This document shows, piece by piece, positions 1 to 64,000 of a stretch of 64,000 bases of DNA. Source of the DNA: Verrucomicrobiota bacterium. Its GTDB lineage: Bacteria; Verrucomicrobiota; Verrucomicrobiia; Limisphaerales; Palsa-1400. A program made the translations under genes and the position numbers. The DNA lies in the NCBI GenBank assembly GCA_049517295.1, contig JBEKSF010000013.1, forward strand, positions 2,087-66,086, read 5' to 3'. Within the stretch, counting starts at the first letter, position 1. Each line of letters begins with the position of its first letter. The notes under the pieces were generated by a model. It had not been told where the DNA came from and ran no database searches. It worked only from the letters and a program-made list of their open reading frames with translations.

Positions 1-1425
1 GGCCAGCCCCGTGGCGTGCGCGACGGGCACGCCGTCAATGTAAAGGTAACCGGCAACGGATGCGCCATCGAAAACACCCGCCCAGAAATGCCACTGGCCG
101 TCATTCAAGGCCGTTGGGCCGACCAGATCGCTGTTCGGATTAGCGGCAAAATGGGGAAAGGCCGTTTGATCAAGGCTGAATCGATAGGATAGGTCGGCCC
201 GGCCCAGTACCGTCTCAAACCACAGCGGAAGGGCTGTAGGCACCTTTACCCATGCAGTCATGGAAATGGATGCGGTGGCGTCCAGAACGAGCGGATCATT
301 GAATGCGCACCAGACACCCGGGCCACCCTCGGAAGAGTTCACAGGACCGTTGGTATCACCCATCTCACAGGAGTAACTTGCAGTCCCGAAGCCTGGATAA
401 GTTGGGCCGGGGGTGCCTGGCGTCGTGCCGTTTTCGTAGAATCCATTGGCCGCGGCCCCGGCGGTGCCATAGTTGACGGCCACCGGATAGGGAGGGGACA
501 CAGCATCATCCAATCTGTAGTACAAACTCGGATTGCTCTGCATGACCAGGTTGCTGTATGAGACAGAAGGATTTGGATTCAGGGCAGTTTGATAGTGCGC
601 AAGGACGGTATTTGCGTCGAGCGCAGTCGCGTAATACGCCACCTCATCTATAGCCCCGTTAAATGGAAAACCGCCATCGGACCGCGCACCTATCGCCAGG
701 CCGCCGGTGCCGCCGTTTTGGCCGTCGGATGGCACGTAGTCGCTTGCGAAGGGGCCGCTGGCCACCAGAACGCCGTTGAGATAGCCGTACATGTTGGTGG
801 CGGTGACGGCATTGCTGACGACAACCACCAAGTGGTTCCACTGGCCAGGCGTGACCGACTCCACCGCTCCAATCAGGAGGTCGGAGGCAAAAACTGTGCC
901 ATTGGCATCGTAAGCCCTGAACTCGTATTGATCCGGGTTGGAGGCGCCCAGATAGATCAGCCAGCCAGAGCGCGTGCTGCCAGCATCGACAATACTCAAC
1001 GGACACTCTCCGCTACGGACGTATCCGTTGTCGAATGCCTTCAACCAGGCCTCAATTGTGAAGGGCGGCGGATAGGCAATGGGGTTATTTGAAGAGTCCA
1101 AGTACGGGCTTTGAGCATAGGAAAAGGAAGTATTGCCACTTGGCGTCGGCAAAAACACCGCGGCGTCGTCGCCGTCGGAAGTCGCCCCCGTGGCGCCCAG
1201 CAGCACCTCGCCGGTAATGGTGGCATCAAGCGCGGGCGAACCGAGGTTGCCGCTGTTGTGCAATGCAGCAGGCTTGACGGAAACCGGCTGGTTGGTTTCA
1301 GACAAGGGCCAGTAACCGACCGGACTGAGTGCCACAACGGTGTTGAAGTAGGACGATTGGGCCTGGGCGGCTGCGCCAGCCATGAAGGCCGCAAGGGCAC
1401 CGAGGACAAGGAGATTTTCGCGCAT
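1..1425 (-). CDS. Secreted LamG/concanavalin-A-like domain protein (3'-partial, runs off left edge)
   Basis: Not in the ORF track because it has no stop in the window. Hand translation of the minus strand from ATG 1425 gives MRENLLVLGALAAFMAGAAAQAQSSYFNTVVALSPVGYWPLSE...FTIEAWLK...GQWNHLVVV...; bases 60-1 read in the same frame (GYLYIDGVPVAH). Signal peptide plus LamG motifs. Confidence 0.85.
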   Translation of the reverse strand, partial: MRENLLVLGALAAFMAGAAAQAQSSYFNTVVALSPVGYWPLSETNQPVSVKPAALHNSGNLGSPALDATITGEVLLGATGATSDGDDAAVFLPTPSGNTSFSYAQSPYLDSSNNPIAYPPPFTIEAWLKAFDNGYVRSGECPLSIVDAGSTRSGWLIYLGASNPDQYEFRAYDANGTVFASDLLIGAVESVTPGQWNHLVVVVSNAVTATNMYGYLNGVLVASGPFASDYVPSDGQNGGTGGLAIGARSDGGFPFNGAIDEVAYYATALDANTVLAHYQTALNPNPSVSYSNLVMQSNPSLYYRLDDAVSPPYPVAVNYGTAGAAANGFYENGTTPGTPGPTYPGFGTASYSCEMGDTNGPVNSSEGGPGVWCAFNDPLVLDATASISMTAWVKVPTALPLWFETVLGRADLSYRFSLDQTAFPHFAANPNSDLVGPTALNDGQWHFWAGVFDGASVAGYLYIDGVPVAHATGLA

Positions 1426-1597
1426 ACAGAGGTCTTCGATTCTTATTGTTACAGTTCTGCTCTTTCCCTCCCTGGAGGGACGGTCGCGTCTCACAACAAA
1501 TCTCACATTCTCACACCGGAGGAAAGCGCGAAGTGCGCGGTTCAAGGACAATCTCCTTGCTGGAAAAACGAGCGTGGAATTATGCTGTGGTCCGGTT

Positions 1598-3148
1598 ATG
1601 AAGCGCCTGAAAATGATCTCCGATGGGGCGTTGGCGCGCCTGCGCCAGAGCGCCTTGGAGGCATGGCGGCGGCAGGATTATCCGCAATACTTCAACATCA
1701 TGGAGGAGGCCAGCCGCCGGGACCCCGCCAACTCCACCCTCCTGCTGGATATGGGAGCCGCCCACGGTATGCGCTACGATTACGCGGCGGCTGACCGCTG
1801 CTTCGAGAAGGCGGTGCGCGTCGCTCCAGACAGAAACAACGCCCTGGTCATGGCCGGAACCCAATGCCGCGGCTTTGAGCGCTACGAAATGGCTCGAACC
1901 TACTTCGAGCGCGCGGTCAAAGAACCCGGAGCGTCGCCGGACACCTGCGTCAAGCTGGCCGAGATTTACGAGCGATTTCGCCTGCTGGAAGAGGCGTCCG
2001 AATTGGTGGATCGGGCCTTGCGCCTGGCCCCGGACAATGCCCTGGCATCGGTGGTCGGCGCCCGGTTGGACCGATTGCGCGGCAGGGCCGAGGCGGCGGA
2101 GGGACGGCTGCGTGTTTTGCTTTCGCGCTCGGATCGGGAGAGTTGGTCCACCCGCATCCGCGGCTGGTATGAACTAGCCGCGGTGCTGGATGGGCAAGGG
2201 CGATATGACGAGGCGATGGCGGCCCTTCTGCAGGCCAAGGGGATGATCCTGCCAAACGCGGCGCACTATATCGCCGGCCAAAAGCTGGCGCAGTCAAAGT
2301 TGAAGATGGCAGCCGAGCGGCTGGACGCCCGGAGCGTGGAACGGTGGCGCGCGCCGGCGGCCAATCCCCAGCCGCCGCACCGCCTGGCGCTCTTGTGCGG
2401 CCATCCGCGCTCCGGCACCACGCTGCTGGAGCAAGTGCTCGACTCGCACCCGGATTTGTATTCGGCGGAGGAGACGGGGATTTTTATGCGCGAGTCCTGG
2501 ATGTGTCTGTTGCGCGGCTCGCCGCCGGAGAGGTTGATGCTGGAGGCGCTGGAATCGGCGCCGCCCGCCGCCTTGGCGCAAGCGCGGCAAAACTACATGG
2601 ACTGCATGGCGCGCTTTGTGGGGCATCCGCCGGATGGCCGGATGTTGATCGACAAAAACCCGTCGCTGACCGTCTTGATTCCGGCTTTTGTCCGGGTCTT
2701 CCCGGAGGCGAAATTTCTGGTGGCGCTGAGGGACCCGCGCGACGTCTGCCTGAGTTGTTTCATGCAGCCTCTGCCGCTGGGACAGGTCAGTGCCGTTTTC
2801 CTCACCCTGGAGGAAACGGTGCGGGAATACGCGTCGGCAATGGGTTTGTGGAAGGCGGCCGCGCCGTGCCTGGGCGATATGTTTCTGGAAGTCCGCTATG
2901 AGGATTTGGTGGCGGACCTGGAGGGGGTTTCCCGCCGGGCTCTCCAGTTTCTCGGGGTGGGGTGGGACGAACGGGTGCTGCGATTCGACGAACACGCGCG
3001 AAGCAAGCTGGTGCGCTCGCCCACATACGCCGCAGTCGCCAGACCGGTCTCCAAGGGCGCGATTGGACGCTGGCGCAATTACCAAAAACACCTCCAACCG
3101 TGGCTGGAAGCACTGGCCCCTTTTGTCAAGGCCTTTGGCTACGAGTAA
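1598..3148 (+). CDS. TPR-repeat sulfotransferase (Sulfotransfer_3-like)
   Basis: N-terminal TPR-like helices; PAPS-binding GHPRSGTTLLEQVLDSHP and RDPRDVCLSCF; YEDLV motif. Start moved to ATG 1598 because the ORF-track start overlaps the divergent gene. Confidence 0.88.
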   Translation: MKRLKMISDGALARLRQSALEAWRRQDYPQYFNIMEEASRRDPANSTLLLDMGAAHGMRYDYAAADRCFEKAVRVAPDRNNALVMAGTQCRGFERYEMARTYFERAVKEPGASPDTCVKLAEIYERFRLLEEASELVDRALRLAPDNALASVVGARLDRLRGRAEAAEGRLRVLLSRSDRESWSTRIRGWYELAAVLDGQGRYDEAMAALLQAKGMILPNAAHYIAGQKLAQSKLKMAAERLDARSVERWRAPAANPQPPHRLALLCGHPRSGTTLLEQVLDSHPDLYSAEETGIFMRESWMCLLRGSPPERLMLEALESAPPAALAQARQNYMDCMARFVGHPPDGRMLIDKNPSLTVLIPAFVRVFPEAKFLVALRDPRDVCLSCFMQPLPLGQVSAVFLTLEETVREYASAMGLWKAAAPCLGDMFLEVRYEDLVADLEGVSRRALQFLGVGWDERVLRFDEHARSKLVRSPTYAAVARPVSKGAIGRWRNYQKHLQPWLEALAPFVKAFGYE

Positions 3149-3180
3149 CCCGGCGCCGGCGATGGCGGGGATGGAAAGAA

Positions 3181-3208
3181 CAAGGGCCGGGATTGCTCCC
3201 GGCCCTTG
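3181..3208 (-). terminator. Intrinsic terminator between convergent genes
   Basis: Perfect 12-bp stem CAAGGGCCGGGA/TCCCGGCCCTTG with GCAA loop on the minus strand, followed by TTCTTT. Confidence 0.7.
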
Positions 3209-3244
3209 CTGATAATCGGATCGCTCAGAACGATCCGCTTGGGC

Positions 3245-6200
3245 CTATTGAAGCGACAGCCTGTAGAAGGCGGTGCTGGTTCCAGGAGTCAAGGTGACTT
3301 GGTTCATGGAATTGACGATCACTGGCGTGGCGGTCACGTTGGCCCACGGGCCATTCACGTGGGCGCTTCCCTGCAGCACGAACAAGGTCGCCACTGAGAC
3401 CGGCCAGGAAATCACCGCGCTTTGGCCCGTGCTGCGCGCGACACTGAGAATGGGCGGTGTGGTGTAGGAGAACATGAAGTCCGACACCCTCTGGATGGAA
3501 TTGTCGCCGCCGGTGGCTCCGGTAAAGCCGACCAGCGCGCTGCTACCGCCGACGATGGCGGGCATGTCCGGCACGGTATAAGTGGTCGTGAAGGAATTCC
3601 CCGTCTTGGAATCCACGAGCCACACTGTCGCAACATTCTCGTTGAAGTAGAGCTGAACGTTGATCGGGTCTCCACTGGAGAGGCTCACCGGCGCGACGCT
3701 CGAATAAGGCACTGTCGGATTGACGCTGTCCGGCGTGCTCCCATCGGTGCCGAACTGAACGCCGGAGCCGCCCGAAGCGTATGGATAGAGGTTCATCTCG
3801 AACGCGGCGCTCGGGGTGATGCCGTAGTAAGCCAACGACCCGCCACCGCCGCCGAGCGCATTCGTGCCCGCCGGAGCGTTTTGCAGGCAGAAGGTGGAGC
3901 CGTCGGCCTCCGGACTGCTGGTGCCCGTCGCGGAGGTGTAGGTGAAGGTGGCGACGAAACCGCCGATGTACTGCGGCGTGTTGAAGAAGGCGCTGGAAAT
4001 CTCGCCATTCGTGCCGTCGGTGAGCGTCAGCAAATCATTGACGATGCTGGGGTGATTGGTAGCTCCCGGCCAACCCGACCCCCGGTTCAGGGTCCAACCC
4101 GTGCCGTCGCCGCCAAAGGTGATGACAGGCGGAGGGTTGGTTAACCCCAAGACCACGGCCATTGAACTGGTGGTGGGGGTTCCAGCGGAGTCGGTGTTGG
4201 TGATGGCGACGCTATAACTATTGGAGCCTGCCAACGCGGTGAACGAATAGCTGGAGCTTGTCGCTCCCCCAATGGCGCCGCTCCCCTGATACCATTGGTA
4301 GGAGAACGGTTCGGTGCCGGTCGCTGTCACCGAGAAGGTGACCGGGATTCCGACGGGAACCTCGACCAACAACGGGGAGAGGTCCACCGCAACCACCGGC
4401 GCCCCCGACTGCACATTGAGAGTGACATAGGAACTGGTGACCACGCCATAGGCATTGGAAACCACCACGAAGTACTCAAAAGACCCCCAGCTCGTCTGGA
4501 CGTTGGTGAGCTGCAAGGTGGAGTTGGTGGCCGATGGGATCGTCACTGTCTGCGAACTCTGGTTCAAGTAAGACCATTGGAAAGAGAAGGGTATGTCGCC
4601 CAGCGCCGTCGCGTGGATGGAGCCGTTTCCGTCCTGATCAACCGCGACGGTGGCTGGCACGGTCACAAGGGGCGCCGTGCCCGCGGCGCCGAAGAGGGCC
4701 TGGATTTGCGACTGCGAGAGAGCCTGGGGAATGACGGCCACGTGGCAAAGGTTGCCGGAGAGATAGCGTGTCGTGTAGTCTGGCGCGCCGGCAAGATACA
4801 GATCGAGGCTGTTTCCAACGACTGACCTGATCATATTCGAGGCCACGAGCGCACTATCCACGTAGAGAAAGCCATTGGCTGCGGCGCCGCTGCCCCCCTC
4901 ATACACGCCGACTATGAAGTGCCAATTGCCGTCCACTATGGAGCCCGAACTGGTCGCGTCCCCGGAGCTATTGTTGCCGTCGTTAAAGCCAGGGTCTCCG
5001 CTCGTGTTGACACTCAACCGGTAGGAGCTGTCGCCATGTCCGAGGATGTCCGCGAACGCCGTCTCAAAAGCCGACTGTTGGACCCACGCCATGATCGTGA
5101 CGGGCGTGGTGATGTTGAACGGGCCTAACGGGACGTCAACGTAATTGTCCCCCGTGAACTCAACGCTGTAGCTTGGGGAGCCAAAGCCGGGGGTCGGCAC
5201 CCCCGGTTGCAGGAGGCCGGGGCCGCCAATGTAAGTCCCGTTATAGCCGCCGACATAATCATAAGCGACCGAGCCGCTGATTTCTTCCAAGGGCCAATAG
5301 GCCAGCGGAGCGAAGGTCAGCAATTGTTTCTGATACGCGCTGGGCGTCTCGACGGTCAGGCTCAGAGCCGCGCTGTTGGTGGAGCCGTAAAAATTGCTGA
5401 TAGTGCAAGTGTAATTCCCCGTCGCGTTGGTTTGCACGTTGGGGATCGTCAACGCGGCGTTGGTCGCGGCGGAAATCTTGTTTGTCGAATTGTAGTACCA
5501 CTGGTAGGTGTCAGGCCCGATCCCATTGGCGACCACACTGGCGTTGAGTGTCACGCCGGCCAGCAGAACCTCGCCGCTTGCCGGTTGTTGCAGGATGCCG
5601 GGCGGAACGTCGGCCAGGGAGCCTAGAAGCTGGACTTCGGCGATTTGAACGCCGTTGGAGGCTATGGTGTCGTTGTTGACGTTGGTAAAGGTCAAGCGGT
5701 AGGTCCCGTACGCGGTGGTGTTGGGAAAGTCAATTTCCTGAAGAACTTGATTGGTCACGTTGATGACGCCGGCGGCGGCATTGCGTTGCGCGGGCAATGC
5801 CAGCAGCCCGCCGGCAATCGCCGTGAAGTTGACGCCGTCAGTGGAGCCTTCCAACAGGTAATCCGCCGGATCGTCCTCAGGATGACTGCTGGCGGTAAAA
5901 AGCCGCAAACCCGTCACCACCGACACGCCCGCCCTGGGTGTGACAACGAAACCGACCGGCCCGGAAAATGGGGCGACGCTGTCGTTGCCGCCAAAATTGA
6001 TGTATTCAGTAAGCGTGTCGTCATTGACGTTCTCCGGCGACGTCAGCATAAATGGCGGCGGGAGCGAGTTGTAAGGCGAATTCGTATTGTTGTTGAAGTC
6101 GGTCACCACGTCGGCCGGTTGCAGCACGTTGGTGCCGGTGGAGGTCAGAAGGGTCAGCGGCGCCGCCGAGGTGGCGTTGGTCGCGCTGGCCGTGGTGATG

Positions 6201-7285
6201 ACACACTGATACAAGCCGACATTGGTCGAAGCGACGCTGCTGATCGTCAGGTTGGTGGTGGCCGAACCGTTGATATTCCCCACATCGGAGAGGACGTTGG
6301 TGACGCCGGCGCTGATAAACTGCCACCGGAAGGAGGGGCTGGAGGCAAAGACAGGCGTAAACGAAAAACTCGCCGTCCCGCCCGCGCGGACATTTTGCGC
6401 CGCCGTGCTGGCAATCGCCGTGGGCGGCGGGTTGAAGATCAATTGAAAACCGTTCACATCGGTTTCGCCGGTCAAATTGGTGTTGCCGACGCCGTCCTGG
6501 GGATTGGGAGAGGCGGTGATAATGATGTTGCCGCTGGCATTGGGTGTGACGTTTTCAAATATGACGAAGTTCTGTCCCTCGACATAGCCCGGGGCCGGGG
6601 AGCCGTTCATGCCGTTGAGCGTCGCGGCGATCCCATTATGGGCGTTGCCACTGTTGACTGAGAACAATGTGCCGCGATTATTATCGTAGTTGGCGCCATA
6701 CAGGAAAAGCCCGTAGGTGCCCGCGGGGACGTTCTCCAACGTAAAAACCTCCGAAGGGGTGGTGCCATTCTTGTAGGCGGCTTCGCCCAAGAGAAACGCC
6801 GGACTGCCAGTCGGGACGACAAAAGACCCCACGCCCCCTATGCCATTGTCCCCTCCGTAACCGCTCACCGACAGCGTAATCGGGGTCCATTGGCCGCCGG
6901 AAGTGGCGTTGCCCGTGTTGGTGAGGCTTCCCGTAGTGAAATTAAAAAGCGAAGGACCGGTGGAGCTAACCCAGCCTGAACCGCTGTTGTAGGCGGCATA
7001 AGGGTTGCCTGGATTTCCATACTCTTGCGGCCAGGGACCGCTGCCGCCGGGACCGTCGCTATAAAAATAAGTGCTTTTGTAACCGGCGTAGAAGCCGAAA
7101 CCGTTCCAAATATCGTTGCCAGGGTCCGAATAGGCGCCTTGTCCAACGAAGAGCTCCTCATAGCCAACGCCAGGGAAAGCGAGCTGGCCGTTGGCGGCAT
7201 CGTGAAAATTGACCACCTGCCCCATCGCGCCGGAAGCCAGCAGCGCGGGGATCACCGCTGAACTGAGGAAGAGTTTTCGTTTCAT
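3245..7285 (-). CDS. Large secreted multidomain glycan-binding/adhesin protein (Ig repeats, discoidin-like, LamG, legume-lectin-like, C-terminal FYRL domain)
   Basis: 1346 aa; signal peptide; Ig motifs (YQW...G.Y.C); LamG (AYWPL, WHFIVGVY); L-lectin-like (ADGSTF...VGFTGATGG); ends AFYRLSLQ. Confidence 0.85.
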   Translation of the reverse strand: MKRKLFLSSAVIPALLASGAMGQVVNFHDAANGQLAFPGVGYEELFVGQGAYSDPGNDIWNGFGFYAGYKSTYFYSDGPGGSGPWPQEYGNPGNPYAAYNSGSGWVSSTGPSLFNFTTGSLTNTGNATSGGQWTPITLSVSGYGGDNGIGGVGSFVVPTGSPAFLLGEAAYKNGTTPSEVFTLENVPAGTYGLFLYGANYDNNRGTLFSVNSGNAHNGIAATLNGMNGSPAPGYVEGQNFVIFENVTPNASGNIIITASPNPQDGVGNTNLTGETDVNGFQLIFNPPPTAIASTAAQNVRAGGTASFSFTPVFASSPSFRWQFISAGVTNVLSDVGNINGSATTNLTISSVASTNVGLYQCVITTASATNATSAAPLTLLTSTGTNVLQPADVVTDFNNNTNSPYNSLPPPFMLTSPENVNDDTLTEYINFGGNDSVAPFSGPVGFVVTPRAGVSVVTGLRLFTASSHPEDDPADYLLEGSTDGVNFTAIAGGLLALPAQRNAAAGVINVTNQVLQEIDFPNTTAYGTYRLTFTNVNNDTIASNGVQIAEVQLLGSLADVPPGILQQPASGEVLLAGVTLNASVVANGIGPDTYQWYYNSTNKISAATNAALTIPNVQTNATGNYTCTISNFYGSTNSAALSLTVETPSAYQKQLLTFAPLAYWPLEEISGSVAYDYVGGYNGTYIGGPGLLQPGVPTPGFGSPSYSVEFTGDNYVDVPLGPFNITTPVTIMAWVQQSAFETAFADILGHGDSSYRLSVNTSGDPGFNDGNNSSGDATSSGSIVDGNWHFIVGVYEGGSGAAANGFLYVDSALVASNMIRSVVGNSLDLYLAGAPDYTTRYLSGNLCHVAVIPQALSQSQIQALFGAAGTAPLVTVPATVAVDQDGNGSIHATALGDIPFSFQWSYLNQSSQTVTIPSATNSTLQLTNVQTSWGSFEYFVVVSNAYGVVTSSYVTLNVQSGAPVVAVDLSPLLVEVPVGIPVTFSVTATGTEPFSYQWYQGSGAIGGATSSSYSFTALAGSNSYSVAITNTDSAGTPTTSSMAVVLGLTNPPPVITFGGDGTGWTLNRGSGWPGATNHPSIVNDLLTLTDGTNGEISSAFFNTPQYIGGFVATFTYTSATGTSSPEADGSTFCLQNAPAGTNALGGGGGSLAYYGITPSAAFEMNLYPYASGGSGVQFGTDGSTPDSVNPTVPYSSVAPVSLSSGDPINVQLYFNENVATVWLVDSKTGNSFTTTYTVPDMPAIVGGSSALVGFTGATGGDNSIQRVSDFMFSYTTPPILSVARSTGQSAVISWPVSVATLFVLQGSAHVNGPWANVTATPVIVNSMNQVTLTPGTSTAFYRLSLQ

Positions 7286-7533
7286 AATTTTTATTCTGTT
7301 GTCGGTTTATCGCAGATTGACGGGCGTTGCCAAGCTGACAAGCAGAGGAAGGTCGCGTCCCGGGCACAATGCCCCCGCCCGCGTGCGACGACCAACCCAC
7401 CCCGCCTGAACCAGCAAGCCATACCCGCATTCAACGCAGGCCGGCGCCAACTCGATGCGCCAGCGCATTCGCGGAGAGTTATGTTCTGACATTGTTTATT
7501 GCACGCATTGCGCCTGTCTGGAAGCCGAATCTA

Positions 7534-7554
7534 CTTGTTTTAAAACAAAACAAG
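7534..7554. promoter_or_regulatory. Candidate operator CTTGTTT-N7-AAACAAG (copy 1)
   Basis: CTTGTTTTAAAACAAAACAAG; AT-rich inverted repeat, 19/21 identical to the copy at 9911. Confidence 0.6.
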
Positions 7555-7568
7555 CTTATGGCGATGGA

Positions 7569-8711
7569 TCACTCCGCCGGGCGTGGCGCCGGGCCGATGC
7601 TTTGGCCGGCCCTGTATTCCAGGCGCACGCGCAGGGAGCGTCGGACCACGTGGCCGGTTTCCACCAACTCGATGACCCGGTGCCGGATGTGGCGTGCAAA
7701 CATGATGGGATTATTTTCATAGTGGCAGATCGGAGGGTAGAGGTCTTGAAACCAACTATCGCTGGGGATGCAAACGAGCGAAACATCGGCGGGCACGCCA
7801 ATGCCTCGGGACACCATCCAGGAGAGGCTGGTGAGCAGTTGGCTCGAACTGCTGAACACCAGGGCTGTGGGCCGCGGGTTGATCTTGAAGACCATTTCCA
7901 ATGACCGTGCCACCGACTCGGGCGTTTGCTGGTCCTTGAACACCAGGGTCTGGCCGGGCGGCGCGAGGGTCGCCAACGCCCGCCGCACGCCGCGTTCCAC
8001 CGCCAGCGCGCCCGGCCCCGGCTCCTCGAAGCTCAGGATGCCGACGAAGCGGTGTCCCTGGCGGGCCAGTTGGAGTCCGGCGTGGAAGGCGGCTGACTCC
8101 CAATCGTTGACAACATAGGGGAGGGTGACACCGGGGTAAGGCGTTCCGTAAATGAAGGTCGGCAGCCCCTGGTGCTCGAACCATTCCTGAACCGCGCGCC
8201 CGGTAAAATGGAGAATCCACGCCGCCGACGGGTTCTCGCCCGTCAACCGCTCCAAGTGCCCGTGGGGGTGGGAAAGGTGGAAGATGCGGGGGGAGAGGAA
8301 TCGCAATTCCCTGCCCTGCTTTGCAAGATGCCTTTGCAGATCCTCCAACTCCAGAAGGATGATCCGATCCACAACGGCCTGCGGCGATAGAAAGGTCACA
8401 GGCAGCGGCCGGCCGGACGGCGGGCGCGGCAAGGATGGGCGCTGGCTGACCACGCGGCGTTGGCACCCCCTGGCCGGCGCCGTCACCCAACCCTCATGTT
8501 CGAGCGTTTTCAACGCCAAACGCAACGTATCCCGGCCCACGTCCAGGCGCGATTTAAGCCGCAATTCGCCGGGGACAATTCCCCTCAAAATGCCGGTTTT
8601 GATCCATTCCTTGAGGACCGCCGCCGTTTCAGCAACCAGACTGGTCCGCTGGGGCAACCGCTCCCCGACGAGGATCGAACTTCCTTGAGAACTGAGTTTC
8701 CGATCATGCAT
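7569..8711 (-). CDS. GntR-family regulator with LacI-type periplasmic-binding-protein-like sensor domain
   Basis: N-terminal wHTH (PGELRLKSRLDVGRDTLRLALKTLEHEG); C-terminal sugar-binding fold (QGHR..., PTAL..., GIGVPADVSLV). Confidence 0.82.
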   Translation of the reverse strand: MHDRKLSSQGSSILVGERLPQRTSLVAETAAVLKEWIKTGILRGIVPGELRLKSRLDVGRDTLRLALKTLEHEGWVTAPARGCQRRVVSQRPSLPRPPSGRPLPVTFLSPQAVVDRIILLELEDLQRHLAKQGRELRFLSPRIFHLSHPHGHLERLTGENPSAAWILHFTGRAVQEWFEHQGLPTFIYGTPYPGVTLPYVVNDWESAAFHAGLQLARQGHRFVGILSFEEPGPGALAVERGVRRALATLAPPGQTLVFKDQQTPESVARSLEMVFKINPRPTALVFSSSSQLLTSLSWMVSRGIGVPADVSLVCIPSDSWFQDLYPPICHYENNPIMFARHIRHRVIELVETGHVVRRSLRVRLEYRAGQSIGPAPRPAE

Positions 8712-8864
8712 TTTGCGGTCAGGAAAGCATTACCGCGAAGCACTTAGGCATCCGCTGGATGGCCCAAGTGCGTCAGGCATTTGTGGTCAGCCTCACTTTT
8801 GCACCCCCCCGAGACGGAGCCAACCGCTCGTTCCGAGTTTTCCCCCACCGATACGGCGAGTGAA

Positions 8865-9830
8865 TCAGCCGGGGTTCGGAAAATTCATCTCCGAGGGATT
8901 GTTGTCGGAAGGATAAGACGTCCGCCAGCCAACCCAGAAGATATCGGTTTCGTTTGGAAACTCCCTTTCGTCAGTAGTGCCCCATGTCGGATTGTTCCCA
9001 GTCGGTCCGTCATACTCGGAGGCGATGTCCTGAGGCAGCTTCCAATGGTGAATTTCGGCATGACCATCGCAAAAGCTAAATCCACAGGCGTTGTTATGCC
9101 TTTTGGAGGGCATATCAATCCACTCTCCCGAATTGCCAGTGGGCATTACGACGGCAAAAGCGGCGTCATTGATGCTGTCGGCATTCTCATCGGTCATGAG
9201 CCAGAGGCTGGCAGGGGAAGGATGATTGAAATCTCCCTCTCTGATATAGGTCTGGTATTTGGGAGCCGGCAACCAGGCGCCCTGCAAAGGATCGGTTGAA
9301 CTTCCAGACACTCCTCTGTCGCCGTTGTGGTTGGCGCCAACGGCCTGGTTCATGGAGTAGCTGCGCAAACGAGGAGGCCCTTGACGGCCCGCCTGATTGC
9401 AACTTTGGTCAGCGGCGCAACGCATCACCCACGGGTTTTTGAGGTAAGAGCCGAGCTGGGAATAGTATGAGTTGAGAAAGTAAACGGTGTTGGTATTGGC
9501 ATCAACCGGAGAAGGGGCACTGCCGGTGCCCACGTAACCTTCCCAGCCATAAATCCCCGCCGGCGGCACCTGCTGGCCTTCCTCATTGTAACAGAAATTT
9601 CCCTTGAAGTCGCTGTTGTAGGATGCCCAGGCGATGCCGACCTGGCGGAAGTTGGATACGCACTCGCTGCCTTGGGCCTGCATTTTGGCATGGGCCAGGG
9701 CCGGCAGCAGGATCGCTGCCAGAATCGCGATAATCGCGATCACCACCAGAAGTTCAATCAACGTGAAACCGCCAGTGTCCGGTTTTCCCGGCACAGGGTT
9801 TCGCGATGTCACAGCAGATTTAAGAGGCAT
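8865..9830 (-). CDS. Prepilin-type N-terminal cleavage / H-X9-DG (DUF1559-like) protein
   Basis: GG|[24 protein letters not shown]; RSYSMN; C-terminal [15 protein letters not shown]. Start is 9830 or 9839. Confidence 0.9.
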
Positions 9831-9910
9831 CGTTCTCATCAGTCCAAATGAAGCTTTTGCGCTTTGTCTTTAATATCACACCCTGGCGGGGATTTGCAAA
9901 GGCAAATGCG

Positions 9911-9931
9911 CTTGTTTGGAAACAAAACAAG
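9911..9931. promoter_or_regulatory. Candidate operator CTTGTTT-N7-AAACAAG (copy 2)
   Basis: CTTGTTTGGAAACAAAACAAG, just upstream of a weak minus-strand TTGCAA-N18-TATTAA promoter-like sequence. Confidence 0.6.
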
Positions 9932-10009
9932 GCACGCCCCCCCTCTCGTCGTAATCGCCCCTGGAGGCGTGAGGGATGGAACCGGATCGGAAGGGTGTAT
10001 TCCCGGCGG

Positions 10010-10942
10010 TCATTTCCAATTGGGCTGGCGATAACGGTCACGAACGTAGTCGTAATCCGTGCCGGACGGCGGCGCCTCGCCCATGACATCCCAGGGCTGC
10101 ATCAATTGGCTTCCCGACACGCCCGAGGAGGCGAGAATACCGGCTTGGATGATAAACTTGTCGTGCCATTTATGAGACTCGGCATGGCCATCGGCAAAAA
10201 CAAGGGTGTCGATGTTGCCGTGGTACATGGCAATCGGGTCGTCCCAGCCAAACTTGTCTGTGTCTGTATTCCAGAGAATCACCCAAGTGCCATCGTTATA
10301 CCCGCGGGAATCGGCATCCTCGATCATGGCCAGGGTCATGGAGGCGGCGGAAATCTGGCTGACTTTGAGGCAGGTGCTGGGAGTGACGCTGGCCAGAGAG
10401 CCAACGGCCGAGTAGTTGTCGGAGCTGTCGCCGCCGTAATTCTGGGTCTTGGAATAGCTGTCATAAGCCCAGCCCATGCCTGGCAGGCGGTATTTGAAGC
10501 GCGTATCGCCGGGGCAATGGAAGGATTGGGGGTTGGGACAGTAGGGAAAAAGGAGGTTGTACCTCGTTAAACCGGCAAGGGAGTTCGAAAGGGCGGTGTT
10601 TGGCGATTCGCCAACATAAGGAGGCAACGGGACAGGCCCGCTCCAAAAGCCCCCGCCTGAAATGCCGGTTGGCCCGTAATAAAAGGGCACGACCCAGCCT
10701 TTGTTGTCATCCGAATACATGGAAAAGGCCAGGGCATGTTCCTTCTGGTTGTTAAGACAAGCCGTTTGGGTGGCTTTAAGTTTTGAATACGCCAGCGCCG
10801 GCAGAATCATCGCCGCCAGGATGACAATGATGGCGATGACCACCAGCAACTCGATCAAAGTGAAAGCGTGGCAACACCCCGCCGCCGCCGGCGAAACCAG
10901 CGGACCGGGTTGCCGGCTGCCGTCCTCAACTTGTCCTCTCAC
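10010..10942 (-). CDS. Prepilin-type N-terminal cleavage / H-X9-DG (DUF1559-like) protein
   Basis: HA|[24 protein letters not shown]; C-terminal [15 protein letters not shown]. Confidence 0.9.
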
Positions 10943-10970
10943 ATTGCTTGCGTTTTGCTAAAGTCACGGA

Positions 10971-11006
10971 GGAGGGCCGGGAAACTGCCTCGATTCCCGG
11001 CCCTCC
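10971..11006. other. Intergenic stem-loop (weak terminator or mRNA stabiliser)
   Basis: 13-bp stem GGAGGGCCGGGAA/TTCCCGGCCCTCC with no adjacent U-tract. Confidence 0.55.
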
Positions 11007-11015
11007 CGGCTGGCA

Positions 11016-14000
11016 CTATTGGTGCCCCTCAAAGTACATCTGCTTGCCGTGTGGCGCAACCGGGAGCGGCGAGACGGCGGGGGCCACAGGGGTGTATGGG
11101 CCTGAAACCACCGGCGCCGAGAACAGCGAACCATAAGGCTGGGTGACCAGGAAGCCGCTGGGCGAGGCAGTGAAGTTGAACTGCAACGTCAAGGCGTTGG
11201 TATCCACCAGTGCTCCGCTCATCGCATGGCCGACTTCAGTAGCCGTGAGATTGCGGTTATACATGCGGAAGTCGTCCATCAGCCCGTTGAAGTCCTCCCA
11301 ATAGAAGTCATACATGGTGTCCGCGCCGACTTCGAATTGCGCTCCCAGCGGCCAATTCCAAGGCTGCTTGTTGAAGCCCTGAGAATCTTGGTTGCCGTCG
11401 ATGTACACCGTCACCCCGCCGCTGCCGCTGTCGTCATAGACAAACGCGCAATGATGCCACTTGTTGTCCGTGACGGAGGTGGGCGACTCGAAGTTGACGT
11501 AGCCGTCCTGAGCCTGGATGAACAGATTGCCGTCGTTGTGCTGGGCTATGACGAGGCCCCCATTGCCATTGCGCCGATCGAAAAGGATGGCGCCTTCATT
11601 TTGGTAACCGCTGCTGGTGTCGATGCTGCCCGAGCGCAACCAGAACATGATGGTTCCCTGGTCGGCATCGAAGGCCGGATAGCCGAACTCAAGAATTTGC
11701 GAGCTGTTCGTTGCGTCAAACAGCATCACGCCCGAGCGCGTGGTCGAGCCGTCGGAATCGGAGGCCTTCCACGAGCAAGCCGAGGCAAGGGCATCGTAGA
11801 ACGGACCCGCCGGTTTCTCGTCGGTTATGACGTTGGTGGAGGCGTTGATGCCCACCATCATCGGCAGGCCAACGGAGACGTGGGTTTGCAGTTGGGCCTG
11901 GGTCAGCGCGTAGTTATAGAACGCGACCTCGTCCAAGGTGCCGTTGAAGGCGAAGTTGTCGTCGTTTCTGATCCCGATTTCCGCCGGGTTGCTCGAGTTG
12001 GGAACATAGTTCCCGGCGTTGACGGCGGCGGATCCGTCCGCGTAGCCGAACACGTACGCGGTCGCCTCGCTGGACCCGTCATAGACGATCGCGGTATGAT
12101 ACCAATTGCCCGGAACAAAGGTGGTGGCCCCGACGATTTCCACCTGGATGCCCGCGGCATTCCCCATCTCCCACGTTAGGCCGGAGCCTCCATTGTTGAG
12201 GTACAGTATATAGCCCAGGCGCGCCGGCGAGCCACGGAACTGGGAAGCAAACGGCACCTCGGTGCCGGTGTCGTTGGGCTTGATCCACAGCTCCAGCGTG
12301 AACGCCCCCGCTGGGTTGAGGATGCTGGAGAACGGAACCTCCGCGTGCCCGCCGCCAGTAAAGGCTACCGCCGTGTCCGGATTGCCCGCCAGGGCGCCGG
12401 GGGCGTCGAGATTGAAGGCTCCCGCGCCGGCGTTGAGGAGGTAAGTCCCGTCGAGGCCGCCGGCGTAATCGCGCATCGTGGTGCCGGAGATTTCATCCAA
12501 ACGCCAGTAGGCCGAAGGGTTGTCCGCCATGACCGTGGCCGCGTAGCCACCGGGCGGCGCGACGAAATTCATCACGATCGGCTGGCTGTTGGTCGAGCCA
12601 TAGGAGTTTTTGACAGCCAGCGTGTAGCTGGCCGAGAAGTTGGTGGCCGTCGGCGACAGGGTCAGCGTGGTCGTGGTGGCGCCGGCAATGAGCAGGTTGT
12701 TGCTGCGCCACTGATAGTATAGAGGAGGCGTGCCGCCCACGTTGGCGGCCAACACGACGGACCCTCCCGCATAAAGGGTGTCGCCGCTGGATTGGCTGAT
12801 AATCGTCGGACCCGACGTGTTGGTGCCATAGACGAAGGTGGAATAATGAATCTGCAGATCGGCGCTGGAAAGAGCCGCGTTGTAAACGGCCACTTCGTCA
12901 ATCGTGCCCGTCCATTGGCCCGGGTTGTTGGTGGTCTCGGAACCGATGTAGAGCGGGGCACCGGTGGCGCTGCCAAAACCGCTTTGGGTCGCCGGACCAA
13001 GCGACTGGCCATCCAAATAAGCGGTGATCGTGTTGTTGGTCAAAACAAATGCGACGTCCGCCAGCCGGTTGAGCAGATTGTGGGGTGCGGGCCAGCTCAG
13101 GGCCACGCCGTTGTCATTCTGGTAGGTCAGGGCGCTGCCATCCCCCGAGGCGCCGAATGCGTAACGAATCTGTGTGCCGTCGGTTGAGGCCTCGGATAGA
13201 AAAACCATGTTTCCCGCGCTGCCGGCGAAGAGGTCAACCAGCGCCTCGACAGTGCCGCCGCCGCTCGGGAACTCATAAGCGCTGTTGGGGGGAACCTGGA
13301 CGTCACCGCCGCCCGTCAAGTAGAGCGCTCGCTGGCCGTAGGAGCGGTTGGTCTGGCCGTCGTAGGAGGCGGTTCCTTCCAAAGCGCCGTTGTGGGTGGC
13401 GTCGGCAATGTTGGCGACCGTTGAACCCAGGCTGCCATCGACTTCAAAATAGGCGACCAGGCCGGCCTCGCCCAGGATGACACTGTGATAGGCGTCGTTG
13501 TTGGCCGTCTGCGTGGGGGCGATTGTCAACGCCGCCACCGTGCTCGTCGTCGAATTACCCCGATTGGCCACAATGCAATCAAAAGTCGAGCTGCTGTCGG
13601 TCAAGCCCACCCGCGGCAGATAAAGATCGGCCTCAACGGCCCCGGGGATGTTGGTCGTGCCGCGAATCCACTGATACGTATTGTTTGTGTCCTGCGACGC
13701 GATAACGTCAAAGTTCGCCGCGCCATTATCCCAAACCGTAGCGCTCTGCGGTTGAATGACAATGCTGGGCAAGGGGCGCAGGAGCAGGTCGTTGGTGGAG
13801 AATTGGCCGGAAGCGAAGGTGAAGATGCGCTCTTCGTCGAGGTATCCGTCCACTCCCCAGTAAGCGCCATCGGTGCCGATAAACATGTAGCCGGCGGGAT
13901 CGGTCAGCGGAGTGACGGTGTTGTCGTTGGTGGCGCACGGGACGCCATTGGTATAGAAGACGAGCGTACCATCCATGTTCACCAAGGCGAGGTGAATCCA

Positions 14001-14549
14001 GGTATTGGTGTCGATGAAAACCTCTGGTGAGAAGTCAATGACGTTGTGAGAATTGCCCTGTTCGACGATGCCGGCATGGATCGCGGCAGGGGATACGGTG
14101 TTGTCGATTCTGACACAGGCGCCGCCTCCAGGCCCCAAGCCATATTGCGAACCGCCGGAGGACATAATCCAAATTTCGTTTTGGCTGCTGCCCACCCAAC
14201 CTGTGCCCACCGGCAGGAACCAGATTTCGAGGCCGTAGTTGGTGGCCGGCGGGATATAGCCGGTGCCCCACAGTTCGGTCACCACGCCGCCGAAGCCGAA
14301 GTAAGCGGCATTGGTGCTGATGTAGCCTGTGGTTCCCAGCGGCCCGCCGACGGCGTTCTCGACGATGGGCGGGACGGCTCCGGTATAGTAGCTATTGACG
14401 TAGTTGTGGCCATTGCCGCTGGAGTCCGTTATGATGGAGCCGCCTTCCCCGAAGTGCCACCACCCTTGCGTGGTCACCGTGGCCGATGAGGTGTTGATCA
14501 TGAACAGCCCCGCGAGGGCAAGTCCGGTAGAGATTATTTTGTGTCTCAT
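11016..14549 (-). CDS. Large secreted multi-LamG/Ig-domain protein
   Basis: Start MRHKIISTGLALAGL (signal peptide); about four LamG modules (WIHLALV, IDEVAVY, FTLELW...WYHTAIVY, WHHCAFVY) and two Ig modules. Confidence 0.87.
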   Translation of the reverse strand: MRHKIISTGLALAGLFMINTSSATVTTQGWWHFGEGGSIITDSSGNGHNYVNSYYTGAVPPIVENAVGGPLGTTGYISTNAAYFGFGGVVTELWGTGYIPPATNYGLEIWFLPVGTGWVGSSQNEIWIMSSGGSQYGLGPGGGACVRIDNTVSPAAIHAGIVEQGNSHNVIDFSPEVFIDTNTWIHLALVNMDGTLVFYTNGVPCATNDNTVTPLTDPAGYMFIGTDGAYWGVDGYLDEERIFTFASGQFSTNDLLLRPLPSIVIQPQSATVWDNGAANFDVIASQDTNNTYQWIRGTTNIPGAVEADLYLPRVGLTDSSSTFDCIVANRGNSTTSTVAALTIAPTQTANNDAYHSVILGEAGLVAYFEVDGSLGSTVANIADATHNGALEGTASYDGQTNRSYGQRALYLTGGGDVQVPPNSAYEFPSGGGTVEALVDLFAGSAGNMVFLSEASTDGTQIRYAFGASGDGSALTYQNDNGVALSWPAPHNLLNRLADVAFVLTNNTITAYLDGQSLGPATQSGFGSATGAPLYIGSETTNNPGQWTGTIDEVAVYNAALSSADLQIHYSTFVYGTNTSGPTIISQSSGDTLYAGGSVVLAANVGGTPPLYYQWRSNNLLIAGATTTTLTLSPTATNFSASYTLAVKNSYGSTNSQPIVMNFVAPPGGYAATVMADNPSAYWRLDEISGTTMRDYAGGLDGTYLLNAGAGAFNLDAPGALAGNPDTAVAFTGGGHAEVPFSSILNPAGAFTLELWIKPNDTGTEVPFASQFRGSPARLGYILYLNNGGSGLTWEMGNAAGIQVEIVGATTFVPGNWYHTAIVYDGSSEATAYVFGYADGSAAVNAGNYVPNSSNPAEIGIRNDDNFAFNGTLDEVAFYNYALTQAQLQTHVSVGLPMMVGINASTNVITDEKPAGPFYDALASACSWKASDSDGSTTRSGVMLFDATNSSQILEFGYPAFDADQGTIMFWLRSGSIDTSSGYQNEGAILFDRRNGNGGLVIAQHNDGNLFIQAQDGYVNFESPTSVTDNKWHHCAFVYDDSGSGGVTVYIDGNQDSQGFNKQPWNWPLGAQFEVGADTMYDFYWEDFNGLMDDFRMYNRNLTATEVGHAMSGALVDTNALTLQFNFTASPSGFLVTQPYGSLFSAPVVSGPYTPVAPAVSPLPVAPHGKQMYFEGHQ

Positions 14550-14748
14550 GTGAGGAGTGGGTTTTGGGTCTTGCAGTTTGTTTTGCCACCGCGCCGACAA
14601 GGCTTCCCGGCATAAGGAGAAACACAACAGGCGGCGCATACAGTTGGCTGACATCGGAACATTGCCGTTTCTTATACCAAAGCGATCCGGCCAACGGTAT
14701 CACGCAAACGCGGGCATCGCGGCGGCCCCCCCACCCGCGGGCGCAGGA

Positions 14749-15450
14749 TCAAAACAAGCGTTCCTTCAGGGCCTTGGCGACGGCGCCGGTGCGCGTGTGA
14801 ACGTGGAGCTTGGTGTAAATGTTGCGCAAGTGTGTGTCCACGGTGTGATAGCTGACGTTGAGTTTATCGGCGATTTCTTTCTTGATCAGGCCCTCGACCA
14901 TCAATTCGAGAATCATCTGCTCGCGCGCGGTCAGACTGTAATCATTGGCGGGAGCGGCGACCTGGCTCAACATGTCCAGAACCGACCGGGCCACCTGCGG
15001 CAGCATGGCGGCCCCGCCGGCATGAACGTCGCGGATGGCTTCCACAATCTTGGCGGCCGGGGCGGTTTTGAGCAGGTAACCGGAGGCGCCCGCGCAAATC
15101 GACTTGAATATCTTGTCGTGGCTGTCGAAGACCGTCAGCATAACGACACGCGTTGAGGGCGATATGGATTTGATCCGGCGCACCGCCTCTATGCCGTTCA
15201 TCCCGGGCAGTTCGACATCGAGCAGAATCACATCGGGCACGACGCCTTCGTTCAAAGATTCCAATGCCTCTTCGGAGTTGGAGAAATGGGCGGAGCAATC
15301 CAAGCCGGGGACTTGCTTGAGGATGCGCGCCACCGTTTTGCGAAAAGTGTCGCTGTCCTCGATCAGCCAGACCGTGATCGCTGTCTCCGACGGGCTGCCA
15401 GGGGGCGCCGGGGATTGGGTCACGTTGTCGATGGAGCCGTTCTGCATCAT
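14749..15450 (-). CDS. NarL/LuxR-family response regulator
   Basis: REC domain (IED, LLDVELPGMNG, GYLLK) plus LuxR HTH (LTAREQ...TVDTHLRNIYTKL). Confidence 0.93.
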   Translation of the reverse strand: MMQNGSIDNVTQSPAPPGSPSETAITVWLIEDSDTFRKTVARILKQVPGLDCSAHFSNSEEALESLNEGVVPDVILLDVELPGMNGIEAVRRIKSISPSTRVVMLTVFDSHDKIFKSICAGASGYLLKTAPAAKIVEAIRDVHAGGAAMLPQVARSVLDMLSQVAAPANDYSLTAREQMILELMVEGLIKKEIADKLNVSYHTVDTHLRNIYTKLHVHTRTGAVAKALKERLF

Positions 15451-15526
15451 CGTTGGCGCCGTTGGTTGGCCGAATTCAAAGCGACCTCATATTGGCACAT
15501 CCCTGGCCGGGGCGCCATCCCCGTAT

Positions 15527-18475
15527 TCACGGGATGGGGGCGGTCAGCGTCACGGTGGTTCCGTTGCCTGGGCGGCTCTCAATGGTCAGCGTTCCGTGAA
15601 GGTCGCCCGTGCGGCGCCGGAGATTCTTCAAGCCGTTGCCCCGGCGCGCCCTGGCCTCGTCGAACCCGACACCGTTGTCAACGACCCGGAGATTGAACTG
15701 GCGCCCATCAACGGAGACGGAAATCTCGACTTTGCTCGCGCGGGCGTGTTTGGCGATATTGTGGAGAATCTCCTTGAACATGGGGAAGACGTTCTGGCGC
15801 AAGCGCAGCGACAGGGCGCGCGCGCCGGCCTGGCCTTTGGCGTGGAAGGCGAAGAGCACACCCGGCAACATCGTTCGCGCCGTTTCCTTCATACGCAGAA
15901 CCAGGTCTTCCATGTTGTCGGCCGCGGGGTCAAGAAACCACACAATGTCTCGCAACGCTCCAACAGTCTGCAACGCTACGCGCCGGATTTCGCCTAATTC
16001 CTCCGCGGCGGGTCCCTCCTGCCGGCCCGCCATTTCGCTCAGCAGGGCGATGCTGCCCAGATTGCTCCCCACTTCGTCGTGCAAATCGCTGGCGATGCGC
16101 AATCGCATTCGCACCAGTCTCCGCTCAGCGAGCAAACGGGCTTCGTAGGCGGTGACAAAGATGGCTATGGCCACCGCGATGCACAAGGGACGGAACCACC
16201 ATGTTTGCCAGAAACGGGGAAGAATCAACAGGCCAAGCGCGTCGCCGTTTTCATTCCAGACGCCATCATTGTTGCAGGCCTTGACGCGGAAGAAATAATG
16301 GCCGGGCTGCAGGTGGCTGTAATTGGCAATCCGCCGGCCTCCCGCCTCGATCCAGTTCTCCTCCAGCCCTTCCAGACGATACTTGAAGCGCACATTCATC
16401 GGCTCCGTTAAACTCAGGCCGGTGTAATGAAACTCCAGACGCTCGGTCCCGGCCGGAAGCCGCACCTCCGTCCTCCCCGGAGGAGCCATCTCAATGGACG
16501 TTCTGGCCCGCCCATCAGCCACCACCTCTTCGATCGCGACGGGCGGCGGCAACGGGTTGGCCGGCACGTTGGCCGGGTCCACCACCGCCAGCCCGCGGAC
16601 GGTGGGAAACCAAAGCCGTCCATCGGGCGTCCGGCATCCGCAGGGCTGGCATCTTCCGGTGCATTCCGAACTGGGCAGCCCATCGGAGGCGTTGTAGGCG
16701 ACGCACGGGATGGAGGGGATTTGCTGGCGGACAAAGCGCGACAGATCATTTTTATTGACTCGAAAGACGCCGCCGAGCGAGCCGCACCAGAGGTTCGACG
16801 CGGCGTCCTCAGCCACAAAACCGAGGGTGTCACTGGGCAGGCCGTCCCGCGAGGTGAAGGCCGTGAATTTTCCGCCGGCATAAGCGTTGAGACCGCCCCC
16901 GTCCGTGCCGATCCAGACGGTGCCCGCCGCGTCGGCATAGAGCGAGCGGATCGATTCGCAGCTCAAGCCCTCCAAGCGGCCAAAACGGGTTTGCCGGCCC
17001 TGGTTCATGCGATAAAGCCCGTCCCCTGCCGTGCCAATCCACAGCGCCCCCGAAGGGTCCTGGGCAAACGCCCGGACATCCGCGCCGGCAAAATGACCGC
17101 GCAACTCCGTGGCCGAAAAGGAACCGTCCTTGAGGGCGAAGACCTCCGGCGCCGAGCATTGCTGGCCCAGCCAAAGAGCCCCCGCCCCGTCCTCAAACAG
17201 CGCGCAGATGACTCCGCGGCACTCTGAGGGCATGGGCACGGCGACGAATTGATCGCCCACCAATCGGCACAAGCCGCCTCCCCAGGTTCCCGCCCAGATG
17301 GTTTTCTTCCGGTCGCAAAACACCGACCAGATGAAATCATTGGGCAGCCCTTGGCCGACGCCATAATGGCGAATGGTTTCGCCGCGGATGCAATCGACTC
17401 CGTCGCCTATCATACCCACCCAAAGCTCGCCCACCGGTCCCTGGCACACCGACAAGACGCAGTCTCCCGCCAGGCCCTGTTTTCTGCTAAAGCTGCGAAA
17501 CGCCACCGGCCTGATTCGCGCCAGCCCGTACCCCTCGGTCCCCACCCAGACATTGCCTTCGCGGTCTTCGCACAGGGAACGCACCAGGTCGCCGGGCAAA
17601 CCATCCGCGCTGGAAAAGCGTTGCGCCAGGCCGTTGGGACCGTAGCAATAGACGCCGCTGCCGTAGGTGCCAACCCATAATTGACCGCGATGATCCTCCA
17701 TCATCCGGACGACGCCGCCTTTTGGCCACGGGTAGGGGCCAAAATCGATCACGCCAGCTTGATCTGAAACCCTCCGCAGACGCCCATTTGCGGCCACCCA
17801 GCAGCCACCGCTGCGTCCGCCGCCCAGAACGGCCGGCTGGCTGCGGTCGCTGTGGATGTCGTCGAGCACCTGGCGGAAGCGGCCCTCGCGCCAGACGCCG
17901 ACCGTTCGGTCGGTCGAAATCCAAATGCCTCCGGCGCGATCAGCCGTCAAAAAGTTGACATTGGGTTGCACCGATTCCCAGCCTCTGTGGGCAACCGATC
18001 CGTTGGCTGCGCTGAACCGGATCAGTTCCCCGCGGGGAGTGATGAGCCAGATGTGGCCGTCGGCGCCCTCAGCGAAGTATTCCAGATGCTCCGAGAAGGT
18101 CACCCAGCCCGGCGGCGAGCAGAGTTCAAATTGGCCGCCGGCGTAGCGGATCAGTTGGCCTTCCTCGGTGGCGATCCAGAGCGCTCCCGCGCGGTCTTCA
18201 TAGAGCGCGAGGATGCGAATGCTGGCCAACCCCGGCGCATTGTTGGGCGTAAAAACCTTGAATCGCACGCCATCGAAGCGGACCAATCCGCCGAAGGTGC
18301 CGAGCCAAAGGTAGCCATCGTGCGTCTGGACAATCGCGGTGACCGAGCTTTGCGGCAGCCCGTCGTCAACCTGCCACGAATCAACTCGATAGGGTTGCAA
18401 CTCACCGGCGCCAAATGCCGCCACCGCCATAAAGCCCGGAAACAAGGCCAAAACCGCACGGATGAGCCATTTCAC
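15527..18475 (-). CDS. Sensor histidine kinase: beta-propeller (Reg_prop) repeats, Y_Y_Y, TM, HisKA_3/HATPase
   Basis: DGLP...D..G.LW.GT repeats; FKYRLEG...YSHLQPGHYFFRV; RIASDLHDEVG; DNGVGF, GNGL. Confidence 0.93.
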   Translation of the reverse strand: MKWLIRAVLALFPGFMAVAAFGAGELQPYRVDSWQVDDGLPQSSVTAIVQTHDGYLWLGTFGGLVRFDGVRFKVFTPNNAPGLASIRILALYEDRAGALWIATEEGQLIRYAGGQFELCSPPGWVTFSEHLEYFAEGADGHIWLITPRGELIRFSAANGSVAHRGWESVQPNVNFLTADRAGGIWISTDRTVGVWREGRFRQVLDDIHSDRSQPAVLGGGRSGGCWVAANGRLRRVSDQAGVIDFGPYPWPKGGVVRMMEDHRGQLWVGTYGSGVYCYGPNGLAQRFSSADGLPGDLVRSLCEDREGNVWVGTEGYGLARIRPVAFRSFSRKQGLAGDCVLSVCQGPVGELWVGMIGDGVDCIRGETIRHYGVGQGLPNDFIWSVFCDRKKTIWAGTWGGGLCRLVGDQFVAVPMPSECRGVICALFEDGAGALWLGQQCSAPEVFALKDGSFSATELRGHFAGADVRAFAQDPSGALWIGTAGDGLYRMNQGRQTRFGRLEGLSCESIRSLYADAAGTVWIGTDGGGLNAYAGGKFTAFTSRDGLPSDTLGFVAEDAASNLWCGSLGGVFRVNKNDLSRFVRQQIPSIPCVAYNASDGLPSSECTGRCQPCGCRTPDGRLWFPTVRGLAVVDPANVPANPLPPPVAIEEVVADGRARTSIEMAPPGRTEVRLPAGTERLEFHYTGLSLTEPMNVRFKYRLEGLEENWIEAGGRRIANYSHLQPGHYFFRVKACNNDGVWNENGDALGLLILPRFWQTWWFRPLCIAVAIAIFVTAYEARLLAERRLVRMRLRIASDLHDEVGSNLGSIALLSEMAGRQEGPAAEELGEIRRVALQTVGALRDIVWFLDPAADNMEDLVLRMKETARTMLPGVLFAFHAKGQAGARALSLRLRQNVFPMFKEILHNIAKHARASKVEISVSVDGRQFNLRVVDNGVGFDEARARRGNGLKNLRRRTGDLHGTLTIESRPGNGTTVTLTAPIP

Positions 18476-18564
18476 TTTCAGGCATTATAGAAAGCAAACC
18501 CAACACGGCAATAGCAGCCTTCTCTTGTTTGATGTCCTGTCCGGTGCTATGCTTTTGCGGAACA

Positions 18565-21402
18565 ATGAAGGGCGCCACCGATCCGCCGACCAGTTGGAAC
18601 CTGCCGTTTGCCGAACGGCTCTACGCGGATTTCCTCCGCGACCCGAATTCGGTGGCGCCGGAATGGGCCGCTTATTTCCAGCAACTCCGAAACGGCGAAC
18701 CCGCCGATGCCCCACCCCTGGCCCCTTCCTTCCGGCCAGCCGGCCTCTTTCACGCCCGATCAGCCGGGTCGGTCAGCTCCAATGGCGTGGACGAGGCGAG
18801 AATTGCTTCCCTTCAGTTTCGCGTCAACCAGTTGGTGCGCAATTATCGGGTCCGCGGCCATAACATCGCCGCAGTCGATCCGCTGGCATTGCCCCGCCCG
18901 ATGCCGGCGGAATTGGAGACCAGCTTCTATGGGTTTTCGGTCGAGGACCTGGAACGGCCCGTCCATTGCGACATCCTCCAATCCAATCGGACGCTGACCA
19001 TACGCGAAATCATTAAGCAACTGCAAGACACCTACTGCCGCTCCATCGGGGTGCAGTACATGCACATAGATAATTATTCCATCCGCCTGTGGTTGCAGGA
19101 GCGCATGGAAGGCACGCGCAACCGCATCGATCTGTCACGGCGGCAGCAAATCCGCATTTTCACCCGCCTGACGGACGCGGTGACGTTCGAGGAATTCATC
19201 CGCAAAAAATTTGTCGGCGCCAAGAGTTTTTCCCTCGAAGGATGCGAGAGTTTGATTCCGCTGCTGGACCTGGCGATAGAGAAGGCCGCCGAGCAGGGGA
19301 TCCGCGAGATTGTGCTGGGCATGGCCCATCGCGGCCGGTTGAACGTGCTGGCCAATATCCTGGGCAAAAGTCCGCGCCAGATTTTCCGCGAATTTGCCGA
19401 CGATCCCAAGGCCTTTCGCGGCCACGGCGACGTCAAGTATCACCTTGGCTACAGCAACGACTGGACCACAGCCCAAGGCCGGCGCATCCATCTGTCCCTC
19501 TGTTTCAATCCCAGCCACCTCGAATTCGTCAATCCGGTTGTCCTGGGCCGGGTGCGCGTCAAGCAGGACTGCTTGAAAGAGGCCGGCCGGTCCGGCGTCG
19601 CCGCCGGGCAAGGGACCGAGATCGGCCCGTGCCTGGCGCTGTTGATTCACGGCGACGCCAGTTTCGCGGGCCAGGGGATCGTGCAGGAAACGCTCAACCT
19701 GAGCCAGTTGCCGGGCTACGGCGTGGGCGGAACGGTCCACGTGGTTGTCAATAATCAAATCGGCTTCACCACGCCGCCCGCGGAGGCCCGCTCGTGCGTC
19801 TATCCGACCGACGTGGCCCGGATGCTCCAGGTGCCCATCTTTCACGTCAACGGCGAGGATCCGGAGGCGGTGGCGCAGGTCGTGCGCCTGGCCCTGGAAT
19901 TCCGCGAGACGTTTCATCGTGACGTTGTGATTGACATGTTCGGCTACCGCCGTCTGGGGCACAACGAGGGCGACGAGCCCTCCTTTACCCAGCCGGTTTT
20001 GTATCGCGCCATCCAGCGCCGCAAATCGGTCCGCGAGGGCTACCTGGATCATTTGCTCAACCTGCGGGGACTGACCCGCGAGGAAGCCGGTGAAATCGCC
20101 CGCCAGCGCCACGAAGCGCTCGAACGGGAACTGACCCAGGCCCAGGACGAGACTGGCGGCGCTCCGGCCGAAAAAACGCAGGGCGTCTGGTCGCGCGCCC
20201 ATTACACCGGGGGGCCCGAGAAGGAGGCGCCGGAGACGCCGACCGGCGTGCCGCAAGAGCGGCTATCCGAATTGCTCCTCAAGCAGACCGAACTGCCGGA
20301 GAGTTTTCATCCGCATCCCAAAATCAAAAAGTTCCTGGAAGGCCGCCGCCTTATGGCCACAGGGGCCGCGCCGCTGGATTGGGCCGCCGCGGAGGCCCTG
20401 GCCTTTGCCAGCATCAGCACCGACGGTTTTCGCGTCCGCCTCAGCGGCCAGGACAGCGCCCGAGGGACGTTCAGCCAGCGCCACGCCGTCCTTTACGACT
20501 GCGAAAGCGGCGAGCCGTTTATCCCGTTGCGGCACCTGGGCGGCGGCCAGGCGCCGGTGGATATCATCAACAGCCCGCTCTCCGAGGCCGCCGTGCTGGG
20601 TTTCGACTACGGTTACAGCCTGGATTGCCCCGACGGCTTGATTTGCTGGGAGGCGCAATTCGGCGATTTCGTCAATGCCGCCCAGGTCATCATTGATCAA
20701 TTCATCGCCAGCGCGGAGGACAAGTGGAATCGCCTGAGCGGGCTGGTGTTGTTGCTCCCGCATGGTTACGAGGGGCAAGGACCCGAACATTCCAGCGCGC
20801 GCCCGGAGCGCTTTCTCAACCTCGGCGCGATGGACAACATCCAGGTGGTTTGCCCGACGACGCCGGCCCAATACTTCCACTGTCTGCGCCGCCAGGTGCT
20901 GCGCCCGTGGCGCAAGCCGCTCGTGGTCTTGACCCCCAAAAGCCTGCTGCGCGACCCCCAGGCCGTTTCGACTTTGCGCGACTGCGCCGAAGGAACGTTC
21001 CAGAGGGTCATCCCTGATCCGGCATCCGAGCCGGAAAAAACCCGCCGCATCCTGTTGTGCTCGGGCAAGATTTTTTATGAATTGCTCCAGCAAAGGGAGG
21101 CCCTCCGGCGTCCGGACGTGGCCATCGTGCGGCTGGAGCAACTTTATCCCTTCCCGGACCACTTGCTCCAATCGGCCCTGGCGGTTTACAGCGACGGCAC
21201 TCCCGTATGGTGGGTGCAGGAGGACCCGGAGAACATGGGCCCCTGGCGCTTCCTGCGCGTCCGTTTTGGCGAAACGCTATTTGGCCGTTACCCCTTTGGC
21301 GGCATCCGGCGTCCCGCTTCCCCCAGCCCGGCCACCGGCTCGGCTCGCATCCACAGAAAGGACCAGAAATACCTCATCGCCCAGGCCTTCGCGGCTGTGT
21401 GA
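18565..21402 (+). CDS. sucA: 2-oxoglutarate dehydrogenase E1
   Basis: GMAHRGRLNVL, GDVKYHLG, HGDASFAGQG, WEAQFGDF, LPHGYEGQGPEHSSAR. Confidence 0.97.
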   Translation: MKGATDPPTSWNLPFAERLYADFLRDPNSVAPEWAAYFQQLRNGEPADAPPLAPSFRPAGLFHARSAGSVSSNGVDEARIASLQFRVNQLVRNYRVRGHNIAAVDPLALPRPMPAELETSFYGFSVEDLERPVHCDILQSNRTLTIREIIKQLQDTYCRSIGVQYMHIDNYSIRLWLQERMEGTRNRIDLSRRQQIRIFTRLTDAVTFEEFIRKKFVGAKSFSLEGCESLIPLLDLAIEKAAEQGIREIVLGMAHRGRLNVLANILGKSPRQIFREFADDPKAFRGHGDVKYHLGYSNDWTTAQGRRIHLSLCFNPSHLEFVNPVVLGRVRVKQDCLKEAGRSGVAAGQGTEIGPCLALLIHGDASFAGQGIVQETLNLSQLPGYGVGGTVHVVVNNQIGFTTPPAEARSCVYPTDVARMLQVPIFHVNGEDPEAVAQVVRLALEFRETFHRDVVIDMFGYRRLGHNEGDEPSFTQPVLYRAIQRRKSVREGYLDHLLNLRGLTREEAGEIARQRHEALERELTQAQDETGGAPAEKTQGVWSRAHYTGGPEKEAPETPTGVPQERLSELLLKQTELPESFHPHPKIKKFLEGRRLMATGAAPLDWAAAEALAFASISTDGFRVRLSGQDSARGTFSQRHAVLYDCESGEPFIPLRHLGGGQAPVDIINSPLSEAAVLGFDYGYSLDCPDGLICWEAQFGDFVNAAQVIIDQFIASAEDKWNRLSGLVLLLPHGYEGQGPEHSSARPERFLNLGAMDNIQVVCPTTPAQYFHCLRRQVLRPWRKPLVVLTPKSLLRDPQAVSTLRDCAEGTFQRVIPDPASEPEKTRRILLCSGKIFYELLQQREALRRPDVAIVRLEQLYPFPDHLLQSALAVYSDGTPVWWVQEDPENMGPWRFLRVRFGETLFGRYPFGGIRRPASPSPATGSARIHRKDQKYLIAQAFAAV

Positions 21403-21444
21403 GGCGCGATTTACAAATCACCGGCGTTGGTTGACAATCACTCC

Positions 21445-22557
21445 ATGTCAGTCGAATTAAAAGTTCCCTCCGTTGGTGAATCGATCACCCAGGTCGAAAT
21501 CGGCCACTGGCTCAAATCCGAAGGCGATGCCGTCGCCAAGGACGAAAACGTCGTCGCAATCGAATCGGAAAAGGCAACCGTCGAGTTGCCCGCGCCCATT
21601 TCCGGCCTGTTGAGCCGGATCGTCAAGCGTCAGGGCGAAATGGCGGCCGTGGGCGAAACTATCGCCATTCTCGAACCGGCTCAAAAACCCGGCGGCGATA
21701 GCCGGCCGCCGCGCAAATCGGAGAAGCCGCCAGCCGCGCCCGCGCCCGTCGCGCCGCCGCCAAAAGAGGAAACGCCCTCCCCCGTTCCCGCCAGCGCACC
21801 GGAGCCAAGAAAAGAGGAACCCCGGCAGCCGGTTCCCAAGCCGTCATCAGCCCCTGGCCGCGAGGAAGAAGTCGTTCGCATGTCGCTCCTGCGGCGCACG
21901 GTGGCCCGCCGTCTGGTCGAAGCCCAACAGGCCATGGCCATGCTCACGACGTTCAACGAAATGGACCTCTCCGGGGTCATCGCCCTGCGCAAGGAGTATC
22001 AGGACACGTTCACCCGCAAGCACGGCGTCAAGCTCGGGTTCATGTCCTTCTTCGTCAAGGCGGCGGTCGAAGCGCTCAAGGCCGTGCCGCAGCTCAACGC
22101 TTCGGTCCGGGGCGACGACGTCGTTTATCATAATTATTTTGACATCGGCATCGCCATCGGGGCCGACAAGGGCCTGGTGGTGCCGACGCTCCGCAACGCG
22201 GAACAACTGAGCTTTGCGGAAGTCGAGAAGGCTGTGGCCGACTTCGCCGCGCGCGCCCGCGAGAACAAACTCAGGCCTGAGGAACTGGAAAGCGGCACCT
22301 TCACCATCACCAATGGGGGCGTGTACGGCTCGCTGCTCTCGACGCCGATCGTCAACCCTCCGCAAAGCGGCATTTTGGGGATGCACACCATTCAGGAGCG
22401 CCCGGTTGCCCTCGCCGGGGCCGTCGTCATCCGTCCGATGATGTACGTCGCCTTGAGCTACGACCATCGGATTGTGGATGGGCGGGAAGCGGTCACCTTC
22501 CTGGTGCGAATCAAAGACCTGATCGAAAACCCCGCCCGCATGCTGCTGGAAATCTGA
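21445..22557 (+). CDS. sucB: Dihydrolipoamide succinyltransferase E2
   Basis: Lipoyl domain (ESEKATVE), [22 protein letters not shown]; directly follows sucA. Confidence 0.95.
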
Positions 22558-22645
22558 GACTTTCGGCTGGGCTGTCCGTTCGTCAGGTTTTTGCTCGACT
22601 CCCGCCACAGTCCACCCGTAGGGTGAGAGCCGACGCTCCTATTGC

Positions 22646-23386
22646 ATGTCCTTGCGCGACCAACTTGAGAAATCCGGCTCCTGGCTCTTTCGCCATCGCA
22701 GCTATTTGCCTTTACTTATCCTGCCCATCTTTCTGCTCTGCCTGCGGTCTTCCGCCTACCTGGGGCACAGCCACGCGCTCAATGAATGCTGGCAGGTGCT
22801 CTGCCTGCTGGTATCCTTTGCCGGCCTGGTCATTCGCGTCCTGATCGTTGGCCGCGCTCCTTACGGCACTTCCGGCCGCAATACCCGCGAGCAGTTGGCC
22901 GAGAGCCTGACCACGGTGGGCATGTACTCCCTGGTCCGTCATCCGCTTTATCTGGCCAATTACCTGATACTGATCGGCTTTACGCTCTCGCTGCATATCT
23001 GGTGGCTGGCGTTTTTGACGACCTGCATTTGGGCGCTCTATTACGAACGCATCATGCTGGCTGAGGAGGCCTTTTTGCGCCAGCGCTTCGGCCAGCAATT
23101 CGAAGCCTGGGCTGCCGTCACTCCGGCCATTATTCCCAAGCTGCACGGATGGAAGCCTTCCCCGGTCCCCTTCTGCTGGCGTACAGTCCTCCAGCGCGAG
23201 TACAACGCCTTCTTTTTGATTGTCGCGGTCTTTTTCCTGTTGGACTTGGTGGGTGATTCCATAATTGAGGGTCAATTGAAGCTGGACCCCCTCTGGTTCG
23301 GCGCGTTTCTGGCGGCGTTTGTCATTTTCGCCACGTTGCGGACTCTCAAAAAGCGCACGCGCCTCCTCCACGTCGAGGGCCGCTAA
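22646..23386 (+). CDS. ICMT/PEMT-family membrane methyltransferase, LmtA (lipid A phosphate methyltransferase)-like
   Basis: WLFRHRSYLP, GTSGRNT, GMYSLVRHPLY, EEAFL..RFG; several TM helices. Confidence 0.75.
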   Translation: MSLRDQLEKSGSWLFRHRSYLPLLILPIFLLCLRSSAYLGHSHALNECWQVLCLLVSFAGLVIRVLIVGRAPYGTSGRNTREQLAESLTTVGMYSLVRHPLYLANYLILIGFTLSLHIWWLAFLTTCIWALYYERIMLAEEAFLRQRFGQQFEAWAAVTPAIIPKLHGWKPSPVPFCWRTVLQREYNAFFLIVAVFFLLDLVGDSIIEGQLKLDPLWFGAFLAAFVIFATLRTLKKRTRLLHVEGR

Positions 23387-23420
23387 CAGATCGGAATCAG
23401 GCGCCCCGGCATCATTTAGA

Positions 23421-23449
23421 TGAGCCTTTTTCGCTGCGCGTTTCGCATT
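23421..23449 (+). promoter_or_regulatory. Possible ECF-type promoter TGAGCC-N17-CGCATT
   Basis: Bipartite element upstream of the TPR/kinase/ECF module; only one copy seen. Confidence 0.3.
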
Positions 23450-23506
23450 ACCTGATGGAAACAATGAATAGCCCGCGCTGGAGCGCGGCTAAAACGAAAG
23501 GCATAA

Positions 23507-24325
23507 GTGAAACGAATGATCGTGGCAGCAGCGGGTCTGAGCGCAATGATTGCGGCCGGGTTTTATCTGGATTGGCCAAAGGCGCCGGTGATGAATCGGG
23601 CGGAAATGGCAGCAACGCCGATGAGTGAGGCAACCGCGGAAGGGACGATGGAACGCGCGCAGAGCGCGCCGGAAGGCGTGAGCGCGGGGCAAGAAACGAC
23701 GACGCCCGCGCCGAAGGCGAGCCTCTCCCCACCCGTTTCACCGGCGCCTGTCGCGGCGGCGGAAGATAAAGCTGCTTTTGGGCGGGCAATCGAAGCATTG
23801 GTTTCTCCGCGGACCAGTTACGAGCAACGGCAGGCGATCTGGAAACAGTTGAAGGAGAGCGGGCAATTGAATCAGGCCATCACCGAGCTGCAGCAGCGCG
23901 CGGCCAGCGAGCCGCCATCGGCGGACGCGGTCACCGCGCTGGGAGAGGGATACTATAATGAAGCCGGAGCGAGCGAGGACGTGCGAGAGAGAGCCATCTT
24001 TGCGATGGAGGCGGATGAGACTTTGGAGGCGGCGCTCAAACTGGATCCGTCGAATTGGGAGGCGCGGTTCACCAAAGCCGCGGGGATGTCGTACTGGCCG
24101 GCGGAGTTGAACAAGGGCCAGGAAGTGATCGATCAGTTTCAGGTGCTGATGGAACAGCAGGAAGGGCAAACGCCGCAGCCGCAATTCGCGCGAACTTACC
24201 TGGACCTCGGCGAGCAATACCAGAAGGCGGGCGAAGCCGCCGAGGCCGCGCAAATCTGGGAGCGAGGCGCGGCGTTGTTTCCGGACAACGCGGATTTGCA
24301 AAACAAGCTGGCGGGTGCGCAGTAA
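23507..24325 (+). CDS. Exported/membrane-anchored TPR protein
   Basis: N-terminal hydrophobic segment, Pro/Ala linker, TPR helices (ALKLDPSNWEAR; YLDLGEQYQKAG...A...WERG). Confidence 0.8.
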   Translation: MKRMIVAAAGLSAMIAAGFYLDWPKAPVMNRAEMAATPMSEATAEGTMERAQSAPEGVSAGQETTTPAPKASLSPPVSPAPVAAAEDKAAFGRAIEALVSPRTSYEQRQAIWKQLKESGQLNQAITELQQRAASEPPSADAVTALGEGYYNEAGASEDVRERAIFAMEADETLEAALKLDPSNWEARFTKAAGMSYWPAELNKGQEVIDQFQVLMEQQEGQTPQPQFARTYLDLGEQYQKAGEAAEAAQIWERGAALFPDNADLQNKLAGAQ

Positions 24326-24376
24326 GGCGGTGAAAACCGGCTTCACCATTTCCAACTTTCGGCTACCCTGCATTCA

Positions 24377-26599
24377 ATGAAAGACAACCCCAACGCCGCG
24401 GCAGAGCCGGGGCAGGCTTCGCCGGACCGGGTCGAGGCGATATTTCATGGGGCGTTGCAGTTGCCCGCCGGGGAGCGCGCCGGATACATTAGCCGCGCGT
24501 GCGGCGGCGGCGGGGGCCTGCGGGAGCGGGTGGAGAGTTTGCTCAAGGCGCACGAGGCGGCCGGTGAATTTTTGGAGGAACCGGCCGCGGCATCGGCGAA
24601 CAAAACGGTGACCCTGACGATACCGCCGACAGAAAGAGCGGGCGACAGAATCGGCCGCTACAAACTGCTTCAGCAAATCGGCGAAGGCGGCTGCGGCGTG
24701 GTCTATATGGCCGAACAGGAAGAGCCGGTGCGACGGCGCGTGGCCCTCAAAGTCATCAAACTGGGGATGGACACCAAGGAAGTGGTGGCGCGATTCGAGG
24801 CTGAGCGGCAGGCACTGGCGTTGATGGACCACCCGAACATTGCGAGGGTGCTGGAGGCGGGGGCGACGGAAACCGGACGGCCGTACTTCGTGATGGAACT
24901 GGTCCGCGGCATCAAAATAACGGAGTATTGCGACCAGAACAAACTGCCGGCCGTGGAGCGGCTGAAACTGTTTGTGCAAGTGTGCCACGCGCTGCAACAC
25001 GCGCATCAGAAGGGCATCATCCATCGCGACATCAAGCCGTCGAACATTCTGGTGACGGTCAACGACGGCGTGCCCGTTCCGAAGGTGATAGACTTCGGCA
25101 TCGCCAAGGCGACGGAGCGGCGGCTGACCGAGAAGACGGTTTTCACCGCCTTCGAACAATTCATCGGCACCCCCGCCTACATGAGTCCTGAGCAAGCGGT
25201 GCTGACGAGTCTGGATATCGACACGCGCACGGACATTTACAGCCTGGGAGTGTTGCTTTACGAACTGCTCACCGGCCAGACACCATTCGACGCGGGAAAA
25301 CTATTGGCGGCCGGCCTGGACAAGTTGCGCCAAACCATCCGCGAACAAGAGCCGGAGCGTCCTTCGACCCGGCTGAGAACAATGCTTCACGCCGATCTGA
25401 CCGAGACGGCGGCGCATTATCGGACCGAGGCGCCGAAGCTGATTCATCTACTGCAAGGCGACTTGGATTGGATTGTGATGAAAGCGCTGGAAAAGGACCG
25501 GACGCGGCGTTACGAAACGGCCAGCGCGCTGGCGGCGGACATTCAGCGCCACTTGAACAACGAGCCGGTCGAAGCTCGGCCGCCGAGCACGCTATATCGT
25601 TTTCAAAAGCTGGTGCGCCGGAACAAACTGGCATTCGCCGCCGGCAGCGCAGTGGTGGTGGCGCTGATACTTGGCCTCGGAGTATCGACCGTTCTATTCA
25701 TTCAGGAACGGACGGCGCGGAAACGGGCCGATAAAGCGGAGCGGAACGAAGCTAAGTTGCGCCAGCAAGCGGAGAGGGGCCTCAAACTGGAGGCCGAAAA
25801 GCGGGAGCGGGCGCAAATGGGCGAAAGGATCGGCATGGCGGCGCTCTATTTGACTCAGGACAAATTTCCGGAGTCGGAGCGGGAGATCAGCCCGGTGCCG
25901 GTTTCGGTCCTGACCAATTACGTTGCGACGGCTTTTCTCTTCAACGCCTATGGCGAAAAGCGGGCGCGCCATGGAGAATGGGGGGCGGCGGCGACAAACT
26001 TCTCCAAAGTCGTCGATATTGTTCCGTCGGACTTCCCGGGCTATTACGCGCTGGCGCCGTTGCTGGCGCAAATCGGCGACCTGGGGGGCTATCGTGTCCA
26101 CACCGAACGAATGCAGCGACAGTTTGCGGGAACGGCCGATCCCGGTATCGCGGCGCGACTGGCGAAGGATTGCCTGTTTGTTGCTCCGGCGACGAACGAT
26201 TTGGAAGCGATCGGCAAATTCGTCGATACCGCCGTGGCGGCGGGCGAGAGGCAGGCCGAGTGGACGGAGACACGATTTGTCAAAGGGCTGGCGGAGTATC
26301 GGCGCGAACACTTCGCCGAGGCGGCGGAATGGTTGCGGGCAATCGCGAGTCAATCAGAGCCGTGGAACCGGAACGTTGAGATTCATGCGGTTCTGGCAAT
26401 GTCCGAGTTTCGACTTGGGCGCATTGAGGAAGCTCGCGCCACATTGATGGACGCGATGAAAACCGCCGAGCGGAGGCTGGACAAAGTCAGCGAGGGTCTG
26501 CGCGCCGACTGGCCGGATTGGATTATCGCACAGGTGTTGATGCGCGAAGCGGGCGCGGTGATCGAAGCAGAGAAGCAACCTGCAACGCAAAGTGAGTGA
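24377..26599 (+). CDS. Hanks-type Ser/Thr protein kinase with TM and C-terminal TPR-like region
   Basis: IGEGGCGVVY, VALKVIK, HRDIKPSN, DFGIAK, GTPAYMSPE. Confidence 0.95.
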   Translation: MKDNPNAAAEPGQASPDRVEAIFHGALQLPAGERAGYISRACGGGGGLRERVESLLKAHEAAGEFLEEPAAASANKTVTLTIPPTERAGDRIGRYKLLQQIGEGGCGVVYMAEQEEPVRRRVALKVIKLGMDTKEVVARFEAERQALALMDHPNIARVLEAGATETGRPYFVMELVRGIKITEYCDQNKLPAVERLKLFVQVCHALQHAHQKGIIHRDIKPSNILVTVNDGVPVPKVIDFGIAKATERRLTEKTVFTAFEQFIGTPAYMSPEQAVLTSLDIDTRTDIYSLGVLLYELLTGQTPFDAGKLLAAGLDKLRQTIREQEPERPSTRLRTMLHADLTETAAHYRTEAPKLIHLLQGDLDWIVMKALEKDRTRRYETASALAADIQRHLNNEPVEARPPSTLYRFQKLVRRNKLAFAAGSAVVVALILGLGVSTVLFIQERTARKRADKAERNEAKLRQQAERGLKLEAEKRERAQMGERIGMAALYLTQDKFPESEREISPVPVSVLTNYVATAFLFNAYGEKRARHGEWGAAATNFSKVVDIVPSDFPGYYALAPLLAQIGDLGGYRVHTERMQRQFAGTADPGIAARLAKDCLFVAPATNDLEAIGKFVDTAVAAGERQAEWTETRFVKGLAEYRREHFAEAAEWLRAIASQSEPWNRNVEIHAVLAMSEFRLGRIEEARATLMDAMKTAERRLDKVSEGLRADWPDWIIAQVLMREAGAVIEAEKQPATQSE

Positions 26600-27149
26600 G
26601 GCCACACGCATTCTCGATGCCATCAGCGAGGGCGATCCCAAAGCGGCTGAGGAATTGCTGCCGCTGGTCTATGAGGAGTTGCGCCGGCTGGCGGCGCACA
26701 AAATGGCGAACGAAGCGCCAGGCCAGACCCTGCAGCCGACAGCGCTTGTCCACGAGGCGTGGCTGCGGCTGATCGGCAACGAAAAGGTGAAGTGGGACGG
26801 GCGCGCGCATTTTTTCGGGGCGGCGGCGGAGGCGATGCGCCGGATATTGATAGAGAACGCGCGGCGCAAAAAAGCGCTCCGGCACGGCGGCGGCCAAGAG
26901 CGCGTGGACATTCGAGAGGCGGACATTCCAGCCGGGGGGAAGGACGAGGAGTTGCTGGCGGTCAATGAGGCGCTGGAAAAGCTTGCCGCGAATGACAAAC
27001 AAAAGGCCGAACTGGTCAAGCTGCGCTATTTCGCCGGTCTGACGATAGGGCAGGCCGCCGAGTTGTTGGACATTTCCGAGGCAACCGCCAAGCGCCATTG
27101 GATCTACGCCCGAGCGTGGCTGTATCGGGAAATAGAGCGCTCGGAATGA
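26592..27149 (+). CDS. ECF sigma factor (TIGR02999-like, kinase-associated)
   Basis: LLPLVYEELRRLA, TLQPTALVHEAWLRL, VKLRYFAGLT, ARAWL; overlaps the kinase stop codon. Confidence 0.93.
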   Translation: MSEATRILDAISEGDPKAAEELLPLVYEELRRLAAHKMANEAPGQTLQPTALVHEAWLRLIGNEKVKWDGRAHFFGAAAEAMRRILIENARRKKALRHGGGQERVDIREADIPAGGKDEELLAVNEALEKLAANDKQKAELVKLRYFAGLTIGQAAELLDISEATAKRHWIYARAWLYREIERSE

Positions 27150-27611
27150 GTGGACCGGAAGAGGACAGACTGCAATGATTCAGGTCAATCCTCGATTATT
27201 GCGCAATCGGGGTTTCGTGACCGAGTTTCATTGACCACGACACGTTGCGGCACCAGTTCACTTCGATAGCGCCAGGCGGCCGGAAGCAGGGCGTGGGAGC
27301 CGGCATCTCGGTGAGCCGTTCGGCAGCGGGGACAACGGCCGCGCCGAAGGCTTCACCGAGACACCGATTCTCATTCCATTGAGGTTGGCTTCTCCGCACC
27401 CAAAGCAAAATCTGCGATTCGTTCGTGTTCACTGTTGTTCAGGTCCTGTTCCGCCGTGCGTCGTTCAACTATGGGCGATAGGATAGGCGGCGGCGCTTCA
27501 AGCGAACAGTCGGAGAAAACGGAAACATGGTGTCGGGAAATTGCCTGACATGGCGTCGATGGGAATTTGCCGCCGCGGGCAAGGGGTGAGGGCGAAAGTG
27601 GCGGCGTGTAA

Positions 27612-27731
27612 GAGCCTGTTTTAAAAACCGCCCAGTCAGGGGACCGGGCCTACAAAAGACTGGATTTCCGGTCGTTTCCTGCAGGCCGCGTGCCCCCACG
27701 CGGCGCTTTGTCACATTTTTAAAACACGCTC
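27612..27731. mobile_element. 120-bp MITE with IS5-family-like ends and internal REP-like hairpins
   Basis: 16-bp TIRs GAGCCTGTTTTAAAAA / TTTTTAAAACACGCTC (15/16 match), flanked by a TAA direct repeat (27609-27611 and 27732-27734); no transposase. Confidence 0.75.
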
Positions 27732-28387
27732 TAACTGGTCTCGTTGAGCCAGCCCTGGCGCAAGGCAAACTTCACCATCTCGGTGCGGCTGCGCAGGCCG
27801 AGTTTTTCTCCGATGCGGACCTTGTAAGTTTCGACGGTTTTGACGCTGAGGCCAAATTTGGCGGCGATTTCCTTGTTGCTGTAACCCCAAGCCAGGAGGA
27901 CCAGAACATCCTTTTCGCGATTGGACAACGCGGCGGCGCGCAGCCCCCGGGTGGCCGCAGGCCTGGCGGTCTGCCGGGCCAGCGCTTTGCTGGCGAGGGT
28001 CGTTTCGTAGTGGACGCCGCCCTTGGCGACCGTGCCGATGGCATTAATCAGTTCCTCGCTGGCGGAACGCTTGAGCACGTAACCGCTGGCGCCGGCTTTG
28101 CACAACTGGCACAAGTAAGACTCGTCTTCATGAGCGGTGAGGGCCACGACTTTGACCGCCGGCGATTCAGCGGTCAACCGTGCCGTGGCCTGCAGTCCGT
28201 TCATTTCCGGCATCGAAAGGTCCATGACCACCACGTCCGGTTTGAGGGTCTTGGCCAGGGCCAGAACCTCCTTGCCATTGACGGCTTCGCCGACGACGCA
28301 CATGTCGGGTTGACAGTCAATCAACCGGCGCAGGCCTTCGCGCACGATCCGATGATCGTCGGCGAGCAAGACACGCAGTTTGTTCAT
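27731..28387 (-). CDS. NarL/LuxR-family response regulator
   Basis: LADDH, MDLSMPEMNG, YSNKEIA...SVKTVETYK. Confidence 0.93.
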   Translation of the reverse strand: MNKLRVLLADDHRIVREGLRRLIDCQPDMCVVGEAVNGKEVLALAKTLKPDVVVMDLSMPEMNGLQATARLTAESPAVKVVALTAHEDESYLCQLCKAGASGYVLKRSASEELINAIGTVAKGGVHYETTLASKALARQTARPAATRGLRAAALSNREKDVLVLLAWGYSNKEIAAKFGLSVKTVETYKVRIGEKLGLRSRTEMVKFALRQGWLNETS

Positions 28388-28393
28388 GGTTTG

Positions 28394-29584
28394 TCAAGTC
28401 ACCGCGTTCAGTTCCAGCGGCACGCGCACGAAGAGCGTCGTGCCCGCGCCCGGGCTGGATTCGATGTCCAAGGTTCCGCCGGCCAGGGTGAGGCGTTCGC
28501 GCATTCCCAACAGGCCTAATCTGCCGTTGGTGCTGAAGGAACGGAACGCGTTGGTTGCGTCAAATCCGGCGCCATCGTCTTCCAAAATCAGGGAGACGTA
28601 GGCGGGACGGCGTTCCAGCAGGACGCTGACGCGCTTTGCGCTGGCATGGCGGGCGACGTTGGTGAGCGCTTCCTGGGTGACGCGGTAGAGCGTGGTTTCC
28701 AATTCCAGCGGCAGCCGGTGTTTTTCGACGCCATTACTGTGCCAGTCCACCGGCACGCCGGTGTTTTCGGACCAGTGGCTTGTGAAGCGGCGCAGGGCGG
28801 CGTCCAATCCGAGATCATCCAACACGGCCGGGTGCAATTCCCACGCCAGCCGATGGGTTTCCCGCATCAAGCCGCTGGTCAAATCCACGAGCTTTGTGAC
28901 GCCGCGCTGCACGTCCTGGGCGAAGGGACATTGTTTCTGAAGCAATTGAAGGCCCAGTTTGAGCGCGGTGAGGTCCTGGCCCAGGCGGTCGTGGAGATCA
29001 CGGGAGATGCGCGCCCGTTCGGTCTCCTCCGACTCTTTGAGGCGGCGCAATATCTGCTTCTGCGCACTTTCGGCCTGCTGGCGACGGGCGATTTCGGACT
29101 GCAGCTCGCGGTTGGCAGCCGATAATTCGGCGGTTCGTTCCTGGACCCGCGCTTCGAGTTGATCGCGTTGGCGCTCCAACTCGGTTTCCATCCGCTTGCG
29201 CTCGATTGCGTAACGGATGGCGCGGGAAGTCTGGCGCCCGTGGGCCTGGGCTTTGATCAGGTAATCCTGAATCCCCTGCCGCAGTGCATCCAGCGCAACG
29301 GCTTCATCATCGACACCGGTCATCACGACAATGGGCAGGTACGGCGCTTGGGCGCGCGCCCGGAGATAGGTATCGGATCCGGCGCTGTCCGGCAGCGACA
29401 GGTCCAGCAACAGCACATCGAACCTGGCGCGGCGCAAGTGTTCGAGTCCCTCGGCCAGCCGTTCGGCGTGAGTGATTTCAAAGGGTCCGATACCGTCCTT
29501 GTTCAATGCCTCTTGCAAGAGCGCCGTGTCGGAGGGGCTGTCTTCGACGAGCAGGACCTGGATCGGGCCGGCGCTCATAATCAC
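28394..29584 (-). CDS. REC-domain HisKA_3 histidine kinase
   Basis: N-terminal REC ([13 protein letters not shown]); [12 protein letters not shown]; EALTNVARH; DDGAGF; LGLLGMRER. Confidence 0.9.
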
Positions 29585-30072
29585 GCGTCCTTGGGCGGCA
29601 GTTTCACGACGGCAAGCCAGAAATTCTCAATGGCTTTGACGACCTCAATGAACTGTCGAAAATCGACGGGCTTGGTGATGTAACAATTGGCGTTAAGCTG
29701 GTAGGCGCGCAGGACGTCCTGCTCGGCATGGGAGGTGGTCAGCACGACGATTGGGATCGTTCGCAGCTTTGCATCGGCCTTGATTTCCGCCAGCACTTCG
29801 CGGCCATCTTTGCGGGGCAGATTAAGGTCCAGCAGGATCATGTCCGGCCGGGGCGCGGCGGTAAACGGCCCCTGGCGGCGCAGGAACTGCATAGCCTTGA
29901 CGCCGTCATCGACAATGGTGAGGTGGTTGACGACCTTGCCTTTCTGCAAGGCCTCGACGGTCAGGTCGGTGTCGCTGGGGCTGTCTTCAACGAGCAGGAT
30001 TTCAATCGGCACGCCCAGGCCGGGATTTTCGGCGTTCATAGTGTTGATCCCAATCTCAGCATTGGTTGTCAT
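29581..30072 (-). CDS. Single-domain response regulator (Rcp1-like)
   Basis: [31 protein letters not shown]. Confidence 0.9.
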
Positions 30073-33000
30073 TCGGTTTCGCGCGGGCAGCCAGCCGGAG
30101 CCGGTTGCGGCGCTTCTTCACGGGCTGATTGTACCTGTTTGTCGGGAATGGTAAAGCAAAAAGTGGAGCCGCGGCCCGGCTGGGACTGGACGGAAATCCT
30201 GCCGCCGTGGCGCTCGACGATTTTCTTGCAGATGGCCAGGCCGATGCCTGTGCCGGGGTACTCTTTGCGGGTGTGCAAGCGCTGGAAGATTTGGAAGATG
30301 CGCTCGAAGTATTGAGGCTCAATGCCGATGCCGTTGTCCCGCACCGCAAACAACCATTGGCCCGGCTGGGGTTCGGCGCTGATGTGGATTTCGGGCGCCG
30401 CCTTGCCCCGAAACTTGAGGGCGTTTCCGATCAGGTTCTGGAATAGTTGGGACATCTGGGTGGCGTCCACAGTGAGCGGGGGCAGCGGATCGCGGGTGAT
30501 TGTGGCGCCGGAATCTCTAATGCTGGCGTTGAGCCTGCTCAAGGCGGCGTCCAGAGCGGCGTTGAGGTCGGAGGGTTGGAAGGCCTTGGTGCTTGTGCCC
30601 ACACGCGAGAGTTCCAGCAGGTCGATGATAAGAGCATGCATGCGCTCGGCGCCCTGAATCGCCCCGGCGATCTGGAGCCGGCCTTTGTCGTCGAGAGTAT
30701 CGTGGAACCGCTCGTCAATCAGGCTGAGGTAGCCGGCCACGGCCCGCAACGGCTCTTGCAAATCATGGGAAGCGACGTAGGCAAACTGCTGCAATTCCTC
30801 GTTTGAGCGGGCCAGTTCGTCGGCTGTCCGCCGCAAGGCCTCTTCGGCGCGTTTGCGAGCTGTAATGTCGTGCTTGATGGCGATGAAGTGGGTCACATCA
30901 GCGCCGCTGGCGCGGACGGGGGCGATTGCCATCTCTTCGCTATAAAGGGAGCCGTCTTTGCGGCGGTTGACCAATTCACCCTGCCAGGGTTCACCGCGCA
31001 GAATTGTGAGCCACATTTGGCGGTAGAATTCGGGAGGATGCTTGCCGGATTTAAGGACGCGCGGGTTTTTGCCCACGGCTTCCTCCAGTGTGTAACCGGT
31101 CAGACGGGTGAAGGCCGGATTGGTCCAGAGGATATGGCCCTGCCGGTCGGTGATGACGATGCCGTTGACGGCCGACTCGACGGCAGTGGAGAGCAGGCGC
31201 AATTGCTCCTCGGACCGCGCCCGTTCAGCGCGCAATCGCAGGGTCGAGACGCCCTGAGCCAGGTCGCCTGCCAAGTCGGTCAGCACTTTGACTTCGTCGT
31301 CGGAAAAGGAATTTGGCTGCGTGGAGTAGATTGTGACGGCGCCAAAGGCCTCGCCTTCGGCCAGCAACGGGATCGCAAGAGAAGAAGCGAAACCGTGTTT
31401 GAGCGCCTCCTGGCGCCACGGGGCAAATGCGGGATCGGTCCGCATGTCTCTGCACACGCACGGCTTTCCGGTGCGAATGGCGGCGCCGGTGGGGCCGCGG
31501 CCCCGTTCGGTATCTGCCCAGGTGAGGCGCAAGGTTGCGAGGTAGCCTGCCTCCAGACCGGCGCAAGCCGCCAACCGGACAGTCTTGGCCTCGTCGTTCT
31601 CGGCAAAACCGACCCAAGCCATCGCATGTCCGCAAGCTTGAACAATGATCTGGCAGACCTCTTCCAGATATTTGGCTTCGTCCCGGGCGCGCATCATCGC
31701 CTGATTGCTGTCGTAGAGCGCCTTGAGGGTCCGGTTAAGTCGGCGAAGTTCTTCTTCCTTGCGCTTGCGCTCGGTGATGTCGCGCACGATCTTGGACACC
31801 GCGACAACTTGCCCGGTGCCATCGGTGATTGCGGAAACGGTAACCGAGGCGTCGAAGAGGCGGCCGTCCTTGGCCATGCGCACCGTGTCGTAACTAGAGA
31901 CACGCTCGCCCCGCTTGATTCGCTGGAGAATCCATTCCTCCTCTTCCAAATGTTGGGGCGGAATGAGCACCGTGATGGGTTTGCCGATGATCTCGCCGGC
32001 CCGATAGCCGAACATTCTTTCGGCCCCGGCATTCCAGCTCCGAATGGTTCCGTTCAGGTCCCTGGAAAAGATTGCGTCGTCGGAGGACTCCACAATGGCC
32101 CCCAAAAGCGCCTTGGATTCAGCGTCACGTTTGCGCGCGGCCTCCATGCTGGCTTGAAGCTCGGCATCTCGAGCGCGGGCGTGGGCACGGTGAATGGATT
32201 GGGCCATCCAACTGATCATTGCGGAACTTCCAAGAAAGATCGCCAGACCGAGCCAATCGGCCGCATCCCGGACGGTGAACTGATGCACCGGTTCAATCAA
32301 GTAGTAGTCGGCCAGAGCGGCCGAGACAGCGGCTGTGAGCAAGCCCGCCGAAAGGCCGCCGTAAAGCGCGGCGAGCATCACGGCGGGATAGAAGGTGAGA
32401 TAGACGTTGCGCGTGCCAAGATTCTGCAAGAGACCCAAACGCAGCATAGCGGCGAGGACGGCAAGGAGGATGGCGGCAATAAAACGCAACCACTTCCGCC
32501 AGCGCGTCATTGTGGCGACCATTCCAGCCAGGAGCGTCAACAGCCGTTGCCCCGGACGGGCAAACAACAGGCCGATGCATGTGATAAGCCCGGCCACCGC
32601 AGCCGGAAACGACATGGCAGTGGCCAGCGGGCTGGGCGAGTAAAGAATCGAAGCGCCGCAGAGATAGCCCAGCAGCGCCGTGAGAGAGATAAACCCTTCC
32701 AGCACGATCAGATACTGGGCGGGCCGATGTCCGTGCCGCATGCGCACATCCAGCAGGAGGAGCGACGCACCGGCCAACAGAAAGGTCAAAGCGGTGGCGG
32801 GCGCCATCCTGCCCGGATAAGGGGTGCGGACTGTTCCCGCCGGCTCGGTGAAGAGCAGTTGATCGATCCGCAGGTTCCATCCACATGCGTATTCTACCAG
32901 CGTGAGCAAGCCCAGCGTCGTGACGACTGCCGCGGCGGCCCATGCCGCCAAGCGGTTTGGACGAAAGCCGGCGCGCTTGGCCTGGGACAACCACAAGGAA

Positions 33001-33194
33001 AGTCCGATCAGCATGAAAGCCACCGCCGTGTTCGCCTTAATCGCAACCAGATTGGGATCGAGGCTTTTCAGGACGGCGGAGTCAAATACCCAACCGGCCA
33101 GGGCCAACGCGCCGACGCCGAAGACCGTGAGCGCGGCTCCCGGAGAGACGGCTTCCAGCAAACCCACAAGAGGTGAAGGGTCCCGGTTGGTCAT
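30069..33194 (-). CDS. Membrane multi-sensor histidine kinase (TMs, DUF4118-like, PAS, GAF, PAS, HisKA, HATPase)
   Basis: PAS ([12 protein letters not shown]; [10 protein letters not shown]), GAF ([12 protein letters not shown]), [27 protein letters not shown]. Confidence 0.93.
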
Positions 33195-33388
33195 AAGTTG
33201 GGGAGTGGTTTTACGTGACGGACGGCGGCTTGAAGTTCGACGCGCAATGGCCAGGCCATTGAAGCAGTCTGCAACCGTTCGCCGCCCTCGTCAAAGCCAA
33301 ATTGACGCCCGAAATCGGCCCTCGGTCAAGACGCCGACACCGCCGCCAACGACCTTGATTGCTTAAGAAGGCGCCGCGCCGCGCCCGA

Positions 33389-34087
33389 TCAGGCCGTCGG
33401 CACGGTGTGAAAAAGGCAGCGCAGTTCCTCCTCGACCTCCGCGGGAGAGGCCACCAGATTGGCGATCTCCTCGCGCAGGACCTCGCAGTAACGCTGGCGC
33501 AGGCGCTGGACGAAGGCGCGCACGATGTTCTCGGCGATGTCCAGGCTGCGCGCCAGTTCGGCGCAGGGCAGGGCGTCGGCACTCTCGGTCAAACAAAACT
33601 TCAGGGAAGCGAACCATTCGCCCTGGCCCGCCTGTTCGTATTCCAGCTTCAGACGGTCATAGACGACGGTAAGCACGGCCAGGGCCCAGTTGCGCTCGAA
33701 GACCTTCTCGGTGGCGGGGGAATCGGGCGGGGCGGCCGGTTTCAGGGAGCGGCCTTTGCGGCATTCATCGACCAGGAAATGGTTCATGGCGCTGAGAAGG
33801 AAGGACCTGAACTTGCCGCAGTCGCGGCGCATGTAGGCCAGGGTTTTACCGCGCAGCAGCCGGGCGAAAAACTCCTGGGTCAGTTCCTTGGACTCTTCGG
33901 GCGGGTAGCCGCGGAGGCGCACGTAGGCGTAGAGCGGATACCAATAGGTGTGGCAGAGTTGACCCAGGGCCTGCATGGCCCGGGCGGTGTCTTGCCGGCG
34001 TGCCCGGAGCACGACGGCCCAATGAGGGGCGGCGCCAGCCGCCGGGCGCATGTCAGAGGTCATAATTATTTTGGCGCGGGCGCTCAC
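33389..34087 (-). CDS. ECF-type sigma-70 factor (Verrucomicrobia/Planctomycetes type)
   Basis: HWAVVL, LCHTYWYPLYAYVR, GKFRSFLL, RLRQRY..LREEIA. Start uncertain (34087, 34063 or 34051). Confidence 0.85.
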   Translation of the reverse strand: MSARAKIIMTSDMRPAAGAAPHWAVVLRARRQDTARAMQALGQLCHTYWYPLYAYVRLRGYPPEESKELTQEFFARLLRGKTLAYMRRDCGKFRSFLLSAMNHFLVDECRKGRSLKPAAPPDSPATEKVFERNWALAVLTVVYDRLKLEYEQAGQGEWFASLKFCLTESADALPCAELARSLDIAENIVRAFVQRLRQRYCEVLREEIANLVASPAEVEEELRCLFHTVPTA

Positions 34088-34288
34088 AGGCGCCGCGTTG
34101 CAATGGACTTTGGCGGTTCATCGTCCATTGGGTATAGCGCAACGCGACCCGGACCGCAATCATCTTTCATCCGGGGCGGCGGATTCAGCGGGCAGGGTGA
34201 GCGGTCTGCGACATTGACATGGCTCGTAAACTGCTATATACACGCGGGGGAAGGACGTTTAGTGTTGAAACAGTCAAATCGTCGCGCC

Positions 34289-34741
34289 ATGAAAATCAGC
34301 CAGACAGACCGGGTCAAGCCATGTCCAGCGGCCTTTACGTTGATCGAGGTCGCCGTGGCGGTGGCAGTAATGGGCTTGGTGATGGCGGGCATGTTCGAGG
34401 GGTACATCCTGGCCTCTCGGCGCGCCCAATATGCGTCCTATTCACTGGCGGCCAGTGCCCAGGCCATGTTGCGGATGGAGCGGATCGTCGGCTCCTCCTG
34501 GACTGTTTCCGGCACGCCCTGCACGAATCTCTTCAATCCCTCGCTGACCAACACCACGACGGTGGCGTTGTGCATGCCCAGTAACGGGACAAATCTGGCC
34601 TACGCCACCAATATAGTGACCGTTCAGCAACTTTCAACCAATCCGCCATACGTGTGGGTGCAAGTCAGTTGTGTGTGGGGGTTCATGGGTTTGGGCACTT
34701 TCACCAACACCGTCGGTCTTTTGAAGGCGCCAAGTACATGA
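34289..34741 (+). CDS. Minor (pseudo)pilin, PilV/GspI-like
   Basis: AA|FTLIEVAVAVAVMGLVM; the true gene is the C-terminal part of ORF 33359..34741. Confidence 0.82.
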   Translation: MKISQTDRVKPCPAAFTLIEVAVAVAVMGLVMAGMFEGYILASRRAQYASYSLAASAQAMLRMERIVGSSWTVSGTPCTNLFNPSLTNTTTVALCMPSNGTNLAYATNIVTVQQLSTNPPYVWVQVSCVWGFMGLGTFTNTVGLLKAPST

Positions 34742-35394
34742 AGTTGAGCTTGTCCAAAAGGACAGAGTGGGAGTGCCGAAGCGGCTTTACGCTGGCCGAA
34801 TCGTTGGTGGCCATGGCAACGATGGTCTTGGTCATCGGCGGCATGGTGGCGGCCAACATGTTCGGCTTGGCGATGGCCGTCCGGCAGCAAATCTGGCTCA
34901 GCGCCAGCGATGACGGCGCCCGGGCGCTGGGCAAATTGATGACCGACATCCGGTCGGGAGCGTCCAATTATGTGGGCAGTTACACCGGCAGCAACGGATT
35001 GACCGGGTGGACGATGTGCCCTGTGACCACCAACCAGCAGCAGGGGAATGCCCTGTTGTGCTATCAGGGCAACACCAGCGGCGGCACCAACGCAGCTTGG
35101 GTCATTTATTATTACGATTCAGTCAGCAACATCCTGTGGCGGACGAACTATACAGGCTCGAACTACGGTGATTTCGACCAGGTATCGGCCAATCCGATCA
35201 CCAATGACTACTCAATTTTCCGGGAATACGACTACCTGATGAATCCGATCACCAACAACACGACCGCCCAGCCGATCATCCAGGTTTACCTCTCGTTCAC
35301 CAAGTTGCAGAACCCGCAGATCGTCATTGCCCCGGGCAACCCGGTGGACTTTTACCAAATCATCACCTACGCCGCTTCACGAAACATACCATGA
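34738..35394 (+). CDS. Minor (pseudo)pilin, PilW/GspJ-like
   Basis: SG|FTLAESLVAMATMVLVIGG; ATGA overlap with the upstream gene. Confidence 0.82.
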   Translation: MKLSLSKRTEWECRSGFTLAESLVAMATMVLVIGGMVAANMFGLAMAVRQQIWLSASDDGARALGKLMTDIRSGASNYVGSYTGSNGLTGWTMCPVTTNQQQGNALLCYQGNTSGGTNAAWVIYYYDSVSNILWRTNYTGSNYGDFDQVSANPITNDYSIFREYDYLMNPITNNTTAQPIIQVYLSFTKLQNPQIVIAPGNPVDFYQIITYAASRNIP

Positions 35395-37583
35395 GACTCA
35401 GATCATCCAAAGCCGGGACACGCAAAGAGGGTTGGGCGCTGCTCGTCGTCATGTCGCTGGCGGCGACCAGCATGCTGGTCATGGCCAGCGTCATGAACTG
35501 GGCCAATGAAAACTCCATGGTTGTGGCGCGCAATAACGAGTACTTTACCACCACCTATGCGGCCGAGGCCGCCACCGAGAAGGTCCTCGGGGCGATGGTG
35601 CAGGACGACCAGAATTACGGCGAGGGCCTGGTATTCAGCCAGACCAGCTACTATAGTTCACTGCTTCCCGGCGCCAATGACAGCGTTCCGCCGGGGTACT
35701 GGACCAACTATCAGTTCAGCGGCGGCACGACCAACAACATCGTCATCGTCGAGAAGGTGGGCGCCGTGACCAACGTTTCGCTGGGGCCGCCATACTCCGG
35801 GTTGAATTCGCAGGGAGCCACCTACGAAATCATTGCCAACGCGCAAGACATGTCTTCCCCGTACGGCATCATTAGCACCGTCGGCCAGCAGATCATTTTC
35901 TTGCAGATTCCCATTTTCCAATTCGCGATCTTCTACAACGACACGATGGAGGTTGACCCCGGGGCGACCATGAACGTGAACGGGTTGGTGCATGGCAACA
36001 CCAATATTTATCTCGATCCCAATTCGGGCGTCCCGTTGACCTTTTCCAACGATGTTTCGGGGTCGGGAAACATCTACTTGTCAGAGAACCCATCGGATCC
36101 GACGACCACGCGGCCGGCCAACTCCACGACGGTCACATTCGATGGACAGCACCTCAGCGGCGTCAACCCGCTGCTTCTGCCCGTGGGCACCAATATCTCT
36201 GGAAACACCACCAACGTCGCCCAAAACGTCGATGCCATTTTGCAACTTCCCCCCGCCGGCGAGTCGCCCAACTCCTCGACCGGCACCAACCGGCTGTATA
36301 ACCAGGCGGACATGATTATTACCATCTCCAATGGCAATGTCATTACCGTGACCAGCGGGGTCCTGCCCAACAACATGGCAACGACCATCTCCAACAATCA
36401 ATGGTCCCTGTTTGTCAATACCAACAACAGCTTTTACGACCTGCGCGAAAGCCCGGCCGGAACCATCCCCGTGGATCCGCTGAATATCGATGTCGGCAAA
36501 CTGCGCCAGTGGAGCGCGACCAACACCACGCTGCGGCCGGTCCTGGCAAGTATCCGCCCATCGGAGCCGGATGTGCAGTCGATTTTTGTGGCGGACATGC
36601 GCTCGACGAGCAACATGGTGATCACCACCAATATCACCTATGCCACCAACACGAGCACGGTCACGGTCACCGGCTACCAGAACTTCCCGGCGGCGAACAC
36701 CTACGAACCGCCCGTCACCACCAACACTATGACCACGACGAGCGGGACGTTTCCCCCGGCCAACTCGTATGTTGTGCCCCCTGCGATAACGACCAACTTC
36801 ACGGTGGTCACCAACTCGACCAGGCCCACCTCAAACTATGTGGGAACGATAACGACCAACGGCTCCGGGAGTGGCAAAACCTACACCTACGACCAAATTA
36901 CCGGTTACATCTATGGCGGTGTCACCGGCTACACCTACTCGGAGATCACCGGCGTCACGACCAACACGATTTACACCACCAACTACATTCAATTCGCCAT
37001 GCCCGGGATCGTCCTGACCAACGGCGCTTCCCTGCCTTCCAACGGCCTTTCGATCGTCACGCCCGACCCGGCCTATATTGAGGGGAATTGGAACGTCTAT
37101 AGCAATAACAGCACGTCCACCGCGGGAAGCGGCACGGTCGCCGGGACGCTTCCCAGCGCGATCTATGCCGATGCGATCACGATCCTGTCACCGGCCTGGA
37201 ACCCCAACAACAGCACGGCGTCCATAAGCTCGACAAGCTCGCGCAACGCGTCCACCGACACGGTCAATGCGGCCTTCATGACGGGCAATGTTCCCTCCAA
37301 CGGAAACTACTATAGCGGAGGGGTGGAGAACTTCCCGCGTTTTCTGGAGAACTGGAGCGGCCAGACTTTTTGGTACAGCGGCTCGATGGTGGAGATGTTT
37401 TCCAGCCAGATTGCCAACGCCCCCTGGCCGGGCACGGGAACGGTCTATAATCCCCCGACGCGAAACTGGGCGTTCGACACCAACTTCAACAACGCAAATA
37501 ATTTGCCGCCGCTGACGCCGCATGTCATGTATCTGAACCGGGCCAAGTGGACGACGCTGCCCCCGCGCACGACTCAATTTTGA
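35391..37583 (+). CDS. Large PilX/GspK-like minor pilin with Thr/Asn-rich insertion
   Basis: EG|WALLVVMSL (no Glu5, as in PilX/GspK); AAEAATEK; C-terminal YSGGVENFPRFLENW...PPTRNWAFD; ATGA-coupled. Confidence 0.78.
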   Translation: MRLRSSKAGTRKEGWALLVVMSLAATSMLVMASVMNWANENSMVVARNNEYFTTTYAAEAATEKVLGAMVQDDQNYGEGLVFSQTSYYSSLLPGANDSVPPGYWTNYQFSGGTTNNIVIVEKVGAVTNVSLGPPYSGLNSQGATYEIIANAQDMSSPYGIISTVGQQIIFLQIPIFQFAIFYNDTMEVDPGATMNVNGLVHGNTNIYLDPNSGVPLTFSNDVSGSGNIYLSENPSDPTTTRPANSTTVTFDGQHLSGVNPLLLPVGTNISGNTTNVAQNVDAILQLPPAGESPNSSTGTNRLYNQADMIITISNGNVITVTSGVLPNNMATTISNNQWSLFVNTNNSFYDLRESPAGTIPVDPLNIDVGKLRQWSATNTTLRPVLASIRPSEPDVQSIFVADMRSTSNMVITTNITYATNTSTVTVTGYQNFPAANTYEPPVTTNTMTTTSGTFPPANSYVVPPAITTNFTVVTNSTRPTSNYVGTITTNGSGSGKTYTYDQITGYIYGGVTGYTYSEITGVTTNTIYTTNYIQFAMPGIVLTNGASLPSNGLSIVTPDPAYIEGNWNVYSNNSTSTAGSGTVAGTLPSAIYADAITILSPAWNPNNSTASISSTSSRNASTDTVNAAFMTGNVPSNGNYYSGGVENFPRFLENWSGQTFWYSGSMVEMFSSQIANAPWPGTGTVYNPPTRNWAFDTNFNNANNLPPLTPHVMYLNRAKWTTLPPRTTQF

Positions 37584-37587
37584 AACC

Positions 37588-38166
37588 ATGATCCGACCCC
37601 GACCGCTCCATTGGATGGCAGTGGCCGCGGCGCTGGCTTTGGCAGCGCCGGCCCAACCCGAATTCAAGACCTCGACCGCGGAACTGCAAATGGCCGAGGG
37701 CGGGCGCGAGAGTGTGGTGCTGATTGAATCCGGCGCCGAACGTTTTGCGATCAGCATTCCCAAAACCTACGGCATGCAAATCCAGCAGTACAAACAGAGC
37801 ATCGTCTTTACCTCCACCAACGGCGCCAGTGTGATGACCGTGCGGATGACCACCAATTACGCCGGGGCGCTGCCCAAAAAGGAGGAATTGCAGGAGGCCG
37901 TCCTGGAAAATAATCGGGGCGCGTCGCTCGTGCAGGCCGTTCGCTGCTTCACCGGCAGCGGGCCTGGCCTCTGTTTTGATCTGGTTCGTCCGCTGAGCGG
38001 GGGCCTGGTCCTGCGGATGCGCGACGCGTATGTCTCGTGCGCGCAGGGGAGCTTCGAGTTCTTCTTTTCCTGCAACGGGGCTGAATACGACCGGCAGAAA
38101 ATCGGTTTTGAACGCTTATTAAATTCCTTCCGCGCGCTGCCCAAACCTGCTAAGAAGGAGCCATGA
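37588..38166 (+). CDS. Secreted hypothetical protein
   Basis: Signal peptide (AVAAALALAAPAQP); tightly packed in the operon. Confidence 0.7.
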   Translation: MIRPRPLHWMAVAAALALAAPAQPEFKTSTAELQMAEGGRESVVLIESGAERFAISIPKTYGMQIQQYKQSIVFTSTNGASVMTVRMTTNYAGALPKKEELQEAVLENNRGASLVQAVRCFTGSGPGLCFDLVRPLSGGLVLRMRDAYVSCAQGSFEFFFSCNGAEYDRQKIGFERLLNSFRALPKPAKKEP

Positions 38167-39227
38167 CATTTCGTTTTTTAAACGGCGCCAGGCAGCGCGA
38201 CCAGGTTTTTGCCATCGATTTGGGAACCCGCACAACCAAAGCAGTGTTACTGGACCGCAAGGCCGACGGTTTGAGTCTTTCCCGGTTCACCGTGCAGGAC
38301 GCGCCAATATACGACAAGGCCCTGCCGCAGGGCCTGTTGACCGAACATCTGCGCGCCATTGTCGAGGCGGTGCAGCCAAAAACCAAGCACGTGACCATCG
38401 CAATCGGGGCGGGCGACTCGGTATTGCGGAGCACCGAATTGCCGTTGATGCCGCTGTCGGAGATGCGGCAGATGCTCAAGTTCAACGCCAAGAACTATCT
38501 TCAGCAGGACCTCAAGGACTACATATTTGACTGTTATATCGTGCCCCCGCGCGGCAAGCAGCCTGCCGAGCCGTCGAAGGCCGGTGTGACCAAATACAAG
38601 GTGTGGGTGGGGGGCACCCGGCGCGAGTTGCTGACGACGATCGAGTCGGCGGTGAAGGCCGCCGGGCTGTCGGCCACCCATGTCACGCTGGCCCTGCTCG
38701 GTCCCATCAATGCCCTGGAACTGTCGCAGCCGGAAGCGCACAGCAAGGATGTCGTCGCGCTGGTTGATCTGGGATTCAAAACCTCCAGCATCAGCATCCT
38801 GGCCGAAGGCGAATTATGCCTGAGCCGCTCGGTGGAATTGGGGGGGGACCGGCTGACGACAGGCTTGTCCGAGGCCATGAGCATCACCTACGCCGAAGCC
38901 GAGGGTATCAAGGTGGGCATGCCGCAGGAGGTGGAAGCACATTTGCAGCCGTTGGTTTCGGCTCTGGGGCGGGAACTGCGGGCATCGATTGATTTCTTCG
39001 AGCATCAGCGGGAAAAGACGGTGAGCAAGGTATTGCTCTCCGGCGGCCCTGCCCGCTCGGAGTTTCTGGTGCAACTGTTGCAATCGGAGTTGGGGGTGAC
39101 CAGCAAGACATGGTATCCCACCGAGGGACTCAAGCTCTCGCTGGGATCCCAGCAGATGACGGAAATCGAGCAGGTTTCCACCGTGCTGACCGTGGCCATC
39201 GGCACCGCCGCCATGTCAGCGGCTTGA
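38163..39227 (+). CDS. pilM: Type IV pilus assembly actin-like protein PilM
   Basis: AIDLGTRTTK, LVDLGFKTS, LGGDRLT, ELRASIDFF, LLSGG. Confidence 0.85.
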   Translation: MTFRFLNGARQRDQVFAIDLGTRTTKAVLLDRKADGLSLSRFTVQDAPIYDKALPQGLLTEHLRAIVEAVQPKTKHVTIAIGAGDSVLRSTELPLMPLSEMRQMLKFNAKNYLQQDLKDYIFDCYIVPPRGKQPAEPSKAGVTKYKVWVGGTRRELLTTIESAVKAAGLSATHVTLALLGPINALELSQPEAHSKDVVALVDLGFKTSSISILAEGELCLSRSVELGGDRLTTGLSEAMSITYAEAEGIKVGMPQEVEAHLQPLVSALGRELRASIDFFEHQREKTVSKVLLSGGPARSEFLVQLLQSELGVTSKTWYPTEGLKLSLGSQQMTEIEQVSTVLTVAIGTAAMSAA

Positions 39228-39240
39228 TTGGCCGCGCAAG

Positions 39241-40128
39241 GTGCAAACCTGCATCATCTTCAATCCCTCCGCCCGGGGGGAGAAGGCGGAAAGGTTCTGT
39301 TCGCGCCTTGTCCAACTTCATCCACAAGGGGTGCTCTGGCGCACGGGGGCGCAAGGGGATGCGCGCACGCTGGCGGCGCGAGCCGCGAGCGCGGGCTTTG
39401 CCACGGTTGTAGCGGCGGGAGGCGACGGAACGGCCAACGAGGTACTCAACGGCATCGCCGATGTCCCAAATGGCTTGGCGGTGGTGCGGCTGGGCATCCT
39501 GCCCTTGGGGACCGTCAATGTCTTTGCCCGCGAGCTGGGTGTGCCGAGGGATGTGGGCGGGGCGGTAAAGACGCTGGCGGCAGGCCGGGAAAGGACCATT
39601 GACGTGGGCCGTGTTGATTTCACATCCGGCGGCCGCCCGGAGAGGCGCTATTTTCTGCAACTGGCGGGCGCTGGAATCGATTCGCGATCGATCGAGCGAG
39701 TGAGTTGGACATTGAAAAAGAAGACCGGCCCGTTCGCGTATGTTGCGGCGGTCCTCCAAGTGCTGCCGGAGAAGGAGCCGCTGATCATCCTGGAAGGCGC
39801 CGGATCCATTTCCGGGGAACTTGTGCTGGTGGGCAACGGCCGGTTTTACGGGGGGAGTTTTCCGGTGTTTCCGAGCGCCGATATGCGGGACGGATTGCTG
39901 GATGTATGCGTGTTCCCAAAGATTTCACTCTGGAGCGCCATACACGTCACCGCCGCGCTGTTGACAGGAAGGCTTCACCGCCTGCGCACGGTCAGGCGCC
40001 TTCAATTGGCCAGCCTTCGGCTCAGCAGCGCCAGCAGGGTGGTTTTTCAGTTGGACGGTGAAAACGTTGGTGAGCTGCCTGCGACGTTCTCGGTCCAACC
40101 AAGGGCATTGCGGGTGGTGGTGCCGTAA
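39241..40128 (+). CDS. Diacylglycerol-kinase-family lipid kinase (YegS/BmrU)
   Basis: IFNPSAR, AAGGDGTANEV, LPLGTVNVFAREL, GRFYGG, QLDGE. Confidence 0.92.
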   Translation: MQTCIIFNPSARGEKAERFCSRLVQLHPQGVLWRTGAQGDARTLAARAASAGFATVVAAGGDGTANEVLNGIADVPNGLAVVRLGILPLGTVNVFARELGVPRDVGGAVKTLAAGRERTIDVGRVDFTSGGRPERRYFLQLAGAGIDSRSIERVSWTLKKKTGPFAYVAAVLQVLPEKEPLIILEGAGSISGELVLVGNGRFYGGSFPVFPSADMRDGLLDVCVFPKISLWSAIHVTAALLTGRLHRLRTVRRLQLASLRLSSASRVVFQLDGENVGELPATFSVQPRALRVVVP

Positions 40129-40172
40129 CTTTGGTTTTGAAATTTGGCAACCTTGACCTGTAAACTCATCAA

Positions 40173-40856
40173 ATGAAACACACAGGGAAAGCGCGGCGGG
40201 CGGGAGTCAAGTTGATTTTCTGGCCGTTGCTCGCGGTCCTCGCGGCCGGCGGGCTTGCCGTGCTGCTGGGGTGGCCGGGCTGGATGGGCGGGCTGGCGGT
40301 GGTATTGGCGGCGCTCTGGCTGGTTTATTCCGGTTTCACCCTCTACTTCTTTCGCGACCCGGACGCCCGCACGCCGGCGGGGGCTGGATTGGCCGTGTCC
40401 CCGGGCCACGGCAAGGTGGATGTCATCGAGCAACTGGCCGAGTCCCAGTTTCCCGGCGGGCCGTGTCATCGCATCTCGATCTTCCTGTCGGTCATCGACG
40501 TGCATGTGCAAAACGCCCCCATCAGCGGGAGCGTTGCGTGTGTCACCCATACGCCGGGGCGGTTTCTGAGCGCGCTGCGGGCCGAGTGCGCGCTGCACAA
40601 CGAGAATGTCCTCATCGGTTTCAATTCAACGGAAACTCCCGGCGAAAAGATCGGGCTGCGGCTCATAGCCGGCGTGCTGGCGCGGCGCATTGTCCCCTTT
40701 GTGGCGGCCGGTGATCGGTTGGAGCGGGGGGAGCGAATCAGCCTCATTCAATTCGGATCCAGATGCGATCTTTACCTGCCGCTGGAGTATAAGGTCAAAG
40801 TCAGGCTGGGGGACAAAGTGGTGGGAGGGGAGACGATCGTGGCCGCCAAATCGTAG
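40173..40856 (+). CDS. psd: Phosphatidylserine decarboxylase proenzyme
   Basis: FFRDPD, SIFLS..DVHV..AP, IAGVLARRI, FGSRCD autocleavage motif. Confidence 0.93.
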   Translation: MKHTGKARRAGVKLIFWPLLAVLAAGGLAVLLGWPGWMGGLAVVLAALWLVYSGFTLYFFRDPDARTPAGAGLAVSPGHGKVDVIEQLAESQFPGGPCHRISIFLSVIDVHVQNAPISGSVACVTHTPGRFLSALRAECALHNENVLIGFNSTETPGEKIGLRLIAGVLARRIVPFVAAGDRLERGERISLIQFGSRCDLYLPLEYKVKVRLGDKVVGGETIVAAKS

Positions 40857-40861
40857 CCGAT

Positions 40862-41731
40862 ATGGAAAAGCGCGACCACGAGCCAGAAACGGAGAAGGGG
40901 GATCCCGTTTTTAAGATTTATTTTCTGCCCAACCTGATGACGGCGGGAAACCTGTTCTGCGGGTTTGTGGCGCTGACCAAGATCGTGGAGGCGAAGGTGG
41001 GCCAGCCTGGCAGTTCAGGGGAGATCAAGTTCGCGCTGGCGTTTATTCTGCTGGCCTGTATATGCGATTTGCTGGACGGCCGCCTGGCCCGCATGGGGGG
41101 AGTGGAAAGCCCCTTTGGGCGCGAATTCGATTCGCTGGCGGACTTGATTTCGTTCGGGGCGGCGCCGGCGTTTTTGGTGCATCGCGTCGTATTGCACCAA
41201 GTGTTTTCAGATCATCCGGAAATTGGCTGGTTTGTCGCCTCGATTTACCTCATCTGCGGCGCGTTGCGGCTGGCGCGCTTCAATTGCCTGGCGGCCCTGG
41301 AGGAGGGAGGCGGAGGGAAGGAATTTGTGGGATTCCCGATTCCCGCGGCGGCGGGGCTGGTGGCGTCGTTGACGTTGTTTTTGCTCTGGGGCGACCAGGC
41401 CGATCAAGACCTTTCCCACGGGCCGTGGCGGTTTATCCTGCCTGGGCTGCTGCTGTTCCTTTCCTTCATGATGGTGAGCGAGGTGAAATACCCGTCGTTC
41501 AAGACGCTGGATTTGCGGGCGCGGCGGACATTTCCCAAGACGGTAGTGGTCATTATATTTGCCGCGGCGCTGGTCATTTTGCGGGGATTGATACTGCCCA
41601 TAGTGTTGCCGGCGATGTTCACCCTTTACCTGCTTTACGGATTCATTCGTCCCCGCATTTCGCGCAAGGTCCGGCACGAGATCGAAGAAGAAGAAGAGGA
41701 CATGGGCGACGGTCCGACGCCCTACACCTGA
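40862..41731 (+). CDS. pssA: CDP-diacylglycerol--serine O-phosphatidyltransferase
   Basis: LPNLMT, DLLDGRLAR...FGREFDSLADLISFG, LRLARFN; adjacent to psd. Confidence 0.92.
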   Translation: MEKRDHEPETEKGDPVFKIYFLPNLMTAGNLFCGFVALTKIVEAKVGQPGSSGEIKFALAFILLACICDLLDGRLARMGGVESPFGREFDSLADLISFGAAPAFLVHRVVLHQVFSDHPEIGWFVASIYLICGALRLARFNCLAALEEGGGGKEFVGFPIPAAAGLVASLTLFLLWGDQADQDLSHGPWRFILPGLLLFLSFMMVSEVKYPSFKTLDLRARRTFPKTVVVIIFAAALVILRGLILPIVLPAMFTLYLLYGFIRPRISRKVRHEIEEEEEDMGDGPTPYT

Positions 41732-41732
41732 C

Positions 41733-42401
41733 ATGCTGGGCCAACATCCTTTGCTGCTGGCGGCGTTGACGGGATTGCTGAGCGGCTTCATCCTGTCGGT
41801 GCCGGTTGGCCCGGTCAACCTGACGATCATCAACGAAGGAGCGCGGCGCGGGCTGCTTTGGGCGACGATGATTGGATTGGGCGCCACGGCGATGGAGGTG
41901 CTGTATTGCGCGCTGGCCTTCACCGGCTTCGCGTCGTTTTTCGACGGGAAGGTGATCAAGGCGGCGATGGAACTGGGCAGCTTTGTTTTTATGCTTTACC
42001 TTGGCATCCGGTTTTTGAACGCCCACACCATCGAGGCGGTGGCCCCGGTGGAGGACCGGCTCAAAGACAGGCTGCATCCGCGTTCGGCGTTCGCGATTGG
42101 ATTTGTGCGAGTGATGGGCAATCCGGGGGTGTTTCTATTCTGGATTGTGCTGGCGGCCAACTTCAAGTCGCGCGATTGGGTTGGAGCCAGCGGGGGCGAC
42201 GTCTGTTCGTGCGTGGCCGGAGTGGCCGGGGGAACCAATCTGTGGTTTACCAGCTTAAGTTACGCGGTCTCCCGCGGCCACGGAAAATTCACCGAGCGCA
42301 CGCTGCTGCGCATGGAGCACGTTTCCGGTATATGCCTGTTGCTGCTGGCATTTGTCCAAGGCGCCCACATCGTGTGGCAAATGACCCACCATCAAATTTA
42401 A
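41733..42401 (+). CDS. LysE-family translocator
   Basis: SVPVGPVN motif; about six TMs. Confidence 0.85.
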   Translation: MLGQHPLLLAALTGLLSGFILSVPVGPVNLTIINEGARRGLLWATMIGLGATAMEVLYCALAFTGFASFFDGKVIKAAMELGSFVFMLYLGIRFLNAHTIEAVAPVEDRLKDRLHPRSAFAIGFVRVMGNPGVFLFWIVLAANFKSRDWVGASGGDVCSCVAGVAGGTNLWFTSLSYAVSRGHGKFTERTLLRMEHVSGICLLLLAFVQGAHIVWQMTHHQI

Positions 42402-42425
42402 ACCGGAGGGCCGGGAGAAAGACTC

Positions 42426-43067
42426 TCAGTGCCGGCGGTGGCGGCGCATGATTTGGACGAACTGGCGGGCCAGGCGCGTCAATTCCGCCCAATCCTGGTC
42501 GCGCAAGATTTTGGGTGACACCAAGTGGGAACCGACGCCCAGGGCCACGCAACCAACGGCCAGGAATTCCGGCGCACTTTCCAGCGTCACTCCGCTGGTG
42601 GGGATGATTTTCAAATGTGGCAGCGGGGCGCGCATGGCTTTGATGAATGCCGGCCCATCGGCGGGAAAGATTTTGACGAAGTCGGCCCCAGCTTCGTATG
42701 CCAATTGCGCCTCCGTCGGGGAGAGGGCGCCCAAGACGACGACGCGCCCGGCGGCTTTGGCGACGCGCGCGATTTGCGGGCGCATAATGGGCGTGACGAC
42801 GAAACTGGCGCCCGCCTTGATCGCGGCCCGGCACATTTGGGGAGTGGTGACCGAACCCACGCCGGTGATGGCCTGGGGGGCGAACCGTTTGGCGGCCTCT
42901 CGAATGCACTCCAGGGCATCGGGGGTGGTCATGGTGATTTCCAGGGCGGTGACGCCCCCCTCGACCAGCGCCTGACAGGCGGACATGACGTGGGCGGAGT
43001 CGTCGGCGCGGATGATGGGAATGATCCCCGGCTCCAGGAGCCGCGAAATGATTTGGGAGTGAGACAT
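42426..43067 (-). CDS. eda: KDPG/KHG aldolase
   Basis: PIIR, EITMTTP, PTEA, VKIFPA, PTSGV. Confidence 0.92.
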   Translation of the reverse strand: MSHSQIISRLLEPGIIPIIRADDSAHVMSACQALVEGGVTALEITMTTPDALECIREAAKRFAPQAITGVGSVTTPQMCRAAIKAGASFVVTPIMRPQIARVAKAAGRVVVLGALSPTEAQLAYEAGADFVKIFPADGPAFIKAMRAPLPHLKIIPTSGVTLESAPEFLAVGCVALGVGSHLVSPKILRDQDWAELTRLARQFVQIMRRHRRH

Positions 43068-43130
43068 CACCAGGGGAGAATAAATTCAGCGCGCCGGGCG
43101 GCAAGATCAATGTGATTGGGTTTCAGGCCC

Positions 43131-44186
43131 TCAGCCGCCAATGCAACTCATCGTCCGTTCGGGCTGGACAAATTCCTTTTCGCCGATGTGGTGGCGGGCT
43201 TCCTTTTGCCAGACGACGGCGCGGAGGAAATCGACGATGGCCTGGTCGGAGGCGCCGGAGCGGAGCAACCGGCTCAGATCATGATCGGTCATGCTGAAGA
43301 GGCAGGTGCGGATTTTGCCCTCGGCCGTGAGGCGGAGGCGATTGCAATGGCCGCAGAAAGGCTGGCTGACCGGGGCAATAATGCCAATTTCGGCGTCCGC
43401 GCCCGGCACCGTCCAGCGTTGGGCCGTTTCGGCCGGGTTCAACGAGACCAGCGGTTCGAGGAGGAACCGTTTGCGAATGCGGTCGAGGATTTCGTGCGCG
43501 GTGACCACCAAATCCCTGTGCCAGGCGCGGCCGGAGTCCAGGGGCATGAATTCAATGAAGCGCAGGGCGAGATTCTTGTTGACTGCAAACTGGACCAGAG
43601 ACTCGATCTCGTGGTCGTTGATGCCGCGGATGAGCACGGTGTTGACTTTAACCGGGTGCAGTCCCAATTCCCGCGCCAGGTCAATGCTTTGCAGGACGGC
43701 TTCCAAGCCGTCGCGCCCGGTGATTTTTTTGAAGTTCCGCGGGTCCAGCGAATCGAGGCTAAAGCTGACGCGGCGCAGCCCGGCGTCGCGGAGGGCGGGG
43801 CCTTTGCGAGGGAACAAGAAGCCGTTGGTGGTCAGTGCCAGGTCGCGGACAGCGGGGATGCGGGCGATTTTTTCCACGAGGACTTCGATCTGCTGGCGCA
43901 ATAGCGGTTCGCCGCCAGTCAAGCGGATTTTGTCGATGCCCAGGGCCGCGGCGATGGTGACGACGCGTTCGATTTCCTCGAAAGACAGAAGGACGGCATG
44001 GTGGAGCCATTGGCGGGTGACGCGGGTGGCGGCATCGGGCGCGCGGCCGAAACGGTTCTGGTAAAAATTGGCGGCTTCCTCCGTCTCCGGCAGGCAGTAG
44101 AGACAGCGGAAATTGCAACGGTCCGTGACGCTAACGCGCAGGTCGCGCAGGACACGCCCATGCGAATCGACTAGTGTGTCGGGCAT
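43131..44186 (-). CDS. moaA: GTP 3',8-cyclase
   Basis: LRVSVTDRCNFRCLYC, RLTGGEPLLR, CGHCNRLRLT...CL, C-terminal IGG. Confidence 0.96.
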   Translation of the reverse strand: MPDTLVDSHGRVLRDLRVSVTDRCNFRCLYCLPETEEAANFYQNRFGRAPDAATRVTRQWLHHAVLLSFEEIERVVTIAAALGIDKIRLTGGEPLLRQQIEVLVEKIARIPAVRDLALTTNGFLFPRKGPALRDAGLRRVSFSLDSLDPRNFKKITGRDGLEAVLQSIDLARELGLHPVKVNTVLIRGINDHEIESLVQFAVNKNLALRFIEFMPLDSGRAWHRDLVVTAHEILDRIRKRFLLEPLVSLNPAETAQRWTVPGADAEIGIIAPVSQPFCGHCNRLRLTAEGKIRTCLFSMTDHDLSRLLRSGASDQAIVDFLRAVVWQKEARHHIGEKEFVQPERTMSCIGG

Positions 44187-44198
44187 CAAGTCTGGCGT

Positions 44199-44987
44199 TT
44201 ATTTGGCGGAAGAGTTGGTCGGGACGGGTTCCTGGATTTTAACTCCGCCGCTCTGCCTGAGTTCAACTTTGGTGCTGACATTGGTGTCGGGAGGCGGGGG
44301 CGAGGTGTGGTCGATCAGGCGCTGGCCGCCTTTTTCACCGAAGTTGTAAAGGCCGCGGCGGATCCAGTCCAGTCTGCGGGCCTCGGCCAATTCGGCCTTG
44401 AGCTTGTGCAGTTGTTTGCGCACGGCGGCAAGGTCGTTGAATTTGCGTTCCAAGTCTTCCTTTTGGTCCCGCAACTGTTTTAGCTCCGTCAGAAGCAAGG
44501 CGCGGTCGCCCTCCGAACTGTCGAGCTTTTTCTGAGTGGCGGTGATGCGGGTATCGAGGTCGGAAATTTTGGCGCGCAACTCCGTGGCTTCTTTGTCCAA
44601 GTCCTGGTTCTGGCTTTCGAGATCGGAAATCTTCTTGTCACGTTTGGCCAGTTCCGCCGCGGTGGATTCGGTCTGGGCTTTGGCATCGGACTGGGCCTTT
44701 TCCAAATCGGCCTGGATGCTATGGACATTGGCCTGGGCCAGGGCGAGCTTGTTGGAGTATTCGAGCCGCTCGGCGCGGATGGCGGCCAGATTGGTTTCCA
44801 GGGCCTGGTTGACCGATTGCAGTTCCGCCAGACTGGACTTGACGCTGACGACGGTGTTGGAAAGGGAACTGATGCTGGCCTCGGCGTCCTTTTTTTCCTG
44901 GCGGGCCTTGTTATTGACGACAATCAAACCCACGCTCAGGCCGACGGCGACGATGAGCATGACAATAAAGGGGGCCTTGTCTTTCAT
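44199..44987 (-). CDS. Membrane-anchored coiled-coil hypothetical protein
   Basis: MKDKAPFIVMLIVAVGLSVGLIVV TM followed by long heptad repeats; the upstream part of the listed ORF is antisense to the LON-N gene. Confidence 0.8.
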   Translation of the reverse strand: MKDKAPFIVMLIVAVGLSVGLIVVNNKARQEKKDAEASISSLSNTVVSVKSSLAELQSVNQALETNLAAIRAERLEYSNKLALAQANVHSIQADLEKAQSDAKAQTESTAAELAKRDKKISDLESQNQDLDKEATELRAKISDLDTRITATQKKLDSSEGDRALLLTELKQLRDQKEDLERKFNDLAAVRKQLHKLKAELAEARRLDWIRRGLYNFGEKGGQRLIDHTSPPPPDTNVSTKVELRQSGGVKIQEPVPTNSSAK

Positions 44988-45074
44988 AATTGGGGAGAAT
45001 GCTCGCAAGATGAGGGATTTGGCAAGCTCTATGTCTCCCTTGAACAATTGGACGGTTGAGCCTACAGTAAATTC

Positions 45075-45719
45075 ATGGATATTCCGAGCCAGGCGCCCGT
45101 CATGACGCTGCCCAGCGTGACGCTTTTTCCGCGGGCGCTGTTGCCGCTGCACATTTTTGAGCCGCGCTACCGGCGGATGCTCGACGAGGCGCTGGGTTCG
45201 CATCGGATGCTCATTGTGGCTATGCGCAAACCGGGAAGCGCGAGGGAGGTCCCGTGCAGCGTGGCGGGGCTGGGTGTGGTGAGGGTCTGTGTGCGCAATA
45301 ACGACGGCACGGCGCATTTGATTCTGCAAGGCATCACGCGGGTGGAATTGACGCGGACGGTCCGCCAAAAGCCGTATCGGGTCAGCCGGATTCGGATGCT
45401 GCCCACGCCCAGCCGGGACAGCGTGGCCATCGACGCCTTGATGGCCAAGGTGCGCGACCTTGTCACAGAGCGGATCGAGCAGGAATTGCCGTTGATGGAA
45501 CAGGCCACGAAACCATTCTCTGTCAAGGAGATCGTGGCCTCGCTGGACCAATTGAACGATCCGGACCGGGTGGCGGATTTGGTGACCTGGTCGCTGTTGC
45601 GCGGGGCGGTGGAGAGGCAAACGATACTGGAGACGATCGAGGTGGAACCGCGGCTCAAGCACTTGATTCATTTTTTGATGGAGGAGATACGTCAACAACA
45701 AAAATATAGAAGCAAATGA
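45075..45719 (+). CDS. LON peptidase N-terminal substrate-binding domain protein
   Basis: LFPRALLPLHIFEPRYRRML motif; no ATPase or protease domain. Confidence 0.88.
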   Translation: MDIPSQAPVMTLPSVTLFPRALLPLHIFEPRYRRMLDEALGSHRMLIVAMRKPGSAREVPCSVAGLGVVRVCVRNNDGTAHLILQGITRVELTRTVRQKPYRVSRIRMLPTPSRDSVAIDALMAKVRDLVTERIEQELPLMEQATKPFSVKEIVASLDQLNDPDRVADLVTWSLLRGAVERQTILETIEVEPRLKHLIHFLMEEIRQQQKYRSK

Positions 45720-46180
45720 ACACCGCACCTTCCGAGGCCGGCGCCGCCGCCGGGCCTCAAACGCTGATGTCGGCCATGTTCGCCGGGCTGGTGATGCAGA
45801 GCACCAACATGGCGCTGATCTTTCTGGGCCAGACGCCCAACCCGCAGACGGGACAAACGGCCCAGGACCTGGACAACGCCCGCTACTTCATCGACCAACT
45901 GGAGATGCTTGAGGCCAAGACCAAGGGCAACCTCAACAAGCAGGAGGAGAGCCTGTTGAAACAGAGCCTGACCAACCTGCGAATGGCGTTTGTCGAGGCG
46001 GTAGAACATCCCATGGCCGCGCCCAAGGCCGGCCCGGAAGCCGCGGCGCAAGAGACCCCGCCCACTGCCCCCGCCACCGACGAGCAGGAAACGCCCGTTG
46101 TCGAGCCGGTTCTGCCGGGTGAGCGCCCGGGGGCGGCCGGCGACACGGAGCCGCGGAAGAAATTCTCGAAGAAGTACTGA
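45716..46180 (+). CDS. DUF1844-family protein
   Basis: ALIFLGQTPNP...ARYFIDQLEMLEAKTKGNL. Confidence 0.85.
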   Translation: MNTAPSEAGAAAGPQTLMSAMFAGLVMQSTNMALIFLGQTPNPQTGQTAQDLDNARYFIDQLEMLEAKTKGNLNKQEESLLKQSLTNLRMAFVEAVEHPMAAPKAGPEAAAQETPPTAPATDEQETPVVEPVLPGERPGAAGDTEPRKKFSKKY

Positions 46181-46311
46181 GCGTTGCATTCGGGTAGGCC
46201 AGACTCGGGAGCCAGCGGGGGCCAAATAGAGTTGAGAAGACCTCTTTGAATCGAGTTTGCGGGGGCGATTTTTCGTTCAGGTCCGGCGCTCGTGAATCGT
46301 AAGTGCCGACC

Positions 46312-47361
46312 TCAGTCCCCGGCCGCCTTGGCGATGATCTCGACGGCGCGCCGGATGTCTTCGGCGGTGACCATCAGGTTCGTCACGGCGCGGAGGGTGA
46401 GGCGGTCGGCGGCCAACACCAGCACGCCGCGTGCGCGAAGGCGCTCGACAACCACCTGCACGGGGGTGCCAGGCAGACGGAAACGGACCATGTTGGTTTC
46501 CACTTCACTCGGCGCCACGTCCAACTCGAACCCTTTGCAATGACTGATGCCCTCGGCCAGGGCTTTGGCATTGGCATGGTCTTCGACCAAGCGGGCGCGG
46601 TGGTTTCTCAAGGCGAAGAGCGCCCCGGCGGCAATGATCCCGGCTTGCCGCATCCCGCCGCCAAACATTTTGCGAAAACGCCTGGCGCGCGCTACGAACG
46701 CCTTTGATCCAACAAGGGCGGAACCAACCGGCGCGCCAAGGCCCTTGGAAAAACAGACGCTGACCGAGTCAAAGGGCGCCGCCCAGCGGCTTTCGGCAAT
46801 TCCGGTCGCCACTGCCGCGTTCCAGAGACGCGCCCCGTCCAGGTGCAATTGAAGTTCATGACGGCGCGCGGCGTCGGCAACATCCTGGATCTGCTCCAGC
46901 GTCCAGATTTTGCCGCCGCCGCGATTGTGGGTGTTCTCGACGCAGACCAGGCGGGAGCGGGGAAAGTGCGAATCCGAGGGGCGCAAAGCGGCTTCGAGGT
47001 CCGAGCCGTTGAAGATGCCGCGCCGGCCCGGCAGAGGGCGGCACATGACCCCGCTCAAGGCGGCCGGAGCGCCGGCTTCGTAATAATAAAGGTGGGCGTT
47101 GGCTTCCACCAATAGCTCATCCCCAGGCTCTGTGTGGGAGCGGACGGCAAGCTGATTGGCCATCGTGCCGGAAGGGGTGAACAAGGCCGCCTCTTTGCCG
47201 AGCAAGGCGGCTGTTTCGGCTTCCAGTTCCTTCACCGTTGGGTCCTCACCAAAGACGTCGTCGCCGACCTCCGCGCGGGTCATCGCCTCGCGCATGGCGG
47301 GCGTTGGTTTGGTGACTGTGTCACTGCGAAGATCAATCGGTCGGGAAATATCGGCAGTCAT
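46312..47361 (-). CDS. ltaE: Low-specificity L-threonine aldolase
   Basis: [47 protein letters not shown]. Confidence 0.95.
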
Positions 47362-47587
47362 AATTTGAACCGCAAACTAGCCGCGCGCCGCCCGAACGAA
47401 AAGACAAATCCCCGGAGGTTGGCGGCCAAGCGTTTCCGTTGAGCAATCCGCTGACCGGTCTGGCAGCCTGGCGCCAACCGCCATTATCAATCATCGCCTT
47501 CAACAGATTTGGCGCGGCGCCAGGCGGGAGCAAAGATCCGTTGGAATCGGGCGAGCGGCTGGTGGAGGTCGCAGGTGTGGATTGGGA

Positions 47588-48670
47588 TTATGGAGAAGCG
47601 GTGGAAAGCTTGTAGATGACGGTGTGGTGATAGACCTGGCCGGGCTTGAGCACGACGGTGGGGAAATTGGGATGGTTGGGGGAATCCGGGAAATTCTGCG
47701 GCTCGAGACAAAAACCGGTGCGGCGGCGGTAAACCTGACCTCCTTTGCCCTTGATGGCGCCGTCGAGGTGGTTGCCGCTGTAAAACTGGACGCCGGGCCA
47801 GGTCGCCAGCACTTCCAACACGCGGCCAGTGGACGGTTCGGCGACGCGGGCGATGAGGTCCAAGCGGCCCATCGGGTGGTTGAGGACAAAATTGTGATCG
47901 TAGCCGAGGCCGGATTTGAGTTGCGGGTCGTCGGCCTCGATGCGGGCGCCAATGGGAGTGGGGCGGCGGAAATCGAAAGGTGTGCCGGCGACGGGGCGGA
48001 GTTCGCCGGTGGGAATGAGCGTGCTGTCCGCCGGAGTGAAACGGTCGGCGTCGATCCAGACTTGGTGACCCAGGACATCGCCCTTGGCGGCCAGATTGAA
48101 ATAGGAATGCTGAGTCAAGTTGACAATCGTGTCCTTGTCGGTGGTCGCGGTGTAATCCAGGCGCAAACCATTGTCGGGGCCCAGCGCATAGACGGCTTTA
48201 ACGGAAAGGTTGCCGGGGAATCCTTCCTCGCCATCTTTGCTGTCGTAAGTCAACTCCAGGGCGGGTCCGAGGGGAGAGCGGGCGGTGGCGGCGCGCCAGA
48301 CGACTTTGTCGAAGCCTTTGATGCCGCCGTGGAGGGAGTTTGGACCGTCGTTCGCGGCCAGAGAATAGGGCACGCCGTTCAAGGTGAATTTGGCGCCGGC
48401 AATGCGATTGCCGTAACGGCCAATCAGCGCGCCGAAGTACGGGCTGAGGGCGAGGTAGCCGTCCAGATGGTCGTAACCGAGGACGACGTCGGCGAGGTTG
48501 CCCTGGCGATCCGGCGCGAGGAACGAGACAACAATGCCGCCATAGTTGCAGATGCGGACCTCGACGCCATTGGGGTTGCGGAAGGTGAAGAGATCGACGG
48601 GCGAGCCGTCTGGGGCTTTGCCAAACGGGGTCTTGGTGAGAACCGTGCCGGGATTTTCAGAGCTGTGCAT
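47588..48670 (-). CDS. galM: Aldose 1-epimerase
   Basis: GRYGNRI, LHGG, NLTQHSYFNL, GYDHNF, GFCLEPQ.FPD. Confidence 0.95.
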   Translation of the reverse strand: MHSSENPGTVLTKTPFGKAPDGSPVDLFTFRNPNGVEVRICNYGGIVVSFLAPDRQGNLADVVLGYDHLDGYLALSPYFGALIGRYGNRIAGAKFTLNGVPYSLAANDGPNSLHGGIKGFDKVVWRAATARSPLGPALELTYDSKDGEEGFPGNLSVKAVYALGPDNGLRLDYTATTDKDTIVNLTQHSYFNLAAKGDVLGHQVWIDADRFTPADSTLIPTGELRPVAGTPFDFRRPTPIGARIEADDPQLKSGLGYDHNFVLNHPMGRLDLIARVAEPSTGRVLEVLATWPGVQFYSGNHLDGAIKGKGGQVYRRRTGFCLEPQNFPDSPNHPNFPTVVLKPGQVYHHTVIYKLSTASP

Positions 48671-48740
48671 ATCTTTAATAAGGCTTAAAAAGTAAAGCCA
48701 ATCGGGCGAACAAGTCAAGCCGGGGGCGTTTGGATTGGGT

Positions 48741-51700
48741 TCAGTTGGCGGGGACGGTTTGCCAGGGTTGCAGGCGGACGGGGCCGATCAGGCCGGAGGG
48801 CGGGAGCGCGTCGTCCTTTTTCCAGTGGCGCCACGTGGTGAAGGTGAGGCGGCCGGTGGGGCTGGGCTTGCCGTCGAGCAGCCAGTCGGGCCAGGCCTTG
48901 AGCCGGTCGCCTTCCCATTGGCGATCGTCGGCCAGTTGTTCATCGCCGATGAGGCGGTTGGGCCAAAGATTGGTCACTTTGACTTGCAGACGATTGATGC
49001 CCGGCTGGGCGACGGAGGTGAGGTTCACGCGGAATGGCGGCTTCCAGAGAGTGGCCAGCAGTTGGCCGTTGAGGGAAACTTGGGCGAAGTTTTTTACGAC
49101 GCCAAGGTCAAGCCAGGCCTCGCGCCCCTGGCGCAGGAAATCGGCGGGAATCTCAATGTCCTTCTGGTAAGTCGCTGTGCCGGAGAAATAGCGCACGCCT
49201 GGGTTTGTGTGGTCGGCCCAGGAGATCAATTTGTCGAGGTGGATTTGCGAGGGCGCGCCCCAATCGGGCGGGAATGCGAGGTCCCAGTCGTTGGTCAGTT
49301 GGACGGGGGCGGGAAGATCATCAACGGAGACTTGGAGAGTTTTTCCCGCGGCCGTTGTGAGCTGGAAAGCGCCGTTGATCGATGTTCTGACGCACGGGCG
49401 GCCATCCAGGCTGGCGGCGTTCCATGCCGGCGCCTCGCCCTCGGAAGCGGATGGTGGAAGAGTCAAAGGTTCATTTTCGCTGACAGTGGCGGTCTTTGGC
49501 TGGCCATCGAGGGTGTAATCGACACGCAATTGTTTTGTGTGCCCGAAAGCAGGGTCGCCGCCAAACTGGCTGTTGCTGGCCAGGATTTCGAGTGAACCAT
49601 TGTTCGAAAGGCCGGCGACGGTGGCGGTAACGTCATTGGTTCCCGCGCCGTCCTCGGCCTGATAAAGCGCGCGGACAATATGAATTTTAGGCGGGGCTGG
49701 CGCGGGATGCTGGGATTCCGGGCCGCTGACCGCGATAACAGTGTCCATTTGGAGGGCGGGGCGGCGGAAGATAACAAAGACCGATCCGGCGGGATCGAAC
49801 TGGATATGCACGGTGGTGCGGCCATCTTGCTGGCTCCATATCGGGGCGGGTTCGATCTGCCCGGTATCGGGGTGCCAGAGTTCGGGCAATTTGCCGGAGA
49901 TGCGGAAGGTGCAATCGGCCGACTCGAATTGGCGGCGCTGGTTGGAGAGGAAGTAAATGTCGGCCTGATCGGTCAGGCGGTGGCAGAAGGCCAGTTTGGC
50001 CGAAGGCGAAGAGTTGGTGAACTCGAAGTCGGGCTTCAAGCCGCGGGCGGCGAACAATCCGGCCAGAGAGGGACCGCAAATAACGCGGCCCTTGCCGAAG
50101 GGATGTTCGGTGACGGTGGATCCATCGCATTGGCCCCAAAGCTCGTCAGCCAGCGATTTGACCTTTTGATCGCATTTGGGAAACCCTTGGAGGCTCGGGG
50201 AATGCCGCGGGCGGGGGCCGGCGACAGTGAGGCCGTCGCGGACGAAGCCGCGGATTTTGCGGAGAAGTTGCGGAGTCATTTGCGGGTCGTCGTGCAAAAG
50301 GACCAGAGCCGAGTAACTGGCGCCGCTGAGGAGTGTAAGGCGGCCATTTTTCATCCGCGCACGATGCAATAGAACGTCGGAGTTGATGGCGTCATAATCG
50401 TAGCCGGCAGGGAGGGGGGGGTTGATGTCGGGCATTTCGGAGGGGGCATTTTCGCCGCAGAAACAGGCAGCGTCGGCGACGAAGCGGCCTTGCTGGAGGA
50501 GGAATTGGCAGCGGGAGACATAGTCGATCCAGGCATTGCCCTGATCCCACCAGGTGACGGTACGCTCGAAGTTCAAACCCCACTGGCCCATGGTCATCCC
50601 GGGCCAGCGGTTGGTCCAGGGTTGCATGGCGTAGCGATGAAAGATGTAGCGGTTGAGGCCGGTGCAAAACATCAAGTCGCCCAGCGGTTTGAGCGCCCAG
50701 GGATCGTTTTGCCAGCGGGCCTGCTCCGGCGAGGAGGTGAAGGATTCGGCGGCGGCAATTTGCTTGCCGTAGATGTGAGCGATCGAAGCGGCGAGCTTGA
50801 CAGAGGGGTCGCCGTGGGTGCCGCTCCAGAATTCCCCCATTACAACGTCAGCGGCACGGCCACACTGCAACGACTCGTAAGGACCGGTGTAAGGCTCGAA
50901 GGAGGCCAACAGGCCGTATTGGTGGCACAACTGGGCAAAATGACCGTAGTAGTTTTCCGCGAACAGATCGGCGATGGTGCGGCGGACATCCCACAGGAAG
51001 CGTTCGGAGACGTCCATGTTGTCAACAACGCGGCCCGAGAAAGCCGGGAGCAGGAGGCGGGGATCGTAGCCGCGGCGTTTTTTGAATTCGGCGCGGAAGT
51101 TTGCGGACCAGTTTTGGCCGCCGACCTCGTAACTGTCAATTAGAACGTTGTTGAAGGTTTTTCCGGCCAGGGGACCGGCGTCGGCGATGAGGTTTTGGAC
51201 AAATCCCGCCCAGTGGGCGTCGAGGGCCGCGGGGGTGAATTTGTCGCACTCCAGGCCGGTGCCCTCCGGGGGGGCGGGATGATTATCCTGGTCCTTTGGC
51301 GTGTAGCCAACGCGCAGGATGATCCAATCGCCCGCCGGCACCTTCCATTTGAGTTTGCCATCGTGACGGAGCCTGGAGGTGAGGTCCACGATGCCGCCGC
51401 GCGCAATGGCCTGGCCCGGGGCGGCGGTGGTTGCGGAGGAGGAGTTGACAAAGTCCCCGCTGAAACCTGCCTTGGCCTGGAGGTTGTCAATTTCCATGCT
51501 TTTGGTGAGGGGGGCTTTGAAAGCGAGCGTTGCGATGTCGCGGTAGAAGCCGAACATGGTGGGAGGCTGCGGCAGAGCGCCATCGAAGAGGGAGGGGCCG
51601 GTGAGGCGCAGTTCGCTGGTGACGACGTGTTGCATGGCGTGCTCCGGCGTGTTCCACGGGCCGCCGCTGCTGGACCATCCGGCGCAATTGTGGACGCAAA

Positions 51701-52022
51701 TCTGAAGGCCCAGGCGGTCGGCTTCGTTGAGGCAATGGGTGAACAACTGGTGCCATTCCGGGCTGTTGAATTTGACCGGGCCGGCGGGAATCTCGCAATC
51801 GACGTTGAAGATTTGCGCGCCGCTCAATCCGATTTGCTTCATGGCTTCGAGGTCGGCGGTGATGCCTTCCTTGGTGACGTTGCCGTTCATCCAATGCCAC
51901 CAGGTCTGCGGGCGGGCGGAGGGCGGAGGGGATTGAAAGCCTGCTTCAAGCGGGTCGGCGGCGAGGGCGGCGCACGGGAGCAAGAAAAAGAAGGCAAGAG
52001 AGGGAATGATTCGATTTTTCAT
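48741..52022 (-). CDS. Secreted GH106-family glycoside hydrolase (alpha-L-rhamnosidase-like)
   Basis: Signal peptide from MKNRIIPS; PQTWWHWMNGN, GWSSSGGPW, DSYEV, AAESFT, VTNLWPNRLIGD, PSGLIGPV. Confidence 0.9.
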   Translation of the reverse strand: MKNRIIPSLAFFFLLPCAALAADPLEAGFQSPPPSARPQTWWHWMNGNVTKEGITADLEAMKQIGLSGAQIFNVDCEIPAGPVKFNSPEWHQLFTHCLNEADRLGLQICVHNCAGWSSSGGPWNTPEHAMQHVVTSELRLTGPSLFDGALPQPPTMFGFYRDIATLAFKAPLTKSMEIDNLQAKAGFSGDFVNSSSATTAAPGQAIARGGIVDLTSRLRHDGKLKWKVPAGDWIILRVGYTPKDQDNHPAPPEGTGLECDKFTPAALDAHWAGFVQNLIADAGPLAGKTFNNVLIDSYEVGGQNWSANFRAEFKKRRGYDPRLLLPAFSGRVVDNMDVSERFLWDVRRTIADLFAENYYGHFAQLCHQYGLLASFEPYTGPYESLQCGRAADVVMGEFWSGTHGDPSVKLAASIAHIYGKQIAAAESFTSSPEQARWQNDPWALKPLGDLMFCTGLNRYIFHRYAMQPWTNRWPGMTMGQWGLNFERTVTWWDQGNAWIDYVSRCQFLLQQGRFVADAACFCGENAPSEMPDINPPLPAGYDYDAINSDVLLHRARMKNGRLTLLSGASYSALVLLHDDPQMTPQLLRKIRGFVRDGLTVAGPRPRHSPSLQGFPKCDQKVKSLADELWGQCDGSTVTEHPFGKGRVICGPSLAGLFAARGLKPDFEFTNSSPSAKLAFCHRLTDQADIYFLSNQRRQFESADCTFRISGKLPELWHPDTGQIEPAPIWSQQDGRTTVHIQFDPAGSVFVIFRRPALQMDTVIAVSGPESQHPAPAPPKIHIVRALYQAEDGAGTNDVTATVAGLSNNGSLEILASNSQFGGDPAFGHTKQLRVDYTLDGQPKTATVSENEPLTLPPSASEGEAPAWNAASLDGRPCVRTSINGAFQLTTAAGKTLQVSVDDLPAPVQLTNDWDLAFPPDWGAPSQIHLDKLISWADHTNPGVRYFSGTATYQKDIEIPADFLRQGREAWLDLGVVKNFAQVSLNGQLLATLWKPPFRVNLTSVAQPGINRLQVKVTNLWPNRLIGDEQLADDRQWEGDRLKAWPDWLLDGKPSPTGRLTFTTWRHWKKDDALPPSGLIGPVRLQPWQTVPAN

Positions 52023-52056
52023 GTTACAGCGAACAACGATTAGCGGAGGGCGGGGC

Positions 52057-54942
52057 TTAATGCGAGAGCAAAGTGACGACGCGATAGATACGTCCGGCGG
52101 GCGGCGCGGAGGGATCGGTGACATTAATGAGGACGCCCCGGCCCAGGATGTTGGTGAGCGTTTGCCATTGGGCGTCGGAGAGGTTGTTTTTGAATTGCAC
52201 GCTGCTGGTGTGCGCGCCGGGGGCCTGGAACTGGCAGGAGAAGGTTTCACCCTGCGCGACGGGGTTGAGCAGTTGGACGGGAATAAACTGGAAGGCGGGA
52301 AGGCCGTCATTGATCAGGCTGGCCGCGCCGGTTTGGCGATTGATCGAATACCATTGCAGCGCGGAATCGGCGGTGGCCTGGTAATAAAGGAGGCAAAAAG
52401 GATAAACGCCGGTTTGCTGGACGATGAAGTCCTGGACGGTGGGATTGGACGGATCGGTGACGGCGCGGCCGCCATTGTAACTCATAATAACCGGCGTGGA
52501 GAGCGGTGACGTGCCCAGGCTCAGTTGAAAACCATCGTCGCTGATCACGGCAAAGCGGTAAATGCCGTTGGTCAGCGGGAGATAGGTGACGGCGGCCAGG
52601 GAGAAGAACTGGGGGAAATTGGTGTAGGAGCCGGGCAGGGTCGTGGCCACGTAGGGAAAGGGGGAGACGTTGTTGGTGAAGAGGCCCACCGGGGGAAGAT
52701 TGGTTCCCGCGCCGCGATAATCGATCACGTTGGTCTCGGCGTAGAAGCCGCTTCCGTCGGGGCCGGCGGCTTCGTTGGAAAAAGGCTCTCCGGTGGCGGG
52801 ATTGATGATCTGACCGGCGAGCTGTTTTTCGGCGGTTGCGGCAGAGGGCGGAAACAAGGAGGAGGAAGCGCCGTTGGTGGCCTTGACGATTTGAATGATA
52901 AACCCGCGATCGACGGCGGAGCCCAGCGGCAAGGCGGCAGCCGCCGGGAGGACGGGCAGGGATTGGACGGTGAACTGCCATTGGTTGGTCTGCCAAACCG
53001 AGCCGTCGGAAAAAATCGCCTGCACCGTGTTGAGCGAGCCGCCGGGGAGAAGCGAAGGGACAGCATAATTGACAGCAGCGCCGGCGGCGTTGTTCGAGAC
53101 TGCTAGGGCACTGGTCACTTCCACGCCGTTGAGAAAGAGCCGGATGCTGGCGGGTTGCACGGCACTGGCGCGGTTGGCGATGGTGAAGGTGATCGTGACG
53201 TCGGGAGCGATTCCGGTCGCGTCCGGCGTGGGATAGCCGGCGGCGATGTAGGGCGGCAACGGGGCGGTGTTGGTGGAGGGGAAGAAGAGCCAGTAATTGA
53301 TATTGCAGGAGGCGGCCAGGCAGGTGGCGCGCAAGGTGTTTGTGCCCGCCAATTTCAAGACGACAGGATTGCCGAAGAAATCGGTCAGCGGGACATTGGT
53401 GTAGGATTGGCCGCCGCCGGCGCCGGACGGGCAAAGCAACGTGCCGAGGGCGGCGCGCGGCTGGGTGGAATTGGCGGTGGTGGGCGAGGCCAGGCGTTCG
53501 AGCAGCATGGCGGGATTGCCGGAGACCGCCGCCATCCGGCCATAGACGACGCAGGCGAGATTGCTGAAGGAGCGGGTGTAGTCCTCCCATTCGCCCACCT
53601 GGATGGAAGTGAGGCTGTAGTCGGGGAGGTCTTGCTGGAAATAGATCGGGCGGGGCGTGTCGGCATTGGTGATGACATCGACAAAGCCGCTGTCTTGCGG
53701 GCGATAGACATTGGCGCCGGCATCCGGCGCGAAGGGCTTGAAGGCGTCCACGTTGGCGAAGGCGAAGGCGTTGGTTGAGAGGGCGCCCAGGCCGTCTTCG
53801 GCCGCGCCGAATTCATCGACGACGGGGTCTGGGATGAAATTGCCGCCGTAAAAGTTGTAGTCCTCCGCCTCGATGAATTGCAAATCGAAGGACCATGTGT
53901 TGAACGAGAAGGTCTGAGTGGCGGCATTCCCGCTGAGATCGACGACGTTGATGGAGGCGGTGAAGGCGACGTTGGTTTGCGGCGGGACGGTAGTATTGAC
54001 GTACCAATGGGCGGGCGCGCCGGAAAAGGAGAGGCCGTTGGTTTGCACCGCACCATTTAAGGTCAGCGTGATACGATTGGTCGCGACGCCGGAAAAGGGG
54101 GAATAGACCTGGAAAGACACGCCGCCGGCGGAGGGATCAACAAAGGCGGCGCCATTGGCGGGAAGAACGTTTTCAATGAGGGGCGGCAGGGCGGTGGCGG
54201 CGCTGACGGATAGTTGGTTGAAAAAGACGTTGCCGCCTGCGCCCGCATTGAGATTGTAACAAGCGAAACCATTGACCGGACCGGCATGGAGGAACGGCTC
54301 GGTGGGAAAAGAGGCAAGGAGCGTGACGCCGTCCGCGGTACGAATCATCAGGAAATAATTTGTGTTTGACAACGGGGCGATTTCCAGGAGGAGGCCGTTT
54401 TCATTCCAGCCGATGCCGGTGTCGGTCACGCCGTTGCCGTCGGAAAGCAAATAATCGGCGCCGCCGCCCGGGAAATAGAAGCTCAGGCACGCGTTGGAAG
54501 CGATGGCGGCGAGGGTGTTGGTGGCCACCGTGCCGGAGGCGGGCAGGAGACTGATTCCGGCCGCGCCGCCGGCGGCCACGTCGTTGTTGGCGAAGATGAC
54601 CTTGAAGAGCTGTGCGGGGGCGAGGGAGGCGCGCAAGCCGCGCCAGGCCACTGCTTCGTTGTAATCCGGGCCATTGGCGTAAAGGCCGAAGGATTCATCG
54701 CCGGTGTCCATGGCCGGGATGCCGGAGGTATAAAGAAAAAAACCGGAGTAATCGTCGGAGGCCGGAGTGTTGTTGTTGTCCTGGAGAATCCAAGGCAGAA
54801 AGCCGCTGCCGCCGTTTTCGCCATTGCTCCAGCCGCTGGTGTAATTGGAGGCCTTGTCCTGGGCGACGGTCTGGGCGTTCACCCCGCCTGACCGGACGAG
54901 CACGAGCAGGCAAAGCAAAAACAAACGGGACAATCGGCTCAT
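52057..54942 (-). CDS. Secreted multidomain protein (Ig-like, CBM6-like, PA14-like), no catalytic domain recognised
   Basis: Signal peptide; FIEAEDYN...GEWEDYT (CBM6-like); GIYRFAVISDDGFQL (PA14-like); ends RIYRVVTLLSH. Confidence 0.72.
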   Translation of the reverse strand: MSRLSRLFLLCLLVLVRSGGVNAQTVAQDKASNYTSGWSNGENGGSGFLPWILQDNNNTPASDDYSGFFLYTSGIPAMDTGDESFGLYANGPDYNEAVAWRGLRASLAPAQLFKVIFANNDVAAGGAAGISLLPASGTVATNTLAAIASNACLSFYFPGGGADYLLSDGNGVTDTGIGWNENGLLLEIAPLSNTNYFLMIRTADGVTLLASFPTEPFLHAGPVNGFACYNLNAGAGGNVFFNQLSVSAATALPPLIENVLPANGAAFVDPSAGGVSFQVYSPFSGVATNRITLTLNGAVQTNGLSFSGAPAHWYVNTTVPPQTNVAFTASINVVDLSGNAATQTFSFNTWSFDLQFIEAEDYNFYGGNFIPDPVVDEFGAAEDGLGALSTNAFAFANVDAFKPFAPDAGANVYRPQDSGFVDVITNADTPRPIYFQQDLPDYSLTSIQVGEWEDYTRSFSNLACVVYGRMAAVSGNPAMLLERLASPTTANSTQPRAALGTLLCPSGAGGGQSYTNVPLTDFFGNPVVLKLAGTNTLRATCLAASCNINYWLFFPSTNTAPLPPYIAAGYPTPDATGIAPDVTITFTIANRASAVQPASIRLFLNGVEVTSALAVSNNAAGAAVNYAVPSLLPGGSLNTVQAIFSDGSVWQTNQWQFTVQSLPVLPAAAALPLGSAVDRGFIIQIVKATNGASSSLFPPSAATAEKQLAGQIINPATGEPFSNEAAGPDGSGFYAETNVIDYRGAGTNLPPVGLFTNNVSPFPYVATTLPGSYTNFPQFFSLAAVTYLPLTNGIYRFAVISDDGFQLSLGTSPLSTPVIMSYNGGRAVTDPSNPTVQDFIVQQTGVYPFCLLYYQATADSALQWYSINRQTGAASLINDGLPAFQFIPVQLLNPVAQGETFSCQFQAPGAHTSSVQFKNNLSDAQWQTLTNILGRGVLINVTDPSAPPAGRIYRVVTLLSH

Positions 54943-57900
54943 GGAAAAACCTGGATGAGATAAAAGGTGTCCGGCGCGTTGGTGTAATTGAGATCGAAGA
55001 AAGAACTGTTGGAGCCGGCGGCGCTCAAGACCGGGCTGATGGGCTGGAATGGATTGTTGAGGTTGGTGGTGGCCAGGACTTGGTAGGATTTATTGGAGAC
55101 GCTGTTCCAAGAGACAAGGCCGTTGGCGACGCTGGTAATCTGGAGCCACGTGGCGGGGTTGGTGGGATTGGTGCCCGCCACAATGGAGTCGTAAGCAGGC
55201 AATCCGAAAACGGGCGAGGAGCTGTTCGGATCGAAAACCAGCACCGTCCGTTGGGCGCTCAGGAGTTGGGCGCCGTCGAAGGAGACGTTGATGACATCGG
55301 CGCCCGGAGGCGGAGCGAGCCATGTATAATTAAAGGTGCGCATGGCCGGTTCACAGGTTTCGCCCCCGATGTAATAGAGAGGCTCGAAGCCGGCGGTCCA
55401 TCGCGGCTGGGTGACGCCGTTGACGGAGACAGTGAAATTCTCAATGTCATTGGTGTCGAGATTCGGCGTGAAACAGGCCTGGATGGTATAGACGCTGTTG
55501 GAGCCGAGAAGGAAGGCCATTCCGTCGGCGGGCGGGGAAGTGATTTCAAGGGAGGCGGCGGGCGCGGCGGTAAAAAAGGAATCGGTCAGTGTCGTGACGC
55601 GGTTGGTCAAGACCTGCGTGGTGATTTCACTGAGCAAGACGGTGATCGTGGCGGGGCCGTTGGTGGGCACGGCCGCGTAGGTGAAGTGGAATTCCTGCGG
55701 CAGATTCGGATAGAGAGCGTTCAAGGCCGGGGTGGGCACGGCAACCGGCGGGGAACTGACGAAGATCGGAACGCCATTGCGCGAGCCATTGCCATAATTA
55801 TAGCCGGTGGCAACGTCGTCATTGGCGGGGCTGCTGTCAGCGATATTGATCGACGCGGCCGTCGCGGTGCCGTCGGCCCGGACAATGACGGTATAGGTGG
55901 AGTTGGTGATGGTCGTGCCCGGGGCCGGAGAAACAATCACGCCGGACGGGGTGGCCGCGTCGTAATAGAAGGTCTCCAGAAAGGTATTGAAGACGCTGGA
56001 TTTGCCGGTGCGCGGCAGGAAGGGGCGCGCGCGGACGATGTGCCAGCCGGGCTGGAGACCGGTGAGCACGCTGTTGGTGCTCAGATCATTGGCGGTCCAG
56101 ACCAGCGCGGCGGCGGGATTGAAGTTGGTGATGGAGGCTTCGGTCAATCCATAGAGCTTGGCGGGGTCGGCGTCGGAAATGGGCTGGATGTTGTTGTCAA
56201 AAAGGGCGACGGCGTAACGGACGGTTGCGCCGCTGGTATTGACAGCGGCCGGGAGAGTGCCTTTCCACCAGTCGATGGTGGGATCGGTTGGATCCTGGGC
56301 CATCAAGGCGAGGGGGACAGTGCGGGTGGTCCCGGCGCCGTGGCCGTAGGCGCCCTGGGGAGCACTGCCATCGGTTGTGTAGTAAATCGACCCTTGGGTG
56401 ATTTGCGACTGATAGCCGACTTTGACCCAGACATCGACGGACTGGCCGGGGGAGGGATTGAGGGGATTCAACTGGCTGGGCGGCGGGTTGGCGGCGATGT
56501 TCACGATGTCAGAGGGATTGTGATAGACCCATAAGGCGGTGCCGTTGGTGATGCCGGCGGCATTGCCTTCCCCCAGCGCGACCGTGTTCGAGCCGCCGAC
56601 GGTGTAAGCATAGACTTCGGCTCCAAGGGAGGTGACGTTGTCGCGGGAGATGTCCCCGGCGGCGAATTTTTCCGGCCCGTAACGGAAATCAAAGGCGGTT
56701 TGCTCGTAACCGAGAAAGACATCGTCAGCGTAACCCGGCTTGTTGTCGCGCAAATCGAGCACGCCGGCGGTGTAGATGTTGGAGGCGCCCAGATCCATCT
56801 GGCTGTTGAGGTCGATGCCGCCGTCGAGCTTGACCAAAGCATTGACAGAAGAGGCATCGTTGCGGACGAGGATGTCAAAGGGGGCGTTGGTGAGGATGGG
56901 AAAGTCGATGGCGTAGGTGAGGTTGCTCACGTTATGGCCGGCGACGAGGTTGCCGTTGGAGTCGATGCGTCCGCGCATTTTGAACGGATAAATGGGATTG
57001 AAATTGGGGTCGCCGTTGGCGCCGTCGGTTCGATGAAAGGTGAGGCTGGGCACCGGGTTGCCTCCCTGGCGGAAGGTGATGGCGTCGCTCAAGGCGGAGC
57101 GGCTGGGTTCCGGCCATTGATAGCCGTAACAGACGTAGCTGCCGGCGGGGATTTTGAATTCGATCGCGCCGCCGCCGGGAGCGAGGGTCTGGCCGCCGAT
57201 GAAGACGGCGCGATTGACGGGATTGGGGTCGTTGGCGGTGGCCTGGGCTTCGGCGAGGCTGGCCGTGGCGTTGCGCACGAGCAATTTTGAACAGGCGCCG
57301 CTGTTATCGAAGACCCAATCCTCGTTGGTGCTGCCGGTCGGGCCGGAAGCCAGTTGCGATAGAACCGAGCCGGGCGGGAAACCGACGACCAGGCCGACGC
57401 CGCGGGAATTGATGACGGGAAAGCAGTCGTAATAGGTGCCGTCGGTCAATTGGGCGACTCCGTCGTCGAAGCATTGATCACCCTGGCCGGCGACCATGTA
57501 GTCATTCATTGCGAACAAAAGGGTGACCTGGTCCTGGGCATTGGCGGGGCTGCCTTCGCGGTTGTCGTATCGCTCGAAACAAACGACGGTGCTGTCGCTC
57601 CAGCGCGAGGTCTGCAAACCGCGGGCCAGTTGATGCTGCAAGAACGCGATGTCCGGCATGGTTTGGTCGCCGAACTGGCCGAGGTAGTTGGCATTGGGAA
57701 TGCCGGGGAAGGGAGGGCTGCTTTGGGATTCATTGTAGCCATCGGAATAGATCTCCGGCAGGCCCACGCGCATAAAATTGTAGGCGTTCTGCAAGGCGCG
57801 CACGGCGTAGGAAATGCCGCAATAGGTATTGTCCGCGCTCTGCGAAAACTGAACTCCTTGGAAGCCGATGATTGAGTCGCCGTCCTGCTGGAGAGACCCC

Positions 57901-59042
57901 CAGTTGGTCGAATCCATGCCGCTCATGGTCGCGCCGGGGATGCCCAGGATGCCGTTGAGGGCGTTCTGGCCGGGCGCGTTGAGCAGCCTCATGCCGCGGG
58001 TGATGTATTCGCTGAAGCTGGGCGGCTCGCCAAGATGCTCGCCGAAGATCATCGCGTCATTGCGCGGCGCCTCGGTGTCAAAAAGGCTGGTGCGGTTGTC
58101 ATTGGTGTCGAAGTAGCCGTTGCCGGTCACGTTTTGGCCGTAGCCGTGGACGTAGTTAAACATGGTCTGGATTGCGCCGCAGTAGCCGTTGGGCGAATCG
58201 GTGGTGTCGCCAAAGAAGCCCGACGGGACGTGTTTGACGGCGTCCAGGCGAAAGCCATCGCATTTGGTTTCGTTCAACATCCAGATGACGGCGCGGCAGA
58301 GGTAGCCGCCGACGTCCTCCGGAGTTGGATTGCCGTTGGTGCCGTTGAAGGGATGCCAGGGGCCGGCGATGGCGGGCAGATTGGTGTCCATGTAGAATTC
58401 GGGATGGGTGGGGTGGCGGACGAAGAAGATTTTTGGAATGGTGTCGCCCAAGGCCGGGCCGAAGTTATCGTTGATTCCGCCGGGTTCCTGGGCCAGATCG
58501 ACCAACCCCAGCAGCGACTCATTCTGGACATCCCATTGGTCGTTCCAATCGCTGACTTGCGGGACGTTTTGAAAGAAACCATTGGGAGTGGTGAGCAAAT
58601 GGAAGTCCTGCGGAAAAAGGCCTGGGTAATAGTTGATGGGGGTGGCGCTGTTGTAACCGGGCACGACGTAGCCGCGGTGGTTGACAATGTTGTCAAAATA
58701 GACGCGGATGCCGAAGCGATGAGCGATGAGGACGGCTTGCCGCAACTGGGCCTCGGTGCCGTACATGGTGGCAATGGAGCCTTGCTGGTTCTGGCTGCCC
58801 AGGTCGAAGGGATCGAACTGGTCATAACCGACGGAGAAGACGCTGCTGGCTTTGTAGGGGGGAGGCAACCAGAGGCTGTCATAGCCGGCTTCGGCGATTT
58901 CGGGCATTTTCTGGGCCAACTGAGTCCAATTGACGTTGAAAAGCTGGAGCATCGATTCGGCGCGGGCGGCGCCGCCGCACGGGCACGAGAGGCAGAGGAG
59001 AAAGCAGAGAGAACGCAGTTTTCTAATGAGATTCCGTGGCAT
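54939..59042 (-). CDS. Large secreted GH13 alpha-amylase-family protein with Ig-like and C-terminal domains
   Basis: GYDSLWLPPP, GYDQFDPFDLG, region I DNIVNH, region II GFRLDAVKHV, region III FGEH. Confidence 0.85.
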   Translation of the reverse strand: MPRNLIRKLRSLCFLLCLSCPCGGAARAESMLQLFNVNWTQLAQKMPEIAEAGYDSLWLPPPYKASSVFSVGYDQFDPFDLGSQNQQGSIATMYGTEAQLRQAVLIAHRFGIRVYFDNIVNHRGYVVPGYNSATPINYYPGLFPQDFHLLTTPNGFFQNVPQVSDWNDQWDVQNESLLGLVDLAQEPGGINDNFGPALGDTIPKIFFVRHPTHPEFYMDTNLPAIAGPWHPFNGTNGNPTPEDVGGYLCRAVIWMLNETKCDGFRLDAVKHVPSGFFGDTTDSPNGYCGAIQTMFNYVHGYGQNVTGNGYFDTNDNRTSLFDTEAPRNDAMIFGEHLGEPPSFSEYITRGMRLLNAPGQNALNGILGIPGATMSGMDSTNWGSLQQDGDSIIGFQGVQFSQSADNTYCGISYAVRALQNAYNFMRVGLPEIYSDGYNESQSSPPFPGIPNANYLGQFGDQTMPDIAFLQHQLARGLQTSRWSDSTVVCFERYDNREGSPANAQDQVTLLFAMNDYMVAGQGDQCFDDGVAQLTDGTYYDCFPVINSRGVGLVVGFPPGSVLSQLASGPTGSTNEDWVFDNSGACSKLLVRNATASLAEAQATANDPNPVNRAVFIGGQTLAPGGGAIEFKIPAGSYVCYGYQWPEPSRSALSDAITFRQGGNPVPSLTFHRTDGANGDPNFNPIYPFKMRGRIDSNGNLVAGHNVSNLTYAIDFPILTNAPFDILVRNDASSVNALVKLDGGIDLNSQMDLGASNIYTAGVLDLRDNKPGYADDVFLGYEQTAFDFRYGPEKFAAGDISRDNVTSLGAEVYAYTVGGSNTVALGEGNAAGITNGTALWVYHNPSDIVNIAANPPPSQLNPLNPSPGQSVDVWVKVGYQSQITQGSIYYTTDGSAPQGAYGHGAGTTRTVPLALMAQDPTDPTIDWWKGTLPAAVNTSGATVRYAVALFDNNIQPISDADPAKLYGLTEASITNFNPAAALVWTANDLSTNSVLTGLQPGWHIVRARPFLPRTGKSSVFNTFLETFYYDAATPSGVIVSPAPGTTITNSTYTVIVRADGTATAASINIADSSPANDDVATGYNYGNGSRNGVPIFVSSPPVAVPTPALNALYPNLPQEFHFTYAAVPTNGPATITVLLSEITTQVLTNRVTTLTDSFFTAAPAASLEITSPPADGMAFLLGSNSVYTIQACFTPNLDTNDIENFTVSVNGVTQPRWTAGFEPLYYIGGETCEPAMRTFNYTWLAPPPGADVINVSFDGAQLLSAQRTVLVFDPNSSSPVFGLPAYDSIVAGTNPTNPATWLQITSVANGLVSWNSVSNKSYQVLATTNLNNPFQPISPVLSAAGSNSSFFDLNYTNAPDTFYLIQVFP

Positions 59043-59061
59043 CCGCAGCCAATCGGTTGAT

Positions 59062-60483
59062 TTACTCGGTCAGCTTCGCGTGCTCAAGCTGCGTTTGTTC
59101 GCCCGCGGCTTTGACGACGGACCGATGGTAAATCCGCCAACCGAATCCGGGCAGATTCAATGCCGTGAGGTTGTCGGCCCCGGCATCGGGCATGCCGGCG
59201 ATTTTGACGGGTCGAAAATCCCCGGCGTGGTCCACATCGACGGATGTTTTTTGGGGCCGATTGGAAAAATTGATGACGACGACGAACTCGTCGCTCTCAT
59301 CGCGGCGCATGAAGGAAAGTGTGTTGGTGGCGTCGGAGGCATGGAGCCAGGTGACGCAATCGTTCTGGAAGGGCGCGAATTTTTTCCGCAAGGATATCAG
59401 GCTGGAATAGATGGCGGGGAGGTCCGGGCGAGCTTTGGGATGCCAGAAGACGGGGATTTTCTCGAAAAGGGCGGGGTCGCCGGATTCGGTGGCGTCACCG
59501 GCTTCCATGCCGTTGTAAAGAAGAGGAACCCCGTCCAGTGTGAACATCAGCGCCGAGGCGGCCAAGGCGCCGCGGATGCCGTAGCGGGCGACGGCGCGAG
59601 CCTCATCGTGGTCGTCGCTGATGCGCATGTGCAAGGCGCCCGGCGGGAACTCGCGGCGGGTCTGCTCCCAGGACTGCTGCAAGTCCAGGGCCGGGGCGCC
59701 ATCGAGCATGACCCGATTGAGGGCGGAGAGGAGCGGCCAGGAATAATCGACGTCAAAGGCCTTGACCATCAGGTCCGGCTTGCTGGCCTCGGCCAGAAGG
59801 ATGATGTCGGGCTTGACCTTCAGCAATTCGGCGCGGGCCTCTTCCCAGAAGCTGGTCGGCACATCGCCGGCGACGTCGCAGCGAAAGCCGTCGAAATCAA
59901 AGCCGGAGGGATCGATCCAGTATTTCATCATTGCGATCATGTAGCGGCGCAATTGGGGGTTGGCGTAATTGAGGCCGGCGACGTCGGACCAGGCGGGATT
60001 GGGCGGCAGGATGTGGCCGTCGGCATCCTGCTTGTAGAAATCGGGATGACTCATGAGGACGCAGTCCCAGGCAGTGTGATTGGCGACCAAGTCCATAATG
60101 ACCTTCATGTCGCGGCGATGGGCTTGGGTGATGAGGCGTTTCAGATCGTCCGCGGAGCCGTAGTCGGGATTGATGGCGTAGTAATCTTTGACGGCATAAG
60201 GGCTGCCGACGTCCCCTTTGCGCATTTTTTGGCCGATGGGATGAATGGGCATGAGCCAGAGAATGTCAATGCCCAGGCCCTTGAGATCGTCCAGCCGCGC
60301 GGTGATGCCGTTGAAGTCGCCATTACTGGAGAAAGCGCGCGGAAAAACCTCGTAAATCACGCCGTGGCGCAACCAGGAAGGAGAAGCGAGCGCGGCATTT
60401 TGGGCGGAGATGATGCCGCCGCCAACGAACAGGGTAACGAGGCAAAGGGTCGAAACCGCCCGGCGCAGCGAGAAGGATTTCAT
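59062..60483 (-). CDS. Exported GH13 alpha-amylase-family hydrolase
   Basis: Signal peptide from MKSFSLRR; IYEVF, LWLMPI, DLVANH, GFRCDVA, LAE, DHD. Confidence 0.92.
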   Translation of the reverse strand: MKSFSLRRAVSTLCLVTLFVGGGIISAQNAALASPSWLRHGVIYEVFPRAFSSNGDFNGITARLDDLKGLGIDILWLMPIHPIGQKMRKGDVGSPYAVKDYYAINPDYGSADDLKRLITQAHRRDMKVIMDLVANHTAWDCVLMSHPDFYKQDADGHILPPNPAWSDVAGLNYANPQLRRYMIAMMKYWIDPSGFDFDGFRCDVAGDVPTSFWEEARAELLKVKPDIILLAEASKPDLMVKAFDVDYSWPLLSALNRVMLDGAPALDLQQSWEQTRREFPPGALHMRISDDHDEARAVARYGIRGALAASALMFTLDGVPLLYNGMEAGDATESGDPALFEKIPVFWHPKARPDLPAIYSSLISLRKKFAPFQNDCVTWLHASDATNTLSFMRRDESDEFVVVINFSNRPQKTSVDVDHAGDFRPVKIAGMPDAGADNLTALNLPGFGWRIYHRSVVKAAGEQTQLEHAKLTE

Positions 60484-60572
60484 GTTTTCAGGCGAGCGAG
60501 CGGTTTCAGGACTGGTTGCAGAACAAAGGACGGCTCTGCGCGCGGTCAGGGCGCCCCAGGCGCATGCGGAGT

Positions 60573-61373
60573 TCACTGGGCAAGCCAGGCCAGATCCCTG
60601 CTGCGGGTTACCCCAACCTGGTCGATGTCAGAGTAGGTCACGGGGTGTACGGTCTCAGTCTCAAACCACTTGTGAAGTTCCACGTGTCCATCGGCAAAGC
60701 TCACGCCGCAGGCCAAATTATGGTAACTGGCCGGCAACTCGGTGAAGGTGCCCGTGCCGTTGGTGCAGCCCGGATCAATGTACATGATTTCGTCGTCGAT
60801 GCTGTCGGGATGCTCATCACTAAAAACCCAACTTTGGGCCGTGCCGGGAGCAATCAGATCGGACATTTTCTTGGCCCACCACATCTGCACGCCGCCCCAA
60901 TTGGAAAAGGTATATTTCTTGCCGTCGCCGACGGCGCCGTCCATCGAGATACTGCGGCAACGATGCGACCAACCGAGCGGAGTTTGATGAGGGCCGACGT
61001 AAATGTCGGCGGGACACCACTCGATAAGGTAGTTTTTGCCAACATAGGGTCCCATTGAAGAAACCCGTGGATCAATCAAGTACATGTAGTTGGTGTTCTC
61101 GGGATTGGTGCTCCAATCGAGGATTCCTTCCGCCCAATCATGGGTGGCTTCGTAATCCTGGGATTGGTCGTTGTTGAAGGCCAGGCGGTCGCCGAAGTCG
61201 TTGGCGTACATGGTCCACGCAACTTGCATTTGCTTTTTTGCGCTGATGCAATTGGCGCCTGTGGCTTGCTGTTTGGCCCGGGCGAGGGCCGGGAGCAAAA
61301 TCCCAGCAAGGATCGCAATGATCGCGATGACAACCAACAACTCAATAAGCGTGAATGCCTGTTTGTTTTTCAT
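60573..61373 (-). CDS. Prepilin-type N-terminal cleavage / H-X9-DG (DUF1559-like) protein
   Basis: MKNKQA|[24 protein letters not shown]; DEHPDSIDD; HNLACGVSFADGHVE. Confidence 0.9.
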   Translation of the reverse strand: MKNKQAFTLIELLVVIAIIAILAGILLPALARAKQQATGANCISAKKQMQVAWTMYANDFGDRLAFNNDQSQDYEATHDWAEGILDWSTNPENTNYMYLIDPRVSSMGPYVGKNYLIEWCPADIYVGPHQTPLGWSHRCRSISMDGAVGDGKKYTFSNWGGVQMWWAKKMSDLIAPGTAQSWVFSDEHPDSIDDEIMYIDPGCTNGTGTFTELPASYHNLACGVSFADGHVELHKWFETETVHPVTYSDIDQVGVTRSRDLAWLAQ

Positions 61374-61382
61374 ACCTTTATT

Positions 61383-61428
61383 GCTCCAGTCCCGCCGGGA
61401 GGCGGATGGCGCCCCCGGCGGACGGAGC
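61383..61428. other. Intergenic stem-loop
   Basis: GCTCC..CCGCCGGG-A-GGCG / CGCC-CCCGGCGG..GGAGC pairing between the CBM gene and the pilin gene. Confidence 0.5.
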
Positions 61429-61437
61429 GTCAATGCA

Positions 61438-63231
61438 TTAAGGATAAACCAACTCGAAGTACAAGTTGCCGGCGCCAATGGTATAGTTCGTCGTAGCGAT
61501 TCCGCCCGGCGCCACGATCAGGTTCGTTCCGTCGGTGGCAATTTGGGGGGTCCAAACAGTGTGGGCATCCAGGGAGGTGGCCGTTTGCAAATGAACATAC
61601 TGGCGCCCCAGCCAGGAAATAGAAACCTGGTTGCCGCTGGTGGTGATCGAAAGATCGCCAAAGGAAGGTTCGGAAGAGCTGGCGGCGCCTTGGGAGCCGA
61701 AGACATCCACCGGCATCGTATAATTGGGCTGGCTGCGAATATAGCGGGTATGATTATCGGCAAAACCAGCTTCGTTGTCGTTGCCATCGATGCTGTATTT
61801 GTAAACCAGATCAATGTTTTGTCCGCGGTTAACCGGAACTGTCACGGTGTACAAGGACGAATCGCCAATCTCTGTCATTTGGAACTGTGCCGGGGCGTTT
61901 AACACTCCCCATGTCCAGAAACTATTGTTGTTCCCGCCGTTGATTCCGTTGATATAAACAGGAAGGCCCGATCCATTAAACACCGTGCCGTCGGTGCCCA
62001 CCGCATTGGTCATATCGACAGTAAAGGTCACCATGCAATTTGTGACATAGACGACATCGTCCAAGGCGCTGGGGCCTTCAAAACTGAAGAAATCCGGCCC
62101 GACCACATAACTGGCGTTTGTGGTGCGAAGAGCGAACTGGCGGTTGCCGCCGCCGGGGACATTCTCCCACTGTGTGCCCGGTTGGAGAACGTATTTATAG
62201 TTCACAACCGTTCCGGGCGGGTCAACGTACTCGATATCGGCGACAAAGATATTGGTGTTGTTGAGGCCCGGATCGTTGGTCATGTCAACCCCGTTAGAAT
62301 CCCAAGAGTCAAAGTCTCCGTGAAGTTGGATCACGCTGAGCGGATTTCCATTGGTAAAGGTTCCCAAGGCCTCCTGAACGGACATATCGGCCTCAAATTT
62401 CACGTAGTTCGTCACCGAGGACGAAAGCCGCTGGTCGCTATAATAAACAATCGGCAGGGTCTGATCGATGCTGGCGAAGAAGCGGTTGTTGTTGTTGTCG
62501 CGGTCGCCGTCGGCGGCGGAGGGGGATTCATACTCGTTGGCTGTGCCGTTGAAAATGACATATTTGAATTCCTCAGCCGCGCCCGGGGAGGCGGCGAGGG
62601 CATAAGTCCCCACATAGACATTGGAGGTCACTATCCCCTGATAATTGGTGGTCGCAATGGCCGGATTGTTGGTGAGAGGGAAAGTGTCATTCCAACCCTC
62701 AAATGATCCCTGGCTATAGAGGCTATCGACGTTGGTGTCGAAGTTGCCCAGGTTGATCTGTTCGGACATATCGACCTGGAAGGTGATATTGGCCGTGGTG
62801 ACCGGGCCGTCGTCGTTAAAGAATACAACTGGCAGTGCCAGGGTCGCGCCGCTGGCGGCCGGGAGCAGGCCGCAACGATTATTTGCGTCGGCGGTCGTCT
62901 CATAGGTGCTGTTGTCGATGACATACTTGAATATCGTGGCTGTGCCGTTGGCCTCGGCGGTGTCATTGGTCGTGCCGCTATAGAGGTATGGGTTTGAGCT
63001 CGAGGCGTTGGTGGTCAACAGAACGCCGACGCCCCAGCCATTGAAGGATCCATGCGCGGACACCGTATCTGTCCCAGGGGTAAAGCCGTTACCGACCATG
63101 TAGGTCATATCGACCTGGAAGGTGATCTGGGCGTTGGTCAGGGTTTGGGCGGAGACGAGAGTCGCCGAGCACAACAAGGCGCCGGCGCACAGACACCGCG
63201 AGACAGTATTAGAGAGGAGGTTTTGCTTCAT
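61438..63231 (-). CDS. Secreted non-catalytic protein with four CBM20-like (starch-binding-fold) repeats
   Basis: Signal peptide; repeats start ITFQVDM, ITFQVDM, VKFEADM, VTFTVDM, with G.F.GW-like, (F/Y)KY and NR-like motifs. Confidence 0.78.
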   Translation of the reverse strand: MKQNLLSNTVSRCLCAGALLCSATLVSAQTLTNAQITFQVDMTYMVGNGFTPGTDTVSAHGSFNGWGVGVLLTTNASSSNPYLYSGTTNDTAEANGTATIFKYVIDNSTYETTADANNRCGLLPAASGATLALPVVFFNDDGPVTTANITFQVDMSEQINLGNFDTNVDSLYSQGSFEGWNDTFPLTNNPAIATTNYQGIVTSNVYVGTYALAASPGAAEEFKYVIFNGTANEYESPSAADGDRDNNNNRFFASIDQTLPIVYYSDQRLSSSVTNYVKFEADMSVQEALGTFTNGNPLSVIQLHGDFDSWDSNGVDMTNDPGLNNTNIFVADIEYVDPPGTVVNYKYVLQPGTQWENVPGGGNRQFALRTTNASYVVGPDFFSFEGPSALDDVVYVTNCMVTFTVDMTNAVGTDGTVFNGSGLPVYINGINGGNNNSFWTWGVLNAPAQFQMTEIGDSSLYTVTVPVNRGQNIDLVYKYSIDGNDNEAGFADNHTRYIRSQPNYTMPVDVFGSQGAASSSEPSFGDLSITTSGNQVSISWLGRQYVHLQTATSLDAHTVWTPQIATDGTNLIVAPGGIATTNYTIGAGNLYFELVYP

Positions 63232-63333
63232 ATATTGATTAAAGTGCATAGTGATCGTGGCGAAGATACCCTGTTCCCGCCACCCGTTCAACCGCACGTT
63301 TGTGCGGTGCGATTTGAGGCGCCCTAAATCTGC

Positions 63334-64000
63334 CTATTTTATCGGCCAGCCTCCGTGTTGTTTGATGCTCGCGTCAATCTCCCCCATCAATCGCCCCGTT
63401 TCCAGCAGCGCCCAGATGATGCGTTGATATTCCGCCTGCTCCTCGTACCCGAGCGTGCGGCCCATTCGGTCTTTGAGCCAGCGTTGCGCGGGCAGGTAAC
63501 CGCCGATGGGAAACGCCCACGCCGATTCCGGCACAGGCTCGAAATACTGCCGGTCGTTGATCCAAACGCGGCCCGCTTTCACATCCGGCCACGGACCCGT
63601 TTCCACATGCCCGCATGGGTTGGAGCTTTTCATCCGTTTTGCGCCAGGAATGACCAGGGAATCGACAGGTTGGAAACGGACGTCACGGACTTGGTCGGTT
63701 CCTTTCACAGGAAATCCAACTGGAGTGTTTTTCCCCTGTCCGCGCGCGTGCAAGTCCACCAACCACAGGCCCAGCCCCGCCAACTCTCCAAAGAGGTCCC
63801 AATTGCTGGTCAGCGGCAGTCGAGGAAAGTCAGCGCGGAGAAAATCCGCATAACGTTCCCGATAGGTTGGACTGTGGAATATGGCGTAGGCGTAATTGAA
63901 GATGCATTCCGGGCCGACTTCCCGCCGGGACGTGCGGCCGTATCCATCCGGCACAAACTTGCAACCGAGTCGTTGACAAAACTCTTTGACGAAAGAGGCG
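63334..64000 (-). CDS. Type ISP restriction-modification / DNA methyltransferase C-terminal specificity region (5'-partial)
   Basis: IFNYAYAIFHSPTYRERYADFLRADFPRLP, VWIN..QYF, IGGYLPAQRWLKDR; the frame is open to the right edge. Confidence 0.82.
   Translation of the reverse strand, partial: ASFVKEFCQRLGCKFVPDGYGRTSRREVGPECIFNYAYAIFHSPTYRERYADFLRADFPRLPLTSNWDLFGELAGLGLWLVDLHARGQGKNTPVGFPVKGTDQVRDVRFQPVDSLVIPGAKRMKSSNPCGHVETGPWPDVKAGRVWINDRQYFEPVPESAWAFPIGGYLPAQRWLKDRMGRTLGYEEQAEYQRIIWALLETGRLMGEIDASIKQHGGWPIK

Follow-up and report, generated by a model that had tools for sequence, protein, structure and literature searches.

The closest described counterparts of the locus analyzed here are the Sus system of Bacteroides thetaiotaomicron and the polysaccharide utilization loci (PULs) of Bacteroidota, in which starch-binding surface proteins and GH13 enzymes come together with a sensor/regulator of their own; the Reg_prop and Y_Y_Y domains are those of the hybrid two-component regulators of Bacteroides PULs. 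In Klebsiella, pilin-like proteins belong to the Pul type II secretion system, whose full set of over ten genes adjoins that of its cargo pullulanase; others occur in competence pseudopili and type IV pili (ComGC, DNA-binding minor pilins), which capture DNA and retract. How abundant polysaccharide degraders with so few TonB-dependent receptors take up glycans is a standing question. Of the function-less families of Planctomycetota, Verrucomicrobiota, and their kin, that of the H-X9-DG/DUF1559 proteins ranks with the largest; PMC10632474 leaves it without an assigned function.

We examined a window of 64,000 nucleotides (the whole stretch of DNA that was analyzed) from a peat Verrucomicrobiota bacterium, containing a seven-gene locus that may well serve the utilization of an alpha-glucan of the starch/glycogen type. 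Like Sus, it is substrate specific, with a starch binder, GH13 enzymes, and a dedicated sensor/regulator with Reg_prop/Y_Y_Y domains, and, judged solely by contig depths, the RNA of its binding components appears to be more abundant than that of the other genes. Unlike Sus, it contains no SusC-type TonB-dependent transporter (three Plug-domain receptors are encoded in the whole genome); its binder carries a signal peptide, CBM20 modules, and a tail and is not a lipoprotein; a prepilin-like protein is its obligatory partner; the kinase is not fused to the regulator; and transport at the inner membrane would fall to an MFS permease. As in Klebsiella Pul, pseudopilin-type proteins are genetically linked to a secreted, alpha-glucan-degrading GH13 enzyme under sugar control, but here the locus itself contains a single pilin-like gene, twice as large, with the genes of the machines at other sites. 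The likeness to competence pili is that a pilin fiber with a ligand-specific component would deliver a polymer to the outer membrane or across it, and ComGC gives the best NCBIfam score for the pilin N-terminus; the ligand here, however, would be a glycan on a separate binder, and retraction and uptake are putative. With the H-X9-DG/DUF1559 family (TIGR04294, PF07596), the pilin shares an N-terminal cleavage/methylation domain, a C-terminal H-X9-DG motif, a length of about 270–300 aa, and tens of paralogs per genome, but it scores under the TIGR04294 cut-off, lacks a PF07596 match, and belongs to one clade tied to a starch binder. The locus offers a concrete case, with one pilin clade, one binder, and a guessable ligand, alpha-glucan. 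A starch binder with a private pilin hints at pilus-based nutrient capture that replaces the usual outer-membrane transporter.

Gene Content of the Locus

The seven genes, all on the minus strand with short gaps between them (47588–63231), are arranged as the sequence-only reading had described. The first in the direction of transcription (gene A, 61438–63231) encodes a secreted, predicted starch-binding protein of 597 aa, in which a signal peptide is combined with four CBM20-like repeats and a tail domain at the C-terminus, and is followed by the gene of the dedicated H-X9-DG prepilin-like protein (60573–61373). The next two products match the GH13 alpha-amylase catalytic domain PF00128 (cut-off 22 bits) and are predicted secreted enzymes: the alpha-amylase-family protein GH13a (59062–60483; about 473 aa, with a signal peptide; 133.3 bits, E 1.9e-38) and the large GH13b (54939–59042; 1367 aa; 40.8 bits, E 2.2e-10). 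They are succeeded by a secreted 961-aa protein (52057–54942), a secreted alpha-L-rhamnosidase-family GH106 protein (48741–52022; PF17132, E 7e-206), and the aldose 1-epimerase galM (47588–48670; PF01263, E 3e-90; NF008277, 303 bits for a cut-off of 240). By eye, signal peptides were recognized in five of the seven proteins and none was seen in GalM. The 961-aa protein had been called CBM6/PA14-like; no CBM6 was seen, and it is possibly PA14-like through its ESM Atlas neighbors alone (match score 0.97, with PA14 in 18% of that cluster and in 72–96% of others), searches of Pfam, NCBIfam, and PDB sequences giving no match.

Upstream of gene A, a putative promoter region (63232–63333, minus strand) is followed by the C-terminal part of a restriction-modification gene (63334–64000, minus strand; Type_ISP_C domain), which stands between a TPR gene and gene A. 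The locus is cut short by the end of the contig, about 3.2 kb past gene A.

The same C-terminal tail domain is found in GH13b (HMM E 2.5e-9), in the 961-aa protein (E 6.9e-12), and in 168 proteins of the genome, and in a diverged form in gene A, the C-terminal part of whose family HMM matches tail-bearing proteins of the same genome. Even with lenient E-value limits, searches of Pfam and NCBIfam gave no family for the domain.

The Predicted Starch Binder and Its Pilin-Like Partner

Gene A gave no Pfam match at E 0.01, and a PDB sequence search returned only a chance match (E 0.89). Its orthologs show weak CBM_48 and AMPK1_CBM matches (E about 1e-6), and its 677 homologs, every one of them named hypothetical, carry in many cases precomputed AMPK1_CBM, CBM_48, CBM_20, or CBM53 matches (PF16561, PF02922, PF00686 in some homologs, and PF16760). 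In a structure model of gene A (pLDDT 78), residues 272–384 are predicted to adopt the CBM20 fold: the match to the CBM20 structure 2z0b reached a VIA Z score of 12.7 (rmsd 2.0 Å, 97 aligned residues of 111), that to the E domain of cyclodextrin glucanotransferase 11.8, and those to the CBM20 domains of glucoamylase and cyclodextrin glucanotransferase 11.3–12.0. The second modeled repeat (residues 147–264) matched 7czj with a Z score of 8.8. A whole-model Foldseek search had been dominated by generic Ig-like arrays, and the CBM20 match was resolved by the second look with VIA. The proposal of four CBM20-like repeats thus stands at the sequence level, two of the four having a fold match as well. 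Gene A is accordingly a predicted alpha-glucan binder acting through CBM20-type modules. The expectation of an alpha-glucan substrate agrees with this fold, with the two GH13 genes, and with the GH77+CBM20 and MFS genes found in the loci of relatives.

The partner protein has a prepilin-type N-terminus (PF07963, 36.2 bits for a cut-off of 21.2; TIGR02532, 30 bits for a cut-off of 16.3) with a class III signal, and this N-terminus, besides its best score with ComGC, resembles GspG and GspH. In 111 sequences, F8 is nearly invariant and E12 invariant (numbering of the 267-aa form; Phe1 and Glu5 of the mature end), and the residue that precedes the Phe is Ala in this pilin and Gly or Ala in relatives. 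Glu5 of pilins is required for fiber assembly, not for cleavage. The H-X9-DG motif that had been read in the sequence is indeed there, with His219, nine residues, and Asp229-Gly230 (267-aa form, by eye), and extends to H-X9-DG-H; the TIGR04294 model aligns with residues 216–233 at 15.4 bits, below its cut-off of 19. PF07596 (DUF1559/SBP_bac_10) does not match the pilin at E 0.01, nor is the pilin among 12 weak matches in the genome, yet the family is in the precomputed annotation of many pilin homologs at 50–68% identity, and close homologs carry H-X9-DG/DUF1559-type names from JGI. The pilin also has two conserved Cys and a DEHPDSIDD-type acidic motif, and in this strain it stops nine codons early, without a nearly invariant Thr-Pro. 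A PDB sequence search matched its N-terminal helix only, and a model built from 22 sequences (mean pLDDT 54) left the head unmodeled. A complex prediction for the binder (residues 31–597) and the pilin head (residues 28–267), with alignments of about 100 rows each, scored 0.01 against a mark of 0.32 and is evidence neither way. The genome encodes 65 pilin paralogs of 200–400 aa, and a database search at E 1e-20 gave 6939 homologs of the pilin.

Conservation of the Binder–Pilin Pair

In other Verrucomicrobiota (species representatives), a prepilin gene directly follows the gene A relative in 57 of the 74 loci with enough sequence, a count that overstates independence because related genomes are kin; as a prepilin gene follows only 42 of the 4498 genes of this genome, the arrangement exceeds chance. 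The pairing persists down to about 30–40% identity of gene A and holds in 15 of the 16 near-full-length A loci of related genomes; 17 of the 74 relatives have no pilin behind them. Moreover, all full-length A-adjacent pilins of other genomes (54/54) are closest to this very pilin among the 65 paralogs. In one related genome, an orthologous pilin (65% identity, followed by GH13a) lies behind an unrelated 1825-aa protein.

Of the 60 loci that have a pilin after A, 20 continue in the same orientation with GH13a as the next gene, and all 24 GH13a-bearing loci are within these 60. GH13b was found in 2/18 related-genome loci and in 2/79 wider loci. For the 961-aa protein, GH106, and galM, the 18 related-genome loci contained no relatives, and the 79 wider loci contained two, zero, and one, respectively, so that the view of the seven genes as a single conserved unit has to be abandoned. 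From gene order and homology, the conserved core comprises a CBM20-type binder with a tail, a dedicated H-X9-DG prepilin-like protein, and often a GH13 amylase; by the same comparisons, GH13b is an occasional extra, the 961-aa protein a lineage-specific neighbor, and GH106 and galM belong to the local surroundings.

RNA Libraries

Metatranscriptome contigs bridge the junction of binder and pilin in three runs (X15, X17, and X18) from two studies, two of the three runs sharing one study; as assembled contigs, they prove no single transcript, carry no strand, and are no measure of expression. The bridging contig spans 60400–63244 at a depth of 78.8 in X17 and 60509–63200 at 15.9 in X18, and two overlapping contigs have depths of 297.7 and 57.8 in X15. 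In the same runs, GH13b, the 961-aa gene, the restriction gene, and the bulk of GH13a (the bins at 59222 and below) show a depth of 0–1.8; regions devoid of RNA contigs, which include most of GH13b and the 961-aa gene, are not read as silent. In X15 and X17, the pilin contigs run into the first 660 nt of GH13a (bin 59823–60423, depth 8–30), and the contigs stop at 63244, 13 nt upstream of the gene A ATG, with adapter letters beyond. No promoter consensus exceeded the scan threshold upstream of gene A, and no terminator or structured RNA was found between the pilin and GH13a (fold z-score +1.2). Binder and pilin are probably cotranscribed, from a start that may lie just 5′ of the binder gene.

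Clade specificity, conserved pairing, and the RNA contigs that bridge both genes indicate that the pilin is a substrate-linked component and not a random neighbor. Its designation as a substrate-specific component of a pilus-like apparatus is therefore upheld as regards the substrate, and its entry into a fiber is what we infer beyond this.

Transport and Regulation

Pfam and NCBIfam searches of the seven proteins revealed no TonB/Plug, ABC, or MFS domain, which bears out the initial observation that the locus lacks such transporters as far as these proteins are concerned; the observation does not extend to the operon of relatives, in which the order is A-pilin-GH13a-MFS, nor to the rest of this genome, which has an MFS ortholog (51% identity) adjoining GH77 on a different contig. 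The locus is no PUL in the Bacteroidota sense, with an adjacent SusC-like transporter, since no receptor domain of this kind is present in the seven proteins.

The wider context in relatives comprises a LuxR regulator, a TPR protein, A, the pilin, a Reg_prop/Y_Y_Y kinase, GH13a, MFS, and GH77+CBM20, and the orthologs of these context genes in this genome are on contigs C185 and C27. The adjoining contig carries the sensor kinase, the regulator, and the TPR gene. The N-terminal part of the restriction-modification gene closes contig C185 at the NPPY motif, and we join C185 to the contig of the locus (C13) on account of this split gene, the two ends having no direct sequence overlap. Control of the locus probably falls to a Reg_prop/Y_Y_Y sensor kinase together with a LuxR-type response regulator and a TPR protein of the membrane, from which the binder is separated by a restriction-modification insert.

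The explanation that we favor, to which we attach about an even chance as a whole, is that of an alpha-glucan locus with a binder–pilin module, a fiber-mounted binder, cutting by GH13 enzymes, and uptake by an MFS permease. The sole prepilin peptidase would cut the pilin, which would then enter a type II secretion or type IV pilus-like fiber, within it or at its tip. There, possibly by direct contact, it would hold or display the binder at the cell surface. The GH13 enzymes would cut the captured glucan, the sugars would pass the outer membrane, and the MFS permease, whose gene is part of the operon in relatives but lies at another site here, would carry the oligosaccharides over the inner membrane.

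Pilus Machinery and Possible Roles of the Pilin

The proposed type II secretion or type IV pilus-like apparatus has its parts in the genome, namely one Peptidase_A24 gene (prepilin peptidase), six secretins, assembly ATPases (17 T2SSE matches, five of them in frames of 571–589 aa, the size of GspE/PilB), and eight PilT-family ATPases over the cut-off. The same inventory of six secretins and five GspE/PilB-size ATPases, together with the GspG- and GspH-like N-terminus, would also suit a pilin that acts as a cargo-specific pseudopilin, induced with the locus, which lets a shared type II secretion machine export the binder and the tail-bearing enzymes, with no part in capture or uptake. The signal peptides of five of the seven locus proteins and the tail domain common to GH13b, the 961-aa protein, the binder, and so many other proteins fit this role, as does the enrichment of tail-bearing secreted proteins just upstream of pilins (10/168, compared with 32/4330 other genes; odds ratio 8.5). 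However, the same count means that most exported proteins do without a private pilin. Furthermore, the predicted association between pilins and CAZymes was not borne out: GH catalytic domains occur in 8/67 immediate pilin neighbors and in 5–6/73 controls (p 0.39–0.58). Genome-wide, it is lectin-like secreted proteins that are enriched beside pilins (LamG_3 in 6/67 neighbors vs. 0/73 controls), while glycoside hydrolases are not, and the link of the pilin is to a binding protein rather than to CAZymes. Only one cobalamin riboswitch was detected in the genome, and it lies ahead of a secreted, tail-bearing protein, which has no PDB sequence match, and an H-X9-DG pilin. Riboswitches govern mostly acquisition genes, and by analogy this one, placed before a paralogous binder–pilin-like pair, would suit nutrient acquisition better than enzyme export. 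We consider the export role rather unlikely.

Somewhat less probable still, in our judgment, is that the pilin forms no fiber and stays in the inner membrane with its N-terminal helix as the anchor, its periplasmic head taking maltooligosaccharides to the MFS permease or to the Reg_prop/Y_Y_Y kinase. The related DUF1559 family is filed in Pfam as SBP_bac_10, and a passage of a Rhodopirellula baltica paper treats DUF1559 as a solute-binding family (PMC2754498), a label that favors such a role. The conserved acidic and His motifs of the head might form a ligand or metal site, MFS is in the operon of relatives, and a pilin lies no more than three genes away from 7 of the 13 Reg_prop kinases. Against this, conservation ties the pilin most tightly to the secreted binder, ahead of the kinase and the MFS permease, and a plain membrane anchor would not need the invariant Phe1/Glu5 prepilin end. 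Finally, the size of the family (65 paralogs) and the many unrelated genes among immediate pilin neighbors (topoisomerase, Obg, BacA, ECF sigma factors) would be expected of a mobile paralogous family that lands by secreted-protein genes with no shared function, a reading that the 57/74 pairing and the single pilin clade (54/54) bring close to refutation, in line with the RNA contigs that bridge both genes.

The fiber-mounted binder may have a broader counterpart, which we put forward as a doubtful generalization: in PVC bacteria with few TonB-dependent receptors, capture could be modular and pilus based, each ligand-specific secreted binder (for starch in this locus, and under the cobalamin riboswitch at another site of the genome) having its own H-X9-DG pilin on a retractile fiber of the type IV pilus or type II secretion kind, and retraction by the many PilT-family ATPases would reel the loaded binder, or else its ligand, through a secretin into the periplasm, as a functional replacement for SusC/SusD and BtuB/BtuG. 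Our full-text literature search, whose coverage lay outside subscription journals, found no paper on a tie between pilin-like genes and the glycan loci of these phyla. Should the pilin prove necessary for the capture or uptake of starch, it would represent a new envelope route for nutrients, and the annotation of carbon turnover by soil and peat Verrucomicrobiota would change. The pair also occurs in cultivable relatives (of the Pedosphaera type, with a homolog of 58% identity), and a paralogous pair is under the vitamin B12 riboswitch. In peat and wetland RNA libraries, the binder–pilin pair is seen at high depth.

Gene content of the locus

Seven tightly spaced open reading frames occupy 47588–63297 of the minus strand, with likely starts placed from the translations and signal peptides judged by eye. 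From the upper coordinate downwards, they encode a secreted binder, A (61438–63231; likely start 63231), an H-X9-DG prepilin-like protein (60573–61373; start 61373) with a class III signal and, in its 301-aa frame, a prepilin-type N-terminal domain (Pfam, NCBIfam), two proteins with GH13 catalytic domains, GH13a (59062–60483; start 60483; 504-aa frame) and GH13b (54939–59042; start 59042; 1367-aa frame), a 961-aa protein (52057–54942; start 54942), a GH106 protein (48741–52022; start 52022; Pfam E-value 7e-206) and an aldose 1-epimerase, galM (47588–48670; start 48670; E-value 3e-90). Signal peptides were seen in A, both GH13 proteins, the 961-aa protein and GH106, and none in galM. Pfam and NCBIfam thus bore out five labels of the sequence-only reading (the prepilin N-terminus, both GH13 domains, GH106 and the epimerase); of its "CBM6/PA14-like" label for the otherwise unannotated 961-aa protein, the PA14 part was suggested by ESM Atlas neighbors only.

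A itself has no Pfam match. In a model predicted from 16 orthologs (pLDDT 78), residues 272–384 superpose on a human CBM20 domain (Z 12.7, rmsd 2.0 Å, 97 residues) and on those of glucoamylase and cyclodextrin glucanotransferase (Z 11–12), and residues 147–264 match another CBM20 (Z 8.8). Orthologs give weak matches to CBM_48 and AMPK1_CBM, and the 677 homologs of A, all named hypothetical, often carry CBM_48, AMPK1_CBM or CBM_20 in precomputed annotation. Given these predicted fold matches and the CBM families of its relatives, A was correctly called "CBM20-like" from the sequence. Four repeats can be seen in the sequence, and within each a G-x-F-N-G-W-type motif holds a conserved Trp that may correspond to the Trp of the CBM20 binding site.

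The pilin contains the H-X9-DG motif, scores 15.4 bits against TIGR04294 (cut-off 19) and has no match to PF07596; its homologs at 50–69% identity are named H-X9-DG proteins, often with PF07596. No fold was obtained for its head from a shallow alignment. The stop codon at 60573–60575 cuts the pilin of this strain nine codons short of its relatives, with loss of a nearly invariant Thr-Pro; the codon is Arg in one contig of metatranscriptome run X18, from another sample, and the stop is kept in runs X15 and X17.

Conservation of the binder–pilin unit

Of 30 genomes belonging to the same family, 14 have relatives of A. Sixteen loci contain an A of nearly full length, and in 15 of these a pilin relative comes directly after it on the same strand. 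Among the same-family loci, GH13a adjoins in three and lies within 5–13 kb in five more, GH13b is present in two, and relatives of the 961-aa protein, GH106 and galM were found in none of 18. A wider scan of species-representative genomes gave 79 loci with an A relative, 74 of them continuing for 900 nt or more beyond A; a prepilin-motif frame begins 40–250 nt behind A in 57 of the 74, and 17 A relatives lack the pilin, counts of loci that are not independent events because the genomes are related. GH13a occurs in 24 of the 79 loci, every one of which also belongs to the 60 with the pilin; in 20 the two genes share a strand and GH13a comes after the pilin, and in three an MFS gene comes after GH13a. 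The covariation of pilin clade with neighboring genes, proposed earlier as a check, came out positive for the binder: for all 54 full-length A-adjacent pilins, the best match among the 65 paralogs of our genome was the pilin of the window. A chance adjacency of A and pilin is practically excluded. One genome departs from this order: there the orthologous pilin, with GH13a after it, comes next to and downstream of an unrelated 1825-aa protein.

Representation in RNA libraries

The sequence of the window was recovered in many peat metagenome runs and in metatranscriptome runs. We compared the contigs of four RNA runs over 46000–64000. X17 yielded a single contig (60400–63244, depth 78.8), X15, from the same study, two overlapping contigs (60139–63244, depths 57.8 and 297.7), and X18, from a different study, a single contig (60509–63200, depth 15.9); being assembled, they document that the stretch is present and continuous in RNA libraries, and prove neither one shared transcript nor a strand nor an expression level. 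These contigs span the A–pilin junction and extend 64–434 nt beyond the pilin stop, into the 5′ portion of GH13a. Summed contig depth in these runs was 0–1.8 over the remainder of GH13a (bins from 59222 down), 0–1.7 over GH13b and the 961-aa gene, 0–1.6 over the restriction-modification gene upstream of A, and 0–16 over GH106 and galM. Uniform DNA carry-over would not produce such depth contrasts inside one locus. Adapter letters follow position 63244 in both X15 and X17, which suggests an RNA end there, 13 nt before the A start codon. No terminator-like structure was found 3′ of the pilin. At 47588–52022, GH106 and galM are modestly covered (depth about 2–16) in X15 and X17, with next to no coverage of the intervening genes up to the pilin; on these contig data, the two may form a separate transcription unit.

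Regulators and transporters

In relatives, the usual order is a LuxR-type response regulator, a membrane TPR protein (about 750 aa), A and the pilin, after which come a Reg_prop/Y_Y_Y histidine kinase and a second regulator, GH13a, an MFS permease and a GH77 with CBM20. In our genome, the kinase (68% identity), regulator (87%) and TPR protein (64%) lie together on the 8.9-kb contig C185, at whose end (L019:7084–8865) an N6_Mtase frame breaks off right after the methyltransferase NPPY motif. The remainder of such a gene, with a Type_ISP_C domain, lies upstream of A (63334–64000) on C13, the contig of the window. Because this gene is split by the contig break, we infer from the sequences that C185 and C13 probably adjoin, with a restriction-modification gene inserted between the TPR and binder genes, which are adjacent in relatives.

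The locus had been described as devoid of transporters. This is true of the window and does not extend to the system, since an MFS permease belongs to the loci of relatives and its ortholog (51% identity) adjoins GH77 on contig C27 of this genome. What is absent everywhere is an outer-membrane transporter; the whole genome encodes three Plug domains.

Pilins and the tail domain genome-wide

A protein search with the pilin gave 82 matches in this genome, and in our own gene calls a prepilin motif is present in 76 proteins, of which 65 measure 200–400 aa. We compared 67 immediate co-directional neighbors of pilins with 73 control genes, drawn from nine regions chosen at random that lie 10 kb or more from the nearest pilin. 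GH catalytic domains were not enriched (8/67 vs. 5–6/73, P = 0.39–0.58), so that "pilin plus CAZymes" does not hold as a rule, whereas the lectin-like LamG_3 domain was (6/67 vs. 0/73, P = 0.011). A 500–560-aa protein with ECF sigma-factor regions 2 and 4 and a long extension is a second recurrent type of partner, located immediately 5′ of a pilin in three places (L044, L066 and L068, on contigs C3, C80 and C87).

A domain of about 85 residues, without Pfam or NCBIfam family, ends GH13b and the 961-aa protein, and a diverged version of it ends A; in the window it was located at 54942–55196, 52060–52314 and 3248–3502. This tail domain may act as a signal for sorting or anchoring; an iterated HMM places it at the very C-terminal end of 168 of the 4563 proteins predicted from the genome, often with a FYRL-like ending. 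A pilin directly follows 10 of these 168 versus 32 of 4330 other genes (odds ratio 8.5), a tail protein lies within three genes of 26 of the 65 pilins (10.4 ± 3.0 for random genes), and a pilin lies within three genes of 7 of 13 Reg_prop-type kinases. The window holds a second cassette of like plan (3245–18475, minus strand): a Reg_prop/Y_Y_Y histidine kinase (15527–18475), a LuxR regulator (14749–15450), a 1212-aa protein with four LamG_3 domains (11016–14654), two H-X9-DG-type pilins (10010–10942 and 8865–9839), a GntR/periplasmic-binding-type regulator (7569–8711) and a 1346-aa Ig/LamG/lectin protein with the tail domain (3245–7285), all on that strand. From these neighbor associations and this cassette, the general rule is "sensor, large secreted lectin-like protein, pilin."

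Role of the pilin

In our reading, the starch binder has in this pilin its own partner in the cell envelope. The pilin would most likely mount or present the binder on a type II secretion or type IV pilus-like fiber, and the GH13 enzymes and MFS permease would complete the pathway. An alternative role as export adaptor for tail-bearing cargo seems less likely in view of a paralogous pair elsewhere in the genome. A search of the genome for cobalamin riboswitches gave a single match (69.6 bits; gathering score 31.5). About 200 nt downstream of it a secreted, tail-bearing 543-aa protein, without Pfam or PDB sequence match, is encoded, and directly next is an H-X9-DG pilin (L160:2525–5255, that is C79:9524–12254). 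As cobalamin riboswitches mostly control acquisition genes, this pair favors a capture or uptake role of binder–pilin pairs over enzyme export.

Full-text searches outside subscription journals yielded no paper connecting these pilin-like genes with glycan loci. DUF1559 is treated as a family of unknown function in one paper (PMC10632474) and as a putative solute-binding family in another (PMC2754498). That the pilin is a membrane-anchored periplasmic sugar-binding or co-sensing protein is, in our view, even less probable than export. Kiritimatiella is described as having a type II secretion system and lacking genes for TonB-dependent uptake, pilins being unmentioned (PMC5148204). The Bacteroides Sus system is alike in function and likewise combines starch binders and GH13 enzymes with a sensor of its own that has the same sensor domains, but the locus here has no SusC, the defining component. 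Likeness to the pullulanase secreton is confined to pseudopilin-type proteins linked with an alpha-glucanase.

With one prepilin peptidase, six secretins and five GspE/PilB-size ATPases for 65 pilins, many pilins must share few machines. Retraction motors are plentiful: eight places of the 6.3-Mb genome encode a PilT-family ATPase that exceeds the curated cut-off, unusually many compared with typical genomes. A pilus-type cluster also lies in the window (33359–39227, plus strand), comprising a prepilin-motif frame near 34331, a 730-aa protein without family (35391–37583) and a PilM-type protein (38163–39227).
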